A DNA stretch of 64,000 nt from a virus, in the IMG/VR virus record IMGVR_UViG_3300042389_000994, positions 2,599 through 66,598 of that record. One strand, 5' to 3'. Under the pieces are notes generated by a model. That model saw only the letters and a program-made list of their open reading frames with translations. It had not been told where the DNA came from and made no database searches. The translations under genes and the position numbers were made by a program. Positions 1 through 64,000 of this stretch are shown here, one piece after another (within the stretch, counting starts at the first letter, position 1; each line of letters opens with the position of its first letter).

Positions 1-1
1 A

Positions 2-640
2 CAGGCAGCAAAAGACATTGTTGGTGCATCTTTAGATAAAGCGGTAAAAGTTGGCAGAACACAACAGCCACAATCCCCGAATAAAAAGGGACTAACCGCC
101 GCTCAACTAGGCGCGGTTAACGCTGCAACAAACATTGTGAGTGGAGATCTTAATTCTGCTACCGCGGCATTAAGGGCTTCAAATCCAAATGTTTCAACAA
201 TAACTAGGACTCCAACATCGGTAACCGTAACCTACAATAACGGAAATCCACCATTGACCATTAATCACGGGGGAAGCCTTGCTACATTCTTGAACAATGG
301 TGGGGATAGGATTGTTGGGTCGCCCGGACTTGGTGCTGAATTGGGTGGATATAATGTCCCAGTCGGTATTCCATCAAAAACATATAAGACACCAAACTTT
401 TCTCTAAAATCAAAACAAACACTCATTAGTGAGGTTGGTGATTATTTTGGCGTAGAGGGTGCAGACTTAAATGAATATATCTCTGCCTTGCAAAAAGACT
501 ACAACATTGATATAAGAAGAAGCAAGATGACAAGCGGAAGCCCAGCCTTAGAAGGATATGGTAATAGGGTAAAGTTAGATCCCGATAACCCAGCAAAGGC
601 TATAAGCGTGTTTTTGGATAAGTATGTCCCAGGTAACTAA
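2..640 (+). CDS. C-terminal part of a probable internal virion/ejection protein (5'-truncated)
   Basis: Frame is open from position 2 to TAA at 640, so the listed 137 start is internal. Lies directly upstream of the giant virion protein. Confidence 0.6.
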   Translation, partial: QAAKDIVGASLDKAVKVGRTQQPQSPNKKGLTAAQLGAVNAATNIVSGDLNSATAALRASNPNVSTITRTPTSVTVTYNNGNPPLTINHGGSLATFLNNGGDRIVGSPGLGAELGGYNVPVGIPSKTYKTPNFSLKSKQTLISEVGDYFGVEGADLNEYISALQKDYNIDIRRSKMTSGSPALEGYGNRVKLDPDNPAKAISVFLDKYVPGN

Positions 641-648
641 TAAAGACA

Positions 649-3600
649 ATGGCAAATATTTTTGATGACTTAGAGAATCAAGATGGTTTAGTTGTAGATG
701 AAAAAGAACTTTTAAGGAGAAAACTAGAGGCACAGCAAAACCCGTTTTTAGCCTCCGAGCAGGCTGCTAGCAATATGCCTGCAAGCCCCCTGCAAGAGCG
801 GTTTGACACGGGTATAGTTGAGAGAATGAAAATCCCTACTCTAAAGGGGCAGGATGTTTCTATTGATGAGCAAACGGGATTAACAACAAGTATACCATCC
901 GCAGTTGAGCCAGAGAAAATAAAGACAGAGGCATCCGTTGTGTCAGACGATGACCTTAATTCTCTTGATAAAGGCGGCAAAAAAGACCTTACCGGAACGC
1001 TTGATGATTTGACTAAGAAATTCGGAAAGCATGGAATAACATTTAAAGTAAATGCGGATGGTGGGTACGAAACAGGCAGGTATGAACGAATAGAGGCAAT
1101 AGCGGCCAATCAAACCAAAAAGGTCATCTATTATGATGCATTCACAAAGTCTATTGTTAAGTCCGATGCAAATGAATTGAAATCATTCATCAAGTCAAAT
1201 GCAATAAAGACCAATTATGTACCACGAAATAGGGAAGAAGCGGAAACCATTCAGGCGTACTCCAAGCAAGGACTTGACTATGCCTTAGTCAAGAAGAATA
1301 ACGATGACATGAAAGCATTGGAAACCTCTCTCAAAGAGGCCAATGCTATAAATGATTTAATTGAGTCAAATGCTAGAAAGGCAGCAACTTCAACCGGAAA
1401 AGTGGCTCTTGCGTATAAGGCAAAAGCAAAAGAGTTGGAGTCCCAGTTTAAGAGTGAATACGGAGCAACGCCTCAAGCATATATTGACTCAAACTCCCAA
1501 AAATTAAAATCTCTTCGTGATGTCAAGATATCAAATCTTGATAAAAGCATAAATGCCGATAGAGAGATTCAAGGAAGAGCAAAGGTTCTTGATGAGAAAG
1601 CCAAGGGGTTACTTGGTGAGTCAAATAAATTACTTGAAGAATCCAAAAAGATATCAATAACAGGACTAGGAATCCCTTTGTTCAAAGAAGATGGAAGCTT
1701 CAACGAGGATGGCTTTAAAAAGATTGCCCCGAATGAAGCAAATCAAGGGGTTATAAATCAAATCAGACACAACCTAACACTGTCCGATAACTATCGCAAG
1801 GCTGCCTATTCGGGTAAGCTTCAAGCAATGAATTATCTAAGTTCGCAGCAAAACAAAAACCTGCAGGATCAGTATGTTAGCAATTGGGAGGGGTTTCTCA
1901 ACAACGCAACTAATTCGTATAGAAACGCCGAATCAACCATGCTTTCACTAGCAACATCTGCTGCGAAATGGGCCGGTAAGGAAGAGTTGGCAAAACTATG
2001 GAACGACAGGATGCTTGAACAGATGTACAAGCCACCCTTGGATGTTTCATCTGATCAAGAATTGATTAACCTAATCCGTCAATATGGTGACCCGGATGAT
2101 TACTTGAAATCACTTGGTCCAGATCCATTGAGGGCATTTAACGCAGCGGCCAACATGACCGTTAGCAGTATGCTGCTCTTTCTTCCACAAATGGCTGCAG
2201 CATCGGGGACGGGGGCTGGTATTTCGGGAACACTTGCTGCTCTTGGAACTTTAGCCACCACAAAGAATCCGGCATTGGCTAGACAAGCTTTTGTAACCGG
2301 GGCATCAACGGGTTCTAGAGTCGGAGCGCAATATGTTGCTCCAACAAGTTTGGAGTATTCCACGTCCCTCATTGATGCAATTAGAAAAAAGTATCCAACC
2401 ATAGAGGAGGCGAGAGGAAAGGATTGGTGGAATGACAAGGAGATAATGGATGAGGCGTTGAGAATCGGCGTTAGTAGGGGTATACCCATTACTGGGGCTG
2501 GTGCAATGTTTGATCTTTTATCCAAAAAGTTTGCCCCTTTAGCCACGGCAAGCAAGGCAAGAAGGGTTGGTCAAACACTTGCGGTTGGTGCGGCAATTTC
2601 TCCGGTTATTGAGGGAGCAGGTGAAGCAGCGGCTCAATACGCCTCTGTCGGAGAACTTGACTGGAAAGACATCATTGATGAATCGGTTGGTTCATTAGGG
2701 TCAAGTACTGTTATTCCAACATTGCCATACGAGGTTTACTCTCAATTAAACAAAGACTACTACATCAATCTAGCCGACAAGATGGCTAAGAGTCCATCAT
2801 TCTTAGGCTCTATGGAAGAAAGCATGGAGCAGATAAGGGATTGGACTGGACGAATGAAAGCCACTAGGCAAATAACCGATGATGTTGAAAGGCAGATAAT
2901 GGGTAACATGTCGGCCATCTTGGAAGCGAGGAAGTTGCTCACAAGTCCTGATGCGTCAAATTCGGAGAGAATATATAATCGTCTTTTTGGAACAAAATCA
3001 GCAACAGAAGAAAGGCTATCAAAACTCCTCTTGGCTCAAAAGAAGATGGAGGAAACCCCGAAGATTAATCGGGAACTGCAGAGGAGGATTCAAGAGGAAA
3101 TAGATTACACGGTCACAAATAAAAAGCCAATTGACAAACAACAGGCCGTAAATCTCACTCCAATCATTGGGTCGGAGGGAGCGATGTACAAGATTGGTGA
3201 TACACTTGTCACAAGGGATGATGTCAAAGAGGCATTAGTTGACAAGGAGAAAGCCAAGGAGATGGGATTGAAGGAGGATTTCTCCAACCTATCCATTGAG
3301 AATGATCAGGTGTTAAAAGATGTCGTAAAGCAGGTATCCCCCAAGAAAGTTTTATTCCAGCAACCCGGTGTGTCCGACACACCATCTTCGGGAAAAACCA
3401 TCGTGTTCCACGGTGGTACACTTGAAGGAGAGGGCAATATTTATGTTTCTCCATCACGTGAACAAGCCGCTGAGTACGCGAAAATGAGTATGACCTCAGT
3501 AATGGAATTTGAGGTTGACCCCGAAAGCATGGCTTCAGAGCAAGAGGTTCGTGATGCATTTGAGGAACTTGGGTTGCAATTGCCTGAAGGGTATAATTTG

Positions 3601-6600
3601 GATGAACTATTCCTCTATGAGGCATTAGACACAAGGCTTGATTCTTCGCTGAAAAAAGAGGATATCAAAAAGTTGTATGACTACCTCAAGGAAAAGGGGT
3701 ATGAGGGGATATCCTTTATTGATGAAGACATCTTGGGGAAAGACAAGAAAGGTGTAAGTAATTACATTGTATTTACCAAGGAGTCACTAAAACCCATCAA
3801 GAGGGATACACCAAAAGCATCGGAGGCAGCGAGTGTTCTTGGCAATATTGCTAAAAGCAAAGACATCTTCAACAAGATTGGGGAGATTGTTGCTAACTGG
3901 GTTGATGGCGATATTGAGATTGACGAAAAGACTGGTAATATAAAAATCACTCAAAGTCTTGATGGCAAAAAGATAGTAGGAGTACCTGCATCCAAACTAA
4001 TTGACTTCTTGTTTAGCAATGCTCCATTTGATACAAGAATGTTCCCCGTTGATAAGGAGTGGATTAATACCGTTGTAAGGCTACGTGACTCCATCATTGA
4101 GGAGAACAGGGCGCAAAAGAAAAAGACGAAAGAAAAAAGAGCCGCCAAAAAGGGAAGCATAATTAGTGGAGATGAGGTTGTTGCGTCTGCTGTCAAGATG
4201 GGTACGGATGAGGGTTTCTCCGAGTTTACTCTAAAGAGAATAGCCAAGGAAGACTACACGGAGGAAGAGGTAAGCATTGAGGGATTGTTGATGGGTGACC
4301 CATCATTGAAAGAATATGTTGATGCCGGTCAATTGCGGGATCAATCCGAAGTTACAGCCGGGATTCCTCCAATTGTATCGTCTAATGGCGACGTCATTGA
4401 TGGATACAATCGTATTCTTCAAGCGGTAATGGACGGAAAAGACTCAATCAAAGTTCTAAAGGGAATCCCAAAAGAAGAACCCATACCAAAGAGAAAGCCA
4501 CCGATGCAGAGGTTGATGGATGCGGGAGTGAAAGCCGGTATTTCTGCTAAAAACATGATTGACTTATATAATGTAAATAGGGATGTTTTTGGTCTTAACA
4601 TTAGTCAATCCATAGCGAACGCTATTGTTATGGATAGGATGATGGGAGCGATGGCTAAAAGAAAGGGTGTTTCAAAGGATGAAATATATAAAAGCATAAA
4701 ATTCCAAAATGTAACAGAGGAGTTTATAAAGACACTATCCGAAGAGTCAAAGCCTCTTTTCCAAATGGTAGGAAAGAACGCTAAATTAAAGGCGCAAGTT
4801 TTCGCTGGACTAGAGTTGGCTAAAAAGATGAGAGCAGAAAATGCCGTTCAAAAATTAAGAGCCCCAGACGACCCACCTAAATATACTGACCTTGATATAA
4901 AACGCTCAACTGGATGGGAATTTAATCCAGTAGATAACAAGTGGAGATATGAGATAGATTATGGGAAAACAAAAGATATATCTTTAAATGATAACCTATG
5001 GAATAGTTATGATCCCTCTACGGAAAGGGGTATTGAAAAATCCTTGCTTAATCCACCCGGCATTGAAGTTGATTTTTTAAATGGGTACTTGTCAGACTTT
5101 TTAGATAACCAGGAATTATTTGATGCCTATCCGGATATCAAAGATGTAAAATTTAAAATAAGATTAGCATATAGCGATTCGCTTAACGGTGTGCCTATTA
5201 CCCCGGACGATGTAGACAAATGGGCTAAAGAAGAGTTTACAGGACATGCGACTAGGGGTACATCAATAAGGGATGTAATTGCGATTGGTGGTGAGATTCA
5301 ATTAAATGCCCCCTCTCTTCCAAGTAAGTGGTCGGAAACTGAGCGAATTGATTTTCTCAAGAAGTTTTTTTCTAGGCCGGATACTCGCAATGAAATTTTA
5401 GCATTAATCAATCATGAGGTTCAACATCTAATTCAAATAGAGGAAGGGTTCATTGGGGGTTCATCTGTTCAAAAGAAATACAGAACTATTGATGGGATAA
5501 AAGGCTTAATGAGGAAGCAACCTAGAAGGAGAACTTTTGATAATGATCAAAAAACATTCATTAAAGGTAGGACCATAGAAGACGCTTTAGACGCACTAGA
5601 AACTTGGTATAGGAATAACCCAAATTCAACCAATGAGCAAGCATTGGGATTTCTATATAATGCCCTTTCAGGTACACAAAGAAGTTTAGCGGACGAATTA
5701 CAGGAGCTTAAACGAATTAAACCACATGCTCAAGACAAGATTGGTGAAATAAATGATCGTCTTGATGTTATAGGAATATCACAAAAATTGGTGCTTGATA
5801 TTTACCAAGACATAAAACCCGATGATGACTTAGTTGCCTATTTTGAAAGATTAAGGGGTAGATATTTTGGGACTTTATATAAAAGGAACGTCATCCCATA
5901 CGAAGTATACTACCGCGTTGCAGGAGAAGCTGAAGCTAGAACGGCCGCAGATAGAGGCAGGATGCCCGCTGATATGAGGCGAGCAACACTTATAGCCGAA
6001 ACCACAGCGGGCGTTTCGCTTGCTGAAAGGCTTGCCTTTGCTTATCCTGGAACACTAAAATTCCAAGGTCCACAAGGAGCCGTTGCGATTGGTCAAGACG
6101 CAAGTGCTGTCATTTATGCAATAAGCAATCCCAACGTAACAACACCATTACACGAACTTGCCCACGTCTTTGAACATTATTTGACGGAAAAGGAGCGCAA
6201 GGCCGTGATGAATAGCGCGGGTACTCCGAATGAATGGAGTGTAACTACGAGTGAGTATTTCGCAAGAGGATTTGAGCGGTATTTGGCTGAAGGGGTTGCT
6301 CCATCAACAATCTTGAAATCCCTATTTGAGGCATTCAAGTCTTGGCTTATTGAGATTTACAATGGTATTACGGGGTCAGACATTGACGTTGAGTTGAATG
6401 AGGCAATGCGTGGAATCTACAGCTCTATGCTTGGCTTTGAAAGACCAAAACCAACGATAGCCTCATATTTCTCTGGAGCCGGGACGATGGAGGCTGCATT
6501 TGATGGAGATGTAAGGTCTGGACTTGCGGTGGAGTTTTCTCCAGACTACATAAATGCTTACAATAAAGCGTTTGGAAAAGACTATGAGCCAAGGGATGTG

Positions 6601-9600
6601 AACGAGGTATCCCCACAAGAAATAAAGGATCTTGACCCACTCTTGTTTCATGCATCTCCTGTTTGTAAGAACTACTCTTTAGCCAAAGACCCAAGCCAAA
6701 GAGGAACAACGGATCTTGACATCAAGTCAGCAATATCTGTTGCTTCCGCTATTTCTATGGCCAAGCCACCCATAGTTACAATTGAGAATGTGGGAGGCTA
6801 TAAGGGGGATGTTCCATACAACATCATCATTGAAGCGCTTGAGAAAGCCGGCTATAAGTATGACGCGAACATCTATGACGTGGCGGATTATGGGGGCGTG
6901 CAGACGAGGAAGAGGGTATTGATAAGGGCGATAAGGGAGGGCGAATTACCCCCATTGCCAGATAAGATTGGCCCAAAAGATTGGTATAGCGCCATTGAGG
7001 ATCTGATCCCAAATGCTCCCGACTATGTAATCGGTGAACAGGCCAAGCGAAATATTGACAAAGCAATGGGCAGAAAGCCAGACCCCTTGAAAGACGTGGA
7101 GAGTACGGCTAAAGCTTTGGAAGCGGTAGATAAAGGCAGCGAAAAAGTATTTGATGACATTAAGGCGATGTTCCCAAAAAGAGGCGTTACAGGAGGGATT
7201 GTTATTACTGATTCAAATGGGACTGAGTTGGCAGAGGTAGAATTTACGCAAAGGGATGCTAATTCTATTGAGGTGGAAAATATTGTGAGCAGAGAGGCCG
7301 GAAAGGGGATGGGATATGGCACGAAAGCGCTTCAAATAATAAAGGATATAGCTGATGCGCGAGGGGTAAAGGTGTATTTGTATCCCGAACCAATAAAATT
7401 ACTTCAGTTAAAAGGCTTGACAAAAGATGCTTTAATATCTTTTTACGATAAAAATGGCTTTAAATATTTGAGGGCTTTAGGACAATCGGTATATTCTCCA
7501 AAATCTTCACAAGAGCTATCCAAGGCATACCACAAAGCCAAGAAAGACAGAAGTAATCCCGAATTAGTCAAAGCGGTTGAGGACCTGCTAGGAGCTAAAG
7601 CCGAGCCTACTACCGAAAAAACAGGGACAAAGGCAGGTAGAGCCGAATACGGCAAAATGAAAGATAGCTTTTTTGGCGGAATTGAACCAAATAAGAATAG
7701 ATTATTTTTTGCAGATGCAACTAATGATTTTCAGTATAGGGGAGATAGTCGTGCTGATATTGTTTTAATGCTAGATGGGGCTAATTTTTGGCTAACAGAA
7801 GGGCCCGATGGGTATGTTACAATAGAAGATTTCCAAGTAAGCGAGGACAAATTGGGTACGGGAAAGGGCAAATTCGCTTTATCTAAATTAATTGAATATG
7901 CCGACAGAAATGGTATAACACTAATTGGAGAGCCATTAGCACAAGCAGAAAGAGGAAGAACGCAAAAAGGTCTATCTCAAAAACAATTGATTGAGTTTTA
8001 TAAAAAGAATGGATTTGAAAAAATAAGCAAAGACTCTTTGTCAAAAAACAGAACCGCTGAAGCTAATTATTTAGAAAGAAAACCAAAAGATAGCGCTGAA
8101 AAAACCCAACTAAGTGACTATGATTACTTTTGGCAAAGTAAACTTGGTAAGGATATACAAAAGAGAATTAACATTGGGCGCATTAGAGGATTGAAAGGGT
8201 TTAAAGTAAATAGAAACCAAATCAAACTCTATAAATCATCATTGCCTATCATTGTTATGGGAGAGGGTCAATATGGTCCAATGGCCGCCAATTCGGGTGG
8301 CCCATCGCCGACTCTTGTTAGTTCATCTGCTCAAACCGCTTTCATCGTCCTACCGGAAACAAAACAGTTGAAAGTATTAACGCCAAGGATGATGGCGAGA
8401 ATAATGGATCTTCCAGACACATACACGGTCCCAAGCGACTATAAAACCGCAAAGGAGGTCTTGGGCAATGGTATGAGCGGCGTTTTGACAAGGCAATTCA
8501 TTATGCCTTTGATATTTGGAAACTCCGTCACCTTGGCCAAGAATCCAACCCTTTTGTTCCAGCAACCAGGCGCAAAGCAAAACACCTTTGAGAATGATGG
8601 AACGGCGCTTAATGTAGACGCTAATGCACCAGTTGTTGCCGGAGCAAATCTTCCACCAACAGTCAAAAAAGCGACCAAAGAAATCAATGCTGAATACTAC
8701 GCTGAATATCGTGCGTCAGATTTGATTAAAACAACTCACTCGCCTAGTTCGGCTCTCGTTGGATTAATAAGGTCTTTATCAAGTGGGCAAGTTAGTGGTG
8801 AGGGTATTACAATTAATCTTCCATTTGAAGACAAAAAAACTACCAATAAAATAAATCAACTAACAAGTGAGTATCAAGGATTAGGTGATAAGGTAGCGGA
8901 TAAAAAAAGAAAGCAGGAAATAATTGAAGAACTCAATGATGTAATTAAAAAGTATATGGGAGAGGTCATCAAAAAGATGACCCTTAATGTCTTGGCGTTA
9001 TATGACACACTTACTCCGGCCTTCATTCAAAGAGCAAGAAACTGGTACGCGGGCGCTAATAGGATAGCCAATACAATGGCATCTAAATATGGATTGTCAT
9101 TAGAACAAACAGCAGGTATTCTTGCGGTATTTAGTCCAAAGACGGACTGGCAAATCAATGTATCTCATGCTGAAAGATTGATTGACATAATCCATAACTA
9201 TTCTGATTTAAAGGTTGATAAAAGCTTCATTGGAAAGGTAAGAAAAAAGATTGAGGAAACGAGGAGTGGTGGAGTTTTAAACGATAAAGATGAGGAGTTT
9301 TTAGATTTGCTATCTAAAGCCACATCCTACTACCCTAATGGAATGTCAATAAATGAAATGAGCGACATTGGGTTTGACGAATCAACGCAGGGATTACTGG
9401 TAAGAGCCATAATGACTGAAAAGTTTCCGAAAACATATGCCGAAACTTATCCGGAGGGTGATTTATTTAGAAAGTCAAACAGGGCATACGCTGAGTCGTC
9501 TTATGAATTTATGGGCAAGGCTATTCGTATATACAGAAACAATAGCCTAGGCATTATACATGAAGAGATAGGTGATGCAAACAAGGTTAGAAACTTTTAC

Positions 9601-12600
9601 AACAACATTGTGGACCCATTCTCTCCTGTGCCATATGTAACTGGAGATACACACGCAATAGCTGCGGCTATGGGTATGCCTTTGGCCGCAGATGACGCCA
9701 GCGTTTTAAAGCTGTTTGAAGGAGGTATATCTCCAATGTACACTATGTTAAAAGAGGCGTATATTGCAGCAACCGAGGTCATCAATCAAAATGATGGAAC
9801 TAATTTTCTACCAAGAGAAATGCAGTCTATTGTTTGGGAGGCCATAAGGATGGGTATGAATAACCTATCAACTAAAGAAAGAGAAGAATTGAATGAGGAA
9901 TTAACAAAAAACAAAAAAGAAAACCCTTATGAAAAAACAAGACGAGTCCTTGCAGAATTTAAGCAAAAAGGAATTAGAACAAAAAACCCCGAATGGGGAG
10001 GATCAGGTTTCTCTGTCCAGGTTTCTAAAATTCTGCGAGCAAGTAAAGAGGAAACCAACAAAAGAACTAGCCAAGTTGTGGATGTTTGGCGACAACTACG
10101 AGGAGGAAAAGGGGGAAAACTCACTACCGCTTTGGGTAGAGAATTTAGGGTAGGGTTAAATAATTTCTATGCATCTTTCTTGGCCTCAAGAGGAGATGTT
10201 AGGCGCTCACTTGAGTTGGCTAGATTCTTAAACAAAGCATTCCCCGGCGTTTCGGTGTTTATTGATAAGGAGTCATTTAGCAAAGTGATGAAAGAACCCG
10301 AAACAAAAAAGTTCTTGAATAACAAAAATGACTTGATTTATGGTGTAACCAAAAACGGCAGGATATACATCAATCCCGATGCATTTGCAAGTGATACCGA
10401 CTTGATGGAAACAATGATTCACGAGTTTGGTCATATTTGGCTAAACTACATCAAGGTAAATAATAGGGAACTATACGATCAAGGCATTAAGTTGGTTATG
10501 TCGGACTATCCGGATGAGTATAGAACCGAACTATTATTGAACAAAAACAACAAGGAGAGAGCCGCTGAAGAGGTGTTGGCTGCATTGATAGGAAAAAAGG
10601 GAAGACTCAAGGGTGAAGAGTTAAGGAAAGGAATAGCAATTGCTGCAGGAAAAAAGGAGGGGGCAATAGTTGGATTTTCCAACTGGCTAAACAAGATGTG
10701 GGAGTATGTTCGTAAAGAATTTAGAAGCCTGCGAGGGTTGAGTGTAGAAGAGATTCAAGACATTACTCTAACCGAGTTTATTGATGGCGCTTTATTTGAC
10801 CTATTTAGTGGAAAACCAGTTCCTCAAAGTCAATTAGCATTTGAAAACAGCTTAGTTCAAGAGCCTCAGTTTAGTTCATCCACATCAATGTATGATTTAA
10901 TCAATCAGGCTAGAAATGATGGATATAGGGACGCGGAGATACGGAGGGTTCTTGAGGTCAATGGTTTTGCAGCGGAGGATATTAATGATGCACTTAAAGT
11001 GTACCTTGATGTCCTCACGGTTATGCCTAACTCTTTTGCTCAAGTGCCTGGTGGTGCTTTTGCTGGTCAAAAGATGTATGAATCATTAATGGCCGATGTT
11101 CAAGCATACGCAAAGACAGGCGTTAAATCGGCACAAGTAAGAGAGTACGCTCAAAACAAGTTGAAAGATCAACAATTGTTCAAGGACTCCACTGAGTTCC
11201 AACGGATGGCTATGATGGTTGATTTGGATAAGTCAATAAACATTAGTGCCAACAAAGCCATTACCGCTGAGATGAGAAAGATTCGGGCGGCTATCACTGG
11301 TATTAAGAAAGGCAAAAGTCAAATGAGTGCTATTCAAAGGAGTTTGATTGCATTCATAAAGAAGAGTCTTCCGGTATCAACCTATGAGAAGAAAGATGTA
11401 ATGGACTTGATAAGGAAGATTCAGGCTCTTGACCTAAACAACATTGAACAAATCAAGAGAGAGGTGTTTGATTATGTAACAAAGTTTAGGGTTAAGAACG
11501 AAAAAGAAAGGCTTCAGACATTGCTATCAACCAAATTAGCAAAACTTGAAAGTTCTAGGCTAAAAGGATTGATGAGTGTTGAATTCCAACAGCGTTTTTC
11601 CGAATTGAAATCAAACTTAATGGGCGAGTCCGATGCTTTAACGAACCCATCCAATGTTGAGGACAAGATAGCCGAATTGAATGTGGAGTTTTTAGATGTT
11701 CAAAACCAAGTATTTGCCCAAGGGATGAATGAGCTTTGGGGCAAAATGGAAGACCTCCAGTTCGCGATTCAATACAATTCCACCTTGCTGCTTGATGATG
11801 ACAATCCAAACAAGTTGCTTTCTTTAGAGGAACTTGTAGAAAAAGTTGATGCATTAATTTCTGCTGAAAGATCCTCATTCAAGGATTTCTTGAAGTCTGA
11901 ATCGGAGAGGTACAATGAGATGAAAAACTACTTGTTGTATGATATTTCTTCGGGCAAATACGATATCAACTTTAACAACAAGGAAGAGGTTGAGAACGCA
12001 ATTGCTCAAATTCAAAATGATCAACTTGATGAGAAAAAGAGAAACTGGTTTATGGCAGCCATAAACAGGATTGTCAGCGTTCTTGATTTATCCATTCTTA
12101 ACACCGAAGACCTTGATTCGGTCGTTGATAGAATATCCAAAGTCACAGGACAATTGTTTGGCGGAATTTCACAGGAATTGATAGGGCAAAGGATTGATGA
12201 CTCACGGGATAATTTCATTGCCCTAAGAGCAATGGCAAAAGAAATGATTTCTCAAAATGCCGAAAGAATATTTGGGAAAAACTACCGTGATGTGATGGAA
12301 CGCAATAGTAAAAAAAGCGTTCTTGTAGAAATCAATATGGACACAGTGCCAGCGAAACGAATGGAGCTTAGTCAAAATGAAATGTACTACTTGTACAATC
12401 TATACAAAGACCCAGCAAATCATCCCGGATTCAAAACACTAATGGGTAACTCATACCCAGAAATAATGGATAAAATCATTAGCCAACTTGACCCTCAAGT
12501 AAAGGAGTGGGCCGATTGGCAGGTGAATGAGTTTTACCCAGCAATGTACCCCATTTACAACGAGGTATACAAGTCCATCTATCGCACGAATATGCCTTGG

Positions 12601-14226
12601 AACGCGCATTACGCGGGTAGGGTATTTAGAGAGGGTGTGTCTGATTTTTCTACCATTGATTTCTTGAATGACCCCAAGGGATTCAAGATGCTTGCTGGGG
12701 GACAGTCAACAAAAGCAAGGGTGAAGAACTCAGCGGCAATTCGTGCTATGGATGGCGACTATGTGTTGAGGTCGTATGTCAAGGACATGAACTTCTTTGC
12801 CGCATTTGGTGAGGCATTTAGGGACTTATCCAAATTGCTAAACAGCCCTCTAATAAGAAACGCGATGGATGCATTTGTTGGAGAGGATGTTAGGGAATAC
12901 TTAGGCCTTCAGCAAGGGGGGAAAGGCGGTGTGCTTGATGCGATTCTTTCTGCAAACCTAAATAGAAGCAATGAACCAGCGATTCTTGATAGCATAACTA
13001 AAGGTTATGTTTTTGCTAAACTCGGAATCAACTTTAAGGTATTCCTATACCAAACAGCAAGTTTCTTGAACTTTACCATGTTTATTGGGTACAGGAACTA
13101 CGCCCTATTTGCAGCCAAGGCATTCGGAAATCTTATGACTGGAGGGAAAAGTAATGCCTATAGGTTGTTTAAGCAAATGTATGAAAACTCCCAATATTTA
13201 AGGGATAGGGAAGACACGCAGAGCATACTTGATCTAATGGCCGGCTTTACCGCTAAAAACGCCAAAGGAGAAACAAAGTCATTGCTTGACAGGGTCACTG
13301 AAGGCAGCGTTGGGTCTATTCTAATGTTTATGCTTAGAAATGGAGATAAGGCCGGTATAGCAGGATCTATTCCGAATTATCTATACTACAAAACAGAGTA
13401 TGCCAATAGATACGGTGTAGACATTGACAGTCAAGAGGCCATAGATTACGCTATCAAAAAGATAAACAAACAAGTTAGAAAAGTAGCCCAAGACAATGAG
13501 GCTGAAAACAAGAGCCTACTTCAGTCTACCGGTGGAGCCATTGCTAAAGGGTTTTACTTATTTGCATCACAACCATTGCAGTTATTGAGGAAAGAAATTC
13601 GCTCCATAAGAAACATCTATAGGATTCTTGCCGGACTAGAAGGGGCAAAAGGTACATTGCAAGAGAACGCAAGGGTATTCGTGACGGCTCATTTTGTTTC
13701 CCCTCTAGTATTCCAATGGCTCGCACTTGGTTTGCCTGGGGTTGCAAGAAAGTGGAATGATGACGATGAGGAAGAATTAATCTTGGCGGCAATCATTGGA
13801 AACCTAAATCAATTATTCGTTTTAGGACAATTGCTTGACGCAGCAAAAGATAGAATACTAAAGAAACCTTGGGCCAATGTCCCAGAAACAGCTGTGCCAT
13901 ATAAGATAGTCACTCAACTTGCCATATTAATGGTTGACGCAATTAGCGCAAAAGACGCAGACAAAAGGCTTGATGCTCAAATAAAATTCTCAATTGCCAT
14001 CGCTGAATTGAGTGGCGTTCCAGCAAACACAATGCTTGGATTATTTAAGAATTACGAAAAGCTTTTAAAGGGAGAGGTAAGCGGATTCGGGGAGGCATTC
14101 TTGCGGATGTTTAATTTCCCAGAGCGCCAAATTACCGGACCTAAACCTAAAAAGGAGAAAAACCCATACGCCCCCAGTGCAGGTTCGTCTAGATCAAGGA
14201 AAAGTGAAAACCCATATGCACCATGA
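649..14226 (+). CDS. Giant 4525-aa polyvalent virion/ejection protein with ART-like, ParB/Srx-like, LPD23-like, three HExxH zincin, split C5-MTase, two GNAT and glycosylase-like modules
   Basis: Motifs in the translation: FHGG..IYVS..AAEYA (~3400-3790); PPIV..VIDGYNR (~4360-4460); TGWEF..KWRYEID..ELFDAYP (~4900-5140); HEVQH 5413; HELAH 6151; HEFGH 10420; FSGAG 6469, SPVC ~6655, ENV 6784, QTRKR 6901, LTPR..LGNG 8377-8472; two GxG..FYxKNGF units; WY..SP..W..KVRNFYNNI..DTH..MQSIVW (9040-9840). Confidence 0.85.
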   Translation: MANIFDDLENQDGLVVDEKELLRRKLEAQQNPFLASEQAASNMPASPLQERFDTGIVERMKIPTLKGQDVSIDEQTGLTTSIPSAVEPEKIKTEASVVSDDDLNSLDKGGKKDLTGTLDDLTKKFGKHGITFKVNADGGYETGRYERIEAIAANQTKKVIYYDAFTKSIVKSDANELKSFIKSNAIKTNYVPRNREEAETIQAYSKQGLDYALVKKNNDDMKALETSLKEANAINDLIESNARKAATSTGKVALAYKAKAKELESQFKSEYGATPQAYIDSNSQKLKSLRDVKISNLDKSINADREIQGRAKVLDEKAKGLLGESNKLLEESKKISITGLGIPLFKEDGSFNEDGFKKIAPNEANQGVINQIRHNLTLSDNYRKAAYSGKLQAMNYLSSQQNKNLQDQYVSNWEGFLNNATNSYRNAESTMLSLATSAAKWAGKEELAKLWNDRMLEQMYKPPLDVSSDQELINLIRQYGDPDDYLKSLGPDPLRAFNAAANMTVSSMLLFLPQMAAASGTGAGISGTLAALGTLATTKNPALARQAFVTGASTGSRVGAQYVAPTSLEYSTSLIDAIRKKYPTIEEARGKDWWNDKEIMDEALRIGVSRGIPITGAGAMFDLLSKKFAPLATASKARRVGQTLAVGAAISPVIEGAGEAAAQYASVGELDWKDIIDESVGSLGSSTVIPTLPYEVYSQLNKDYYINLADKMAKSPSFLGSMEESMEQIRDWTGRMKATRQITDDVERQIMGNMSAILEARKLLTSPDASNSERIYNRLFGTKSATEERLSKLLLAQKKMEETPKINRELQRRIQEEIDYTVTNKKPIDKQQAVNLTPIIGSEGAMYKIGDTLVTRDDVKEALVDKEKAKEMGLKEDFSNLSIENDQVLKDVVKQVSPKKVLFQQPGVSDTPSSGKTIVFHGGTLEGEGNIYVSPSREQAAEYAKMSMTSVMEFEVDPESMASEQEVRDAFEELGLQLPEGYNLDELFLYEALDTRLDSSLKKEDIKKLYDYLKEKGYEGISFIDEDILGKDKKGVSNYIVFTKESLKPIKRDTPKASEAASVLGNIAKSKDIFNKIGEIVANWVDGDIEIDEKTGNIKITQSLDGKKIVGVPASKLIDFLFSNAPFDTRMFPVDKEWINTVVRLRDSIIEENRAQKKKTKEKRAAKKGSIISGDEVVASAVKMGTDEGFSEFTLKRIAKEDYTEEEVSIEGLLMGDPSLKEYVDAGQLRDQSEVTAGIPPIVSSNGDVIDGYNRILQAVMDGKDSIKVLKGIPKEEPIPKRKPPMQRLMDAGVKAGISAKNMIDLYNVNRDVFGLNISQSIANAIVMDRMMGAMAKRKGVSKDEIYKSIKFQNVTEEFIKTLSEESKPLFQMVGKNAKLKAQVFAGLELAKKMRAENAVQKLRAPDDPPKYTDLDIKRSTGWEFNPVDNKWRYEIDYGKTKDISLNDNLWNSYDPSTERGIEKSLLNPPGIEVDFLNGYLSDFLDNQELFDAYPDIKDVKFKIRLAYSDSLNGVPITPDDVDKWAKEEFTGHATRGTSIRDVIAIGGEIQLNAPSLPSKWSETERIDFLKKFFSRPDTRNEILALINHEVQHLIQIEEGFIGGSSVQKKYRTIDGIKGLMRKQPRRRTFDNDQKTFIKGRTIEDALDALETWYRNNPNSTNEQALGFLYNALSGTQRSLADELQELKRIKPHAQDKIGEINDRLDVIGISQKLVLDIYQDIKPDDDLVAYFERLRGRYFGTLYKRNVIPYEVYYRVAGEAEARTAADRGRMPADMRRATLIAETTAGVSLAERLAFAYPGTLKFQGPQGAVAIGQDASAVIYAISNPNVTTPLHELAHVFEHYLTEKERKAVMNSAGTPNEWSVTTSEYFARGFERYLAEGVAPSTILKSLFEAFKSWLIEIYNGITGSDIDVELNEAMRGIYSSMLGFERPKPTIASYFSGAGTMEAAFDGDVRSGLAVEFSPDYINAYNKAFGKDYEPRDVNEVSPQEIKDLDPLLFHASPVCKNYSLAKDPSQRGTTDLDIKSAISVASAISMAKPPIVTIENVGGYKGDVPYNIIIEALEKAGYKYDANIYDVADYGGVQTRKRVLIRAIREGELPPLPDKIGPKDWYSAIEDLIPNAPDYVIGEQAKRNIDKAMGRKPDPLKDVESTAKALEAVDKGSEKVFDDIKAMFPKRGVTGGIVITDSNGTELAEVEFTQRDANSIEVENIVSREAGKGMGYGTKALQIIKDIADARGVKVYLYPEPIKLLQLKGLTKDALISFYDKNGFKYLRALGQSVYSPKSSQELSKAYHKAKKDRSNPELVKAVEDLLGAKAEPTTEKTGTKAGRAEYGKMKDSFFGGIEPNKNRLFFADATNDFQYRGDSRADIVLMLDGANFWLTEGPDGYVTIEDFQVSEDKLGTGKGKFALSKLIEYADRNGITLIGEPLAQAERGRTQKGLSQKQLIEFYKKNGFEKISKDSLSKNRTAEANYLERKPKDSAEKTQLSDYDYFWQSKLGKDIQKRINIGRIRGLKGFKVNRNQIKLYKSSLPIIVMGEGQYGPMAANSGGPSPTLVSSSAQTAFIVLPETKQLKVLTPRMMARIMDLPDTYTVPSDYKTAKEVLGNGMSGVLTRQFIMPLIFGNSVTLAKNPTLLFQQPGAKQNTFENDGTALNVDANAPVVAGANLPPTVKKATKEINAEYYAEYRASDLIKTTHSPSSALVGLIRSLSSGQVSGEGITINLPFEDKKTTNKINQLTSEYQGLGDKVADKKRKQEIIEELNDVIKKYMGEVIKKMTLNVLALYDTLTPAFIQRARNWYAGANRIANTMASKYGLSLEQTAGILAVFSPKTDWQINVSHAERLIDIIHNYSDLKVDKSFIGKVRKKIEETRSGGVLNDKDEEFLDLLSKATSYYPNGMSINEMSDIGFDESTQGLLVRAIMTEKFPKTYAETYPEGDLFRKSNRAYAESSYEFMGKAIRIYRNNSLGIIHEEIGDANKVRNFYNNIVDPFSPVPYVTGDTHAIAAAMGMPLAADDASVLKLFEGGISPMYTMLKEAYIAATEVINQNDGTNFLPREMQSIVWEAIRMGMNNLSTKEREELNEELTKNKKENPYEKTRRVLAEFKQKGIRTKNPEWGGSGFSVQVSKILRASKEETNKRTSQVVDVWRQLRGGKGGKLTTALGREFRVGLNNFYASFLASRGDVRRSLELARFLNKAFPGVSVFIDKESFSKVMKEPETKKFLNNKNDLIYGVTKNGRIYINPDAFASDTDLMETMIHEFGHIWLNYIKVNNRELYDQGIKLVMSDYPDEYRTELLLNKNNKERAAEEVLAALIGKKGRLKGEELRKGIAIAAGKKEGAIVGFSNWLNKMWEYVRKEFRSLRGLSVEEIQDITLTEFIDGALFDLFSGKPVPQSQLAFENSLVQEPQFSSSTSMYDLINQARNDGYRDAEIRRVLEVNGFAAEDINDALKVYLDVLTVMPNSFAQVPGGAFAGQKMYESLMADVQAYAKTGVKSAQVREYAQNKLKDQQLFKDSTEFQRMAMMVDLDKSINISANKAITAEMRKIRAAITGIKKGKSQMSAIQRSLIAFIKKSLPVSTYEKKDVMDLIRKIQALDLNNIEQIKREVFDYVTKFRVKNEKERLQTLLSTKLAKLESSRLKGLMSVEFQQRFSELKSNLMGESDALTNPSNVEDKIAELNVEFLDVQNQVFAQGMNELWGKMEDLQFAIQYNSTLLLDDDNPNKLLSLEELVEKVDALISAERSSFKDFLKSESERYNEMKNYLLYDISSGKYDINFNNKEEVENAIAQIQNDQLDEKKRNWFMAAINRIVSVLDLSILNTEDLDSVVDRISKVTGQLFGGISQELIGQRIDDSRDNFIALRAMAKEMISQNAERIFGKNYRDVMERNSKKSVLVEINMDTVPAKRMELSQNEMYYLYNLYKDPANHPGFKTLMGNSYPEIMDKIISQLDPQVKEWADWQVNEFYPAMYPIYNEVYKSIYRTNMPWNAHYAGRVFREGVSDFSTIDFLNDPKGFKMLAGGQSTKARVKNSAAIRAMDGDYVLRSYVKDMNFFAAFGEAFRDLSKLLNSPLIRNAMDAFVGEDVREYLGLQQGGKGGVLDAILSANLNRSNEPAILDSITKGYVFAKLGINFKVFLYQTASFLNFTMFIGYRNYALFAAKAFGNLMTGGKSNAYRLFKQMYENSQYLRDREDTQSILDLMAGFTAKNAKGETKSLLDRVTEGSVGSILMFMLRNGDKAGIAGSIPNYLYYKTEYANRYGVDIDSQEAIDYAIKKINKQVRKVAQDNEAENKSLLQSTGGAIAKGFYLFASQPLQLLRKEIRSIRNIYRILAGLEGAKGTLQENARVFVTAHFVSPLVFQWLALGLPGVARKWNDDDEEELILAAIIGNLNQLFVLGQLLDAAKDRILKKPWANVPETAVPYKIVTQLAILMVDAISAKDADKRLDAQIKFSIAIAELSGVPANTMLGLFKNYEKLLKGEVSGFGEAFLRMFNFPERQITGPKPKKEKNPYAPSAGSSRSRKSENPYAP
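3367..3383. repeat. Dispersed palindrome GTGTGTC-N-GACACAC, perfect copy (in frame, encodes GVSDTP)
   Basis: GGTGTGTC-C-GACACACC read directly. Confidence 0.95.
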
Positions 14227-15107
14227 CAAAGTTTGAAATAACGAGAAAATCAAGAAACATCCACATCATAGACTGTATCGGAAAGTCCAGAGATTTTCTG
14301 CTAATTAGTGATGTACACTGGGACAACCCTCATTGTGATAGACTGCTCTTAAAGAACCACCTTGACGAGGCGGTTAAGAGAGATGCACTCATCGTCATAA
14401 ACGGGGACCTATTCTGTTGTATGCAAGGAAAGGCCGACCCCCGAAGGGGCAAGTCAGACATACGTCCAGAGCATAATAATAACAAGTACATTGACTCAAT
14501 CATCAACACAGCGGCAGAGTGGTTTAAGCCTTACGCAAACAACATCGTCCTTATTGGATATGGCAATCACGAAACCGGCGTTTTGAAAAATGCAGAAACC
14601 GATATCATTGAGCGATTTGTTGAAAAGTTAAATACGGTAGCGAATAGCAATGTGTATGCCGGTGGATATGGAGGGACACTGCATATCAACCTATCCGAAA
14701 ATGATAGTCAAAAAAGTTACTCTTTCGTGACCCATTATTATCATGGGGCAGGAGGCGGAGGACCCGTCACGCGCGGAGTAATTTCAGACCAAAGGATGCT
14801 AGCGATGAGTGAGAACTATGATCTCATATGGCAGGGTCACGTCCACGAATTATACCATCACATCAACCCGGTCCATAGGTATGATAGAATATCAAAAAAC
14901 ATATCAATAAGGCATGTCCATCAATTAAGGACGGCCACCTATAAGGAGGAGTGGGATGAGGGGTACATTGGATTCCACGTTGAACGAGGAAGACCCCCCA
15001 AGCCATTGGGTGGATATTGGATGACCCTTAATATTAGAAGGGATAACAAAAACGACTACAATAGGTATGTTGATGCGGAATTCTTGACCTGCACACGATA
15101 CTATTAA
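14223..15107 (+). CDS. Calcineurin-like metallophosphoesterase
   Basis: SDVH, NGDL, GNHE, HG and GHVH motifs in canonical order. ATGA overlap with the upstream gene. Confidence 0.85.
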   Translation: MTKFEITRKSRNIHIIDCIGKSRDFLLISDVHWDNPHCDRLLLKNHLDEAVKRDALIVINGDLFCCMQGKADPRRGKSDIRPEHNNNKYIDSIINTAAEWFKPYANNIVLIGYGNHETGVLKNAETDIIERFVEKLNTVANSNVYAGGYGGTLHINLSENDSQKSYSFVTHYYHGAGGGGPVTRGVISDQRMLAMSENYDLIWQGHVHELYHHINPVHRYDRISKNISIRHVHQLRTATYKEEWDEGYIGFHVERGRPPKPLGGYWMTLNIRRDNKNDYNRYVDAEFLTCTRYY

Positions 15108-15123
15108 GTGTGTCGGACACACT
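15107..15123. repeat. Dispersed palindrome, perfect copy, in the gap between convergent genes
   Basis: AGTGTGTC-G-GACACACT lies between the + gene ending 15107 and the - gene ending 15128. Confidence 0.95.
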
Positions 15124-15127
15124 AAGT

Positions 15128-15424
15128 TTAAATCAACCTCCAACTCCAATCCCAACTACTTTCACTTTTGGCTTGACAAGTGAATATATTGTAAGCGGGC
15201 CTCCAACTACAAAGATGTACTACACCTGTTGGTGATTTAGCCAAAAGTTCAGTATTGTGTGGTGGTTCTTGCTCACTCACCGAAATAAAACCACTCCGCT
15301 CTTCAACAAGCCTAATGATTTCTTCTTGCTCCTTTTTAGTGAGCATCACATCACCATTCGCATCTCGCATCTGCTCAAAGCATGAGCGTAAGCTCCATTC
15401 GGTTTTGATTGTTTCGTTTTTCAT
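15128..15424 (-). CDS. Hypothetical protein (DUF551-like C-terminus)
   Basis: FISVSEQEPP...W.WR pattern. A/C-rich leader before the ATG. Confidence 0.6.
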   Translation of the reverse strand: MKNETIKTEWSLRSCFEQMRDANGDVMLTKKEQEEIIRLVEERSGFISVSEQEPPHNTELLAKSPTGVVHLCSWRPAYNIFTCQAKSESSWDWSWRLI

Positions 15425-15436
15425 AGGGTTTGGTTG

Positions 15437-15530
15437 GTAAGGTTATAGGCTGACGATGGGGGAATTTCCGAATAATTCGTAAGCCTATAGGCTGACGCCG
15501 GGGGAGGTTTGGTAAGCCTGTAGGCTGACG
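15437..15530. repeat. Three 19-bp near-palindromic repeats GTAAGCCTATAGGCTGACG
   Basis: Copies at 15437-15455, 15479-15497 and 15512-15530. Degenerate fourth copy at 15704-15718. Confidence 0.9.
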
Positions 15531-15694
15531 GATTTATCATTCATTATATGCGAGAAGGGTGCTTATTGACCGATTTATCATTCATTATACCCGAACGCGT
15601 ATAAATTTTGGGATTTTCTATACATTATACCCGATTGGGTATTAAACGTGGGTTTTTCTATGCATTATACCCGATTGGGTATTAAACGTGGGTT
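15531..15694. repeat. Four ~40-bp tandem units with core CATTATA(C/T)(C/G)CGA
   Basis: CATTATA starts at 15542, 15583, 15623 and 15663. Units 3 and 4 differ at one base. Confidence 0.9.
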
Positions 15695-15705
15695 CGTGTT
15701 TCCGA

Positions 15706-15966
15706 TTATAGGCTTAAGGTTCGGTTGGCTTCACGCTGCAATTTTTCATTAATCGCATCAACAATCCATTTGCCTAATTCGTCTTGAAAACTTGCTGCTT
15801 TATCTTCATCTATTAAACCGCCGGGGGCTTTAAATAGGTTTTGTATTGCCCCCCATCCTCTCACGTCGGCAATTTTTTGATATTTGCCGTCTTTGCTTAC
15901 ACCCCAAATGGTTTGTCCACGTTCGTCATAGGTGGCTTTTGCCCCAATAAAATCTGTTACTTTCAT
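15706..15966 (-). CDS. Hypothetical protein (~86 aa, start MKVTDF)
   Basis: ATG at 15966 overlaps the TGA of the upstream gene (ATGA coupling). Confidence 0.7.
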   Translation of the reverse strand: MKVTDFIGAKATYDERGQTIWGVSKDGKYQKIADVRGWGAIQNLFKAPGGLIDEDKAASFQDELGKWIVDAINEKLQREANRTLSL

Positions 15967-16154
15967 AGGTTTAAGGTTTGAAATAGTTTGTACGCACCAC
16001 ACGAATCGGTCAGGGTCTTTATTTGCGGTCCGAATCCGTTGCTTCGGGATAGAACATACTCGCAGGCATCCCCCTTGGCTCGGACCTCAATCACCCTCCA
16101 GGGGCGGTCGTTGGTGCAGGCGGTCAGGAGGAGAAGGAGAAACATCAGTCGCAT
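15963..16154 (-). CDS. Small lipoprotein
   Basis: MRLMFLLLLLTA-C: hydrophobic stretch plus lipobox Cys. Confidence 0.7.
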   Translation of the reverse strand: MRLMFLLLLLTACTNDRPWRVIEVRAKGDACEYVLSRSNGFGPQIKTLTDSCGAYKLFQTLNL

Positions 16155-16363
16155 GGCTCAAAATTATCCTCAAAGTACTGCTTTGCAACGAGCCATTGGT
16201 CGTCGTGGTTCTTAGGGTTTCGGGCAATCATGTCCCCAACCTTGGGGCTCCCATTATCCCTATCGACTTGCGATATTGATACGCTTTCGGGTAATTGTTC
16301 ACCTTCCTGAAAAGGCCGAAGCTCCGCAATGTGCTTTCTTCGGTATTGTTTAAATTTGTTCAT
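16145..16363 (-). CDS. Hypothetical phage protein
   Basis: Overlap-coupled ORF with GSPKVGDMIARNP..QWLVAKQYFEDNFE. Confidence 0.7.
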   Translation of the reverse strand: MNKFKQYRRKHIAELRPFQEGEQLPESVSISQVDRDNGSPKVGDMIARNPKNHDDQWLVAKQYFEDNFEPCD

Positions 16364-16461
16364 AGTGTCCAGATTAGTGTGAGCATGATTAAGATAAAGA
16401 GTGCAGTGGCTATCCCCTTGCCGATTTCAATGAGCAGGTCAATGATGTTTCCGATGTTCAT
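16360..16461 (-). CDS. 33-aa membrane peptide (not in the ORF track)
   Basis: MNIGNIIDLLIEIGKGIATALFILIMLTLIWTL*, with ATGA overlap to the next gene. Confidence 0.55.
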   Translation of the reverse strand: MNIGNIIDLLIEIGKGIATALFILIMLTLIWTL

Positions 16462-16482
16462 CTTGTTTCATTTGATTTGATT

Positions 16483-16588
16483 TGCAGTCAGGACAGGATT
16501 CGAACCTGTTACGGCTTTGCCATAAAGAGTCAGCATCACCTGTTACTCAACCTTGGGGAGGTGCTTCCAACCAATGGACTCCTGACTG
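16483..16588 (-). ncRNA. tRNA-like element or degenerate tRNA
   Basis: Acceptor-like stem (C)AGTCAGG/CCTGACT(G) and a perfect T-arm ACAGG-TTCGAAT-CCTGT. No canonical D or anticodon arm is recognisable. Confidence 0.55.
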
Positions 16589-16593
16589 TTTTT

Positions 16594-16779
16594 TTAAAAG
16601 ACTTCTCCGTCCCCTAAGTCATCGAATCCTTCTTCAACATCTTCAACCGCCGATGAAAGCAAATTTTTAGTAGCATCAGCTTCTTCGCCTGTTACTACAT
16701 TAACTGCATCTTTTACAACCGCAACTGGAGTTAAAACTGTTTTAACTGTTGCGCTCAACATGTTTGATAAAAATCCCAT
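16594..16779 (-). CDS. Hypothetical 61-aa protein
   Basis: ORF with A-rich leader, in the operon orientation. Confidence 0.65.
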   Translation of the reverse strand: MGFLSNMLSATVKTVLTPVAVVKDAVNVVTGEEADATKNLLSSAVEDVEEGFDDLGDGEVF

Positions 16780-16793
16780 ATTTTTGATTTAGT

Positions 16794-17108
16794 TTAAAGT
16801 GTGTGTAAATATACTAATCTTTTCACAAAAACACCATTCTCCATCTTGCCGGCGCGATTTTTAATGACATTGTAGGCCGATTCCAAGCAGTCCTCCAAGT
16901 CCATGCCTTGCATTTTGCACTGGATAATTAGCGTTACCATAATGTCGCCGATGGCGTCCTTGATTTCCTCCCGGTTATCGTCCAGAATGGCATTGCATAG
17001 CTCATTGACCTCCTCTTGGGTCTTCATAGCCTGCTTGATAGTCGTGGCCTTGGAGAGAATGCCTTTCTCTTCGGCCCATTGTTCTACTAGTTGGATTGTT
17101 TGTTTCAT
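16794..17108 (-). CDS. MazG-like NTP pyrophosphohydrolase
   Basis: EEVNEL...DAIGD..V motif and typical length. Confidence 0.85.
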   Translation of the reverse strand: MKQTIQLVEQWAEEKGILSKATTIKQAMKTQEEVNELCNAILDDNREEIKDAIGDIMVTLIIQCKMQGMDLEDCLESAYNVIKNRAGKMENGVFVKRLVYLHTL

Positions 17109-17128
17109 GGTTTGGTTTGGGTTATAAG

Positions 17129-17215
17129 TTAACTGCCATCTCCGTCAATGACCTCCGGGTTTACCGGCCTTGGGCATTCGCACTGCCCAGTTGATTCACA
17201 AATCTTGCATTTCAT
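17129..17215 (-). CDS. Possible 28-aa Cys-rich peptide
   Basis: MKCKICESTGQCECPRPVNPEVIDGDGS* fills the gap between two - genes. Confidence 0.35.
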   Translation of the reverse strand: MKCKICESTGQCECPRPVNPEVIDGDGS

Positions 17216-17384
17216 CTTCTAAAGAGTTTGAAAGTTGTTTTAATTCTCTCGTAAGTTTTTTTATCACCTTTTTTGACTCCTCTTTATCTTCATCAATAAA
17301 GGCTTCATATAGCTCTGCTAGCAGCCCATGCAGGGAGTTCATTGTGTGATTTACATGAATAACCCTACTGGACTCCTTTTTCAT
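17196..17384 (-). CDS. Hypothetical protein
   Basis: Overlap-coupled helical ORF. Confidence 0.65.
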   Translation of the reverse strand: MKKESSRVIHVNHTMNSLHGLLAELYEAFIDEDKEESKKVIKKLTRELKQLSNSLEDEMQDL

Positions 17385-17803
17385 GGATGTAATGGTATAA
17401 TTTTTTTTCCAGGCTCAAGAAAACTCATAGCGGCTTTTTCGGATACATATATGCCCTTTGATTTTTGTCCATCAAATATAGTGTAACAAACAACCCATTC
17501 CTTATTAGACATTTCATTGAATGACATAATCTTAGCGGATATCCTTGACATTGCGGCTATAACCCTTTTGTCATACGTCATTATTGACTCAATGGCTCTA
17601 ACCCCATATAGAACCGTGGTATGATCCGAAACAGGGAACACGCGAACTATTTCATGGTAGGTCATACTTGTGAACTTCCTTGCCATATACATAGCCACTT
17701 GCCTTCCCTCAACGTATTTCCTTTTGCTATACCCTTTTTGGGTTAGGGATTCAACTGGGATATCAAGTTCTTGAGCAACGGTGTCAAGAATCATCTCAAT
17801 CAT
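17381..17803 (-). CDS. DnaA domain IV-like helix-turn-helix protein
   Basis: RQVAMYMARKFTSMTYHEI..F..SDHTTVLYGV matches the DnaA C-terminal signature RQIAMYL..DHTTVLHA. Start placed at ATG 17803. Confidence 0.75.
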   Translation of the reverse strand: MIEMILDTVAQELDIPVESLTQKGYSKRKYVEGRQVAMYMARKFTSMTYHEIVRVFPVSDHTTVLYGVRAIESIMTYDKRVIAAMSRISAKIMSFNEMSNKEWVVCYTIFDGQKSKGIYVSEKAAMSFLEPGKKIIPLHP

Positions 17804-18038
17804 TTCGGTAGATTTCGGTTTTAATTCCATGTTCTTCGAGTTCTTTAATTCTATACTTTTGGATTTCTGATAGTCTGCCTTTTGGCGTTTTGATTTCACT
17901 AAATAGCACATTGGAGTCACGAGGTATGGCTATGAGATCAGGAATGCCATTCTTGTTGGTCTTCATCAACTTGATGACATAGTATCCCTCTGCCTCTAAC
18001 TGCTTAATGCGTTTGGTCTGTATTTGTTGCTCCTTCAT
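17796..18038 (-). CDS. VRR-NUC / PD-(D/E)xK nuclease
   Basis: E..IQ...GIPDL...FSEIKTPKGRLSEIQ. Confidence 0.8.
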   Translation of the reverse strand: MKEQQIQTKRIKQLEAEGYYVIKLMKTNKNGIPDLIAIPRDSNVLFSEIKTPKGRLSEIQKYRIKELEEHGIKTEIYRND

Positions 18039-19294
18039 AAAAAATAATCACACTTAAAGTGATTCAATGTGTAGTCTTTTTTCTTTATAACCGATGAATA
18101 TATTTTTGATTCTATACCCCCCTTAGAGAACACCCAATATACATCGTTTTTCAATCGGTCAACTGTAGTCATCCTATCCCTTGATTGCCAATAGGAAGTC
18201 GCACTAAAGTCAATGTTGTAGTATACTAAAGCATCAGCCTCACGCAAAGATATACCCTCCCTCCCGGAAACAATTTGAAGTGCTATAATTTTTTCGGGAT
18301 ATGAATTAAACTCCTCAATGCTGGATGTCAATGTGTGTCCGAACACACTTTCAAGTGCATCATATTCTGCCTTAAACTTATAGAATATGGCGATTTTTTT
18401 ACCCTTGAAATAGTCACGGATGAATATGGCTTTCTCGTTGTTAAGAACGGTAGATTTTCCGTTCTCACAAATGACGGTTCCAGAGCATATTTGGTGAACC
18501 TTGCTCATATACTTTGATGCTGTATCGCAAAGAATTGTACCGGAAGCAACATTGGCAACCTTGTGTTTTTTAAGGATACTTAGCAATTGGTATGCCTCTT
18601 GAGGCATATCCGATACAAGGACATGCTCCGTGATTACCGAGTTAAAGCCGGCCTCTTCTTGGGTGTATGGTATAGTGTAGGGGGACATCATGTCTATAAT
18701 AACACTTGATGCATCTGAATAGTCCTTGATGTTGTACCCATTTATTTTTTTCTCCGTTATTCTACAATAAGAATTAGCAAATGAATAAAAATTGCGGCAC
18801 AACCTAAACGGATTTGACGGAATGAAATACACTTGATGATACATCTGCGAATAAGATTCCGGCGTTGGAGTTCCTGATAGTAAAATTACATATGATTTAC
18901 ACCGCTTAACAATAGCGGAAACATCCTTGGCTCTCTTGCTTGGCTTCGGGAATGCCCCCAGGCCGTGTGCTTCATCAAGGATGAGAACATCCCAACACTT
19001 TTTCCCACTCTTGTGCAGGGATTCATAGTTGAGAACATCAACACTAATGAGTAGCGAGCCAAAGTCGGCGATATCTTTCTCAATGCCGGTGATGGCTTTC
19101 TTCTTCGTTAGGAACAAAATATTGAGGGGGCGGTTGGATACCCCTTCTTGCAATGACAGTTTGTGACAGGTCGCTAACGCGGTCAATGTTTTACCGGTCC
19201 TCACCTGCATAGACAAATACAGAAATCCGTATTTACCAAGAATCTCAACGCCTCTACTAGAGATGTTTTCTTGATAGTTCCTTAAAGTAATCAT
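18035..19294 (-). CDS. SF2 (SNF2-like) helicase
   Basis: LRNYQ, TGKT, DEAH, SGTP, REGISL and QSRDR motifs. Confidence 0.85.
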   Translation of the reverse strand: MITLRNYQENISSRGVEILGKYGFLYLSMQVRTGKTLTALATCHKLSLQEGVSNRPLNILFLTKKKAITGIEKDIADFGSLLISVDVLNYESLHKSGKKCWDVLILDEAHGLGAFPKPSKRAKDVSAIVKRCKSYVILLSGTPTPESYSQMYHQVYFIPSNPFRLCRNFYSFANSYCRITEKKINGYNIKDYSDASSVIIDMMSPYTIPYTQEEAGFNSVITEHVLVSDMPQEAYQLLSILKKHKVANVASGTILCDTASKYMSKVHQICSGTVICENGKSTVLNNEKAIFIRDYFKGKKIAIFYKFKAEYDALESVFGHTLTSSIEEFNSYPEKIIALQIVSGREGISLREADALVYYNIDFSATSYWQSRDRMTTVDRLKNDVYWVFSKGGIESKIYSSVIKKKDYTLNHFKCDYFL

Positions 19295-19440
19295 GCGAAT
19301 CCAAAATAATGAAATGCCTGAATGCCTTCAAAATAAGTGGAACTAACCTGCCAGTTCACCTTATTTAGTTCTATAGTGTAACCATAAGTGGTTACAATTC
19401 CATCTAATGGATCAATGGGTGTGTATTTAATTAAAATCAT
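19291..19440 (-). CDS. 49-aa hypothetical protein (not in the ORF track)
   Basis: MILIKYTPIDP...HYFGFA*, with ATGA overlap to the helicase. Confidence 0.5.
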   Translation of the reverse strand: MILIKYTPIDPLDGIVTTYGYTIELNKVNWQVSSTYFEGIQAFHYFGFA

Positions 19441-19708
19441 TGTCTATGAGTTTTACTCCGTACATAACTACAAAAACACTCGTTTCCAAGACCGCGTCAA
19501 TGTATGAAAGATGTGCCTCCGACTGAAAGTGGTCTATGCAAAAATCCCTCCACTGATTAAATTGATCCGTATTCATCTGGTATTTCCTCTTCCAATCGGG
19601 GTCATCAAGTATGGCCTCGTGGGTTATGTTATATCCAGTTATACGAAACAACTCATCAATGCAATTAAGTTTTGCTTTGGCTATTTTTTCTTCTTTGTTG
19701 GACTCCAT
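19427..19708 (-). CDS. Hypothetical protein
   Basis: ORF in the operon orientation, overlapping its neighbours. Confidence 0.65.
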   Translation of the reverse strand: MESNKEEKIAKAKLNCIDELFRITGYNITHEAILDDPDWKRKYQMNTDQFNQWRDFCIDHFQSEAHLSYIDAVLETSVFVVMYGVKLIDNDFN

Positions 19709-19833
19709 TTTACATTATCTACTTGTTTACCACAATAAGGGCAATACGCTCCCCCCTTTATATCAATCATTGATTGCTGGGCCTCGTGTTGGATAAGGCC
19801 GTGCGTTGTGCATTCTCCAATATACTTTCTCAT
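19681..19833 (-). CDS. 50-aa zinc-ribbon-like protein (not in the ORF track)
   Basis: MRKYIGECTTHG...AYCPYCGK. CxxH and CxxC pairs, with ATGA overlap to the MTase stop. Confidence 0.55.
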   Translation of the reverse strand: MRKYIGECTTHGLIQHEAQQSMIDIKGGAYCPYCGKQVDNVKWSPTKKKK

Positions 19834-22172
19834 TTCGTTAGTTCTTCAATGTAGCTAATTCTTTTTCCAATCCAATGCATCACATTTACAGCCATAGAAT
19901 TCCCACAGGCTTTGTATCGTGGGCCATCAGGACATTGGTCAATTGGCTTATTACGGTAAGGAATTTTCGTCCAGTCATCCGGAAATCCCTGCAAGCGTTC
20001 GCATTCCTTGGGGGTCAGCCTTCGGATAGCCATTGAGTGCAACACCGCAGGGGTTTGACATCGTTGCAACTGCGTCTTTTCTTGCAGATTCATTCCTCTC
20101 ATATCTCCACCTGATTGCCAATCAAAGGCCATCGGTTGGGCAACACCATGGACTCCCGTTGCATTCATCGTATACATAGGTCCATCCTCGGTAAATCCAT
20201 CTCCATTGCCGCCATTCATAGGCTGTCTTCCTATAGTGTTTTCCGCTAGGGCTATCGGTTGGGCAACTGCGTGTGGCCCTCTTGCAACCAAGGATGACAT
20301 CGTTTCACTAGCCTCAATCCTCGGCTCGTATTGTGCATTCGGTCCTTGGTTAAATGCGGCTCGATCAATGACGGTTGGGTTTGCCATAGCAATGCAAGGC
20401 CCACTCATCTTCGCGAGGTCAGTCTTGAGTGTTCCAGTCTTTTCAATATCCACTTGAGCGGTTCTCCAATCCACAGCAATGGGTTGAGCGATTGCAATAC
20501 CCCCTTGGTTCTTGGATGGTTCGGGAACCGTTGTGTCAAGCGTCTTGCTTGTTTCAACCTCCCTGCATCCACTATGTGGGTTAGATGATTTCATTGAGTT
20601 GGAAGCAAGGGAATCAAATGAATAAGCAACAGGGTGAGGCACCAATGGCGTGTGACCCCCACCCATCCCCATTGCGGCCGGTAGTGTTGGGCATACATCA
20701 ATGCTAACCCCCTTTTGTGGGTGTTCCCCCGCAAGTACTGGTATTGGATGCATAACCGCATGGCTATTGCCGGTATCAGCAACAAGGGTAGGAGCGTTCT
20801 CCTCCCTATACCCAATCGTTCTTGACTGTGCGCCCTTTGCCACACTAAATGCCGCCGCCTTTGGAACGATGACCGCACCAATATGCTCAGTGCTTGTGTT
20901 GGCCCGAATGGTCTGTGTTGTTTCGCGGTTTATCGTCTGGTTGTAGGTATCCAAAGCGATAGGTTGCATAATTTGTTGATCTTGACTTACGCCAATGGTA
21001 AATGCTTTCTCATCTTGCCCAAGATATCCCTTACCTGCCCTTTTTCCCGGAGTGCCTCCTTGTTCACCCGTTTCAACCTCCGAGCCACCACGAATCTTAA
21101 ATGCGTGAACAACAACATCCGTACTACGGATATCTCCCTGATCAAAACAGTTAATTGTATTAACTTTCTCGTCCTCCTCCCAGGTTTCAAAGTCTTCGGA
21201 ATCCTTTGCCCTCCTCACCTTACGGAAATGAGCAACATGAGGGGATTGATCATTATGCATCGCCTTAATCGTTCCCGAAATCTCTTCGCTAGGTTCGGGG
21301 CCAAATCCTCTCAAGTAATGAGATGGGGCAAACGATACCGCTGCTGGCTCTATAACAGCACCAAGGTTATTGGAGTCCGGCATCCTTTGTGCCCCATTTG
21401 CGTTGGAGCAAGTGAGTGTGGGTGCGGTTTGCTCACCATTCCACCAAGAGGGAATCAAGTGGCCATTGTTGACCGATTGATGGGTTAACTTTCCTCCTCC
21501 GCATTCGGTGTCAAGGCTTCCGATGACATTTGGGACGCTTGGTCCTCCAACGCCTTGCGTAGGACTTCCGGAAGCTTTTTTCCCCTTCTTTCGGCTCTGC
21601 TTAAAATCCCCCGACAAGCACGACTGCTCAAATAATACTGCCGCGGCAGCTCTCCAGTTTCCAAGACATCCGACAACAAACACTCGCCTTCTCCGTTGAG
21701 GCACTGCTCCTGGCCCTCCGACGTATTGAGCGTCAAGAACCCGGTAGGCGAACCCATACCCGAGCTCCCCCAACGCCCCAAGGAAGGTTCCAAAATCTTT
21801 TCCTCCGTTAGATGACAAGACGCCGGGGACATTTTCCCAGAGAATCCATTTGGGCTTCTTTGCATCAGCCAATGAGAGAAAGGTAAGCATGAGGTTTCCT
21901 CGTGGGTCAGCAAGTCCTTTGCGAAGTCCTGCGACACTGAATGACTGGCAGGGGGTTCCTCCGACCAGAAGGTTAATTGATTTGTCATTGAAAATAGGGT
22001 TTTGGGTTAATTGAGTCATATCGCCCAAATTGGGCACATTAGGAAAACGATACTTTAACACCTCGCTTGGGAAGTGGTCAATTTCGGAGTACCATTGGGC
22101 CTCCCATCCAAGGGAGTGCCACGCAACCGAAGCGGCCTCTATACCGCTACAAACAGAGCCATACTTTATCAT
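19830..22172 (-). CDS. DNA (cytosine-5) methyltransferase with ~13 tandem TRD-like modules
   Basis: CSGIEA (I), GGTPCQSFS (IV), ENVPG (VI), QRRRRVF (VIII), RRLTPKECERLQGFP (IX), GNS (X). The variable region is about 500 aa. Confidence 0.92.
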   Translation of the reverse strand: MIKYGSVCSGIEAASVAWHSLGWEAQWYSEIDHFPSEVLKYRFPNVPNLGDMTQLTQNPIFNDKSINLLVGGTPCQSFSVAGLRKGLADPRGNLMLTFLSLADAKKPKWILWENVPGVLSSNGGKDFGTFLGALGELGYGFAYRVLDAQYVGGPGAVPQRRRRVFVVGCLGNWRAAAAVLFEQSCLSGDFKQSRKKGKKASGSPTQGVGGPSVPNVIGSLDTECGGGKLTHQSVNNGHLIPSWWNGEQTAPTLTCSNANGAQRMPDSNNLGAVIEPAAVSFAPSHYLRGFGPEPSEEISGTIKAMHNDQSPHVAHFRKVRRAKDSEDFETWEEDEKVNTINCFDQGDIRSTDVVVHAFKIRGGSEVETGEQGGTPGKRAGKGYLGQDEKAFTIGVSQDQQIMQPIALDTYNQTINRETTQTIRANTSTEHIGAVIVPKAAAFSVAKGAQSRTIGYREENAPTLVADTGNSHAVMHPIPVLAGEHPQKGVSIDVCPTLPAAMGMGGGHTPLVPHPVAYSFDSLASNSMKSSNPHSGCREVETSKTLDTTVPEPSKNQGGIAIAQPIAVDWRTAQVDIEKTGTLKTDLAKMSGPCIAMANPTVIDRAAFNQGPNAQYEPRIEASETMSSLVARGPHAVAQPIALAENTIGRQPMNGGNGDGFTEDGPMYTMNATGVHGVAQPMAFDWQSGGDMRGMNLQEKTQLQRCQTPAVLHSMAIRRLTPKECERLQGFPDDWTKIPYRNKPIDQCPDGPRYKACGNSMAVNVMHWIGKRISYIEELTK
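21485..21988 (-). CDS. Overprinted alternative-frame ORF resembling the M.EcoHK31I beta polypeptide
   Basis: 167-aa ATG ORF nested in the MTase gene, ending LSDVLE..PRQYYLSSRACRGILSRAERRGKKLP..L..AL. The similarity is from recall of the beta-subunit family. Confidence 0.65.
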   Translation of the reverse strand: MTNQLTFWSEEPPASHSVSQDFAKDLLTHEETSCLPFSHWLMQRSPNGFSGKMSPASCHLTEEKILEPSLGRWGSSGMGSPTGFLTLNTSEGQEQCLNGEGECLLSDVLETGELPRQYYLSSRACRGILSRAERRGKKLPEVLRKALEDQASQMSSEALTPNAEEES

Positions 22173-22181
22173 AGTTTTAAA

Positions 22182-24620
22182 TTAAAAGGGTGGGTTTTCA
22201 TTTATGTCGGACACACTATTGTTGTTAGTGAACATTGGATTGGGTTTAAAAATAATATACCTTCCACCAAGATCTCTACCCTCTTCGGGTGATGTTCCAT
22301 ATTTATATACAGAATATGATGCAAGCCATCGGTAAAACCTTGTCCTGCTAATTGTAAGTTTTGCTTTCGGGCCAAAGTCCGGGTTGTCATTGATGAAATC
22401 ATCATACAGCACCTGCTTGTATACCCTTTCCCTTGATGACAGTAATGGATTCTCCGTGTGTCCAGGCAGAACACCACACCACTCAATGAACTCATGGCAT
22501 GTTTCAGCAGAAAACTGTCTTGTCTTTAGGTTGACGAACTCACTCTTGACTAGGCCGGTTTCAAGGTAGGACTTTAGACAACGAATCATATAGTTATCAA
22601 AGTTGTTCCATTCCGTTTCACCCCAATCACTAAACATTAACTTACCAAAGTCATCCAATGGAGTGAAATCCTTTCGGTAGTGCTGGAACAATTCAAGCTC
22701 CCACTTTCTTCTTGCGAATGAATTCCCTGCCCCCTTGATGGCGTAGTTCGTTGTAATTGCAATCTTTGGAGAACGAGAGAAAGGAATCTTGATGGCATCC
22801 TTGTTTTTCTTCTCAAGGGTCAAGCCTTCGGTGATTACCGAAAACAGCCTTTCAAATTCAAAACTTTTTCTCGTGTCATCAAAGCTTATGATTTGAGTGT
22901 CGGCACTAACTAATTGGTAGGCAAATGATTTTTCAAAATTGAATGCCTTACCGTCTATAGTAACTAGTTTCTTCAACTTGCCAACGCCGGTCATAAAGAG
23001 TCCCTTACCGGTCCCTCCCTCTGGGTTATCACTTATCTCTTCATCATTTAAGATAACAGCAGGACAGAACCCAAGGTTCTTGTAGCCGTGCAAGAGAAAC
23101 CCAATGGTGGACTCCATTGACTTAACCCTTGACTCATCTTTTCTGCAAATATTTGTTATGAACTTTTGATAATCAGTCGGGACATCCCCATCCACAATGC
23201 TTATGTTTCTGTCAATAATATGGTCTTTCCAAACATATCCGCCAAGATCAAAATAGTCTATGCACTCAATTGATTCATTCGTCACACGGATGGCGCAATT
23301 CCTGTAGTATAGGTAAGCCTCGCCCTTGGTGTCCTCAACCAAACTTATGTTCACATTAGCCAAGAGCGAAAGGAAGTCCTCCTTGAAATACTTGGTGTTT
23401 TCGGCGAAGTAGTTATACACATCCATATCGCCTACCTCATAAAGGTAATCAAGCACAAAGTCTTTGATTTGCTTTTCTCCACTATGCTCAATCAAGTTGT
23501 ATGTCACTCGCACAAACAGGTAGCTCGTGCTTCCCTCCGGTGAGTACTTGTAGAATCCGTTCTCTTCAAGAAATTTCTTGAATGCAATATGGACTATTTT
23601 GATTGAGCCATTCTTCGGTGATCTTTCCCAAAACTTAACTACATTTTGTGTCAATGTTTGAAGGACATTGTCAATCGTAGCGGAATCAATATTGTCCCCC
23701 TCTAATTGGTTCCGCAGTTCTTTTTTTGTGACACCTCTCCTATAGGATGCCCGCAGGTCATTCATCCGTTCATCATCCTCGTAATACTTGGTTCCAAAGT
23801 TTTGGCTATGGGAGTATGCACTGTCTACCGTTCTCTTGATTTCTGATTGCTTAAAATCATTTGACGAGTATTGATTTAAAATATGTAAGGCCAAACTTTT
23901 ATTAACCCCGAAATCATTAAATGCAGATGCTAATACATAGGCATTGTGATTCCTCTGCCCCTCTGCCATCGGGTATTTCATTGTCCACCATTTGAGCAGA
24001 ATGTCAACAATTTTGGACTCATCACGAATCGGTATGCTGCTTAAATTGAGTGAACCGGTATGTTGCTCTTTATCTCTGCGATCCATATTCTCCCAAAGCA
24101 ATGACCCCTCATTGATGTAAATGCTTGGGTCATGGGACTCGTAGCAGACACGACTCAGGTTTGATGAGGTCTTATCAAAGTAGGGCGAACTAAAGTGGTT
24201 CTCAAGGCTATTAAAATAAGCCTTGTGGTCGTCTATGTCGGGAGGGATTCGCACCAACACCTTGAGCCCATCACCCGATGGGGATATAAATACCGCATAG
24301 ACATACTCATCCTTGGCAAGAAAAGACTTGTAGGCAAGCATTGCCTTGTTTGTTTCAAATGCATCAAAGTCCAAGCAAATCAACCCGGAATGCTCTATGA
24401 TTGCATTGTCTGCTCGCTTGGAGAAAGTCCCCGAAAAGCAGATGGCCGGCAATTGCTTCTTGAGTTCATTGCGGTCATTCTTTTTATCAACCGACCGAAT
24501 CTTGCGGACGAGCTCTGCCGAAGACCCGATCTTAATTCGGTCAAGTATAAACGAGATATCCTTGTGATAGGGCGTATTCGTTTCGTGTATGTTTTTGAAG
24601 ATTGTGACAGTATTTGCCAT
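22182..24620 (-). CDS. Primase-helicase (BT4734/VirE-N-like primase, PriCT, P-loop helicase)
   Basis: KKQLPAICFSG..HSGLICLDFD..FISPSGDGLK; EGQRN; GGTGKG; ISFDD; TTN. Confidence 0.85.
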   Translation of the reverse strand: MANTVTIFKNIHETNTPYHKDISFILDRIKIGSSAELVRKIRSVDKKNDRNELKKQLPAICFSGTFSKRADNAIIEHSGLICLDFDAFETNKAMLAYKSFLAKDEYVYAVFISPSGDGLKVLVRIPPDIDDHKAYFNSLENHFSSPYFDKTSSNLSRVCYESHDPSIYINEGSLLWENMDRRDKEQHTGSLNLSSIPIRDESKIVDILLKWWTMKYPMAEGQRNHNAYVLASAFNDFGVNKSLALHILNQYSSNDFKQSEIKRTVDSAYSHSQNFGTKYYEDDERMNDLRASYRRGVTKKELRNQLEGDNIDSATIDNVLQTLTQNVVKFWERSPKNGSIKIVHIAFKKFLEENGFYKYSPEGSTSYLFVRVTYNLIEHSGEKQIKDFVLDYLYEVGDMDVYNYFAENTKYFKEDFLSLLANVNISLVEDTKGEAYLYYRNCAIRVTNESIECIDYFDLGGYVWKDHIIDRNISIVDGDVPTDYQKFITNICRKDESRVKSMESTIGFLLHGYKNLGFCPAVILNDEEISDNPEGGTGKGLFMTGVGKLKKLVTIDGKAFNFEKSFAYQLVSADTQIISFDDTRKSFEFERLFSVITEGLTLEKKNKDAIKIPFSRSPKIAITTNYAIKGAGNSFARRKWELELFQHYRKDFTPLDDFGKLMFSDWGETEWNNFDNYMIRCLKSYLETGLVKSEFVNLKTRQFSAETCHEFIEWCGVLPGHTENPLLSSRERVYKQVLYDDFINDNPDFGPKAKLTISRTRFYRWLASYSVYKYGTSPEEGRDLGGRYIIFKPNPMFTNNNSVSDINENPPF

Positions 24621-24643
24621 CTAATTCCTTTTTTTATTTATCC

Positions 24644-24768
24644 TTGTCATCTGATTATCAATACAATGTCAATTATGTCAATTTTTTCTCTATTATATAT
24701 TGGGAAGAAAAATAAAAGTAATATATATATAAGAGAAAAACCAAGAAAAAATCCGCATTTCTGACATG
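24644..24768. other. Origin-like element, copy 1
   Basis: TTGTCATCTGATTATCA..ATGTCAATTATG..AT-rich core..AAAAATCCGCATTTCTGACATG, repeated at 35015-35142. Confidence 0.6.
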
Positions 24769-24771
24769 GGG

Positions 24772-24809
24772 AAAAAAATGGGGAGGTGTGTCGGACACAC
24801 CATCCCCAT
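24772..24809 (-). terminator. Intrinsic terminator whose stem top is a perfect dispersed palindrome
   Basis: Minus strand reads ATGGGGATGGTGTGTCCGACACACCTCCCCAT followed by a T run. Confidence 0.75.
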
Positions 24810-24830
24810 ATTCACCATACCTACACCCTT

Positions 24831-25097
24831 CTAGTAGGGAGCATCATCCCCTTGAGGACTTTGCCCAGGCGAATCCTGTTGCTTATCTTGTGGAACATAG
24901 GTGTCCACCTGCATATAGGTTTTGCCTCCCTTTGACCGTTTGATGTCAAGTGTTAACCATCCATCCTTGGCCTGTTCATTAATGAATTCAATGGCTTCAT
25001 CAACTTTGAATTTTACTTTGCCAATCACATAGGATGGCGCTCTGTCGGATGGGTCTTTGAAAAAGATCCCGCGTGAAAAAATTGTGTTGTCACTCAT
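24831..25097 (-). CDS. Probable single-stranded DNA-binding protein
   Basis: Small beta-rich protein with an acidic DDAPY tail, between recombinase and primase genes. Confidence 0.6.
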   Translation of the reverse strand: MSDNTIFSRGIFFKDPSDRAPSYVIGKVKFKVDEAIEFINEQAKDGWLTLDIKRSKGGKTYMQVDTYVPQDKQQDSPGQSPQGDDAPY

Positions 25098-25107
25098 TTT
25101 GTTTTTT

Positions 25108-25872
25108 TTAGAGGGTTGAAAGAAAAGTTAATTGGGTGATGTCTTTTGTTGGCTCATGGCCATAGTATGTATCATAAAGCTCAATCGCTGACTGGACCTT
25201 GTTGGCCCCACGCTCCAAGAATTCCTCACTGCAATCATAGATTCCAATGAGCCCGGTTGGCTTATCAATGGCGATGAATTTAACCGGCCGGCCAAAGATG
25301 GTTGAGTAAATGTAGGCTTGGCTGTCATAGTGGTATTTCCGGGCAGAAAATCGGAAGTCATTGATTGACGATGTTGTCTTAATGTCATAAATGAAATCCG
25401 ATGTGATTACATCCGCTCGCCCTTTGAATAGTTTACCACAAATTTCACCAATGCCAGGTTGCTCATAGGTGGCCCCATCATCATAGATCAAGTCATAGAC
25501 TAAAAGGTTTCCTTTTAGGATTGTGGCAAGGTTGTGCATCTCTATAGCCTCTGATTTAAGCAGAAGGATTTCAGCGCCCTCACGGGCAACTGTTTCCTTA
25601 TACTCTTTTGTGTTCCTCGTAGATGCATCCACGATTGTGTACTCGTGGGCTCTCTCCGGTTCAAGCATCAAGGTGTGAAGAAATGACCCTTCAATCATTG
25701 CTTTCGTCTTCTCCCTCGGATTCCCGAAATTCTTCGGGTCATCAAGCAGCATGCCGATGTCGGAGTTAGAAAAGAACTTTTGACCCATCTCGCCATAGTA
25801 GTTGGCCGGGTCCTTCAGGCCATTAAGAAAGCCTGGAATAGTGTTGCTGGAGTTTGTTGTGAGTTTCTTCAT
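25108..25872 (-). CDS. RecE-like PD-(D/E)xK exonuclease
   Basis: YY..SNS, GS.LH..MLEP, KGRAD..YDIKTT, Y..QAYIY. Confidence 0.8.
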   Translation of the reverse strand: MKKLTTNSSNTIPGFLNGLKDPANYYGEMGQKFFSNSDIGMLLDDPKNFGNPREKTKAMIEGSFLHTLMLEPERAHEYTIVDASTRNTKEYKETVAREGAEILLLKSEAIEMHNLATILKGNLLVYDLIYDDGATYEQPGIGEICGKLFKGRADVITSDFIYDIKTTSSINDFRFSARKYHYDSQAYIYSTIFGRPVKFIAIDKPTGLIGIYDCSEEFLERGANKVQSAIELYDTYYGHEPTKDITQLTFLSTL

Positions 25873-26476
25873 TGATTTTGTATTTACTTTTTAGGTTGTT
25901 AATGATTTTTTCAAATGGTAAGCTTTCCCTGACTGTATCAATGTAGGCCGTGACCTTGGCCCACACTTGCTTATTTGACTCCAATAGGTTAACCAACTCC
26001 TCTACCGGAGGGGCCGGCTGTCGTGATGGTGCTGCCGTTCTTGCATCGCCCTCTTCATCTTTGATCCATAATTGAATCCCGATACCGTGCATTGCAATGG
26101 CTTTGGCTGTGCTTCGTTGGATGGTCTTATTTACATCGTGGCTCGTAACTTTCTCCAATGGAATGGAGTTGTTGCGAAAGTCCATCACCGGAAGCATATC
26201 AATATGCTCAATGCCATTGACCAAGATACCCACCTTGACATAGGCTGTCTTGCCATCGGTGAAATAATTGAGGCCGGTGACTGGCGACTCATAGATGATT
26301 CGCTGTGCATCCGGGAACTCGCTCTTCAACAGGTCCCAGGCATTGGCCCAAGATAGATAACTAAGGTTTCCCTTCTTGTTAATCTTTGGGGCAATGTTGA
26401 TGCTGTTTAGTTTGCGGTAGTAATTTGTTGGTGTGTCTAACACACTCAACTCTTCTGCATTTTGTTTACCTCGCAT
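25823..26476 (-). CDS. Sak/DUF1071-like ssDNA annealing protein
   Basis: KKGNLSYLSWANAW, LPVMDFRN, QRSTAKAIAMHGIG. Confidence 0.8.
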   Translation of the reverse strand: MRGKQNAEELSVLDTPTNYYRKLNSINIAPKINKKGNLSYLSWANAWDLLKSEFPDAQRIIYESPVTGLNYFTDGKTAYVKVGILVNGIEHIDMLPVMDFRNNSIPLEKVTSHDVNKTIQRSTAKAIAMHGIGIQLWIKDEEGDARTAAPSRQPAPPVEELVNLLESNKQVWAKVTAYIDTVRESLPFEKIINNLKSKYKINEETHNKLQQHYSRLS

Positions 26477-26802
26477 AGTTTTTCTTTAAGTTTTGTTATT
26501 AATTGATTATTCGGTTTTAAATACTTTTCGTAACGTAATAATTTTTTTGAGAGCAATTCACTAGCAACTTCAACGATTCCATCCTCATACCCAAGGCTAT
26601 GGAGTAGATCGACCATTGGAATGGAAAGCCTGTCATAGTACTCACCACCGCTATGGCTGGTCTTGTACTCATAACCCAATCCGCTCTTAATGATGTAAAC
26701 CCCATAGAACTCAACCGTTGTTTCTAAATCACCGCCACGGATGATTCTTGCTCTTGTACTTGATATGGCTTGTTGCCACAATTCATCTGGTGTGTAAGGC
26801 AT
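26446..26802 (-). CDS. Hypothetical protein
   Basis: ORF overlapping its neighbours in the operon. Confidence 0.55.
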   Translation of the reverse strand: MPYTPDELWQQAISSTRARIIRGGDLETTVEFYGVYIIKSGLGYEYKTSHSGGEYYDRLSIPMVDLLHSLGYEDGIVEVASELLSKKLLRYEKYLKPNNQLITKLKEKLCEVNKMQKS

Positions 26803-27095
26803 TTCTTATAAATTCTATTTGTGAAATCTTCAATATGCTTCGCTCGTCGCATTTGCATAATCTTGTTGACACCGTGAATGATCGTTGAGTGCGGCGCACG
26901 ATAATCATTGCGAAAAAAGAAGTCGCTAATTTTTGAATTCTTTACACCAAGTTGATACATCAACCAGAAAGAAAAGTGTCTTGCGGTCGCAAGTGGTTGA
27001 TCTTTTCTTTTCGTGAAGAAATCTTTGCGAGTATAACCAAGCTCATCGCATACGATGTCAATGACTTGGAATAGGTTTTCATTAGAGATTAGCAT
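26724..27095 (-). CDS. Second DnaA domain IV-like HTH protein
   Basis: IVCDELG..KRKDQPLATARH..HSTIIHGVNKI. Confidence 0.7.
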   Translation of the reverse strand: MLISNENLFQVIDIVCDELGYTRKDFFTKRKDQPLATARHFSFWLMYQLGVKNSKISDFFFRNDYRAPHSTIIHGVNKIMQMRRAKHIEDFTNRIYKKCLTHQMNCGNKPYQVQEQESSVAVI

Positions 27096-27232
27096 AATAG
27101 TTTTTTGGCTTCCAAAACATGTGAGAGTAAAACATAATTGATTCTAAAAGCAGACTTGATGTCGCAAGGGCCGGGCAACTCGGCCTTAATCACTTGTTTG
27201 CGGATGTATAGTTGCCAAATCCTAAAATTCAT
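27089..27232 (-). CDS. Possible 47-aa protein
   Basis: MNFRIWQ...KKLLC* fills the gap between two - genes. Confidence 0.35.
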   Translation of the reverse strand: MNFRIWQLYIRKQVIKAELPGPCDIKSAFRINYVLLSHVLEAKKLLC

Positions 27233-27237
27233 ACTGT

Positions 27238-27561
27238 TCATCTTTGAGATAATTTATCAAGACCCTTAACTAAATCAAGCAATGATTTCAATTGAGCGTT
27301 TGCGTCCTCTAATTTTTTCTTAAAGATTGTATCAGCAATAATGATGGCAACAATATAGCCGCTCATCATCATCTTGATATGCATCTGATCAATCTCAATT
27401 TCATCGGCCGGTGTGTGTGTTCGGTTGATCATGTGCATCAAGGCCTGCTCAAGCGACTCGCAATCATCCGATTTAAGGAAGCCCGTTGCCTCGTCAATCT
27501 CTTGCGTTAACCATCCATCCGGAAGGCCAAGTTTTTTTTCTAAATTTTGAATGTTTTCCAT
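27238..27561 (-). CDS. Hypothetical protein
   Basis: ORF directly downstream of a promoter box. Confidence 0.65.
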   Translation of the reverse strand: MENIQNLEKKLGLPDGWLTQEIDEATGFLKSDDCESLEQALMHMINRTHTPADEIEIDQMHIKMMMSGYIVAIIIADTIFKKKLEDANAQLKSLLDLVKGLDKLSQR

Positions 27562-27570
27562 TTTGTTGAA

Positions 27571-27620
27571 TTGTGGTTTAATAGTACAAATATAATTACT
27601 TTTTAAGCATTTTCCTCAAT
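27571..27620 (-). promoter_or_regulatory. Bacteroidota-type promoter
   Basis: TATATTTG at 27594-27587, followed by AACCACAA at 27578-27571. Confidence 0.6.
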
Positions 27621-28456
27621 TGTTCTTTAATTTTTTTTGCAACAGGTCCACGCCATCTGTCTGCATTGACAAGGAATCTCGTAACAATATCCCGTGCGTC
27701 GTCCTCAAAATATTTGTCCTCAATTGTTTCAAGTTCTTTCATTGCCTGGATGTATGGTATTGCGCCGAAATACGGTTTCTTCCAGTCAGCCTCAATGATG
27801 TCTGCAATTTGGGACAAGGATGGCTCTTCGTTGTTTTTATTTATAGCCATCTCTTTGACCGCATTTTCCGAAACAAAGTGAAAGCCTTGAACCACATGGG
27901 GGGCCGGGTTGCCTTTGTTAGCATGACACTTTATTACGGTGTAGGCATCACCTTTAAAGTCAAGGGCAACATCAATTGGAACCGGCAGTATGTCAGACAC
28001 ACCGGATGCCTTGACCGCCTCTTCAGATGTTGCAAATACCCCGACCTCATGCATAATGACCGCATAGTCACCCACTTTGAATAGCCTGTAGTGGTATTCA
28101 CTTGGGTCTTGGAACTCCACCTGTTCTCTCGTCCAAAAGTTGACATGGCTCTTCACGCGATCAACATCATAGGTCGTGTCCCGGCACTCACCGGTTGTCA
28201 CATCAACACCAAGGATCAGAATCCGTCCGGCCAAGTAGGTGGGGATGTACCGGTGGCTGCAAAAACTTGGGACCCCTTTCATATGGGGTTGGAATAACCC
28301 CTCCTCGTCAATCCAGATGTCATTTTGTGTGTCAAGTGTTACCTTTTCAACTAATTTGCACTCCAAGTGCTGATACATTGATAAAAGTGTGGCCTTGGAA
28401 TCAATTTCCACCTCAAACACCGTTTGAGTAAATGGACAAGCAATAATGCCTTTCAT
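27596..28456 (-). CDS. Hypothetical protein with DUF3846-like N-terminus
   Basis: L..MY..LEC..VE.V...IWIDEEGL...LAGRILILG pattern. Confidence 0.65.
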   Translation of the reverse strand: MKGIIACPFTQTVFEVEIDSKATLLSMYQHLECKLVEKVTLDTQNDIWIDEEGLFQPHMKGVPSFCSHRYIPTYLAGRILILGVDVTTGECRDTTYDVDRVKSHVNFWTREQVEFQDPSEYHYRLFKVGDYAVIMHEVGVFATSEEAVKASGVSDILPVPIDVALDFKGDAYTVIKCHANKGNPAPHVVQGFHFVSENAVKEMAINKNNEEPSLSQIADIIEADWKKPYFGAIPYIQAMKELETIEDKYFEDDARDIVTRFLVNADRWRGPVAKKIKEQLRKMLKK

Positions 28457-29043
28457 TAGAATCTACCTTTTAAATGATTGATAATATCATTTCGTTCCTC
28501 CTGAACCAAACTCACATCGTCACTGAGTTCTACCTGGATTTCCACCTCGCCGTCCCATTTGCGCCACCTCGTAATATAGCCCGTCACCTTTCGGTTGCGG
28601 TGGTACACCGTGAACTCATATGTACTAGTCGATTCCAAGAGATTGACCTTGCATTCCTTGATGCTTGGATTCAAAGTGTTGCAGATATACTTTGCAATGG
28701 ATGGCGGGTAAACCTCCCAAATAGCATCCTCCAACTCAATGACTTGGTCAATCCCAAAGCCTGGGTTAGACTCCGCAAGAGTTCGGTCTAACGGAATTGA
28801 TTTTCTATCAACAAACGCCCATTCAAAATTTGTTACAATATGGCGCTTAACGAAGTCCAAGGGTATTAGTGTAATCGTTTGATTTGTTTTTAAATAGTTT
28901 ACACTTGCCTCCTCCTCGGTTAGTATACTCCGCGTTACCCTCCCATTGGGGGTGGTTTCCTCAAGCAAGTAACCCTTGCTAATGTTTTTGACAACCATTG
29001 CTGCCGCGATGGTGTGCCAGACATTGATCCAATCTTTTTTCAT
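28456..29043 (-). CDS. Hypothetical protein
   Basis: Coupled to the next gene by TAATG. Confidence 0.65.
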   Translation of the reverse strand: MKKDWINVWHTIAAAMVVKNISKGYLLEETTPNGRVTRSILTEEEASVNYLKTNQTITLIPLDFVKRHIVTNFEWAFVDRKSIPLDRTLAESNPGFGIDQVIELEDAIWEVYPPSIAKYICNTLNPSIKECKVNLLESTSTYEFTVYHRNRKVTGYITRWRKWDGEVEIQVELSDDVSLVQEERNDIINHLKGRF

Positions 29044-29088
29044 GGTTTTAAATTTAAGTTTAGGTTATGGGGTTGGGGGTTAGTTGAT

Positions 29089-29121
29089 GAAAAGAAAAGG
29101 GGGGTGTTCGGACACCCCCCG
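29089..29121 (-). terminator. Intrinsic terminator with a variant of the dispersed palindrome
   Basis: Minus strand reads GGGGGGTGT-CCGA-ACACCCCCC-TTTTCTTTT. Confidence 0.75.
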
Positions 29122-29130
29122 TTGATTGAA

Positions 29131-30054
29131 TTATTTCTTGGTTGGGGTTAGCACCATTGCGTTATCGTCCTGTACAAGTTTCCAATCATATTCGGTAGAA
29201 AGGTAGAACGAGCGTTTGTCTAGCTCCTGATTGTCTGAATTTCTGACTTGAATAAAGTCCTCCACAAGCCCCAAGGATTCACAAACATCGTTTGAAACAA
29301 CTTTCCCGCCTCTTATAGCATGCCTAGAGAAATCAAAGCACTTGCTCTCCTTGGGGAAGCAGTCAGGGTGGTTCGCCTTGATCTTGGGTTTCCAAGTTGA
29401 ACATGCTAATTCGTGCAGTCCACGGATGGCTTCGTCGGTAGTCCTCCCATCTAACTTGAAGTGTTCTGTAAGGTATTCCTTCTGTGGGGCAGTAGCTGCG
29501 TTGTAGTACTCATTGAGTAACTCACGGGAGATTTGAATTGATTTTGACATGGGTGTTTGGGTTTGGTTTGTGATTTCACGGAACTGTTCAAGGGTGATTT
29601 CTACAAATTGAGGATAACTATTAAGGCATTGTGCGATGAAACCACAATAGTACTTGCTTTCGTCAAGCGGATGGTCGGACATTAGGGTATAACCCACTCG
29701 AAAACGGGTGTAGCGTTCATCTGCATTGTTTCTCCACCAAGCGTAGAGTTCTTTAAAGTTTTCTTCCGTGGCTTCAATACACCAGTGTTCAGGATGTGGG
29801 TTGGTGATTTCACGGAATTGTTTGAGGGTGATTTTTTGGTAGGATTCATGCGTTGCGGCAAAGCCTTTCTCGGTGCCGGCCCAGTAATAACTTAAATCTG
29901 TTGGGTGCTCTGAAAGCAGGATGGCGTCTTCTTTTAGGCGGGCGTCTAGGTCACTTGTCCATCCGCTTTTTAAGGCTTGTTTTTGCCACCACGCTTGAAG
30001 TTCGTCGTGGTTCTCTTGGGTTGTGGGAATGTACCATTTTTCTGGATGTTTCAT
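29131..30054 (-). CDS. Hypothetical protein with two N-terminal tandem domain repeats
   Basis: HPEKWYI..ITLKQFREITN and HPEHWCI..ITLEQFREITN. Confidence 0.7.
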   Translation of the reverse strand: MKHPEKWYIPTTQENHDELQAWWQKQALKSGWTSDLDARLKEDAILLSEHPTDLSYYWAGTEKGFAATHESYQKITLKQFREITNPHPEHWCIEATEENFKELYAWWRNNADERYTRFRVGYTLMSDHPLDESKYYCGFIAQCLNSYPQFVEITLEQFREITNQTQTPMSKSIQISRELLNEYYNAATAPQKEYLTEHFKLDGRTTDEAIRGLHELACSTWKPKIKANHPDCFPKESKCFDFSRHAIRGGKVVSNDVCESLGLVEDFIQVRNSDNQELDKRSFYLSTEYDWKLVQDDNAMVLTPTKK

Positions 30055-30065
30055 TTGATTTGGGT

Positions 30066-30569
30066 TTAGGGTTTAGGTTTTAGGATTTGGTTTACTTTTT
30101 CAATGATTAAATCGCCAATGTACTCTCGGCAGATGTCGGCGGTTTGCATTCTATTAGCATCGGCAGCGGCATCGGCAGCGTCAGCGGCATCGGTACCGTC
30201 AGCGGCATGGGCAGCGGCATCGGCAGCGGCACAGGCAGCGGCATAGGCAGAGGCAGAGGCAGCGTTAGCGGAAACGGCAGGGACGGCGGCAGCGTCTAAC
30301 TCTTCACGAGTCGCTTTGCCTTCGCCAAAAGCAATTGCAACATCAACCGCCTTGATGGTACGCTCATCTATCAAGTGCCAAACCGTGCTAGCACAATGCC
30401 CCTTGGCAAGAGTCAGCGGTTGCAGTCCGATGTCGCACTTTCGGGCAAGCCACAGAAGCCAATCCCCTCGGTGGCAGGTTGCAACGACTTCTTCTATGGT
30501 CTTGTTTCCGGCCCACTCAACGGCAGGCTCGCAAGCCTCTACGGATTTTAAGTATTGATTTAAGGTCAT
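30066..30569 (-). CDS. Hypothetical phage protein with Ala/Asp-rich tract
   Basis: Start MTLNQY at 30569. AC..AV.W, RGDWLLWLA and DAA repeats. Confidence 0.7.
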   Translation of the reverse strand: MTLNQYLKSVEACEPAVEWAGNKTIEEVVATCHRGDWLLWLARKCDIGLQPLTLAKGHCASTVWHLIDERTIKAVDVAIAFGEGKATREELDAAAVPAVSANAASASAYAAACAAADAAAHAADGTDAADAADAAADANRMQTADICREYIGDLIIEKVNQILKPKP

Positions 30570-30582
30570 GGTCTGTTGTATT

Positions 30583-31290
30583 TTAGTGTTTGTTGATTTT
30601 AATATTTTTGAGAGTCTTAACCCTCCGGCCAGAACACAGATTGCAGGATGCACAGGTTGCCTTGAACCCTGCCTCCTTGGATGCTGGGCATTGGACGGCA
30701 TCTGACTCTTGGCCCTTGTCCACCGTAATGAAGGATCGCCATCCCATCGCCTTTGCCTCAAGCTCTTCACCTTGGTTGTGGACCGATGCCATAAAGAAGG
30801 GAGCATAGTCTTGAGCCCAGGTCTTATCCCATTGATGGGTGTAGCCCGTATGCGACCGGCTAACATCCACCATCGCTGATATGAGATCCACCGGCATTAG
30901 GCTTGGCTCGCCATAAGTGCCAAAGCGAACATACCGGCCTCGGCACATATCAATGATGGCCGACCTCTTGGCCTCGTCCAATTGTCCTATGTCGGACACA
31001 CCGACAGAGCGGAGTTGTGATAAGAACCCGGAGAACTGCATATACTTGTGGGTGTAGCACTTGCCTGTGCCTGAATTACCGGAGAGAGGGCAGTCAAGAC
31101 AGTTGGACTGATCTTGGGCGAAGAAGTCGCCTTGGCTAACCTTGTCTTTGGCCGCCTTGAGTTGGCCAAGGCTGTAGGTGTAGGTTTGGACGATGAGTTG
31201 CTTTGGATCAGCAATCTTCGCGTTGGTGGTTCGTCCCAGTGTGACAACGAAAAGGTTGTCGCCGGAAATGTAACTGACTCGTTTGCTCAT
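30583..31290 (-). CDS. Cys-rich, probably Fe-S (radical-SAM-like) phage protein
   Basis: CLDCP..CY, RFGTYGEP, GYTHQW, MASV, CPA..TCASCNLC. Confidence 0.6.
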   Translation of the reverse strand: MSKRVSYISGDNLFVVTLGRTTNAKIADPKQLIVQTYTYSLGQLKAAKDKVSQGDFFAQDQSNCLDCPLSGNSGTGKCYTHKYMQFSGFLSQLRSVGVSDIGQLDEAKRSAIIDMCRGRYVRFGTYGEPSLMPVDLISAMVDVSRSHTGYTHQWDKTWAQDYAPFFMASVHNQGEELEAKAMGWRSFITVDKGQESDAVQCPASKEAGFKATCASCNLCSGRRVKTLKNIKINKH

Positions 31291-31326
31291 GGTTTAAAGG
31301 TTTAGAGGAATGTTGGTAGTGAACAA

Positions 31327-31393
31327 TTGTGGTTGAATGGTGTAAAGATAATAATGGTGTGGCTGTCACTCCAAAAAAAGTTATCCACATTTT
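31327..31393 (-). promoter_or_regulatory. Early promoter with an adjacent DnaA box
   Basis: TTTG (31375-31372), 21-nt spacer, TATCTTTA (31350-31343), then AACCACAA. TTATCCACA on the + strand at 31381-31389. Confidence 0.65.
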
Positions 31394-31395
31394 AG

Positions 31396-31468
31396 AGGCC
31401 GGGGCGAAATCCGAATTCGCCTGCATTAACCAGGGGTCCCCACCCCCATGCACTGCCACAGCCGGCCT
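31396..31468 (-). ncRNA. 73-nt cloverleaf (tRNA-like) structure
   Basis: AGGCCGG/CCGGCCT closing stem; CTG-TGG-CAG; TGCAT..GGGGT-GGGG-ACCCC..ATGCA; GGCGAA-TTCGGAT-TTCGCC. Confidence 0.5.
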
Positions 31469-31474
31469 GTACGG

Positions 31475-31786
31475 TCAAAGGTCTACATCTTTGCCTTCTA
31501 TTAGTTTCTTGACGACCGCCTTGATGGCCATACCCTTGAGCATGGCATCGTTGCGGACAGCCGCAAGCAGATACCCGGTCATCATGACCTTCTTCTCATA
31601 CTCGCTGATCTCGCCAACCGTTTCTTCGCCAAAGCATTCCGCCTGCATTCTGCGGATACCGGCGAGGCCGGCCTCGTGGATGGTATCATTAGTTTGATAT
31701 AGCTTTTCGATTCGTCCTCGTGTGACGGAGTTCCAATCTTCGCCCAATCCGAGGGCTTCGGCAACTGTTTGATCTTTGTCTTGCAT
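31475..31786 (-). CDS. Hypothetical protein (distantly resembles 27238-27561)
   Basis: Both have LGL..W near the N-terminus and K.MM.GY..A in the C-terminal half. Confidence 0.65.
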   Translation of the reverse strand: MQDKDQTVAEALGLGEDWNSVTRGRIEKLYQTNDTIHEAGLAGIRRMQAECFGEETVGEISEYEKKVMMTGYLLAAVRNDAMLKGMAIKAVVKKLIEGKDVDL

Positions 31787-31834
31787 GGTGTTTTGTGTTT
31801 AAAAGATGGGGTGTGCCGGACACACACCCCGAAA

Positions 31835-32713
31835 TTACAATGCCCTATGGTGGGCTTGTCCGGAGTTGATGCACTGTTGGATCTTGGCGGCTTGGAGTTT
31901 CACCCAATCGGCGGTTTCATTGGTGTCCCCGAAGCAATCCATATCGGCGGCCGGTAGATCCACGACTAGGTCTTCGCCGCTGCCTCCAATCCAAGCGAAG
32001 AACTCTTCGTCAGGCAGCATGGTGTCCCGGTTCTGGGCAGACCCAATTGCGCTCATGTGCTGCTTGCCAAGGCTAGGGAACAGAGCCCCGTACCAAGTGA
32101 ACGATACCCGACGGTGGAAGGATGGGTGGGTGGTCACACCTAGCCGGGGGATATCCAGGCTCTCGCTTGAGTCCTTGACCCGCACACACATAATCGCCCC
32201 GCCGTTGAACACACCGCTCGTCGTGTAGCTGGCTGTGATCTTGAGGTCCGCCGTCGCATCCAGTGCAGCCGCAAGGGCGGCGATGGCCCCGCCATGGTTG
32301 ATGTATGCCTCGGACGATGTGCCGGCGTTGGTGTTGCCCCGGTAGATCAGGTGGACCAAGGGGCGGCGTGGTTCGCCCTCGTACCTGTAGAAGCACCGCT
32401 TGCTGCCTTGGATGTAGGCGACCGGACTGAACTCGTCACCCGTGTAGTGTAGCGAAGGCGACTCTTTGTCCTCTCGCATCGCATCGATGATCAGGTCACG
32501 AGCCCCGGCAATGGCCCTCGCGTTGTAGCCGTCGTATGCTCGCTTGACCATCGTCGGCCAGTCAGGGGCATCCCCGTAGAAGTCAGTGTCTGTGGACTCT
32601 ATCTGCCCGTGGGTCGTGTGGGTCTTGGCTAGCTCTATGGCCTTCTGCACATACCCGTGGACGGTGGTGTCAACAAGAGTCAGGGTGTCAGTGTGGTGGA
32701 TTCGGGGTGTCAT
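31835..32713 (-). CDS. Probable degenerate vWA-like partner of the AAA+ ATPase
   Basis: Follows a MoxR/AAA_5-type ATPase. GDEF...YIQG..CF, VKD, HPSFHRR pattern. Confidence 0.5.
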   Translation of the reverse strand: MTPRIHHTDTLTLVDTTVHGYVQKAIELAKTHTTHGQIESTDTDFYGDAPDWPTMVKRAYDGYNARAIAGARDLIIDAMREDKESPSLHYTGDEFSPVAYIQGSKRCFYRYEGEPRRPLVHLIYRGNTNAGTSSEAYINHGGAIAALAAALDATADLKITASYTTSGVFNGGAIMCVRVKDSSESLDIPRLGVTTHPSFHRRVSFTWYGALFPSLGKQHMSAIGSAQNRDTMLPDEEFFAWIGGSGEDLVVDLPAADMDCFGDTNETADWVKLQAAKIQQCINSGQAHHRAL

Positions 32714-32718
32714 ATGGC

Positions 32719-33834
32719 TTAGGCGTTGAGGTTGATTCCATCAAGAAGGCGAAGGCGTTGGTCGTCGGACACCCGGTTGAGGATGGCAAAGTTCAGGGCC
32801 TCCTCCAAGGTGTAACCGGATCTCATCAGGGCGTTGGTGCTGATGGCCCGGCGTGGCGATATGATCAGGTCCATCGCAAGGTCGAATGCCCGGCGGCGTA
32901 GGGCTTGGACGGTGCGGGTGGCAGTGGTGTCCCCGGCAACAGCGAGCTCCATGGCCTCATCCACGTTCCACGTAAGGAACTCAAATCGGTCTGTGCTGCT
33001 CGCATCCAAGCGGGTGGCCGCCGTGTAGGTGCGATTGGTGCCGGTCCCGAAGGTGTTTTGGCAGGCAACCGCCCGGAAGTCGGCGTGTCTTTTGACCTTC
33101 TCGCCGTTCGGGAACAGATGCGAAGACCCGGCCAAGACAGTGTTCAGGGCGATGGTCACCTCGGTGTTGGTGCGATCAAACTCATCCAAGCAAAGGATGC
33201 CGCCGTGCTTGTAGGCTGTGTACACAGGGCTCGCGAAGTATTCGCTGCCGATGGTGTAGCCGCGGATATCAGCGGCATTCATCTTTTGGTGGCAGGCAAC
33301 GAGTTGGAAGTCCACGCCTAGGGCGTTGGCGAGCTGCTCCGCCCCGTAGGATTTGCCCGAACCGGCCTCGCCTACGAGAGCGGTGTGGCAGTAGTACCCT
33401 GCACCGTCCCGGCTGGTCGCGATGCGGACCAGGTGCTGAAAGTTGCGGTGTGTCACTCCCACCGCCGTGTGTCCAACACACTGACCGGAGGAGTCGCGTT
33501 GGGCGACCGTCACGGTGATGGCTGCATCCGCCTGGGCCTGGGCATAGGCTTGCTGAAACACCCAATCCAGTTGGTGCTTGATCTCGGCCCGGGCATCGGC
33601 GGCCAAGGCATCTATCATCCCGTCCACGAGCGTGGTGGTGGTCCGGTGTGCCTCGTCGGTGGCGGTTCTTATGGCCTCGCCCTTGATGCGGTCAAGCAGG
33701 TCGTCGCTGACGGCGGCGAGGGCCTGGGCGGTCGCTTGGCCGATGATCGAGTTGGTGTCCACCGGAGCGGCGGGGGTGTAGGTGCGGCGGGAGGCGGCTT
33801 GGGCCGCGATATCCTGCCAATTGGTTTTGAGCAT
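32719..33834 (-). CDS. MoxR/CbbQ-like (AAA_5) AAA+ ATPase
   Basis: GEAGSGKS (Walker A), LCLDEFD (Walker B), H.DFR.VA..NT.G.G, LDASSTDRF, SPR. Confidence 0.85.
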   Translation of the reverse strand: MLKTNWQDIAAQAASRRTYTPAAPVDTNSIIGQATAQALAAVSDDLLDRIKGEAIRTATDEAHRTTTTLVDGMIDALAADARAEIKHQLDWVFQQAYAQAQADAAITVTVAQRDSSGQCVGHTAVGVTHRNFQHLVRIATSRDGAGYYCHTALVGEAGSGKSYGAEQLANALGVDFQLVACHQKMNAADIRGYTIGSEYFASPVYTAYKHGGILCLDEFDRTNTEVTIALNTVLAGSSHLFPNGEKVKRHADFRAVACQNTFGTGTNRTYTAATRLDASSTDRFEFLTWNVDEAMELAVAGDTTATRTVQALRRRAFDLAMDLIISPRRAISTNALMRSGYTLEEALNFAILNRVSDDQRLRLLDGINLNA

Positions 33835-33848
33835 GGGGTTGGGGTTTT

Positions 33849-33900
33849 GGTTAAGACCCCCCGTGGGGGGTTTCGGCCATTCAGGCCTCGTCAGTTAACC
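33849..33900 (-). ncRNA. Hammerhead ribozyme (type I topology)
   Basis: GGUUAA-CUGACGA-GGCC(UGAAU)GGCC-GAAA-CCCCCC(AC)GGGGGG-UC-UUAACC: complete catalytic core and three stems. Confidence 0.9.
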
Positions 33901-34485
33901 TTCGATGGCGTTGTCCATCGCGGCCATCAGGATGGCGATGGCTGCCTCAAGCTCCTCGCGGGTGTTGTGGGTGTAGGCTTGACCGTTCGCATCCAACCGG
34001 ACGGATACATTGGCGGCGTGGGGGTCACCCAAGATCAGGGGCATCTTGGCGGTAAAGGTGATGTAGGTGGGCACTTTGTCGGTGTCCTGATCGTCGGCGG
34101 CGGCGGGGGCATCTGGGCGCTCGTCAAATTTGCCTTTCAGGAAGTCGTCGTACTTGCGGACCGACCGGGCGATGCCCTCGGCCTCACAGAACTCGTTGAA
34201 GGCTTGCAGTTGGTCCAATGTACCCTTCGCAATCCGGGCGAGTTGGTAGTGCCACTTGGAGTTGATGTTGGCGGGGGTCATGCCCATCGCCATACATACA
34301 CGGTCGAAGTTGAGCTCCTCGGTCTTGGCCTCGTCCGGGTTGGCCTTGAGCCACTCTTGGGCCTCGAGCAGGATGGCCCCAAGGTCTAAGCAGGCCTTGA
34401 ATTTGTCCTCGGTGGTGCGGTTAACCTTGGCGACGAGCGTTTGGGCCTTGGAGAGTTGGAGTGCGGTGATGATGGTTTTTTTCAT
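33895..34485 (-). CDS. First early gene, hypothetical protein
   Basis: ATG ORF downstream of a promoter, with an A/C-rich leader. Confidence 0.7.
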   Translation of the reverse strand: MKKTIITALQLSKAQTLVAKVNRTTEDKFKACLDLGAILLEAQEWLKANPDEAKTEELNFDRVCMAMGMTPANINSKWHYQLARIAKGTLDQLQAFNEFCEAEGIARSVRKYDDFLKGKFDERPDAPAAADDQDTDKVPTYITFTAKMPLILGDPHAANVSVRLDANGQAYTHNTREELEAAIAILMAAMDNAIEG

Positions 34486-34511
34486 GGTTTGGGGGTTAGA
34501 ATGTGGTTAGG

Positions 34512-34585
34512 TTGTGGTTGATGATGCAAAGATGCAGCGGCGGTGGGTGGTTGCAACCGCTCCAAGCAAAATGTGGATAACTTTT
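34512..34585 (-). promoter_or_regulatory. Early promoter with an adjacent DnaA box
   Basis: GTTG (34557-34554), 19-nt spacer, CATCTTTG (34534-34527), then AACCACAA. TTATCCACA on the - strand at 34580-34572. Confidence 0.55.
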
Positions 34586-35014
34586 GCGGTGTTCGGTTTT
34601 GTGCACAGTGGCTTGGACGGTGTGAGAGCGGTGTGGATGTATTGGATCAGGTGGGGCGGGACGGGGGTTAAGCCTTCGCCCAGGCTGTGGGTGTTGGGTG
34701 AAACCATCCCCCTCCCGGTCGGTGGGTCGTTCAGGTTGGGGTGGATGTTCGGGGGGGCGGTCCGCCACCGGCCATCGGATCTTGGTCTTGGTCGGTTTTG
34801 GCGGAGTGTGCCGGACACACAGAGTCATGACGATTTTGGTTTGGGTCGTGGCAAAATCGGCAAAAATTCCGGGCATCGTTGCCGGATTTGGCCCCCCCCA
34901 CGTGCGCACGGGGGCACGTTGCGCCTGGGCGGGCGCACGCACAACGCGGTATATAACCCGATTTCTACAAGTATCTCCCGATTTTTTTTCAGTTATGACA
35001 CTTGCTTTCTCTTT

Positions 35015-35142
35015 TTGTCATCTGATTATCAGGCTCATGTCAATTATGACGATTTTTCTTTCTATTATAACGATTCTAAAGAAAGAAAGAATATATAGTA
35101 TATATAGAGTAGAGAGGGGAAAAAATCCGCATTTCTGACATG
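35015..35142. other. Origin-like element, copy 2
   Basis: Same conserved blocks as 24644-24768. Imperfect 22-bp inverted arms flank an AT-rich core. Confidence 0.6.
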
Positions 35143-35158
35143 TGCTATTTTTGTTCCT

Positions 35159-35359
35159 ATGGACGTACCATTTTGGTATAGGAAAGAAGAGCCTGGTGTG
35201 ACCATCCACATAGACACAGGTGATCAGCATATATTTTTGGCTTTGAACGAGGTTTGGGTTGATGATGATGTGGAGATTTTAAGTCCAAGACATCGTTGGC
35301 CGCTTATTTTTGAGAAAACTTGGGTAATTCCTATTAATTTTGACCCACTAAACGAATAA
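35159..35359 (+). CDS. Hypothetical protein
   Basis: First ORF of the rightward arm, ending just before groEL. Confidence 0.5.
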   Translation: MDVPFWYRKEEPGVTIHIDTGDQHIFLALNEVWVDDDVEILSPRHRWPLIFEKTWVIPINFDPLNE

Positions 35360-35360
35360 A

Positions 35361-36920
35361 ATGCATAAAAAACTCACAATCGGTGAGGATGCCCGTGCGC
35401 AACTCACCAAAGGAATTCAGTTGATGGCCGAGGCCGTCAAGAGTACACTGGGGCCGTGCGGTAATACCGTCATTTTAGAGTCCCTTGAACACATTGGTGG
35501 GATGACCATCACAAAGGATGGGGTGACTGTGGCGAGATCCATCGCATTGGAGGACCCCGTGCAGAACTTGGCGGTTCGGATTATGCGTCAAGCATCGGAG
35601 CGGACGGCAGCAATGGCGGGTGATGGCACAACAACAGCCATCGTCATCGCTGAAGCGCTCATCCTAGCCGGTATGGAGGCGGGCCTGACACTAAGCCAAG
35701 CCAAAGACCTCACCATCCTGTGCGACAAGGCCGTCGGCATGCTCAAGAAGCAGTCTAAAAAGGTGCGCCTGTCGGACCTTGAGTCCATTGCGACCATAAG
35801 CGCGAACAATGACAAGGAGATTGGGGCGATTATCGCAAAGGCATACAAGGACGTGGGAACAGAGGGCATCGTGACGGTTCAAAAGGCGCAGGGGCAGACG
35901 AGCTATGTTGAAACAACAATGGGCATGCGCTTCAAGCGTGGGTACACAAACCGGATGTTCGTCAATGATCAGCGCAAGGACGAGTGTATTTTGGAGGACG
36001 CCTATGTCCTTGTGTCGGACACACCGATCAACAACGTCCTGAACATTGAGAATATCCTCAAACCCGTCATTAATGGAGGCAAACCGCTCGTCATTATTGC
36101 GGATTGTTCGGATGCGGTGCAGATGACACTGGCAGCCAACGTGGTCAAGAACGGCCTCAAGTTCTGCGTGGTCCAACCGCCATCGTTCGGATGGCGTCGA
36201 CAGGAGCAGATGGGTGACTTGGCCTTTATGCTAGGTGGGAAGTACTTCAGTGAGCAGACAGGTGATGACTTGAGCATCGCAACAATCGGTGACCTTGGTG
36301 TTGCCCGGAGAATCGTGGTCGGTAGAGAAGAAACCATCATCGTTCGTCCCGACAGCGACAACGAGAGGTTCAAGACCCGTGTCACTGAATTGTGGGAGCA
36401 ACACAAGAATACCGAGCGCAAAGACGAGCGCGAGTTTATACTTGAGCGCATCGCTTCGCTGAGTGGCGGCATGTCAGTCATCTATGTCGGGGCGAACACG
36501 GACGTGGAGCAGAAAGAGTTGTACGATCGGGTGGATGACGCGGTGTGTGCGGTGAGGAGCGCCTTGGAGGACGGGGTGCTGCCGGGTGGTGGTGTGGCTC
36601 TAAAGCACATCGCTGAAACGATGGAGTTGCCCGATGGCGTGCTGCAGGAGTCGTTGAATGTGTTCCGAAAAGCCATTATGGCCCCATTGCGACAAATTGT
36701 AGGCAATTCGGGGAGAGATACCGCCGAGATAGAACTCAATATTGAGAATTGTGGCCCCAACTTTGGGTTTGATGTCAAGAATGGGGAATACGGCAATATG
36801 ATGACAATGGGCATCATTGACCCCGCCAAAGTGACGAAGAACGCCCTCGTCAGCGCGACGAGTGTAGCGGTTACCCTTTTAGGAACAAATGCAATTGTAA
36901 CCAATGAGAGCAGTAAATAA
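35361..36920 (+). CDS. groEL: Phage chaperonin GroEL
   Basis: TLGPCG, ITKDGVTVA, AGDGTTTA, ATISAN, GVLPGGGVAL, GIIDPAKV. Confidence 0.95.
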   Translation: MHKKLTIGEDARAQLTKGIQLMAEAVKSTLGPCGNTVILESLEHIGGMTITKDGVTVARSIALEDPVQNLAVRIMRQASERTAAMAGDGTTTAIVIAEALILAGMEAGLTLSQAKDLTILCDKAVGMLKKQSKKVRLSDLESIATISANNDKEIGAIIAKAYKDVGTEGIVTVQKAQGQTSYVETTMGMRFKRGYTNRMFVNDQRKDECILEDAYVLVSDTPINNVLNIENILKPVINGGKPLVIIADCSDAVQMTLAANVVKNGLKFCVVQPPSFGWRRQEQMGDLAFMLGGKYFSEQTGDDLSIATIGDLGVARRIVVGREETIIVRPDSDNERFKTRVTELWEQHKNTERKDEREFILERIASLSGGMSVIYVGANTDVEQKELYDRVDDAVCAVRSALEDGVLPGGGVALKHIAETMELPDGVLQESLNVFRKAIMAPLRQIVGNSGRDTAEIELNIENCGPNFGFDVKNGEYGNMMTMGIIDPAKVTKNALVSATSVAVTLLGTNAIVTNESSK

Positions 36921-37161
36921 GTTCATCGTAGCCGAAGAGGTTCATCGGGAGATCAAGACCGGTAGTGGTCTGTTGATGTCAAGTGGAGATGCTGATGACA
37001 TTCGCTACCGCGAGTGCAAGGTGGTTAGCGTTGGCAACGAGGTGGTGGCTATTAAGGAGGGTGACAGCGTCCTCTATGACAAGAACGCCGGTTTCAAGTT
37101 GCTCATTGATGGTCGTCAATACTTGGTAATTCTAGAGCGCGACGTCGTTGTCGTTTTATAG
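36904..37161 (+). CDS. groES: Co-chaperonin GroES
   Basis: KTGSGLLM, VVSVG, IKEGDSVLY, YLVILERDV. Adjacent to groEL. Confidence 0.85.
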   Translation: MRAVNKFIVAEEVHREIKTGSGLLMSSGDADDIRYRECKVVSVGNEVVAIKEGDSVLYDKNAGFKLLIDGRQYLVILERDVVVVL

Positions 37162-37552
37162 ACTCATTCAGCTCTTCGGCTGGTAGGCGCATGTTCCTTT
37201 GAGCGTAAGGGGCATCGCCTCGGTACATCGGGTTGGACCATCGTGTGTCCGGCACACCCTCCTCGCCGTTGAGTTTGCGGTAAACCCCGTTGATGATTCG
37301 GTTGGCGAGTGGGGTTAGGGAGTAAAGCTTGGATGGTTTCTCACGCACAACACCGATAAGACCGCGGTTAACGAGGGACTCAATACGCTTCTTGTCCCAT
37401 TTCATCCCTATTTGTGCAAGTTTGAGCCGTCTTGCATTGAAGATTTTTTCGGGGTGCAGGAAAAGGAGTAGTTCAAGGTCCGCTATTTCTATCGCCCAAC
37501 GGTACTTGACATAGAGGCGAACTAGTTTGAAGTATTTTAAGTAGTTTTTCAT
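37103..37552 (-). CDS. Probable winged-helix DNA-binding protein
   Basis: Start MKNYLKY at 37552. ADLELLLFL..LVNRGLI..LYSLTP pattern. The only antisense gene in the rightward arm. Confidence 0.55.
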   Translation of the reverse strand: MKNYLKYFKLVRLYVKYRWAIEIADLELLLFLHPEKIFNARRLKLAQIGMKWDKKRIESLVNRGLIGVVREKPSKLYSLTPLANRIINGVYRKLNGEEGVPDTRWSNPMYRGDAPYAQRNMRLPAEELNESIKRQRRRALELPSIDDHQ

Positions 37553-37582
37553 TTGGCGATAAAAATATGTATTTTTGGGCAA

Positions 37583-37918
37583 ATGAAAGATGCTTGCTAT
37601 CGGAAAGTAAAAGCGCAGTACGATGTATTCCCTTCGGCCAGAGCTAGCCAAGCTATCGCCAAGTGCCGCAAGGAGTCCGGAAGTGTGCGCAAAACCGAGA
37701 AAGGCGAAAGTTTAAAACGATGGGAGAAAGAGAAGTGGGTCGACCAAAAGACCGGCCGCGCCTGTGGAGCTGGTGGGAAGAACGAGTACTGCCGGCCGAG
37801 CAAAAGGGTGTCCGAGAAGACGCCCAAGACGAGCTCCGAGATAGGCCGCTCTACGCTCCGGAAAAAGATCCGGGAGAAGGAGCGCGTTGGAATGGGTAAA
37901 CGTGTAAAGCCGGTATGA
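37583..37918 (+). CDS. Small basic hypothetical protein
   Basis: MKDACYRKVK..PSARAS..LKRW.KEKWVD..CG..YCRP, preceded by a TATTTTTG box. Confidence 0.7.
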   Translation: MKDACYRKVKAQYDVFPSARASQAIAKCRKESGSVRKTEKGESLKRWEKEKWVDQKTGRACGAGGKNEYCRPSKRVSEKTPKTSSEIGRSTLRKKIREKERVGMGKRVKPV

Positions 37919-38316
37919 AAAAGTTTCCATATAAGCCACCTCAAAAACCAGCTAGCGGTAAGGTTGAGTATGTGCCGTTAGTTGAAGTTTTGGTTGGGGG
38001 TTCTGCTCAAGTCGCAAAACTCGGCGTTAAAGCTGCTAAAACTCAATTAGAAAGCCTTGCCACTACGTCTGCTGCTGAAACATTAAAAAAGGCGCATGAG
38101 AATAAAGGGAAAGGAGCAGAGGGTTTGAAAAACATTTTTTTTAAAAAAGGAGGAAAAATGCCATTAAAGAAAGCAAAGGGGAAGGCCGACATGCAGAAAG
38201 CGGTATCGGCAAACATTCAAGAGTTGACCCGTGCAAATCGGGAGAAACCAGCCGGCAAGAAGCGTAGCAAGGAACAGATTGCCGCAATCGCTTATTCAGC
38301 AGCTCGGAAAAAATAA
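37915..38316 (+). CDS. Basic hypothetical protein
   Basis: ATGA-coupled. C-terminal MPLKK..NI.EL..QIAAIAYS segment. Confidence 0.6.
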   Translation: MKKFPYKPPQKPASGKVEYVPLVEVLVGGSAQVAKLGVKAAKTQLESLATTSAAETLKKAHENKGKGAEGLKNIFFKKGGKMPLKKAKGKADMQKAVSANIQELTRANREKPAGKKRSKEQIAAIAYSAARKK

Positions 38317-38352
38317 TGCTACCTTTGTTGCCAATAAACCCGGGACTACCCT

Positions 38353-38640
38353 ATGAAGAAAGAGTCAATGCCATGCAACAAGCCGAGGCCATCAACGAGT
38401 CCCGGAAAAAAGCGGATGGTAAAAGCTTGCGAAGGCGGCCAAGAGAAAATCGTTCATTATGGAGCGGAAGGCTATGGCCACAATTACAGCGCGGCTGCTC
38501 GAAAGTCTTTCAAGGCGCGTCACAAGTGCGACACGGCCACAAGCAAGCTTACGGCTCGCTATTGGGCATGCAAGGACTTATGGGCTGGCAAGGGCGGCAG
38601 CACAAAGTCAAGCCCCAAGGGCAGAAAGGGTAAGTACTAA
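38353..38640 (+). CDS. Small basic hypothetical protein
   Basis: CNKP..KIVHYG..RKSFKARHKC..ARYWAC..LW. Confidence 0.7.
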   Translation: MKKESMPCNKPRPSTSPGKKRMVKACEGGQEKIVHYGAEGYGHNYSAAARKSFKARHKCDTATSKLTARYWACKDLWAGKGGSTKSSPKGRKGKY

Positions 38641-38912
38641 TGGGGACCTGTTCAAAAGGCTGTAAGTGCCGATCATGCAGCGGAGGCAAATCACGCACCG
38701 CAAAGTATTATGCAGCCAACCCAGAGGCTCGCAAGAAAAAAGCCGAGTACGATACCAAGTATCACTCCACCCCAGAACGACGTAAGTATCGTGCGGAGTT
38801 GGTTCAAAAAAACCGCGAGATGGGTAAGAAGGGTGACGGGCTTGATGTATCTCATCAGAAAGGCGGAAAGTTTATCTTAGAAAAAGCATCCAAAAATAGA
38901 GCAAGAAAATGA
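38640..38912 (+). CDS. Small basic protein (degenerate HNH-like tail)
   Basis: GDGLDVSH..LE.ASKNRAR. Confidence 0.6.
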   Translation: MGTCSKGCKCRSCSGGKSRTAKYYAANPEARKKKAEYDTKYHSTPERRKYRAELVQKNREMGKKGDGLDVSHQKGGKFILEKASKNRARK

Positions 38913-39193
38913 AAGAGTTTTTAATGGACCTAGGGTTCAACATTGGTTTAGCCCTGTCGGGTTTGTTGGGTAGCCTCGTAACGATCTGGCGCTCCAAGAA
39001 AAAGATGAATGTCAAGGAGCAAGCCTTGTCGCTTATTGCCGGTACATTGTCGGCAAACTACCTGACCCCATTGGTTATAAGCTTTATGGATCTAAAGGAC
39101 AACACCCAGTTTGGTGTTGCTTTTGTAGTTGGATTTGGAGGACTTAAAGCAGTTGAGTATGTCTACGAAAAATACTTCACAAAGCAAGGATAG
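38909..39193 (+). CDS. Probable holin
   Basis: 94 aa with three hydrophobic segments, near the endolysin gene. Confidence 0.6.
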   Translation: MKEFLMDLGFNIGLALSGLLGSLVTIWRSKKKMNVKEQALSLIAGTLSANYLTPLVISFMDLKDNTQFGVAFVVGFGGLKAVEYVYEKYFTKQG

Positions 39194-39341
39194 AGGATTC
39201 GGCGACACCTTGGCTCGTATCTTTACAACCACGGGCGTCAAGGCGGTCGTTGATAAGATATCAGAGGTCACAGGCAAAGACTGTGGCTGTAGCGAAAGAC
39301 AAGAAGCGTTAAACGAGTTATTACCATATAAAACCCAGTAA
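39159..39341 (+). CDS. Small hypothetical protein (GFGD..TG.K..DCGC..RQE.LN)
   Basis: ATG at 39159, ending just before the next gene. Confidence 0.6.
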   Translation: MSTKNTSQSKDRGFGDTLARIFTTTGVKAVVDKISEVTGKDCGCSERQEALNELLPYKTQ

Positions 39342-39343
39342 AA

Positions 39344-42300
39344 ATGGCATTAGAGCAAATTTCAAGTTATGCATTCTTCCCAGCGATAAATGCTGGGGGC
39401 CAGCAGTATTCTGCGCAGTTGACAATTCCCGGACGATGGAACATTGGTCAAATTCGTAGGATTGTCAACTCTACTCGAAACAAGTTGATGTACAGCGATG
39501 AGCATGAGAAGCTTATCGGCACGATTTCATTTAGCGGGTATAGCGCAACGATCCCCGCTGGTTTACCGACGACATTAATACAAAAGGCCGGTGGTGTGAC
39601 GACGTTTAACCTGTTGATGGATACGACCTATATGGGGGCAAACGATACGCTTGAAATATTGGTCGAGAAGAAGGAGCAGATTGTTCGCCCATTTGACTTT
39701 GGAACGGATGCGATTGAGCGTATCAGGGTGTCCGACCCCAAGTCAATGATTGACGCTGACTTTGAGTACGGCTTGCAGCCTACCAAATGGGCTTCCTATG
39801 GATTGAACCGGTACTTCCCGTCGATTCTTGAACTTCAAAGTAATGACCTTATTGTATCTACCATTACTTCCGATGGGACAACTACATCAAGTACGAACTC
39901 ATTAATTACGGTTACTACATTAGGGCCGCATGGAATTGCAGCTGTCAGAACCCCTATTCATGTTGCTGGAACAAGTCAAGCGATTGCCCTTGGTGTAGGC
40001 GGAGCAGACGGCGGGTTTTTAGTTGAAACGGTTTCTAGTACAACTCAGTTTACTTATAGGGCTAAAACGACCATAACTTCTGGGTCAATTTTTGCCGACA
40101 ATATTGTACTTCGTCGTTGTATTTTTTCATCAAATTCGGAAATTCCAATTCAGCAGATTACGACCGCAAGTCATCTTGGTGGTGATCCATTAACGGTTTC
40201 ATCTGCCATTGCAGCAACACTTACCAATAGCACTTCATCTGGAACGACTATAACGGTTACTAGTACAGCAAATCTTGCGGCTGGTATGCAAATTTTAGTA
40301 ACAGTCGGTACTGGAACCCTTGCACCGGGAGGTGGTGTCATAACGGCAATTTTAACTGCAACAACCTTTTCTGTTGCTATTGCTCCTTCTACCGCTTTAT
40401 CGGCCGCTACGGTGGTGGCTCTAATACCGCACAATCTTGTTCCAGGCACACCTTTGCTTGTTCGCGTATTGAACGGAACTAATACGGGTTTGGCCAATGG
40501 GTCTTTCTTTGTCAACAGTGTTCCTGGGCCTGGTCAGTTTACATTTAGACCACGCCAAGACCAAACAACCAACACCATAAACTTTACTGGCTCCACAACA
40601 ACTATTACGGCCAACTCAGACGGATTAGCCGCTCCAAGACCATGGGATGGTGGCGTTCAGATTTATACAGCGAGTGCTTCTCATGGAGCGTCTATTGTTC
40701 GTGCTACAAAAAAGTACAACCGATATCAGTCTGGTAAAGGATACCTATGGTCATCCGGTGTGTTATTCCGCCCGAACTATGACATTCGTAGCATCACATC
40801 TACTGGAAACAGTCCCGGCTCAACCGTTACCGTTACTACCGACGGGGTTCCGCACGGACTGCAAACCGGCGCAACTGTTACTATTGCCGGGGTAAGCACG
40901 GCGGGATACAATGGTTCTTTTGTCGTAAATGGCATCACAAGTGCTTATGCGTTTACATACTCAAACCTTGTAGCGCTTGGAGGGTCCCCCGGCGTAACCG
41001 TTCCGGGCATAGACGCTAAAGCCATTGTCACGGCATGGTCCGGGGCCGTTGTGAGGGCTGGTCCTTTTGATGACCAAAACGGGATGTTCTTTGAATACGA
41101 TGGAGCAACATTCTGGGCGGTTCGGCGAAGTGCGGTTTTTCAGCTTGCCGGAACTTTAGCTATTAACACTGGAAGGACAACAGTTACTGGAACGGATACT
41201 AGGTTTCTCCAACAGGTAAGGGTTGGTGATAAAATCGCGCTTAAAGGCATGACCTATTTGGTGGCATCAATCGGAAGTGACACTAGCATGACCATTTCTC
41301 CAGACTGGAGGCCAACGGCAAATGCGAGCGGAATTAAGGGAAGTATTATCCGTGAAACCCGAATCGCTCAGTCAAACTGGAACATAGATACTTGTGATGG
41401 TAGCGGCGGGGTAAATAACCCAAGCGGATTTTTGCTTGACTTGAACACCATGCAAATGGTCGGTATTCAGTACACATGGTATGGAGCCGGATTTATTGAC
41501 TGGATGATTCGCGGCGCTGACGGAAACTGGATAATGGTTCATCGACTCAAGAACAACAACGTGAACTACGAGGCCCACATGAGGACTGGTAACTTGCCCG
41601 TTCGCTACTCAGTGGAAAACGAAGGGGCTTATACTTTCTTGACCGCATCGCTTGCGGCTGGCACCACTACCTCAATGAGCGTTGCAAGCACGGCGGATTT
41701 CCCAAACGCCGGAACTCTTTTGATTGACCAAGAAATCATTAGCTATAGTGGAAAAACAGCAACGACTTTTACTACGCTGTCTAGAGCGGCAAACTTGGTT
41801 AAGTTTCAAGGAGGGGTTTCAAGGACGTTTACTGGCTCAGTTGATAGCATCCACAACACGCCAACCGCATCTGCGACAAATGGACCGGGCGTTGTGCTTA
41901 TTCGCAACACTTGTAGCCCATCGCTCGTTCACTGGGGTTCGGCTTTGGTTATGGACGGAGGGTTTGACTCTGACCGTGGCTATATTTTTAATACTCAAAG
42001 AACCATTGATATACTAGGCGCTGCAACATCAACAAACAAAAAGCAGGCTTTTGCCTTGAGGTTAGCCCCATCCGTTTCTGCGGGTATTTTGGGGGTTTTA
42101 GGCTCTAGGGACCTTATCAATAGGGCTCAATTCCTTCTTGACACCATTGGAGTAGATATTGATAATGCCTCGAACGCAAGGGCCATTGTCGTTGAGGGCA
42201 TTGTGAACCCAACAAATTTATCATTTTTACCAGTCACTCTAACAGGGGGTAGTTCTTCTGGAACAACCATAACGGTTGCATCAACCGCATCCCTTTCCGT

Positions 42301-42805
42301 AGGTATGACAGTTGTAGTGACGACTGGGACTGGGTTGTTTGCCCCTAGTGGAAGCGTCGTTCTTACCATTCCAAGTGCAACGACTTTCACTGTTGGTGCT
42401 GCTCCTTCTACCGCTTTATCTGGGGCTACAATAACTGCAACGGGAGGGTGGATTGATGTAAACTCTGTTTCCCAAGGGTCGCAGCCATCGTTTACGCAAG
42501 TATCAACAGCATTTGTTGTTGGAAGCACGGGTAACTCTCAAAATAATAGTGGATGTACCGGTGGAGAAACAATCTTTTCCTTTGCGCTTCCCGTACCTGC
42601 TGGAGCCACAGCAGCGTCTAGTGGAGCCGTTAATGATAGACTTGGTCTAACTACCTTGAAAGAATTAACGAATGCCCCAATCGGGGGGGATGGCGTTTAT
42701 CCGGACGGCCCAGAGGTACTAGTCATTCAACTTTCTATGGTAGGGACTGCTACAGGAACAGCTAGTGCCACAGTTCTTTGCCGCTGGTCTGAGGCTCAAG
42801 CGTAA
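39344..42805 (+). CDS. Large beta-rich virion fibre/structural protein
   Basis: Thr/Gly/Ser-rich, with repeated VTT..PHGL..G modules and a duplicated ~65-aa unit. Confidence 0.65.
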   Translation: MALEQISSYAFFPAINAGGQQYSAQLTIPGRWNIGQIRRIVNSTRNKLMYSDEHEKLIGTISFSGYSATIPAGLPTTLIQKAGGVTTFNLLMDTTYMGANDTLEILVEKKEQIVRPFDFGTDAIERIRVSDPKSMIDADFEYGLQPTKWASYGLNRYFPSILELQSNDLIVSTITSDGTTTSSTNSLITVTTLGPHGIAAVRTPIHVAGTSQAIALGVGGADGGFLVETVSSTTQFTYRAKTTITSGSIFADNIVLRRCIFSSNSEIPIQQITTASHLGGDPLTVSSAIAATLTNSTSSGTTITVTSTANLAAGMQILVTVGTGTLAPGGGVITAILTATTFSVAIAPSTALSAATVVALIPHNLVPGTPLLVRVLNGTNTGLANGSFFVNSVPGPGQFTFRPRQDQTTNTINFTGSTTTITANSDGLAAPRPWDGGVQIYTASASHGASIVRATKKYNRYQSGKGYLWSSGVLFRPNYDIRSITSTGNSPGSTVTVTTDGVPHGLQTGATVTIAGVSTAGYNGSFVVNGITSAYAFTYSNLVALGGSPGVTVPGIDAKAIVTAWSGAVVRAGPFDDQNGMFFEYDGATFWAVRRSAVFQLAGTLAINTGRTTVTGTDTRFLQQVRVGDKIALKGMTYLVASIGSDTSMTISPDWRPTANASGIKGSIIRETRIAQSNWNIDTCDGSGGVNNPSGFLLDLNTMQMVGIQYTWYGAGFIDWMIRGADGNWIMVHRLKNNNVNYEAHMRTGNLPVRYSVENEGAYTFLTASLAAGTTTSMSVASTADFPNAGTLLIDQEIISYSGKTATTFTTLSRAANLVKFQGGVSRTFTGSVDSIHNTPTASATNGPGVVLIRNTCSPSLVHWGSALVMDGGFDSDRGYIFNTQRTIDILGAATSTNKKQAFALRLAPSVSAGILGVLGSRDLINRAQFLLDTIGVDIDNASNARAIVVEGIVNPTNLSFLPVTLTGGSSSGTTITVASTASLSVGMTVVVTTGTGLFAPSGSVVLTIPSATTFTVGAAPSTALSGATITATGGWIDVNSVSQGSQPSFTQVSTAFVVGSTGNSQNNSGCTGGETIFSFALPVPAGATAASSGAVNDRLGLTTLKELTNAPIGGDGVYPDGPEVLVIQLSMVGTATGTASATVLCRWSEAQA

Positions 42806-43209
42806 TGCGAGAGATTAAGAACCTCGTCTGCCATTGCACGGCTACCGCTAAGAATACTCCCGTCGATGCTATAAAAAAGTATTGGCGGGAGAATCTTGGC
42901 TGGAAGGCAGTTGGCTATCACCGAATAATCAAATCAAATGGAGAAATTATTCAACTCGCTTCGGACGAAGCTATCACAAATGGCGTGGCAGGTCACAATA
43001 GAAATAGCCTGCACGTTTGTTATATTGGAGGAAAGACTGCTGACGATAGAACGCCGGCTCAGAAAACGGCTATGGAGAAAGTCCTAAGGGAATGGCTATC
43101 CAAGTACCCGAAGGCCAGAATCATTGGGCATCGCGATTTCCCCGGCGTCAAGAAAGCCTGTCCTCAATTTAGTGCAGAAAAAGAATATGGCTACCTCTAT
43201 ACATCTTAA
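42805..43209 (+). CDS. Endolysin, N-acetylmuramoyl-L-alanine amidase (T7 lysozyme-like)
   Basis: HCTAT, GW..VGYH, V.GHN..S..VCYIGG, GHRD, KACPQF. Confidence 0.9.
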   Translation: MREIKNLVCHCTATAKNTPVDAIKKYWRENLGWKAVGYHRIIKSNGEIIQLASDEAITNGVAGHNRNSLHVCYIGGKTADDRTPAQKTAMEKVLREWLSKYPKARIIGHRDFPGVKKACPQFSAEKEYGYLYTS

Positions 43210-43612
43210 ACTCCTCACGGTCCTGTTCTTGTTTGTGGGTTGCAGCAAGAAAACCGTCACTCAGATTGAGTATCGGACAAGGGTTGACATTCAGCGCGAC
43301 ACCGTGCAGATGCCGGTCATTGTGGAAACAGCCATCCCATCGCCATGCGATACCAACGGGATACTCAAGGACTTTAAGTTTGAAACCCAAGCCGGCCCAA
43401 CAAAGGTTAAGTTGGCGGTTGAAAAGAATCGCATAATCGTCAAACTAAAAACGGACACGATAAGGATTGGCTATAGGAGTGTGTCCGACACACTGTTTGT
43501 TTATAAGGACAAGATCACAACCAAAAAGGTCACGCCAAGGTGGGCATGGCAGCTGCTGATTGCCAATATCGTTGTAGCCATCGGGATTTTACTATATTTG
43601 CGTTTGAAATGA
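43187..43612 (+). CDS. Probable unimolecular spanin
   Basis: Lipobox LFLFVG-C at the N-terminus, beta-rich middle and a C-terminal TM. Overlaps the endolysin. Confidence 0.65.
   Translation: MATSIHLKLLTVLFLFVGCSKKTVTQIEYRTRVDIQRDTVQMPVIVETAIPSPCDTNGILKDFKFETQAGPTKVKLAVEKNRIIVKLKTDTIRIGYRSVSDTLFVYKDKITTKKVTPRWAWQLLIANIVVAIGILLYLRLK
43478..43494. repeat. Dispersed palindrome, perfect copy (in frame, SVSDTL)
   Basis: AGTGTGTC-C-GACACACT. Confidence 0.95.
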
Positions 43613-43857
43613 AAAAGTCAAGGGTATACTTGAAGGAAATGCTTTCGGCTCCAGTGGTCACTCCGGGCCGGTTCTCCCATAAGTACAACCCCATCGATAT
43701 TATGGCCAACGGGCGCAAGATTGCAGAGGCGACCGGTGGCGAGTATATCTTTAACCCAAAGCAAGTATCAACCATGAAGCGTTTGGTCAAAAAAAATGAT
43801 AAGGCCGGCCTTCATTCTTATGTTCGTTCACTCATCCAAAAATTTGAAAAACCATGA
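43609..43857 (+). CDS. Small hypothetical protein
   Basis: ATG at 43609, after a TATATTTG box at 43593-43600. Confidence 0.6.
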   Translation: MKKSRVYLKEMLSAPVVTPGRFSHKYNPIDIMANGRKIAEATGGEYIFNPKQVSTMKRLVKKNDKAGLHSYVRSLIQKFEKP

Positions 43858-43967
43858 AAAACAAGCCAGCACCCAAAAAGAAGATGTCCGCCAAAGAAAT
43901 GGAGGCCATGAAAAAATCCAAAATGTCCACCATGAAGTATGGCGGCAAAATGAAAAAGCCATGCTAA
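43854..43967 (+). CDS. 37-aa Lys/Met-rich peptide (not in the ORF track)
   Basis: MKNKPAPKKKMSAKEMEAMKKSKMSTMKYGGKMKKPC*, ATGA-coupled. Confidence 0.55.
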   Translation: MKNKPAPKKKMSAKEMEAMKKSKMSTMKYGGKMKKPC

Positions 43968-44194
43968 ATAAGAAGAACCCATTAGCAAAATGCTATCAAG
44001 ATGGGGGAAAATTAAAAGGCAAGTCAAAGACCGCTTGGTCTGACGACATTCGCAATCCGGAAAACGCGGAATACGTTTCTGAGGTAGCGTTCAATAAAGG
44101 GGTAAATGAAAAGCGAGTTACCCAAAAGCAATTCAACAAACGATACAAGGACACACTGAGCGATTCTACCCTGAGTTCAAAAAAGAAACGATAA
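43961..44194 (+). CDS. Small basic hypothetical protein
   Basis: ATG at 43961 (MLNKKNP..YQDGGK). Confidence 0.55.
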   Translation: MLNKKNPLAKCYQDGGKLKGKSKTAWSDDIRNPENAEYVSEVAFNKGVNEKRVTQKQFNKRYKDTLSDSTLSSKKKR

Positions 44195-44743
44195 ATGCCC
44201 AAGATAAGCACATACTCAACCGTAACTCCGGCAGACGCAGACCTTATACTTATTAGTGATGCTAACGATAGCAACAACACTAAGAATGTCCCGCTTGCAT
44301 CTTTAAAGGGGGCGTTGTTTGCTTATACTGAAATTTATGATTCAACGCCGGGGGAGGACACGATTGCGGGCGCTACTCCTACCAAGTTGATTGTAACAAC
44401 TACGCAGGGGGAAATAAGCGCTAATTCGGGGTTACAGCAAAATGGCCTTGGGAGGATTACAAATGGGGGGGCGTCAAGAGTATTTGCGATAACCTATTCT
44501 GTATCCATAGCGGCGCAAAACAACCGTGATGTTGAGTTTAGTCTTGGAAAAAGTGGAACGGTTATACCGCATTCTCAAACAGATAGTATAACCGGCCAGG
44601 GAGATAAAGGCGTTAGCGTTTCAAACACAATAATCACAACCCTAAATACGGGTCAGTATGTTGAGGTTTATATCGCTCATGTTGGCGGAGGCACTCTTTC
44701 GTGTGAATTGCGACATTTAAATTTAGTTTTAAGACAAGTATAA
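44195..44743 (+). CDS. Probable virion fibre/decoration protein
   Basis: MPKISTY..P..ADLILISD..TKN N-terminus and a jelly-roll-like C-terminus. Confidence 0.55.
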   Translation: MPKISTYSTVTPADADLILISDANDSNNTKNVPLASLKGALFAYTEIYDSTPGEDTIAGATPTKLIVTTTQGEISANSGLQQNGLGRITNGGASRVFAITYSVSIAAQNNRDVEFSLGKSGTVIPHSQTDSITGQGDKGVSVSNTIITTLNTGQYVEVYIAHVGGGTLSCELRHLNLVLRQV

Positions 44744-44964
44744 TGGACATTCGTAAAATTTCAATCGGGCAGGACTACAAGACTGCTATGCACTATATTG
44801 TCAATCAGCCGGTACTTAATGGGGAGTATACCGTGCATCTAATTAAGGTGTCAGACGGGGGTGGAGCAAAAGTGTATATCGTATCAAAATATAACGAAAT
44901 CTTGCTTTGGAAGGAGTTCTCTGCTTCCATGCCTATTTCATTTGAGTACAACATCTCTTTCTAA
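44743..44964 (+). CDS. Hypothetical protein
   Basis: TAATG-coupled on both sides. Confidence 0.7.
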   Translation: MDIRKISIGQDYKTAMHYIVNQPVLNGEYTVHLIKVSDGGGAKVYIVSKYNEILLWKEFSASMPISFEYNISF

Positions 44965-45530
44965 TGCGTTCCCCGTTTCAGTTCATCGTGCGTCCGCGCG
45001 ATGCGAAACGATACGATAATACACGAAAGTATGGAGATGTTGACTTTATCGTAAGTGTTTCGCAGGAGGACCACAAGTTTTCCAACCGGTATGCGGAAGT
45101 GGTTAGCACACCTATCCACTACAATGGCTCAATAAGGCCTGGGGATACACTTATTGTTCATCACAATGTCTTCAAGTTTTATTATGACATGCATGGCCGT
45201 CAAAAAAGCGGTCGTTCATTTTTGCACGATGACCTGTTTCTTTTAGATGAAGACCAGTTCTTTTTGTACAAATCTCCCGGCAAGGAATGGAAAGCTCATT
45301 CAAAGTATTGCTTTGTAAAGCCTAGTCCTACCAAAAACAACTATCTTGATGTTAATCACAAAGAAGAACCACTATACGGAACCATAAGATACATCAATGA
45401 TGAACTCAAGGCTTTTGGGTTAAAAGAGGGAGATGAGGTTATTTATGAGCCGGAAAGTGAATATGAGTTCAATGTAGATGGGGAAAAATTATACCGTATG
45501 TTTACAAACAATATAGCGGTTCAAGTATGA
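44964..45530 (+). CDS. Protein with tandem GroES-like folds
   Basis: FIVRP..AEVVSTP..IRPGDTLIVHH and FVKP..GTIRY..LKEGDEVIY..VDGEKLYRM. Confidence 0.55.
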   Translation: MRSPFQFIVRPRDAKRYDNTRKYGDVDFIVSVSQEDHKFSNRYAEVVSTPIHYNGSIRPGDTLIVHHNVFKFYYDMHGRQKSGRSFLHDDLFLLDEDQFFLYKSPGKEWKAHSKYCFVKPSPTKNNYLDVNHKEEPLYGTIRYINDELKAFGLKEGDEVIYEPESEYEFNVDGEKLYRMFTNNIAVQV

Positions 45531-45805
45531 GTAAATCAAATGAAGAAATAAAGAAAGAGATAATCTCTGCTGGATACAAGGCGGTCAAGCACCTCATCAA
45601 GGTAGCCGAAGAGGACATCATCACGGGAGGAGAAGGCGATATAAGCGCCGACCGTCTAAAAAATGCCGCAGCAACTAAAAAGCTGGCCATTAATGATGCA
45701 TTTGAAATCTTGGCTAGAATACAATCCGAGCAAGAGCTTTTAGACTCGCCAAATCAAAATAACTCCACTCAAAAACAAGGGTTTGCAGAAGGAAGGGCGA
45801 GATAA
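45527..45805 (+). CDS. Possible terminase small subunit
   Basis: Helical 92-aa ORF directly upstream of the large terminase. Confidence 0.45.
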   Translation: MSKSNEEIKKEIISAGYKAVKHLIKVAEEDIITGGEGDISADRLKNAAATKKLAINDAFEILARIQSEQELLDSPNQNNSTQKQGFAEGRAR

Positions 45806-48023
45806 AGAGCTTTGTCGTGTCTTGAACCCTATCCCCATTAAAGGTAAAAAAAGATGGGAATATGGGTACAACAAGGAGTACGACATGGTCGTCATCTCAA
45901 AAGATGGGACTATTGGGGATGTCTATGAGATAAGTGGCTTGAGGATAGCCATTCCTGCATCGCCCGAAAAGTGCTACCGTAGATCAGAAAAGCAGCAAGA
46001 ACAATACTGGGAAAGTTTTGAGTACCCATCTCAACTATCCAAGATAAAGACAATATTCCAATGGCACACAATGCCCAAGGAGTTTAAGGCTTTATGGGTG
46101 GACTATATAGAGGAGGAGTTCAATAGGAGAGAGAACGGATTTTGGTTTATGAACAATGGCGTCAAGACCTACATTCCGGGAAGCTTTTATATGTACTTGC
46201 AGTGGACGAAGATTGACATTGGGCAACCCGAATACAGAGAGGCCAATAGGCTATTCTTTATATTTTTTGAGGCGTGTATTGCTGACTCAAGGTGTTTTGG
46301 CATGTGCTACTTAAAGATTCGCCGATCAGGCTTTTCTTTTATGAGTTCATCTATGATTGTTAACATCGCTACCCTTTCAAGGGATTCTCGCTTGGGGATT
46401 CTATCCAAGACTGGTGTGGATGCAAAAAAGATGTTTACCGATAAGGTAGTACCCATTTTAAGTAACTACCCATTCTTTTTTAAGCCAATTCAAGACGGCA
46501 TGGATAAACCCAAAACCGAACTTGCGTTTAGGGTTCCTGCCTCAAAAATCACAAAAAAGAATATGCACGATGTCTTTTCGGCAGATGAACCCGATGGATT
46601 GAACACAACGATTGACTGGCGCAATACGGCTGATAATAGTTATGATGGTGAAAAGCTACTGCTTTTAGTCCATGACGAATCAGGTAAATGGGAAAAGCCT
46701 GAAAATATCCTAAACAACTGGCGCGTGACCAAAACCACTCTTCGGGTGGGTGGTCGCATTGTTGGTAAGTGCTTGATGGGATCTACGGTGAATGCTTTAT
46801 CAAAAGGAGGGGGAAACTTTAAGAGTTTGTACGATGACTCTGATGCCTCTAAAAGAAACGCAAATGGCCAAACCAAGAGTGGTCTATACAAGTTCTTTGT
46901 TCCTATGGAATGGAACTTTGAGGGGTACATTGACCGATATGGGTTTCCGGTTATGGAAACTCCCAAGAAAAAAACATTCTCTCAAGATGGATCTCCTATA
47001 ACCATTGGAGCAATTCCTTATTGGGAGAATGAGGTGAGTTCATTAAAGCATGACCAAGATGCTCTTAATGAGTTTTATCGTCAATTTCCAAGAACGGAAG
47101 CCCACGCCTTTAGGGATGAGAGTAAACAATCGCTCTTCAATTTAGCAAAGATTTATCAGCAGATTGATTACAATGATGGGATGATAAAGGGTCAACAATT
47201 GACGAGGGGTAATTTTCATTGGATGAATGGGGTAAAAGACACAAAGGTCATTTGGACTCCAAGCAATAACGGGAGGTTTTTGGTTAGTTGGATACCCCCA
47301 TTAAATATGCAAAATAGGGTCATTGAGAGGAATGGGCGAAAAATGCCGGGCAATGAACACATGGGGGCATTCGGGTGTGACTCTTATGATATTTCGGGGG
47401 TTGTAGGAGGGGGTGGCTCTAATGGGGCATTGCATGGCTTGACAAAGTTCCACATGGAACAAGACGCTCCGGTCAACACCTTTTTTTTAGAATACATCGC
47501 CCGCCCTCAAACGGCTGAGATATTCTTTGAGGAGGTATTAATGGCCCTCGTGTTTTATGGGATGCCAATGCTAGCGGAAAACAACAAGGCTAGGCTATTG
47601 TATCACTTGAAAAACAGGGGGTATAGGGGATACTCACTAAATCGCCCTGATCGCCCAATGGCGAAGTTGTCAAAAACAGAGCTTGAAATCGGAGGAATCC
47701 CGAATAGCAGTGAGGAAGTACGACAAGCGCACGCTTCGGCTATTGAGTCTTACATAGAAAAATATGTGGGTTATGATATGGAGGGGATATTTCGGGGTAG
47801 CGAGGATTGTGGAGATATGCCTTTTAATAGAACCCTTTATGATTGGGCGCTTTTTGATATCAATAACCGAACCAAACATGATGCCTCAATTAGTTCGGGA
47901 TTAGCTATTATGGCAACCCAAAAACACCTTTATGTACCCGAAACAAAGACCAGCAAAATAAGTATTAACTTTGCTCGCTATAATAACAGGGGAATGGTAA
48001 GCAGTTTGATGAACAATGAGTAA
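45783..48023 (+). CDS. terL: Terminase large subunit
   Basis: LKIRRSGFS (Walker A region), VHDESGK, GST, GCDSYD and HDASISSG nuclease motifs. Exact start is uncertain. Confidence 0.85.
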   Translation: MQKEGRDKELCRVLNPIPIKGKKRWEYGYNKEYDMVVISKDGTIGDVYEISGLRIAIPASPEKCYRRSEKQQEQYWESFEYPSQLSKIKTIFQWHTMPKEFKALWVDYIEEEFNRRENGFWFMNNGVKTYIPGSFYMYLQWTKIDIGQPEYREANRLFFIFFEACIADSRCFGMCYLKIRRSGFSFMSSSMIVNIATLSRDSRLGILSKTGVDAKKMFTDKVVPILSNYPFFFKPIQDGMDKPKTELAFRVPASKITKKNMHDVFSADEPDGLNTTIDWRNTADNSYDGEKLLLLVHDESGKWEKPENILNNWRVTKTTLRVGGRIVGKCLMGSTVNALSKGGGNFKSLYDDSDASKRNANGQTKSGLYKFFVPMEWNFEGYIDRYGFPVMETPKKKTFSQDGSPITIGAIPYWENEVSSLKHDQDALNEFYRQFPRTEAHAFRDESKQSLFNLAKIYQQIDYNDGMIKGQQLTRGNFHWMNGVKDTKVIWTPSNNGRFLVSWIPPLNMQNRVIERNGRKMPGNEHMGAFGCDSYDISGVVGGGGSNGALHGLTKFHMEQDAPVNTFFLEYIARPQTAEIFFEEVLMALVFYGMPMLAENNKARLLYHLKNRGYRGYSLNRPDRPMAKLSKTELEIGGIPNSSEEVRQAHASAIESYIEKYVGYDMEGIFRGSEDCGDMPFNRTLYDWALFDINNRTKHDASISSGLAIMATQKHLYVPETKTSKISINFARYNNRGMVSSLMNNE

Positions 48024-50451
48024 AGTTGAGCCTATAATCAATGCACAGTATTTCCCGGATCAGTTTGCACCTGACTCCGAAAAGAAAACCGAACTATTCG
48101 GTTTAAGAATAGGTCAGGCTATTCAGTACGAGTGGTTTAGGAAAGACTCTAGGTCTGGGAGGTTCTATTCCCAGTGGAGGGATTTCCATAGACTGCGTCT
48201 TTATGCTAGAGGAGAGCAATCGGTTGAAAAGTATAAGAACGAGATGGCCGTAAATGGCGACTTGTCTTACCTAAACCTTGATTGGACACCTATTCCTATT
48301 CTGCCTAAATTCGTTGATATCGTGGTGAATGGGATGTCTGATCGCTTCTTTAAGGTTAAGGCATATGCCCAAGACGCAATGTCTTTGTCCAAAAGGAATC
48401 AATTCCAGCAACAAGTGGAAACACAAATGGCTGGGAAAGACTTGTACATAAGCCTTGAGAAAAACATGGGGGTCAATGGGTTCACAATGAATCCAAATGA
48501 CTTACCCGAAAACGACGAGGAGTTGCAGCTCTATATGCAGATGAGCTATAAGCCAGCAATAGAGATAGCCCAAGAAGAGGCCATAAATACCATTTTGGAT
48601 GATAATAAGTATGAAGATCTTCGCAAGAGGGTTGATTATGACATTACAACCATTGGCCTAGGTATAGTTAAGCACGAGTTTTATCCCGGTGATGGAGTTC
48701 GTGTTCAGTATGTAGACCCAGCCAATGTGGTCTATAGTTATACCGAAGACCCCTATTTCAAAGACTGTTTTTACTGGGGAGAAATCAAGACGGTCCCATT
48801 GACCGAAATAAGAAAGATTCGGCCGGACATCAGAAATGATGAATTAGAAGAGATATCCAAGTACAGCCAAGCCTGGTACGATTACTATAATGTTTCTCAA
48901 TTTTATGACAATAGCCTTTTTAACCGAGATACCGCTACACTTTTATTCTTTAATTACAAAACGACTCAAACGTTTGTTTACAAAAAGAAAAGGCTAGACT
49001 CTGGGGGGGAAAGAATCATTGAGAAAGATGAGAATTTCAATCCCCCGGCCGAAATGATGGAGGAGCAGGGGTTTGAGCGCATAACCAAGACAATTGATGT
49101 TTGGTATGAGGGGGTTATGGTTATGGGCACAAATTATATGCTCAAGTGGCAAATGATGGAGAATATGGTTCGTCCTAAGTCTGCATCTCAAAATGCCATC
49201 CCTAATTATGTGGCTTGTGCGCCTAGGATGTACAAAGGGAACATTGAGTCTTTGGTACGCCGAATGATTCCATTTGCTGATCTAATTCAACTTACCCACC
49301 TCAAACTCCAGCAAGTTGTTGCAAGGGTCGTTCCTGATGGTGTGTTCTTGGATGCTGATGGTATTAATGAGGTTGATCTTGGAACGGGGCAGGCATACAG
49401 TCCGGAAGACGCCTTGAGGCTGTACTTCCAGACCGGTAGCGTCATTGGTCGTAGTTTCACGGGGGATGGGGAGTTTAATAATGCTAGAGTCCCAATCCAA
49501 GAGTTAAACTCAAGTTCCGGTCAGCAAAAAATGGCTGCCTTGATTGGCAATTACAACCACTATCTCAACATGATTAGGGCCGTGACCGGTCTAAATGAGG
49601 CACGCGATGGCACAGTTCCTGATTCAAGGTCATTGGTGGGTGTGCAGAAATTAGCCGCTATGAATTCAAATACAGCGACTAGGCACATCCTTGATGCGTC
49701 TGTGTACATAACCAAAAGCCTTTCGGAGGCTTTAACATACAGGGTTTCCGATATTTTACAATATGCTTCTTTCAAGGAAGAGTTTGCTACACAAATAGGA
49801 AGGCACAATGTTTCGTTGCTAGAGGAAATGAAAGACCTCTATATCTATGATTTTGGTATTTTCATTGAGGTTTCTCCAGATGAAGAGCAGAAAAATCAAT
49901 TAGAGCAAAACATACAATCGGCTCTGCAGAAAGGCGATATTAATCTTGAGGATGCTATTGATATCCGTGAGATTAAGAACATCAAGATGGCCAATCAACT
50001 TTTGAAGTTGAAGCGCAAAAAGAACATTGAGAACGTGCAGGCCAATGAGATGCAGAAGCAGCAAATGCAAGCGCAGGCTCAACTTGAAAGTCAAAAGATG
50101 GCGGCAGAAGCGGCAATGATGAAAGTCAATGCTCAAGCTCAAGCGGATATGCAGGTCAAGAGGGCTGAAATAGCTTTTGAGATTGAAAAGCTAAAAGCAG
50201 AGGCCGAATTGAAGACCGTTCTTATGGAGCGTGAGTTCAATTTCAACATGGAATTGGCCAAGGTTCAAGGTCAAACCCTTTCTAGCCGAGAGCAATTGAA
50301 AGAGGAAGAAAAGGCTAGGCGTATTAGTATGCAAAACACACAACAGTCTAAGCTTGTTGACCAAAGGAAAAACAACTTACCTCCCATCAATTTTGAGTCC
50401 AATGAGGACAGCCTGGATGGGTTTGATATGGGCGAATTTGAGCCTCGTTAA
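48016..50451 (+). CDS. Portal protein
   Basis: Follows terL. PIPILPKFVDIVV, TGLNEARDG and a Q/E-rich C-terminal coiled coil. Confidence 0.8.
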   Translation: MSKVEPIINAQYFPDQFAPDSEKKTELFGLRIGQAIQYEWFRKDSRSGRFYSQWRDFHRLRLYARGEQSVEKYKNEMAVNGDLSYLNLDWTPIPILPKFVDIVVNGMSDRFFKVKAYAQDAMSLSKRNQFQQQVETQMAGKDLYISLEKNMGVNGFTMNPNDLPENDEELQLYMQMSYKPAIEIAQEEAINTILDDNKYEDLRKRVDYDITTIGLGIVKHEFYPGDGVRVQYVDPANVVYSYTEDPYFKDCFYWGEIKTVPLTEIRKIRPDIRNDELEEISKYSQAWYDYYNVSQFYDNSLFNRDTATLLFFNYKTTQTFVYKKKRLDSGGERIIEKDENFNPPAEMMEEQGFERITKTIDVWYEGVMVMGTNYMLKWQMMENMVRPKSASQNAIPNYVACAPRMYKGNIESLVRRMIPFADLIQLTHLKLQQVVARVVPDGVFLDADGINEVDLGTGQAYSPEDALRLYFQTGSVIGRSFTGDGEFNNARVPIQELNSSSGQQKMAALIGNYNHYLNMIRAVTGLNEARDGTVPDSRSLVGVQKLAAMNSNTATRHILDASVYITKSLSEALTYRVSDILQYASFKEEFATQIGRHNVSLLEEMKDLYIYDFGIFIEVSPDEEQKNQLEQNIQSALQKGDINLEDAIDIREIKNIKMANQLLKLKRKKNIENVQANEMQKQQMQAQAQLESQKMAAEAAMMKVNAQAQADMQVKRAEIAFEIEKLKAEAELKTVLMEREFNFNMELAKVQGQTLSSREQLKEEEKARRISMQNTQQSKLVDQRKNNLPPINFESNEDSLDGFDMGEFEPR

Positions 50452-50466
50452 ATTTTTATATATTTG
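50437..50466 (+). promoter_or_regulatory. Bacteroidota-type promoter
   Basis: TTTG 50437-50440, 18-nt spacer, TATATTTG 50459-50466. Confidence 0.55.
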
Positions 50467-50483
50467 TCCCTAAATTCAATCTA

Positions 50484-51563
50484 ATGGAAAACATTACAGT
50501 CAGAGTCCTTGACGCGGATGGGCAACCGTCTGTTCAAGAAAAAGAGCGGCAGAATCAAGCTTTGCTTGAGGAGCAGCAACGGCAACAACAACAGGACCCG
50601 CCCGCCCCGGATCCTGCGCCGAAACCAGTTATTGAAGAGGGCGACGTTCTTTCATTTATTAAGGATAGGTACAATAAAGAGGTTAACTCCATCAATGACC
50701 TACTAGTTGAGCCACAACAACAACAAGAACCCCTCCCAGAGGATGTTTCTGCTTTCTATAAGTATAAAAAGGAAACAGGGAGAGGGCTTGATGATTTTGT
50801 AAAACTCAATCAAGACATTGATGCTATTGACCCGGATAAGTTGCTTTTGGACTACACGTTAGCCCAAGAGGAAGCTTTAGATCGGGAAGATGTTGTTGAA
50901 TTGCTTGCTGAAAAGTTCGGATATGATGAGGATCTTGACCAAGATTCTGATATCAAGAAGAAAAAAGCGGCAAAGAAACGAGAGTTAGCCAAAGCCAAGA
51001 AATACTTTAACGAACAAAAAGAAAAGTACAAAGTCCCACTTGAGTCAAGAGGGGATTCTTTTCAGGGTTCAGATGAGTACAAACAATACAAAGATTACCT
51101 TGACAAGGCCAATAGCGATCAGCAAGAGGTCAAAAGGAAAGGAGAGTGGTTCCAAAAGAAAACGGAAGAACTTTTCTCTAACGAATTCAAAGGTTTTGAA
51201 TTCAATGTTGGTGAGAAAAAAATCACTTTCCTACCCGGAGATTCCTCTGAAATCAAGAGTCAAAACTCTACACCTTTAAATTTTGTTTCAAAGTTTTTAG
51301 ATGAGCAGGGGTTGATTAAGGATGCTGCGGGTTATCATAGGTCTTTATCAATCGCGATGAATCCAGAAAAGTTTGCCAAGTTCTTTTATGAGCAAGGCAT
51401 TGCTGATGCCACGGATGATTTGGCTAAAAAGAGCAAGAATGTCAATATGGACATTCGGACCTTTGGACAGCCAATTAACCAAGGAGGAGGAATCAAGGTT
51501 GTTGATGTTAGCCCATCATCGTCGGGAATGGGTTTAAAAATCAAGCCTTTTAAAACTTCCTAA
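50484..51563 (+). CDS. Probable capsid scaffolding protein
   Basis: Acidic, helical protein between the portal and capsid genes. Confidence 0.65.
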   Translation: MENITVRVLDADGQPSVQEKERQNQALLEEQQRQQQQDPPAPDPAPKPVIEEGDVLSFIKDRYNKEVNSINDLLVEPQQQQEPLPEDVSAFYKYKKETGRGLDDFVKLNQDIDAIDPDKLLLDYTLAQEEALDREDVVELLAEKFGYDEDLDQDSDIKKKKAAKKRELAKAKKYFNEQKEKYKVPLESRGDSFQGSDEYKQYKDYLDKANSDQQEVKRKGEWFQKKTEELFSNEFKGFEFNVGEKKITFLPGDSSEIKSQNSTPLNFVSKFLDEQGLIKDAAGYHRSLSIAMNPEKFAKFFYEQGIADATDDLAKKSKNVNMDIRTFGQPINQGGGIKVVDVSPSSSGMGLKIKPFKTS

Positions 51564-51573
51564 AAACTAAAAC

Positions 51574-53082
51574 ATGCCAGTTAACGCATCTCCCAGTTTT
51601 GCCTTACAGCCAAGCGCTTATAGGCAAGCCATTAGCACCAACTATATTAGTAGTGCTAACTTCAACTTTGCAAACCAATACTTGCCCGATCTCTATGAAA
51701 AAGAGTTTGAGCGATTTGGTAATCGCAGCATCACCGGTTTTCTCCGTATGGTAGGCGCCGAAATGCCTTGCGCTTCTGACCTTATTAAATGGGCAGAACA
51801 AGGTCGTTTACACACGAAATGGACCGCATGTACATTGACAAACGTATCATCCAACCAGACGGTTTTGACAATCACCACCGGAAACGTAGGCGGCTCTGCT
51901 GGATATCCCGTTCAGGTTAATCAGCCAATGACTCCGTATCCGACCAATTCCACACTTGCGGCTTTAAACCAAAACATCCGTGTTGGACAGACTTTGATTT
52001 GTCAGCGCGAAAATGGTGTTGGTGTTTTTCACGGCCGTGTAGCCTCTGTCACTTATCAGGCAAGCCAAACAGCGGCTCAAGCTGCTATTACGCTTGACAT
52101 TTACGAAGATACCACTGGCGCTTCTTTCCCCACCACATTGTCAACTGGAACATGGTCCGTTTGGATTTATGGTTCTGAATTTCGGAAAGGAACAAGCGGA
52201 ATGGCCGAGTCAACTCAGGTGTTTGATTCGTTCTTTGAAACCAATCCTATTATCCTAAAGGATAAGTTCACCGTAACTGGCTCTGACATGACCCAGATTG
52301 GCTGGGTTGAGGTCACTACCGAAAACGGAGCCTCTGGATACTTGTGGTACATGAAGGCCGAGCATGAAGCCCGCTTGCGTTTTGACGACTACCTAGAGTC
52401 CGCTATGCTTGAAGCCGTTCCCGCGGCAGCCGCTAACAGTGGGGCCACTACTGCCGGATTCAAAGGTACTGAGGGTGTTTTTAGCGCGCTAACAAGTCGC
52501 GGAAATATTTTTAGTGGCGGATTTCCGACTAGCCTTGTAGACTTTGACTCAATTGTTCAGCGTCTTGACAAGCAGGGTGCTATTGAGGAAAATGCCATTT
52601 TCGTAAACCGTGCTGCTTCTTTTGCTATTGACGACTTCTTGGCTGCCCAAAACTCTTATGGTACTGGTGGTACATCATACGGTCTGTTTAACAACAGTGA
52701 GCAAATGGCCTTGAACCTTGGATTCCGCGGATTCCGTCGTGGTTATGACTTCTACAAGTCTGATTGGAAATACCTAAATGACCCCACTATGCGCGGTCAA
52801 GGTACTTCAAGTGGCACTGTTGGTGGTGCAATCAATGGTATGATTGTTCCCGTTGGTTCTACCAATGTTTATGACGAGGTAATGGGTCAAAACGCCAAGC
52901 GTCCTTTCTTGCACGTCCGCTATCGTGAAACCGAAGCCGAAAGCCGTAAGTATAAGACCTGGGCAACCGGTTCTGCCGGTGGCGCTGCAACAAGCGACCT
53001 TGACGCTTTGGAGGTACATTACTTGTCTGAGCGCGCTGTCTGCACTTTGGGAGCAAACAACTTCTTCTTGTTCCAAAGCTAA
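51574..53082 (+). CDS. Major capsid protein
   Basis: Position after the scaffold gene with a strong terminator downstream. WAEQGRLH, GSEFRKG and GTEG motifs. Confidence 0.8.
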   Translation: MPVNASPSFALQPSAYRQAISTNYISSANFNFANQYLPDLYEKEFERFGNRSITGFLRMVGAEMPCASDLIKWAEQGRLHTKWTACTLTNVSSNQTVLTITTGNVGGSAGYPVQVNQPMTPYPTNSTLAALNQNIRVGQTLICQRENGVGVFHGRVASVTYQASQTAAQAAITLDIYEDTTGASFPTTLSTGTWSVWIYGSEFRKGTSGMAESTQVFDSFFETNPIILKDKFTVTGSDMTQIGWVEVTTENGASGYLWYMKAEHEARLRFDDYLESAMLEAVPAAAANSGATTAGFKGTEGVFSALTSRGNIFSGGFPTSLVDFDSIVQRLDKQGAIEENAIFVNRAASFAIDDFLAAQNSYGTGGTSYGLFNNSEQMALNLGFRGFRRGYDFYKSDWKYLNDPTMRGQGTSSGTVGGAINGMIVPVGSTNVYDEVMGQNAKRPFLHVRYRETEAESRKYKTWATGSAGGAATSDLDALEVHYLSERAVCTLGANNFFLFQS

Positions 53083-53088
53083 TTTTTC

Positions 53089-53124
53089 GGGGTGGGTGTG
53101 TCCGACACACTCACCCCATTTTTT
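53089..53124 (+). terminator. Intrinsic terminator whose stem top is a perfect dispersed palindrome
   Basis: GGGGTGG-GTGTGTCCGACACAC-TCACCCC-ATTTTTT. Confidence 0.85.
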
Positions 53125-53147
53125 AATTTAATCAAACCTATAATAAA

Positions 53148-53867
53148 ATGTCAAGCAAACTTTACAAACTAATCGGAGGGTCTGCCCCTATGAGCTTTAT
53201 GCTCGCTAGTCGAAACACAACCGCACGAAGGTTGTACTATTTTGACGGAAAGGTCAATCGTGAGCTTCGTTATGCTCGCAACCAAAAAAGTCCATTTGTT
53301 GATGAACAAGATGGGAATTTTATTTTAGAGCCCATCATCTTTGAAGATGGCTTTTTAAAAGTTGAGGATACCAATCCTGTACTTCAAAGATTCTTGGAAA
53401 TACATCCGGACAATGGGGCATTGTTCGCAGAGGTTGATAATAGGAAAGACGCTGAAAAAGAATTGAATTATCTTGAAATGGAGGTTGATGCTTTAACAAA
53501 AGCCAGATCACTTGATTTCCCTATGATGGAAAACATCGCTAGGATTGCTCTTAGCATTGACCCATCAAGAATTAGTTCGCAAGAACTTAGGCGTGATATC
53601 ATTGTTTTTGCTAGAAACAATCCAGAGGAGTTCTTATCGGTGGCAAATGACCCCAATGTTGCACACAATGGCTTTGTGGCTAGGTTGTTTAATTATGGCG
53701 TTCTTTCGGCAAAGAGAAATAGCGTACACTATAATCTGCCCAATAATAAGTCAAAAATGCTTGTAGTCCCCACAGGGCAGGACGCTCAAGAGGCGGTTGC
53801 TTCTTATTTCCTAACCGAAGAGGGCATTGAGGTTATGGGGACGCTTGAAAAGTATCTCTCCGAATAA
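53148..53867 (+). CDS. Hypothetical head-module protein
   Basis: ORF directly after the capsid gene. Confidence 0.7.
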   Translation: MSSKLYKLIGGSAPMSFMLASRNTTARRLYYFDGKVNRELRYARNQKSPFVDEQDGNFILEPIIFEDGFLKVEDTNPVLQRFLEIHPDNGALFAEVDNRKDAEKELNYLEMEVDALTKARSLDFPMMENIARIALSIDPSRISSQELRRDIIVFARNNPEEFLSVANDPNVAHNGFVARLFNYGVLSAKRNSVHYNLPNNKSKMLVVPTGQDAQEAVASYFLTEEGIEVMGTLEKYLSE

Positions 53868-53883
53868 TTAGTATATTTGCCCT

Positions 53884-54201
53884 ATGAACAACTTTCTCAA
53901 AATAGCAAAGAGCCTAAATGCCCTGCCGACAGGCCAAGGTATTTGCCCAACTTTGATTAACCCAAAGTATGTTTCATGGGTTTATTCAACTGTAAACACA
54001 AATATCACCATTCATCTTAATGGCGGAGTAAATGCTGGTGTTGATAGAATCACGGTCACACTTCAGACTGGCGGAACTCTTCAGCGGGACGCGTTTATTA
54101 ATGCGGTTATTGAGGCTTCGTCTTCGACGACCTCAAATGCATCTTCAGTATCTACGCTTGATTTTCTGCCATCAACAACCTACACATACGTCTTAGCATA
54201 A
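53884..54201 (+). CDS. Small structural paralog 1
   Basis: FLKI..LINP..ITIHL..DRITVT..FINAVIEA, preceded by TATATTTG at 53872. Confidence 0.6.
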   Translation: MNNFLKIAKSLNALPTGQGICPTLINPKYVSWVYSTVNTNITIHLNGGVNAGVDRITVTLQTGGTLQRDAFINAVIEASSSTTSNASSVSTLDFLPSTTYTYVLA

Positions 54202-54206
54202 TTATT

Positions 54207-55535
54207 ATGGCAAAATTTATTCAGTATCCATCTGAGTTTAGTAATACAAACTGGACTTCAGTCGCTCACAAACCTGGAGCTAACCAAGCTCATGTTGCTG
54301 TGGGTAATGCTGGCGCCTATAGAGTTGCCAGAAGCGCCGATGGTGGTGTCACATGGACCTATCCATTGGGGTTAACCGATGCGGCACAAACACGAACATG
54401 GACCGCGGTAACGTGGAATCCCGGTGCTGGCTCTGGCTTGTTTATTGCTGTTGCATCAGGAACAGGGCCAGGTAGGATTATGACCAGCGCTGACGGAGTT
54501 ACTTGGACCGTTCAGACGTACTCCACAGGCCAGCAAGCGGTCAGCTTTAACGCAGCGGCATCAAGTCTTACTAGGACCGTAATTGTTGGAGGCGGCGGCG
54601 TTGCGGCCGACCAAACCATTACTACCACAAATGGGACGAGCTACACTTCAGTAGCATCTCCTGCGGTACGAAATTGGACGGGCGTTTCATGGAACAACGT
54701 AAGTGCTAGCGCCAACTGGGTTGCTGTTGCAAATGATGGAGCTGCTGCTGGCGCAGTTATGACGAATACTGAAACCGATATAGCCGCTGCAAATGCTTGG
54801 ACATCACGAACCGCCGTAACTGCTCCCACGGCTACTCCATGGGTTTCTGTTGCTGCCCAGCAAGTTGCAGGCGGAGTAATGGTCGCTGTTGCTAGTAGCG
54901 GAACGCAGGCAACGAGAATTATGACTAGTGCAGACAACGGGACCTCCTGGACTTCTCGAGATCCCAACGTTAATGTCAACTTTTCTTATGTTTTTGCCAC
55001 TAGTAATGGTTATTACGCTCTTGGAACTACAGGTACTCAAACGCAAAGAATCTTGACTAGCGCAGATGGGGTTACTTGGACCGTCGGAGCCGCACTTCCG
55101 ACAACGCCCAATAAGTGGGCCGGGGGTATTGGAAACGCCTATACTGATCCGTCTTTCATTGTCTTTGTTTCTAATTCTGGTGGGCCAAGTAGGATTTTAA
55201 GAATGGGAAACACAGTATTGACTTTGAGTTCCCCAGTTGAAATTAACGACTCCTATACGAGGGTTAAAACAGATTTGCCGACATATATTAATCTTGACAA
55301 AGTAATGCTTCTTAACCCAATTGATGAGGGTCAGATTAATTTGCCACAAGCCGCTGGAAGTACGGCTCAAGATTTTGTAACACTTAGCTTTGGAGCTGAC
55401 CCAACAGGGATTACGCATGAGATTATCGTTCAAGATATCATCAACGCTTCATCGCCCAAGTCTTCAACGTCTTTGTTTGGATATATTGCATCAGAACTCC
55501 CACAAAACAGAACAGTAATTGTAACAAGATCATAG
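54207..55535 (+). CDS. Paralog 2 with an inserted Asp-box/BNR beta-propeller
   Basis: Repeated SADG.TW motifs. The termini match the neighbouring small proteins. Confidence 0.7.
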   Translation: MAKFIQYPSEFSNTNWTSVAHKPGANQAHVAVGNAGAYRVARSADGGVTWTYPLGLTDAAQTRTWTAVTWNPGAGSGLFIAVASGTGPGRIMTSADGVTWTVQTYSTGQQAVSFNAAASSLTRTVIVGGGGVAADQTITTTNGTSYTSVASPAVRNWTGVSWNNVSASANWVAVANDGAAAGAVMTNTETDIAAANAWTSRTAVTAPTATPWVSVAAQQVAGGVMVAVASSGTQATRIMTSADNGTSWTSRDPNVNVNFSYVFATSNGYYALGTTGTQTQRILTSADGVTWTVGAALPTTPNKWAGGIGNAYTDPSFIVFVSNSGGPSRILRMGNTVLTLSSPVEINDSYTRVKTDLPTYINLDKVMLLNPIDEGQINLPQAAGSTAQDFVTLSFGADPTGITHEIIVQDIINASSPKSSTSLFGYIASELPQNRTVIVTRS

Positions 55536-55536
55536 T

Positions 55537-55866
55537 ATGGCTAAATATTTAAGAATCCCAAGCACGGCTCAAGCCACCACAACAAATGGAGATTTCTTCA
55601 TTGATATTGACTCCATTCTCAGTATTGTTCCAGTAAGCGATACCGTCCTTCATATTAATGCGGATATCCCGGACACTCTTAATGATACACTTGTTCTGAC
55701 TTTCAATAATGCTTCTCCTGCTCCAACTAGGATTTTGCATCAAATTGTTTGTGACGCCATTATGGCGGCAAATGCTTCTACCAAAGGAGGAGAGCCTTAT
55801 ATTGATTTGCCTTTAATGCCGGCTATTAGCGGCACTGCTACAACAATCACTTTAACTTTTACATAA
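55537..55866 (+). CDS. Small structural paralog 3
   Basis: MAKYLRIP..FIDIDSI..DTLVLTF..HQIVCDAIMAA. Confidence 0.65.
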   Translation: MAKYLRIPSTAQATTTNGDFFIDIDSILSIVPVSDTVLHINADIPDTLNDTLVLTFNNASPAPTRILHQIVCDAIMAANASTKGGEPYIDLPLMPAISGTATTITLTFT

Positions 55867-55867
55867 T

Positions 55868-56161
55868 ATGGCAACATTTGTGCAAATAGGCTCTCTAGCC
55901 GTTGTAAACAATGGATACTTTAATGCCTCAAGCATTATATCGATAGTTTTTAATGCAACCAACACCTTGGCAGTAAGTCTTGTTAATCCAAATACAGGCG
56001 CCGACGTTGTTACATTAACCTTATCTAGTGCTGATTCAACCTATGAAACTCACAGGATTATTGCTAACGCTTTAATTTCCGCAACCCAATCTGGTTCGAC
56101 TTATTTTCAGTTGCCAGAAATTTTACCGGGAGGTAGAACTGTGACTTTGGCAATCGGATAA
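55868..56161 (+). CDS. Small structural paralog 4
   Basis: MATFVQIG..DVVTLTLSSADSTYETHRIIANAL. Confidence 0.65.
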   Translation: MATFVQIGSLAVVNNGYFNASSIISIVFNATNTLAVSLVNPNTGADVVTLTLSSADSTYETHRIIANALISATQSGSTYFQLPEILPGGRTVTLAIG

Positions 56162-56177
56162 TTAATTCACTCATTTC

Positions 56178-56215
56178 AAAGCCACCCGCTGAATCTCAGT
56201 TGGGTGGCTTTTTTT
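56178..56215 (+). terminator. Intrinsic terminator
   Basis: AAAGCCACCC..GGGTGGCTTTTTTT. Confidence 0.8.
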
Positions 56216-56228
56216 ATTACCTTTGTGT

Positions 56229-56528
56229 ATGGCCGAGTTTATACAAATTGATAGACCCTTGTACACATCGGGACCGGTATTCTTGGGGCTATCTAATGTG
56301 AGGTTCGCAAGGGCATCATCAACATCGGTAATTGACATTTACTATGTAGGGGATTCTAGTTCTACTAGTTTGACCTTTTCTTATGCCGATACGTCATATA
56401 CGCTTCACCGATGGTTTTTTGATCAAATGGCGGAGGCCAAACAATACAGTGGAAGTACATATTTCTTACCTCCCATAATCCCTGTTGCCGGAGTGGATGG
56501 TATAACTTTTTCAACCATATCGCCATGA
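56229..56528 (+). CDS. Small structural paralog 5
   Basis: MAEFIQID..LTFSYADTSYTLHR..GSTYF. Confidence 0.65.
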   Translation: MAEFIQIDRPLYTSGPVFLGLSNVRFARASSTSVIDIYYVGDSSSTSLTFSYADTSYTLHRWFFDQMAEAKQYSGSTYFLPPIIPVAGVDGITFSTISP

Positions 56529-57244
56529 TAAATGATGTCCGTAATACGGTTTTAGCCATTGTCAATAAGAATAACTACGGCTACATTACCCCGGCTGATT
56601 TTAATTTGTATGCAGAACAGGCTCAATTAAGCATATTTGAGGACTATTTTCAATCATACAACAACCAAATCATCAAGGAGAACGCGAGGGCATCGGGGAC
56701 GGGTTATGCTAATTTAAGGCAGATTACGGAAGAGGTCATTGATACATTTAGCACTTCAGCATCGGTTAATAAGGTCGGTGGTTTTTATGCTGTACCAAAT
56801 GATTGCTACTTGTTGATGAATGTCTTGTTTGGGTCTAGAATTGTTGAGAAAGTCCCTATGAATCGCATAGCGATGTTGAATGCCTCAAACCTCACGGCCC
56901 CCTCCACGGATTTCCCTGTGTATGTTGGGTCTGGAGTTATTTCTACTGGAACATTGGGGGCAAGAATTAATGTATATCCGTCTAGTATTACGAGTGCTTT
57001 GACTATGGAGTACATTAGGTATCCGCGAGTACCCAAGTGGACATGGATACAACTTGGAGCGAACAACGATCCAGTATTCAACTCAAGCGCAGCTGACTAT
57101 ATTGACTTTGAGCTTCCGGAAACCGATGCTCCATTACTCATTTCCAAAATCCTGCAATATGCAGGTGTTTCTATTAGGGAGGCCGATGTTTATAAACTAG
57201 GAGCCACCGATGAGGCCACTGAGTACCAAAAAGATAGAGCATAA
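56525..57244 (+). CDS. Probable head-tail ring/adaptor protein
   Basis: V...VNK...GYITP.DFN..AQ, YIRYP..P.W, DFELP. Position in the tail module. Confidence 0.65.
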   Translation: MINDVRNTVLAIVNKNNYGYITPADFNLYAEQAQLSIFEDYFQSYNNQIIKENARASGTGYANLRQITEEVIDTFSTSASVNKVGGFYAVPNDCYLLMNVLFGSRIVEKVPMNRIAMLNASNLTAPSTDFPVYVGSGVISTGTLGARINVYPSSITSALTMEYIRYPRVPKWTWIQLGANNDPVFNSSAADYIDFELPETDAPLLISKILQYAGVSIREADVYKLGATDEATEYQKDRA

Positions 57245-58167
57245 TGGCATACATTAGTCAATACGAATATTATGATAATAATGGCAATTCGCCACAATCA
57301 GCGAATTGGGGTAGTTATCAGTATGTGTCATTGGATGATATCGTTAACAACTTTATGTTGATGTATCAGGGCAACCATGAACTCATCAATAATATCAATC
57401 GGTATCAGATACTCTTTTTTGCAAAAAGGGCTATACAAGAATTAAACTATGACGCACTCAAGGAGGTCAAAGTCCTTGAGTATCCTGTTGGGTCTGACTT
57501 AAAGTTGTTCCTACCATCCGACTATGTCAATTGGGTTAGGATTTCGGCGGAGGTTAATGGTGTGCTATTTCCTCTTAGCGAGAATTTTCAAGTAAATTTT
57601 GCAACAGCATACCTGCAGGATCAGAATGGCCAATTGCTTTATGACCAAAATGGGAATGTTCTTTCCCCCCAATACTCCGAACTTGATCTTGGAAGAATCA
57701 ACAATACAGCCCCTAGTCTATACACGAATCCATTGAGTCCATACAATGGACAGTATGGGTGGTGCATTGATGATGTGTGGTATTTCCGTTGGGGTATCGG
57801 TGGGGCCTTTGGGGCAAATACCGAAACGGCAAATGTGAACCCTACATTCTCCATAGATAAGCAGAGTGGAGTTATCAACTTTAGCTCAAATATGAGCGGC
57901 CTTCTTTGTGTCATTGAGTATATCTCCGATGGTATGGAGAATGGAAACAATGGGCTAGTAAAGATCAACAAGCTTTTTGAGGATTACATCTATGCCGCCA
58001 TTAAATATGCCATTCTAAACAATAGGACAGGCGTACAAGAATACATTGTGAACCGGGCAAGAAAAGACCGCAGGGCTCTTTTGCTGAACGCAAAAATTAG
58101 ACTTAGCAACATTCACCCAGGCCGACTCTTAATGACTATGAGGGGCCGCGATAAATGGATTAAATGA
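57244..58167 (+). CDS. Probable tail ring/tubular protein
   Basis: LPSDYVNWVRI, EYISDG. Position in the tail module. Confidence 0.6.
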   Translation: MAYISQYEYYDNNGNSPQSANWGSYQYVSLDDIVNNFMLMYQGNHELINNINRYQILFFAKRAIQELNYDALKEVKVLEYPVGSDLKLFLPSDYVNWVRISAEVNGVLFPLSENFQVNFATAYLQDQNGQLLYDQNGNVLSPQYSELDLGRINNTAPSLYTNPLSPYNGQYGWCIDDVWYFRWGIGGAFGANTETANVNPTFSIDKQSGVINFSSNMSGLLCVIEYISDGMENGNNGLVKINKLFEDYIYAAIKYAILNNRTGVQEYIVNRARKDRRALLLNAKIRLSNIHPGRLLMTMRGRDKWIK

Positions 58168-61100
58168 AATCAGTAATCAATTTCACAAAAGGGATGATGA
58201 ACAAAGACCTTGATGAAAGGCTTGTTCCAAAGGGTGCGTATGTAAATGGGAAAAATATAAGAACGGGGTCTTCGGAGTCCACGGAAATTGGCTCTGTAGA
58301 AAAGGCGGGTGGAAATAATATTGTAACTACTGTCTATTTTGACCCTGTAAATCAAACCAACTTATTGAACCCAAAATGCATCGGTGCATTCAAGGATGAT
58401 GTAGGGGAAGTTATTTATTGGTTTATAGCAGATGTTGACCAATCATATATATCCGGGCAGGTCAATCTTGTTGTTTCGTTCAACACAAAGACGCAAGCAT
58501 TAAGGTATCACATTATAGATGATAAGAATATTCTAAATTTCTCAAATGACTATCCGATTACGGGGGTTTCATTAATAGAGAATCTTTTGTATTGGACGGA
58601 CGGGTTAAACCCCCCAAGAAGGATAAATGTTAACTCATCCTATACGGGGTTAATGACAGAAGAGCCCTTTAATCTAATAGTTACTCCTCCAAGTTCTGCT
58701 CCAGCAATAAGTCTTACATTCATTTCAAATCAAGGGAATTTCCTTGAAGAGAATTTTATATCTTTTGCTTATCGGTATAAGTATGCCGATGGGGAATACA
58801 GTGCATTATCTCAATTTAGTGATATTGCTTTTTTGCCTAAAGACTTCGTTGTTGACTCCACATCGTACTTAAATGAGGGGATGCTCAATCAGTACAACGC
58901 TGTAAACATTAACTATTTTTCGGGAGGCTCATTGGTCAAGGAGATAGAGTTGTGTTATAAGAAAGCCGATTCCAATGAAATATATCTAATACAAAAAATA
59001 AACAAACAAAAAGAGAGCATCCTTGATAATGTAACTGTATCATTCTTGTTCTCAAACAACAAGATATATAGCGCATTACCATCAACGGAATGGTTTAGGC
59101 TGTATGACAATGTCCCGCACAAAGCAAAAGCGTTGTCAATTATGGGCAATAGACTAATGCTTGGTAATTACACGGAGGGGTATGATATGGTTTCATCGGA
59201 TGACTATCCTGTTAACATAAATTTTGGTTGTCAAGCATTATCCGAAGAGATAACATCGGAAAAGCTAACGACCCCAGCCCCTACCCCCTATACATATCCA
59301 TTATCGTGGTCAACATCGGCCCCTCAAACAACAGTGAACGGCGCTAAATTTAGGATTAATATACCAACAGCGTATCAAACCAACATTCCATCGGGGTTGT
59401 ACATTGGTTTTGAAATTACCCTTGAAAGCGCAACAATAAATGGGATTGCGGCTGGGTTAATAAACCCCTATCCGCAGGCCCCATTTACACTTAGTTTTAA
59501 TTTTACAACTCAAAAAACATATCCGACATTTAATAGTTTATTGATGTCGGTTGAGTTTCAGCAAAAGTTAGGAACAATATCGGCTTATTACCAAAGCGCG
59601 AATGGATTACCGTGTTCTGGTGGGTTTTCTTTGACGGACTACTTTGCTTGTTCAATATCGGATAAGCCAACAAGTCCTCCATTTGCAACTCATGCCGTTG
59701 GTTCTACATCTACACCAAAAACCGGATTTACAATAACGTCCCCCATTGGGCAAAATGTTTATTTTGAAATCGCTGTTCCGGCAATGGCTTACTACAATGG
59801 GACTTCATATGCCTATGAATATTTTAGGGTAAGATCAATTTCGGCGGAATTAAATAAAACGGGAGCTCCAAAAAGTCTTCATAGCAATAGAGATTATCAG
59901 GTCGGTATTGTATATATGGATGACTACAATAGGTCAACGCCATCCCTAACAAGTAACTTAAATACCGTATTCTTCCCATCATCAACATCAATTAATCGGA
60001 ACAGGATAAAGGTCACCATACCAGTATCTCAAAAGCCCCCAAAGTGGGCAACGAGATATAAGTTTGTTGCAAAGTCAACGAAAGAACGGTATGAAACTAT
60101 TTATACTAACATATTTTTTGATGACCCAACAGACCAGGGGATATGGATTAAGTTGGATGGAGAATCTCAAAACAAGGTTAATGTAGGAGATAGGCTCATC
60201 GTTAAGTCTGATAGTGGTGGCCCTGTTAGGGACCTAGTTACCACGGTAGTCCTTGAAAAAGAAGTAAAACCTGCAAACTGGATAAGCGCAAATACAATTA
60301 ACAACCAGCAAATACTTGAGCCATCAGGCGCTTATATGCGCGTCAAATTAGATGGGTGGTCAGCAAATTATGACCCGAAAAGTTATATTGATACTGGTTT
60401 TTTAGTAGCCGAGTCAACCGATGATGACCCTGGCAGCGAGGGAGCCTATGCTCATTTAAGGATTCCTTGCTTTTACTCAACCCCAGCCACCCCTGTTGAG
60501 AGATGGACTATACCAGCCGGGTCAACTGTTTTGCTATCATTTAGGTTTGTTAGAAATGGAAAGAATTGCGGAGGCTCAAGTAATAGTTGCGGAGAAACAG
60601 TAACCGTTTATTCTAGCAAATTCGTAGCGTCAAGAAATTACAATGACTTGTATGAATTTTGGCTTGGAGAGGGTGTGAATGTCGGTGCATCCGTGTACCC
60701 TATCTCATTGACATGTCCCGATGACGCTCCTATTAGTAATAGTGTTTTTAATGCAACACTCGGAGTAGGGCAAGGGGCTTATTCCATTCGTACACAAGGA
60801 ATAAATAGGTATCAGTTTTTTCAAGATACAGCGGCAGGGGGATCAACAACTCCTCTTTATCTCACATTAAGACAAGGGGCTCCAGCGTGTGGTGGGTTTG
60901 CTGGAATCGGATTAAGAAAAGGAATTATAGAGGCTAGGATTATTATTCAAAAGACAGGCGATAACCTCATTTTTGAAACCGAGCCAACAAATGCTATTCC
61001 GAATGTGTACTATGAGAACCATGAGTCTTTTGCTATTACAGCGGGTAATCATATGTGCAACAATGTCAATCAGGCAATTGGGTCGGGTATAGCCGGTGTT

Positions 61101-62831
61101 AGTACGCTTGATTTTTATAATTGCTACTCATTTGGTAATGGTGTTGAAAGTTTTAAGATTAAGGATTCCATAACGGGTTCATACTTTTTGCTTGGGCAAA
61201 GGGTAACGGCAGCTATAGAGTCGCAGTTTAAGCAAACGAATCGTTTTTCAGATATTACTTATAGCGGCGTTTACAATAGAGAAACTAATGTAAACAAGTT
61301 GAATGAGTTTAATTTGGGTCTATCTAACTATAAGCTTTTAGAGGCTATGTACGGTAGCATTCAAAGGATGCATCCAAGACAAACCGACTTATTGGTTTTC
61401 CAAGAGGATAAGGTGTCAAGGGTTTTAGTTGGAAAGAATATACTCTCTGATCTTTCGGGGGGGAATGCTCTTGTTAGTGTACCTGAAGTTTTGGGCAACC
61501 AAATAGCGAGGGTTGAGGAGTATGGTATATCTGAAAACCCCGAAAGTTTTGCGAGTTTTGGTGGTGATATTTATTTCACGGATTCTAAAAGAGGAGCGGT
61601 CTTAAAGTTAAGCGGAGAGCAACTAGCAGTAATTTCTAGTGTTGGTATGCAGGATTACTTTAGGTCTACATTGGGCACAGTAAAAAGAGCGCCCATAAGG
61701 GGAGGATATGATCCATACAATAAAGACTATGTGCTTTCAATAGGAGATGAGCCAGCGGGAGAAATAGTGTTTATAGATTGCGGTAGTGAAACATGGATAC
61801 AAGAGGTTGAGGTTCCTCCGGTGACATATAGGATAAATGTTGGGAGTGCAATCGGAACAGTCACTTTGCAAATATCAAATGCTATGGCAGACGTTCCATA
61901 TATATGTTATTATAATGGGGTTTCTGTTGATACTGGAACAACGGGGGGAAACCCATCAATATCGGTAAACAAAAACATAGAAACAGTAACCTATATAGAT
62001 TTGGTTATTTATGGAACATTTACGGGTGGTGGATTTTTATTGACAGCCCCATGCCCAACGGGTAATCCTATTACTGTTATTGTTGCCGTATTAACAAGCA
62101 ATGATGATGCGGGTAAGGTCATTGATGGGATACACTGGGGTGTTTACCCAAATCACATTATGAGTGATTCGTTGACTGTTCAGAGTGGAGCTTATCCAGT
62201 TCTTGGCAAGTATCAAGTAATACCATCATCCATTGGAAATGGCATTGTTCCCCCGAATGGAGGGAATATACGAATGTTTACAACTCAATCTCAATTCAAT
62301 ACAATTAATAGATTTCCAAGGTATCTTTTCTTGAGAAGCAATACTCTCTATGCCCTAAACACTGTGGCTGGATTAAATTCGTTTATAGCGGCCACAACTA
62401 TTGATTCGGGTACTGCAACAACTCAATTTGCCCCATATCCCGCCGAAGAATTGACGAAATCAATTGGTTCAGCTGGCGCATATTTATATCTTGTTTGGGA
62501 CTATAGGATTATAGGAAATGCCAACTTATGCGACACAGTTACATTGGCGGCGGCTTGTTGTGACTGCACGACTGCATGCGCAACATCCGTAGAGCTCCAA
62601 ACAAGTGGCGTTTTTGCTAGCTCTGCTCAAGCCTGTGTAGCGGCCGTAGAAAACCTCATTATATCACTTTATTATAGTGGAGGAGGCGTTAATATAACAA
62701 AAACTTTTTACTTTGATCTCCAGCAAACACTTACTGCATATCCAGGCGTTTATAAGTACTATGATTCCGGCGCTTTTAGATGGCTTGAGTTAAATTCACT
62801 TGGAAAAGTAATAAACACAGGAAACTGCTAA
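58164..62831 (+). CDS. Tail nozzle/muzzle ('stabilization') protein, N-terminal part
   Basis: F.KG.MNKDLDERL, LYWTDG.NPPRRIN, FAYRYKY.DGEYS, GNRL..GNY, YGISENPESFA, YFTD..RG.VL.L, GGYDP. Confidence 0.7.
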   Translation: MKSVINFTKGMMNKDLDERLVPKGAYVNGKNIRTGSSESTEIGSVEKAGGNNIVTTVYFDPVNQTNLLNPKCIGAFKDDVGEVIYWFIADVDQSYISGQVNLVVSFNTKTQALRYHIIDDKNILNFSNDYPITGVSLIENLLYWTDGLNPPRRINVNSSYTGLMTEEPFNLIVTPPSSAPAISLTFISNQGNFLEENFISFAYRYKYADGEYSALSQFSDIAFLPKDFVVDSTSYLNEGMLNQYNAVNINYFSGGSLVKEIELCYKKADSNEIYLIQKINKQKESILDNVTVSFLFSNNKIYSALPSTEWFRLYDNVPHKAKALSIMGNRLMLGNYTEGYDMVSSDDYPVNINFGCQALSEEITSEKLTTPAPTPYTYPLSWSTSAPQTTVNGAKFRINIPTAYQTNIPSGLYIGFEITLESATINGIAAGLINPYPQAPFTLSFNFTTQKTYPTFNSLLMSVEFQQKLGTISAYYQSANGLPCSGGFSLTDYFACSISDKPTSPPFATHAVGSTSTPKTGFTITSPIGQNVYFEIAVPAMAYYNGTSYAYEYFRVRSISAELNKTGAPKSLHSNRDYQVGIVYMDDYNRSTPSLTSNLNTVFFPSSTSINRNRIKVTIPVSQKPPKWATRYKFVAKSTKERYETIYTNIFFDDPTDQGIWIKLDGESQNKVNVGDRLIVKSDSGGPVRDLVTTVVLEKEVKPANWISANTINNQQILEPSGAYMRVKLDGWSANYDPKSYIDTGFLVAESTDDDPGSEGAYAHLRIPCFYSTPATPVERWTIPAGSTVLLSFRFVRNGKNCGGSSNSCGETVTVYSSKFVASRNYNDLYEFWLGEGVNVGASVYPISLTCPDDAPISNSVFNATLGVGQGAYSIRTQGINRYQFFQDTAAGGSTTPLYLTLRQGAPACGGFAGIGLRKGIIEARIIIQKTGDNLIFETEPTNAIPNVYYENHESFAITAGNHMCNNVNQAIGSGIAGVSTLDFYNCYSFGNGVESFKIKDSITGSYFLLGQRVTAAIESQFKQTNRFSDITYSGVYNRETNVNKLNEFNLGLSNYKLLEAMYGSIQRMHPRQTDLLVFQEDKVSRVLVGKNILSDLSGGNALVSVPEVLGNQIARVEEYGISENPESFASFGGDIYFTDSKRGAVLKLSGEQLAVISSVGMQDYFRSTLGTVKRAPIRGGYDPYNKDYVLSIGDEPAGEIVFIDCGSETWIQEVEVPPVTYRINVGSAIGTVTLQISNAMADVPYICYYNGVSVDTGTTGGNPSISVNKNIETVTYIDLVIYGTFTGGGFLLTAPCPTGNPITVIVAVLTSNDDAGKVIDGIHWGVYPNHIMSDSLTVQSGAYPVLGKYQVIPSSIGNGIVPPNGGNIRMFTTQSQFNTINRFPRYLFLRSNTLYALNTVAGLNSFIAATTIDSGTATTQFAPYPAEELTKSIGSAGAYLYLVWDYRIIGNANLCDTVTLAAACCDCTTACATSVELQTSGVFASSAQACVAAVENLIISLYYSGGGVNITKTFYFDLQQTLTAYPGVYKYYDSGAFRWLELNSLGKVINTGNC

Positions 62832-62835
62832 AACT

Positions 62836-63789
62836 ATGCCGATATTTTATTTTGATAGCGCATCTTTTTTGACCGCTAGAGCTCTATATACCAATTCAAA
62901 TTTAACGACTCCCGCTAATGATGGGTGGTATTCATCTTGTGGTTATGCCAGACAAGCAACGGCAGGGATATTGGGTCCACTCATTAATTGTTCTGACATA
63001 AGTGCTGGATGTGTTGTTCCGTGTCAAAGTGACCCTCCGTTAACAATAACCCCAACAGCAACCACCCGCGGTGTGTTTGACACACAAGTAGACGTGTCCC
63101 AAAAGGTTGGGGCAATTAAGGTGGAGATGGACATTAATGGTGCTAATACTATAGTTGGATTTTTTTGCCAATTGGGTGGAGATACATACCCGAATTCACT
63201 CAATAGAAGGCAATATAAGGTCCGACAGGGATTCGGTGCCCTTCCAAAGCCTTATGTGGGTGGTTCGGGGGGGGATACCTGCAATGCAGCGTCCACTATT
63301 CAATCAGTCCCTTGGTTCAAAAGAAACTCAGCCGGGACATGGACTCCGATACCATCACCGGCGGTAACTGAATATATTATTGGTGGGGATACCGTTACTG
63401 TAAATTCAACACTTGTAATGTTCATTCCCAAGCCAAACCCCGTTCCGTCCATTTTGAACGTTAGAATAATCCAGCCATGCAATGGATTTAATAGCAACAC
63501 AATGAGGATATTTTGCCCGGAACCTTTACTTGCGGTCAATTGCTCTTCGGTAAGTACAGGGTCAACTACTGGGGCTGACCCCGCGTGCCCAAAGGCATTA
63601 ACCAAACCACTTTATCATGGAAAAGTATCTGGAACTACTAGTTTTGCTGTAAGTGATTGGGTTTTTTCAGATGCAAACTCAGTGAACATCCCAGCGGATG
63701 GTTTTTACAAAACGGCCTATGTATCCGGGCCACAAAATCAATGGATTCAAGTTGCTGGAGGTATAGTTACAGCTACAGGTCTTTGTTAA
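62836..63789 (+). CDS. Tail-associated Cys-rich protein
   Basis: Repeated A.DG.Y..G.V..G.C modules that resemble the C-terminus of the preceding gene. Confidence 0.55.
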   Translation: MPIFYFDSASFLTARALYTNSNLTTPANDGWYSSCGYARQATAGILGPLINCSDISAGCVVPCQSDPPLTITPTATTRGVFDTQVDVSQKVGAIKVEMDINGANTIVGFFCQLGGDTYPNSLNRRQYKVRQGFGALPKPYVGGSGGDTCNAASTIQSVPWFKRNSAGTWTPIPSPAVTEYIIGGDTVTVNSTLVMFIPKPNPVPSILNVRIIQPCNGFNSNTMRIFCPEPLLAVNCSSVSTGSTTGADPACPKALTKPLYHGKVSGTTSFAVSDWVFSDANSVNIPADGFYKTAYVSGPQNQWIQVAGGIVTATGLC

Positions 63790-63796
63790 TAACGAT

Positions 63797-64000
63797 ATGG
63801 CTATAACAGTTGCATACAACGAACCGACCCAAGGATGGTCCTCGTTCTTTGATTACATCCCCGAATTTATGGTGGGATTAAATAACTCTTTCTACTCTTT
63901 TAAGAATGGACAGATTTATGTTCATAATAGTTTAGACGTTGCGCCATGTAATTACTATGGAGTTGCCAACCCGGCCGAAATCACTTTCTTGGTCAATGAT
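63797..64000 (+). CDS. Probable C-terminal half of the nozzle protein encoded as a separate gene (3'-truncated)
   Basis: MAITVAYNEPTQGWSSFFDYIPEFMVGLNNSFYSFKNGQIYVHN..YYG, open to the window end. Confidence 0.6.
   Translation, partial: MAITVAYNEPTQGWSSFFDYIPEFMVGLNNSFYSFKNGQIYVHNSLDVAPCNYYGVANPAEITFLVND

What the first reader, a model, noticed from the sequence alone, without database searches (positions are those of the whole stretch)
3367..63085. Genome-wide 15-bp palindrome GTGTGTC-N-GACACAC written into genes and terminators, about every 10 kb and clustered at 22-37 kb
Seen: five perfect copies (3368, 15108, 24786, 43479, 53096), eight with one mismatch (26431, 27988, 31811, 33467, 34806, 36010, 37243, 63071), two with two mismatches (22202, 30987) and two with a 1-nt insertion (18333, 29102). 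With 14 fixed bases, about 2e-4 perfect copies are expected in 64 kb at equal base frequencies. Eleven copies lie inside unrelated CDSs, and nine of these use one frame: VSDT in the giant protein, GroEL and spanin; VSDI in the primase and two early genes; VLDT, VPDT and VFDT elsewhere. Three others cap terminator stems, one caps the hairpin at 31811, and one fills the convergent-gene junction. A subset falls at 3.4, 15.1, 24.8, 34.8, 43.5, 53.1 and 63.1 kb, which is 9-12 kb apart (this subset was chosen after the fact). Inference: selection acts at the DNA level for a dimeric protein site, in the manner of parS/matS, rather than for an ordinary promoter operator. It could serve phage genome organisation, self-marking, packaging/ejection or transcription roadblocking. 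I recognise no described system with this site.
Basis: partly seen in the sequence, partly recalled or inferred. Interest (0 to 1): 0.88.

Follow-up and report, generated by a model that had tools for sequence, protein, structure and literature searches.

The report
Phage-wide palindrome with candidate reader protein
An uncultured lake phage and its relatives each keep their own 15-16-base palindrome after early genes, on top of terminators and inside genes, and the first early gene probably encodes the paired protein that reads it.

Summary
There are 5 perfect and 15 near-perfect copies of GTGTGTC-N-GACACAC against 0.09 expected, plus two 16-bp variants. Ten in-gene copies within one mismatch compare with 0.93 under a protein-preserving codon shuffle.

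The feature is family-wide. Related podoviruses carry sister words, such as GTGTCTT-YR-AAGACAC, GTGTCGTTAACGACAC and GGGTGT-YCGA-ACACCC. These sit mostly 0-25 nt after stop codons of early genes, on terminators and inside genes. In-gene copies arise by codon choice. They persist at orthologous positions while the word changes, and they decay where the array is lost.

The best reader candidate is new: the first early gene product (33895-34485, minus strand). It occurs only in array-bearing relatives, is predicted to be a homodimer, and weakly resembles the KorB/ParB DNA-binding domain.

Strand-specific features show that intergenic copies also work as RNA hairpins.

The roughly 10-kb periodicity is not supported.

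This scan has flagged similar arrays, with other words, in other phage families. A published analogue of unknown function exists in Cluster O mycobacteriophages.

The parts
3368..3382 (.). Perfect copy inside the 4525-aa giant protein gene (GVSDTP).
15108..15122 (.). Perfect copy filling the gap between two convergent stop codons (0 and 5 nt away).
18333..18348 (.). 16-bp form (same arms, 2-nt centre) in the helicase gene (SVFGHT). The closest relative has its own word at the same alignment column.
22202..22216 (.). Two-mismatch copy 12 codons before the primase stop (SVSDIN). Its internal mismatch is G.U-compatible on the sense strand.
24786..24800 (-). Perfect copy capping a long hairpin followed by T7 on the minus strand. 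It lies about 100 nt upstream of promoter-like site P2.
26431..26445 (.). One-mismatch copy at codon 10 of the Sak-like gene, 1 nt after the upstream gene's stop. The relative G001 has its own word at the same position.
27988..28002 (.). One-mismatch copy in mid-gene (GVSDIL). The mismatch is G.U-compatible on the sense strand.
29102..29117 (-). Copy of the sister word GGGTGTCCGAACACCC inside a 9-pair hairpin with a T-rich tail. It is orthologous to a G001 terminator.
30987..31001 (.). Two-mismatch copy in the gene 30583-31290 (GVSDIG).
31811..31825 (-). One-mismatch copy (U.G on the sense strand) inside a 9-pair terminator-like hairpin between early genes.
33467..33481 (.). One-mismatch copy in the AAA-ATPase-like gene (QCVGHT). 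G001 has its own word at the adjoining alignment position.
34806..34820 (.). One-mismatch copy between the early promoter-like element and the first early gene, 320 nt upstream of the E1 start codon.
36010..36024 (.). One-mismatch copy in GroEL (LVSDTP). G001 encodes the same peptide with codons that do not form the word.
37243..37257 (.). One-mismatch copy inside the MarR-like gene on the minus strand, 82 nt after the GroES stop on the plus strand.
43479..43493 (.). Perfect copy in a 141-aa late-region gene (SVSDTL). The G001 orthologue has a similar peptide and no site.
53096..53110 (+). Perfect copy capping a 13-pair hairpin with a G.U pair and T6, 13 nt after the stop of the 502-aa gene 51574-53082 (recalled as the major capsid gene). 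Relatives have the same arrangement.
63071..63085 (.). One-mismatch copy in a 317-aa gene (GVFDTQ).
33895..34485 (-). First early gene (E1, 196 aa), the candidate reader. It has a helical N domain, an acidic linker and a small alpha/beta C domain.
24654..24681 (-). Promoter-like site P2 (TTGACA-16-GATAAT, 11 of 12), upstream of the primase gene.
35000..35170 (-). Homologue of the P2 element (79% column identity), at the head of the early operon. Presumed early promoter region P1.

Best explanation
The palindrome is the docking word of a phage-encoded homodimeric DNA-binding protein. The most likely reader is the product of the first early gene (E1, 33895-34485, minus strand). E1 is made first. 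I infer that it then binds one site in the leader of its own operon and about a dozen sites along the early operons, roughly one per 1.5 kb here and one after almost every early gene in relatives. There it would damp or block transcription, giving autoregulation plus stoperator-like insulation and early shut-off. Intergenic copies are in addition built into RNA terminator hairpins, so the same word acts on DNA and in the transcript. Each phage lineage has its own word and a matching E1 helix.

Shown: the enrichment, the family-wide conservation, the selection inside genes, and the co-occurrence with E1. Inferred: DNA binding by E1, and the effect on transcription.
For: The word is read sequence-specifically. 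In relatives with GTGTCTT-NN-AAGACAC, 122 flank-unique sites with assignable context are perfect and only 2 have one arm mismatch. Positions that cannot pair in a hairpin are invariant, while the centre varies only among the YR steps CA, TG, TA and CG.

In one relative, position 6 is C or T independently in the two halves. On the sense strand, C.A is as frequent as U.G (4 against 3).

In-gene sites are made by codon choice and are kept at orthologous positions in Sak, the AAA ATPase and the helicase, while the word differs between this phage and its closest relative. In a nested clade without the array, the helicase keeps SVFEDT but the site decays.

E1 tracks the array. Among 42 assessable loci, 7 have at least 3 palindromes and E1, 34 have neither, 1 has E1 with 2 copies, and 0 have palindromes without E1. 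An E1 homologue was found in the 8 fetched genomes (of 11) whose record covers the head of the early operon. Each of these has a site 36-320 nt upstream of the E1 start, and 5 of the 8 have one 0-20 nt after its stop.

The E1 homodimer model scores 0.79 against a best control of 0.00. The mark was reached by 20 of 30 solved homodimers and 1 of 23 single chains. The runs share at least 97% of contacts and the partner pLDDT is at least 80. My own alignment was used, so the calibration holds only roughly.

The top two structural matches of the N domain are the KorB DNA-binding domain on its operator (1r71_A: Z 5.5, rmsd 4.1, 91 aligned) and Spo0J (1vz0_A: Z 5.2, rmsd 5.0, 95 aligned). KorB 8qa8_A (Z 4.6) and ParB-parS 6s6h_B (Z 4.5) also appear.

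The putative helix QKS-F(F/G)(Y/H)K is kept in most of the 22 class-A rows listed, and departs in L322 and L330. It differs in each phage with another word.

One relative has three sites 23-24 bp apart upstream of its E1 gene.
Against: Intergenic sites are strongly oriented: the sense-strand centre is CA 59, TA 10, TG 2. In-gene sites use CA in at least 8 protein contexts and TG in only 2-3. A symmetric dimer does not explain this.

All 6 stem-internal variants in this genome are G.U-compatible. Five are compatible on the coding strand. For 37243 this holds only on the plus strand, which is antisense to its gene.

Extended stems use G.U pairs and U tracts.

Word length switches between 15, 16 and 17 bp within and between genomes. 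This suits a hairpin, or else needs a flexible dimer.

The structural similarity is weak: Z below 8 can be chance for helical domains. Foldseek, Pfam and PDB sequence searches found nothing.

The E1-array association is confounded by phylogeny and by exchange of whole early modules.

No binding, expression or RNA data exist.
Confidence: 0.42

Rival explanations
1. The functional form is an RNA stem-loop in the sense transcript, with a 6-bp stem and a 3-4-nt loop. It would be read by an unknown RNA-binding termination, antitermination, processing or stabilising factor. In-gene copies would be extra loading or processing sites.
For: Sites sit 0-25 nt after stop codons. The two strongest terminator-like hairpins of the 20-kb early region are built on them. 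Extended stems carry G.U pairs on the sense strand only, followed by U tracts. Intergenic centre orientation is 59 CA against 2 TG. All 6 internal variants in this genome are wobble-compatible, five on the coding strand and 37243 only on the strand antisense to its gene. Loop length varies between 3, 4 and 5 nt.
Against: The stem is invariant while the loop varies, which is the reverse of known hairpin-protein recognition (recalled examples: boxB, the MS2 operator). Wobble variants are almost absent in the class-A word (2 imperfect against 122 perfect). One relative shows no pairing constraint at pair 6-11. Across 38 intergenic sites the sense strand folds better in 17 and the antisense strand in 18. 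Rfam gave no match.
Confidence: 0.27
2. This is the first reader's version: a parS/matS-like set of docking sites for genome organisation, segregation, packaging or self-marking, with no direct role in transcription.
For: The sites are dyad-symmetric and 15-16 bp long, as parS is (recalled). The E1 N domain weakly resembles ParB/KorB DNA-binding domains. Spacing within 22-37.3 kb is even. Lineage-specific words would suit self-marking.
Against: Sites cluster in early operons and at gene ends rather than around one centre. E1 lacks any ParB N-terminal domain by Pfam. The spacing is not even genome-wide or in the relatives tested. Search of the host collection found no multi-copy genome.
Confidence: 0.12
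3. A single-stranded DNA hairpin on the sense strand is the active form. It would serve, for example, as a priming or loading signal for the primase-helicase on the lagging-strand template, or as an N4-like hairpin promoter.
For: Stem sequence would be read as B-form DNA with a flexible loop length. G.T pairs are tolerated on one strand. Spacing is about 1.5 kb in the early region.
Against: There are only four sites in about 40 kb of late genes. Sites follow stop codons rather than precede genes. The wobble falls on the sense strand, not on the template strand that N4 polymerase uses (recalled). No virion RNA polymerase domain was seen in the giant protein by Pfam.
Confidence: 0.07
4. There is no dedicated reader. 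Terminator cassettes spread by recombination, as PeSLs do, and the in-gene copies are by-products.
For: Three terminators in the closest relative share about 32 identical bases. Early regions are mosaic.
Against: In-gene copies are not insertions. They are built by codon choice, conserved at orthologous positions with lineage-specific words, and lost synonymously where the array is lost. Enrichment holds over a protein-preserving null.
Confidence: 0.04

Closest known systems
17-bp dyad repeat of Cluster O mycobacteriophages (TGTTCGG-NNN-CCGAACA; PMC4351075, section 8 read)
   Same: One invariant 7+7 inverted repeat occurs tens of times, both between and inside genes, and is absent from the host. 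Sites are gained and lost by single base changes. The authors suggest a dimeric DNA-binding protein, and the function is unknown.
   Different: That paper reports little orientation bias, no terminator embedding, no proposed reader with phyletic support, and a single word for the cluster. Here the word diversifies between lineages, sits after stop codons and caps terminators.
Stoperators of Cluster A mycobacteriophages (PMC6550527 passages read; PMC9283540 abstract seen)
   Same: Many sites lie across the genome, mostly not at promoters, and are oriented with transcription. The motifs are lineage-specific and go with the repressor. They block elongation.
   Different: Stoperators are asymmetric 13-bp sites bound by a monomeric immunity repressor of temperate phages. 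Here the word is a palindrome, the candidate reader is a predicted homodimer, and no lysogeny functions were looked for.
KorB with its OB operators on IncP-1 plasmid RK2, and ParB-parS (structures 1r71, 8qa8, 1vz0, 6s6h listed)
   Same: Short palindromes are dispersed over a replicon and read by a dimer whose DNA-binding domain is tethered to a separate dimerisation domain. The role is global repression.
   Different: E1 is 196 aa with no ParB N-terminal domain and no sequence similarity. The fold match is weak (Z 4.5-5.5).
DNA uptake sequences of Neisseriaceae and Pasteurellaceae (recalled; no paper read here)
   Same: A word is written into genes in tolerated frames and used as inverted pairs in terminators.
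   Different: Uptake sequences mark host chromosomes. No bacterial genome with clustered copies was found among the stretches returned.
PeSL promoter-terminator cassettes of T4-like phages (PMC4122927 abstract read; PMC2839356 listing seen)
   Same: Conserved stem-loops sit between early genes in plastic regions.
   Different: By the abstract read here, PeSLs are composite terminator/promoter sequences within hyperplastic regions. They are not written into conserved genes.

Membership tests
Stoperator system (Cluster A mycobacteriophages) | Many repressor sites spread through transcribed regions. | tested here: met
   There are 17 sites, of which 11 to 12 lie in early operons.
Stoperator system (Cluster A mycobacteriophages) | Asymmetric 13-bp site bound by a monomer. 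| tested here: not met
   The site is dyad-symmetric with 7+7 arms. The candidate reader is predicted to be a homodimer.
Stoperator system (Cluster A mycobacteriophages) | Sites oriented with transcription. | tested here: met
   The intergenic centre on the sense strand is CA 59, TA 10, TG 2. Only the centre is asymmetric.
   No search for integrase or lysogeny genes was made.
Cluster O-type genome-wide dyad repeat | One invariant inverted repeat, many copies, both between and inside genes, absent from host genomes. | tested here: met
   1r71_A: Z 5.5, rmsd 4.1, 91 aligned. 1vz0_A: Z 5.2, rmsd 5.0, 95 aligned. Foldseek found nothing at E <= 0.001.
ParB/KorB-type centromere or operator system | ParB N-terminal (CTP-binding) domain. 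| tested here: not met
   None of the 15 E1 family members has a Pfam match to it. The protein is only 196 aa.
ParB/KorB-type centromere or operator system | ParA or KorA partner. | not tested
   No search was made.
Intrinsic (Rho-independent) terminators | G+C-rich stem followed by a U tract just after a gene. | tested here: met
   Met for 4 of 17 sites (24786, 29102, 31811, 53096). Not met for the 11-12 in-gene sites, so the family cannot account for the whole set.
Uptake-signal sequences (DUS/USS) | The word is enriched in the host chromosome. | tested here: not met
   Every listed row (80 of the 120 stretches returned) holds one site, and no genome recurs with a cluster.
Mobile palindromic elements (REP, MITE, RPE) | Copies are insertions relative to homologues. 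| tested here: not met
   Alignments show no added residues. Sites arise from codon choice and single residue changes.
N4-type hairpin promoters | Hairpin on the template strand upstream of early genes, read by a virion RNA polymerase. | tested here: not met
   Sites follow stop codons. The wobble falls on the sense strand. Pfam finds no polymerase domain in the giant protein. The last point is weak.

The most novel reading that the evidence does not exclude
E1 and its word form an immunity-like recognition system in a lytic podovirus family. The first protein made would clamp a lineage-specific palindrome across the early operons. This would both time the phage's own early shut-off and silence any superinfecting phage that carries the same word. 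That pressure would drive the observed diversification of word and recognition helix between lineages. The same word, once transcribed, would supply the terminator hairpins, so a single 15-mer would be selected on DNA and on RNA at once.
Probability: 0.2. Interest if true: 0.8.

Novelty: new variant of a known kind. Interest (0 to 1): 0.62.

Why it matters
Genome-wide palindrome arrays have been noted in a few phage groups, but no reader or function has been assigned. This family has 211 confirmed primase relatives in IMG/VR. It offers natural variation in the word, clear cases of gain and decay inside conserved genes, and a specific small protein to test. A simple binding experiment with E1 and swapped words could settle what such arrays are for. 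It could also show whether one short word can be selected at once as a protein site and as an RNA hairpin.

Tried and rejected
Its model (pLDDT 79.2) resembles MarR proteins only weakly (best Foldseek E 0.32, TM 0.41-0.47). The family has 888 hits. It is present in 34 of 42 assessable relatives that lack palindromes, so I rejected it.

For the DnaA-domain-IV-like proteins, no pattern with the word class was seen in 6 sequences.

A phyletic screen of this phage's own proteins against 17 array-bearing and 20 array-free primase loci found no specific protein by BLAST. E1 is too diverged for that method.

Sense-versus-antisense folding of 38 intergenic sites showed no overall bias, 17 against 18.

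Rfam at E <= 1 returned nothing in the window.

The exact word occurs only once in each of 39 other IMG/VR stretches. Four of these have a second near-match.

megablast of 22-38 kb against phage records gave no match.

No RNA holder was listed for this DNA.

Contigs of four DNA runs were laid on 18-38 kb. Only 40 of 1213 variant places were shown and none fell in a site, so nothing can be concluded.

For E1, Pfam found nothing, PDB sequence search gave one hit at E 0.071, and Foldseek found nothing at E <= 0.001. The Atlas lead DUF3102, scoring 0.90, was not confirmed.

Four literature searches turned up no paper on this word or this phage group. None of them used the word itself or the GroEL or giant-protein features as a term, so this is weak evidence of absence. 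Supplementary files were not consulted.
Full report
**Observation.** The pattern GTGTGTC-N-GACACAC occurs 5 times perfectly, against 0 in 100 dinucleotide shuffles. It occurs 15 times within two mismatches, against a mean of 0.09 and a maximum of 1. All copies are at the coordinates given. The window is bases 2599-66598 of a 66,598-bp virus record rated complete. The remaining 2.6 kb has no copy, and the reversed control pattern has none. A 16-bp form with the same arms lies at 18333. The copy at 29102 is really GGGTGTCCGAACACCC, the word of the closest relative. GTGTGTC is the most over-represented 7-mer (27 against 3.4 expected). Half-sites outside palindromes are at background.

**Codon nulls.** With intergenic copies left untouched, 200 synonymous shuffles that keep every protein give a mean of 3.93 sites within one mismatch (maximum 6), against 13 observed. 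That is about 0.9 in-gene sites expected against 10 observed. Shuffling codon order gives none in genes.

**Setting.** The record is a podovirus-like phage.
- A 4525-aa polyvalent protein carries a C5 methylase domain.
- A leftward early and replication operon (15.1-35.2 kb) encodes helicase, methyltransferase, primase, exonuclease and a Sak-like annealase.
- A rightward block begins with GroEL and GroES.
- Two near-identical promoter-like elements head the early operon and the primase unit. The second scores 11 of 12 against TTGACA-16-GATAAT.

**Relatives.** Primase searches found one GenBank relative (MW202828.1) and 211 confirmed IMG/VR relatives, of which 80 were kept. MW202828.1 has 14 perfect copies of GTGTCGTTAACGACAC, all within 43.7-55.2 kb, its early region. 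Of 82 sequences screened, 22 had at least 4 copies of one palindrome, and 21 of these were of the GTGT/GTCT...ACAC type. The words found were:
- GTGTCTT-YR-AAGACAC, in many relatives;
- GGGTGT-YCGA-ACACCC, in the closest relative G001;
- GTGTACT-N-AGTACAC;
- GTCTCTT-NN-AAGAGAC;
- GTGTCYT-CG-ARGACAC.

The exact word of this phage is single-copy in each of 39 other IMG/VR stretches. One of these is a relative that uses the same arms with 1- and 3-nt centres.

**Position.** In relatives most intergenic copies lie 0-25 nt after a stop codon. The distance to the next start is bimodal. In G001 they carry G-rich and C-rich extensions and T tracts. In this phage the two strongest terminator-like hairpins of the 20-kb early region are built on the copies at 29102 and 31811. 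The copies at 24786 and 53096 cap long hairpins followed by T7 and T6. The copy at 15108 exactly fills a convergent junction. The 10-kb periodicity is not supported, and only the window 22-37.3 kb, chosen post hoc, is evenly spaced.

**In-gene copies.** These are not insertions. In the helicase, array-free relatives read (D/E)EF(N/D)xT, and array-bearing ones read SVFEDT with the site. A nested clade without the array keeps SVFEDT but has lost the site by synonymous changes. Sak, the AAA ATPase and the helicase carry a site at the same alignment position in this phage and in G001, each in its own word. GroEL has LVSDTP in both phages, but only this phage uses the codons that spell its word.

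**Strand-specific features.**
- For the GTGTCTT word, flank-unique perfect intergenic sites read CA 59, TA 10 and TG 2 on the sense strand.
- In-gene TG sites come from only 2-3 protein contexts, against at least 8 contexts for CA.
- All six stem-internal variants in this genome are G.U-compatible. Five are compatible on the coding strand. The variant at 37243 is compatible only on the plus strand, antisense to its gene.
- Extended stems use G.U pairs that would be A.C on the other strand.

These features argue that at least the intergenic copies function as RNA.

Other results point the other way. The arms are almost never imperfect (2 imperfect against 122 perfect). Unpaired positions are conserved symmetrically, and the centre is always a YR step. 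One relative shows no pairing constraint next to the loop. Sense and antisense fold energies do not differ overall.

**Reader.** The first early gene product, E1, is different.
- An HMM of E1 hits 22 of 160 relative loci. Eighteen of these carry the array by the strict count, and the other four are borderline or do not cover the early region.
- Among 42 assessable loci the association is 7/34/1/0.
- An E1 homologue was found in the 8 of 11 fetched genomes whose record covers the head of the early operon. Each has a site 36-320 nt upstream of E1, and 5 of the 8 have one just after its stop.
- The model (pLDDT 76.5) has a helical N domain, an acidic linker and a small C domain.
- A homodimer is supported, with a score of 0.79 against a best control of 0.00. 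The mark was reached by 20 of 30 solved homodimers and 1 of 23 single chains. Contact agreement is at least 97% and partner pLDDT at least 80. My own alignment was used.
- The best structural matches are the KorB and Spo0J DNA-binding domains at Z 5.5 and 5.2. These values are weak.
- A putative helix is conserved in most class-A rows and differs in each phage with another word.

**Synthesis.** I favour a phage-encoded dimer reading duplex DNA, with a transcriptional role (0.42). Intergenic copies would double as RNA hairpins. A purely RNA-level signal remains a serious rival (0.27). The association with E1 is not phylogenetically independent, and no binding or expression data exist.

**Known systems.** The closest analogues in print are the Cluster O 17-bp repeats, whose function is unknown (PMC4351075, section 8 read), and stoperators (PMC6550527 passages read; PMC9283540 abstract seen). 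Earlier notes of this scan describe similar arrays with other words in other phage families.

Noticed in passing
window 24630-24800 and 35000-35170, minus strand: Two copies of a promoter-bearing element (79% column identity) share TATAATAGA, TTGACAT and TGATAATCAGATGACAA. The copy at 24654-24681 scores 11 of 12 against the sigma-70 consensus. This argues against a host that uses Bacteroidota-type promoters, even though the primase resembles those of Flavobacterium phages.
   Followed up: partly
window 15583-15694: A 40-bp unit is repeated 2.8 times, and each unit holds the different palindrome ATACCC-GATT-GGGTAT. These are possibly origin iterons.
   Followed up: no
Rfam (4227 families) found no match at E <= 1 anywhere in the window.
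   Followed up: partly
window 30157-30294: The hexamer GCAGCG is repeated about 23 times inside a gene. Metagenome contig depth at 30007-30673 is 30 to 200 times that of the flanks in four runs, so the stretch is probably shared with other organisms.
   Followed up: no
window 19830-22172: The 780-aa methyltransferase has no homologue in any of the six relatives compared in full.
   Followed up: no
G005 (L142-L145), both contig ends: A long non-coding array of 16-bp direct repeats contains the half-site GTGTAC. Beside it are three full sites spaced 23-24 bp apart, just upstream of that phage's E1 gene.
   Followed up: partly
whole record: GATCAG is the most over-represented 6-mer under a maximal-order Markov model (32 against 12.3 expected).
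   Followed up: no
window 37583-37918: The DUF5872 protein next to the MarR-like gene is 95% identical to its G001 homologue, far above the genome average. In relatives with the GTGTCTT word it carries an in-gene site (VSSKTP).
   Followed up: no
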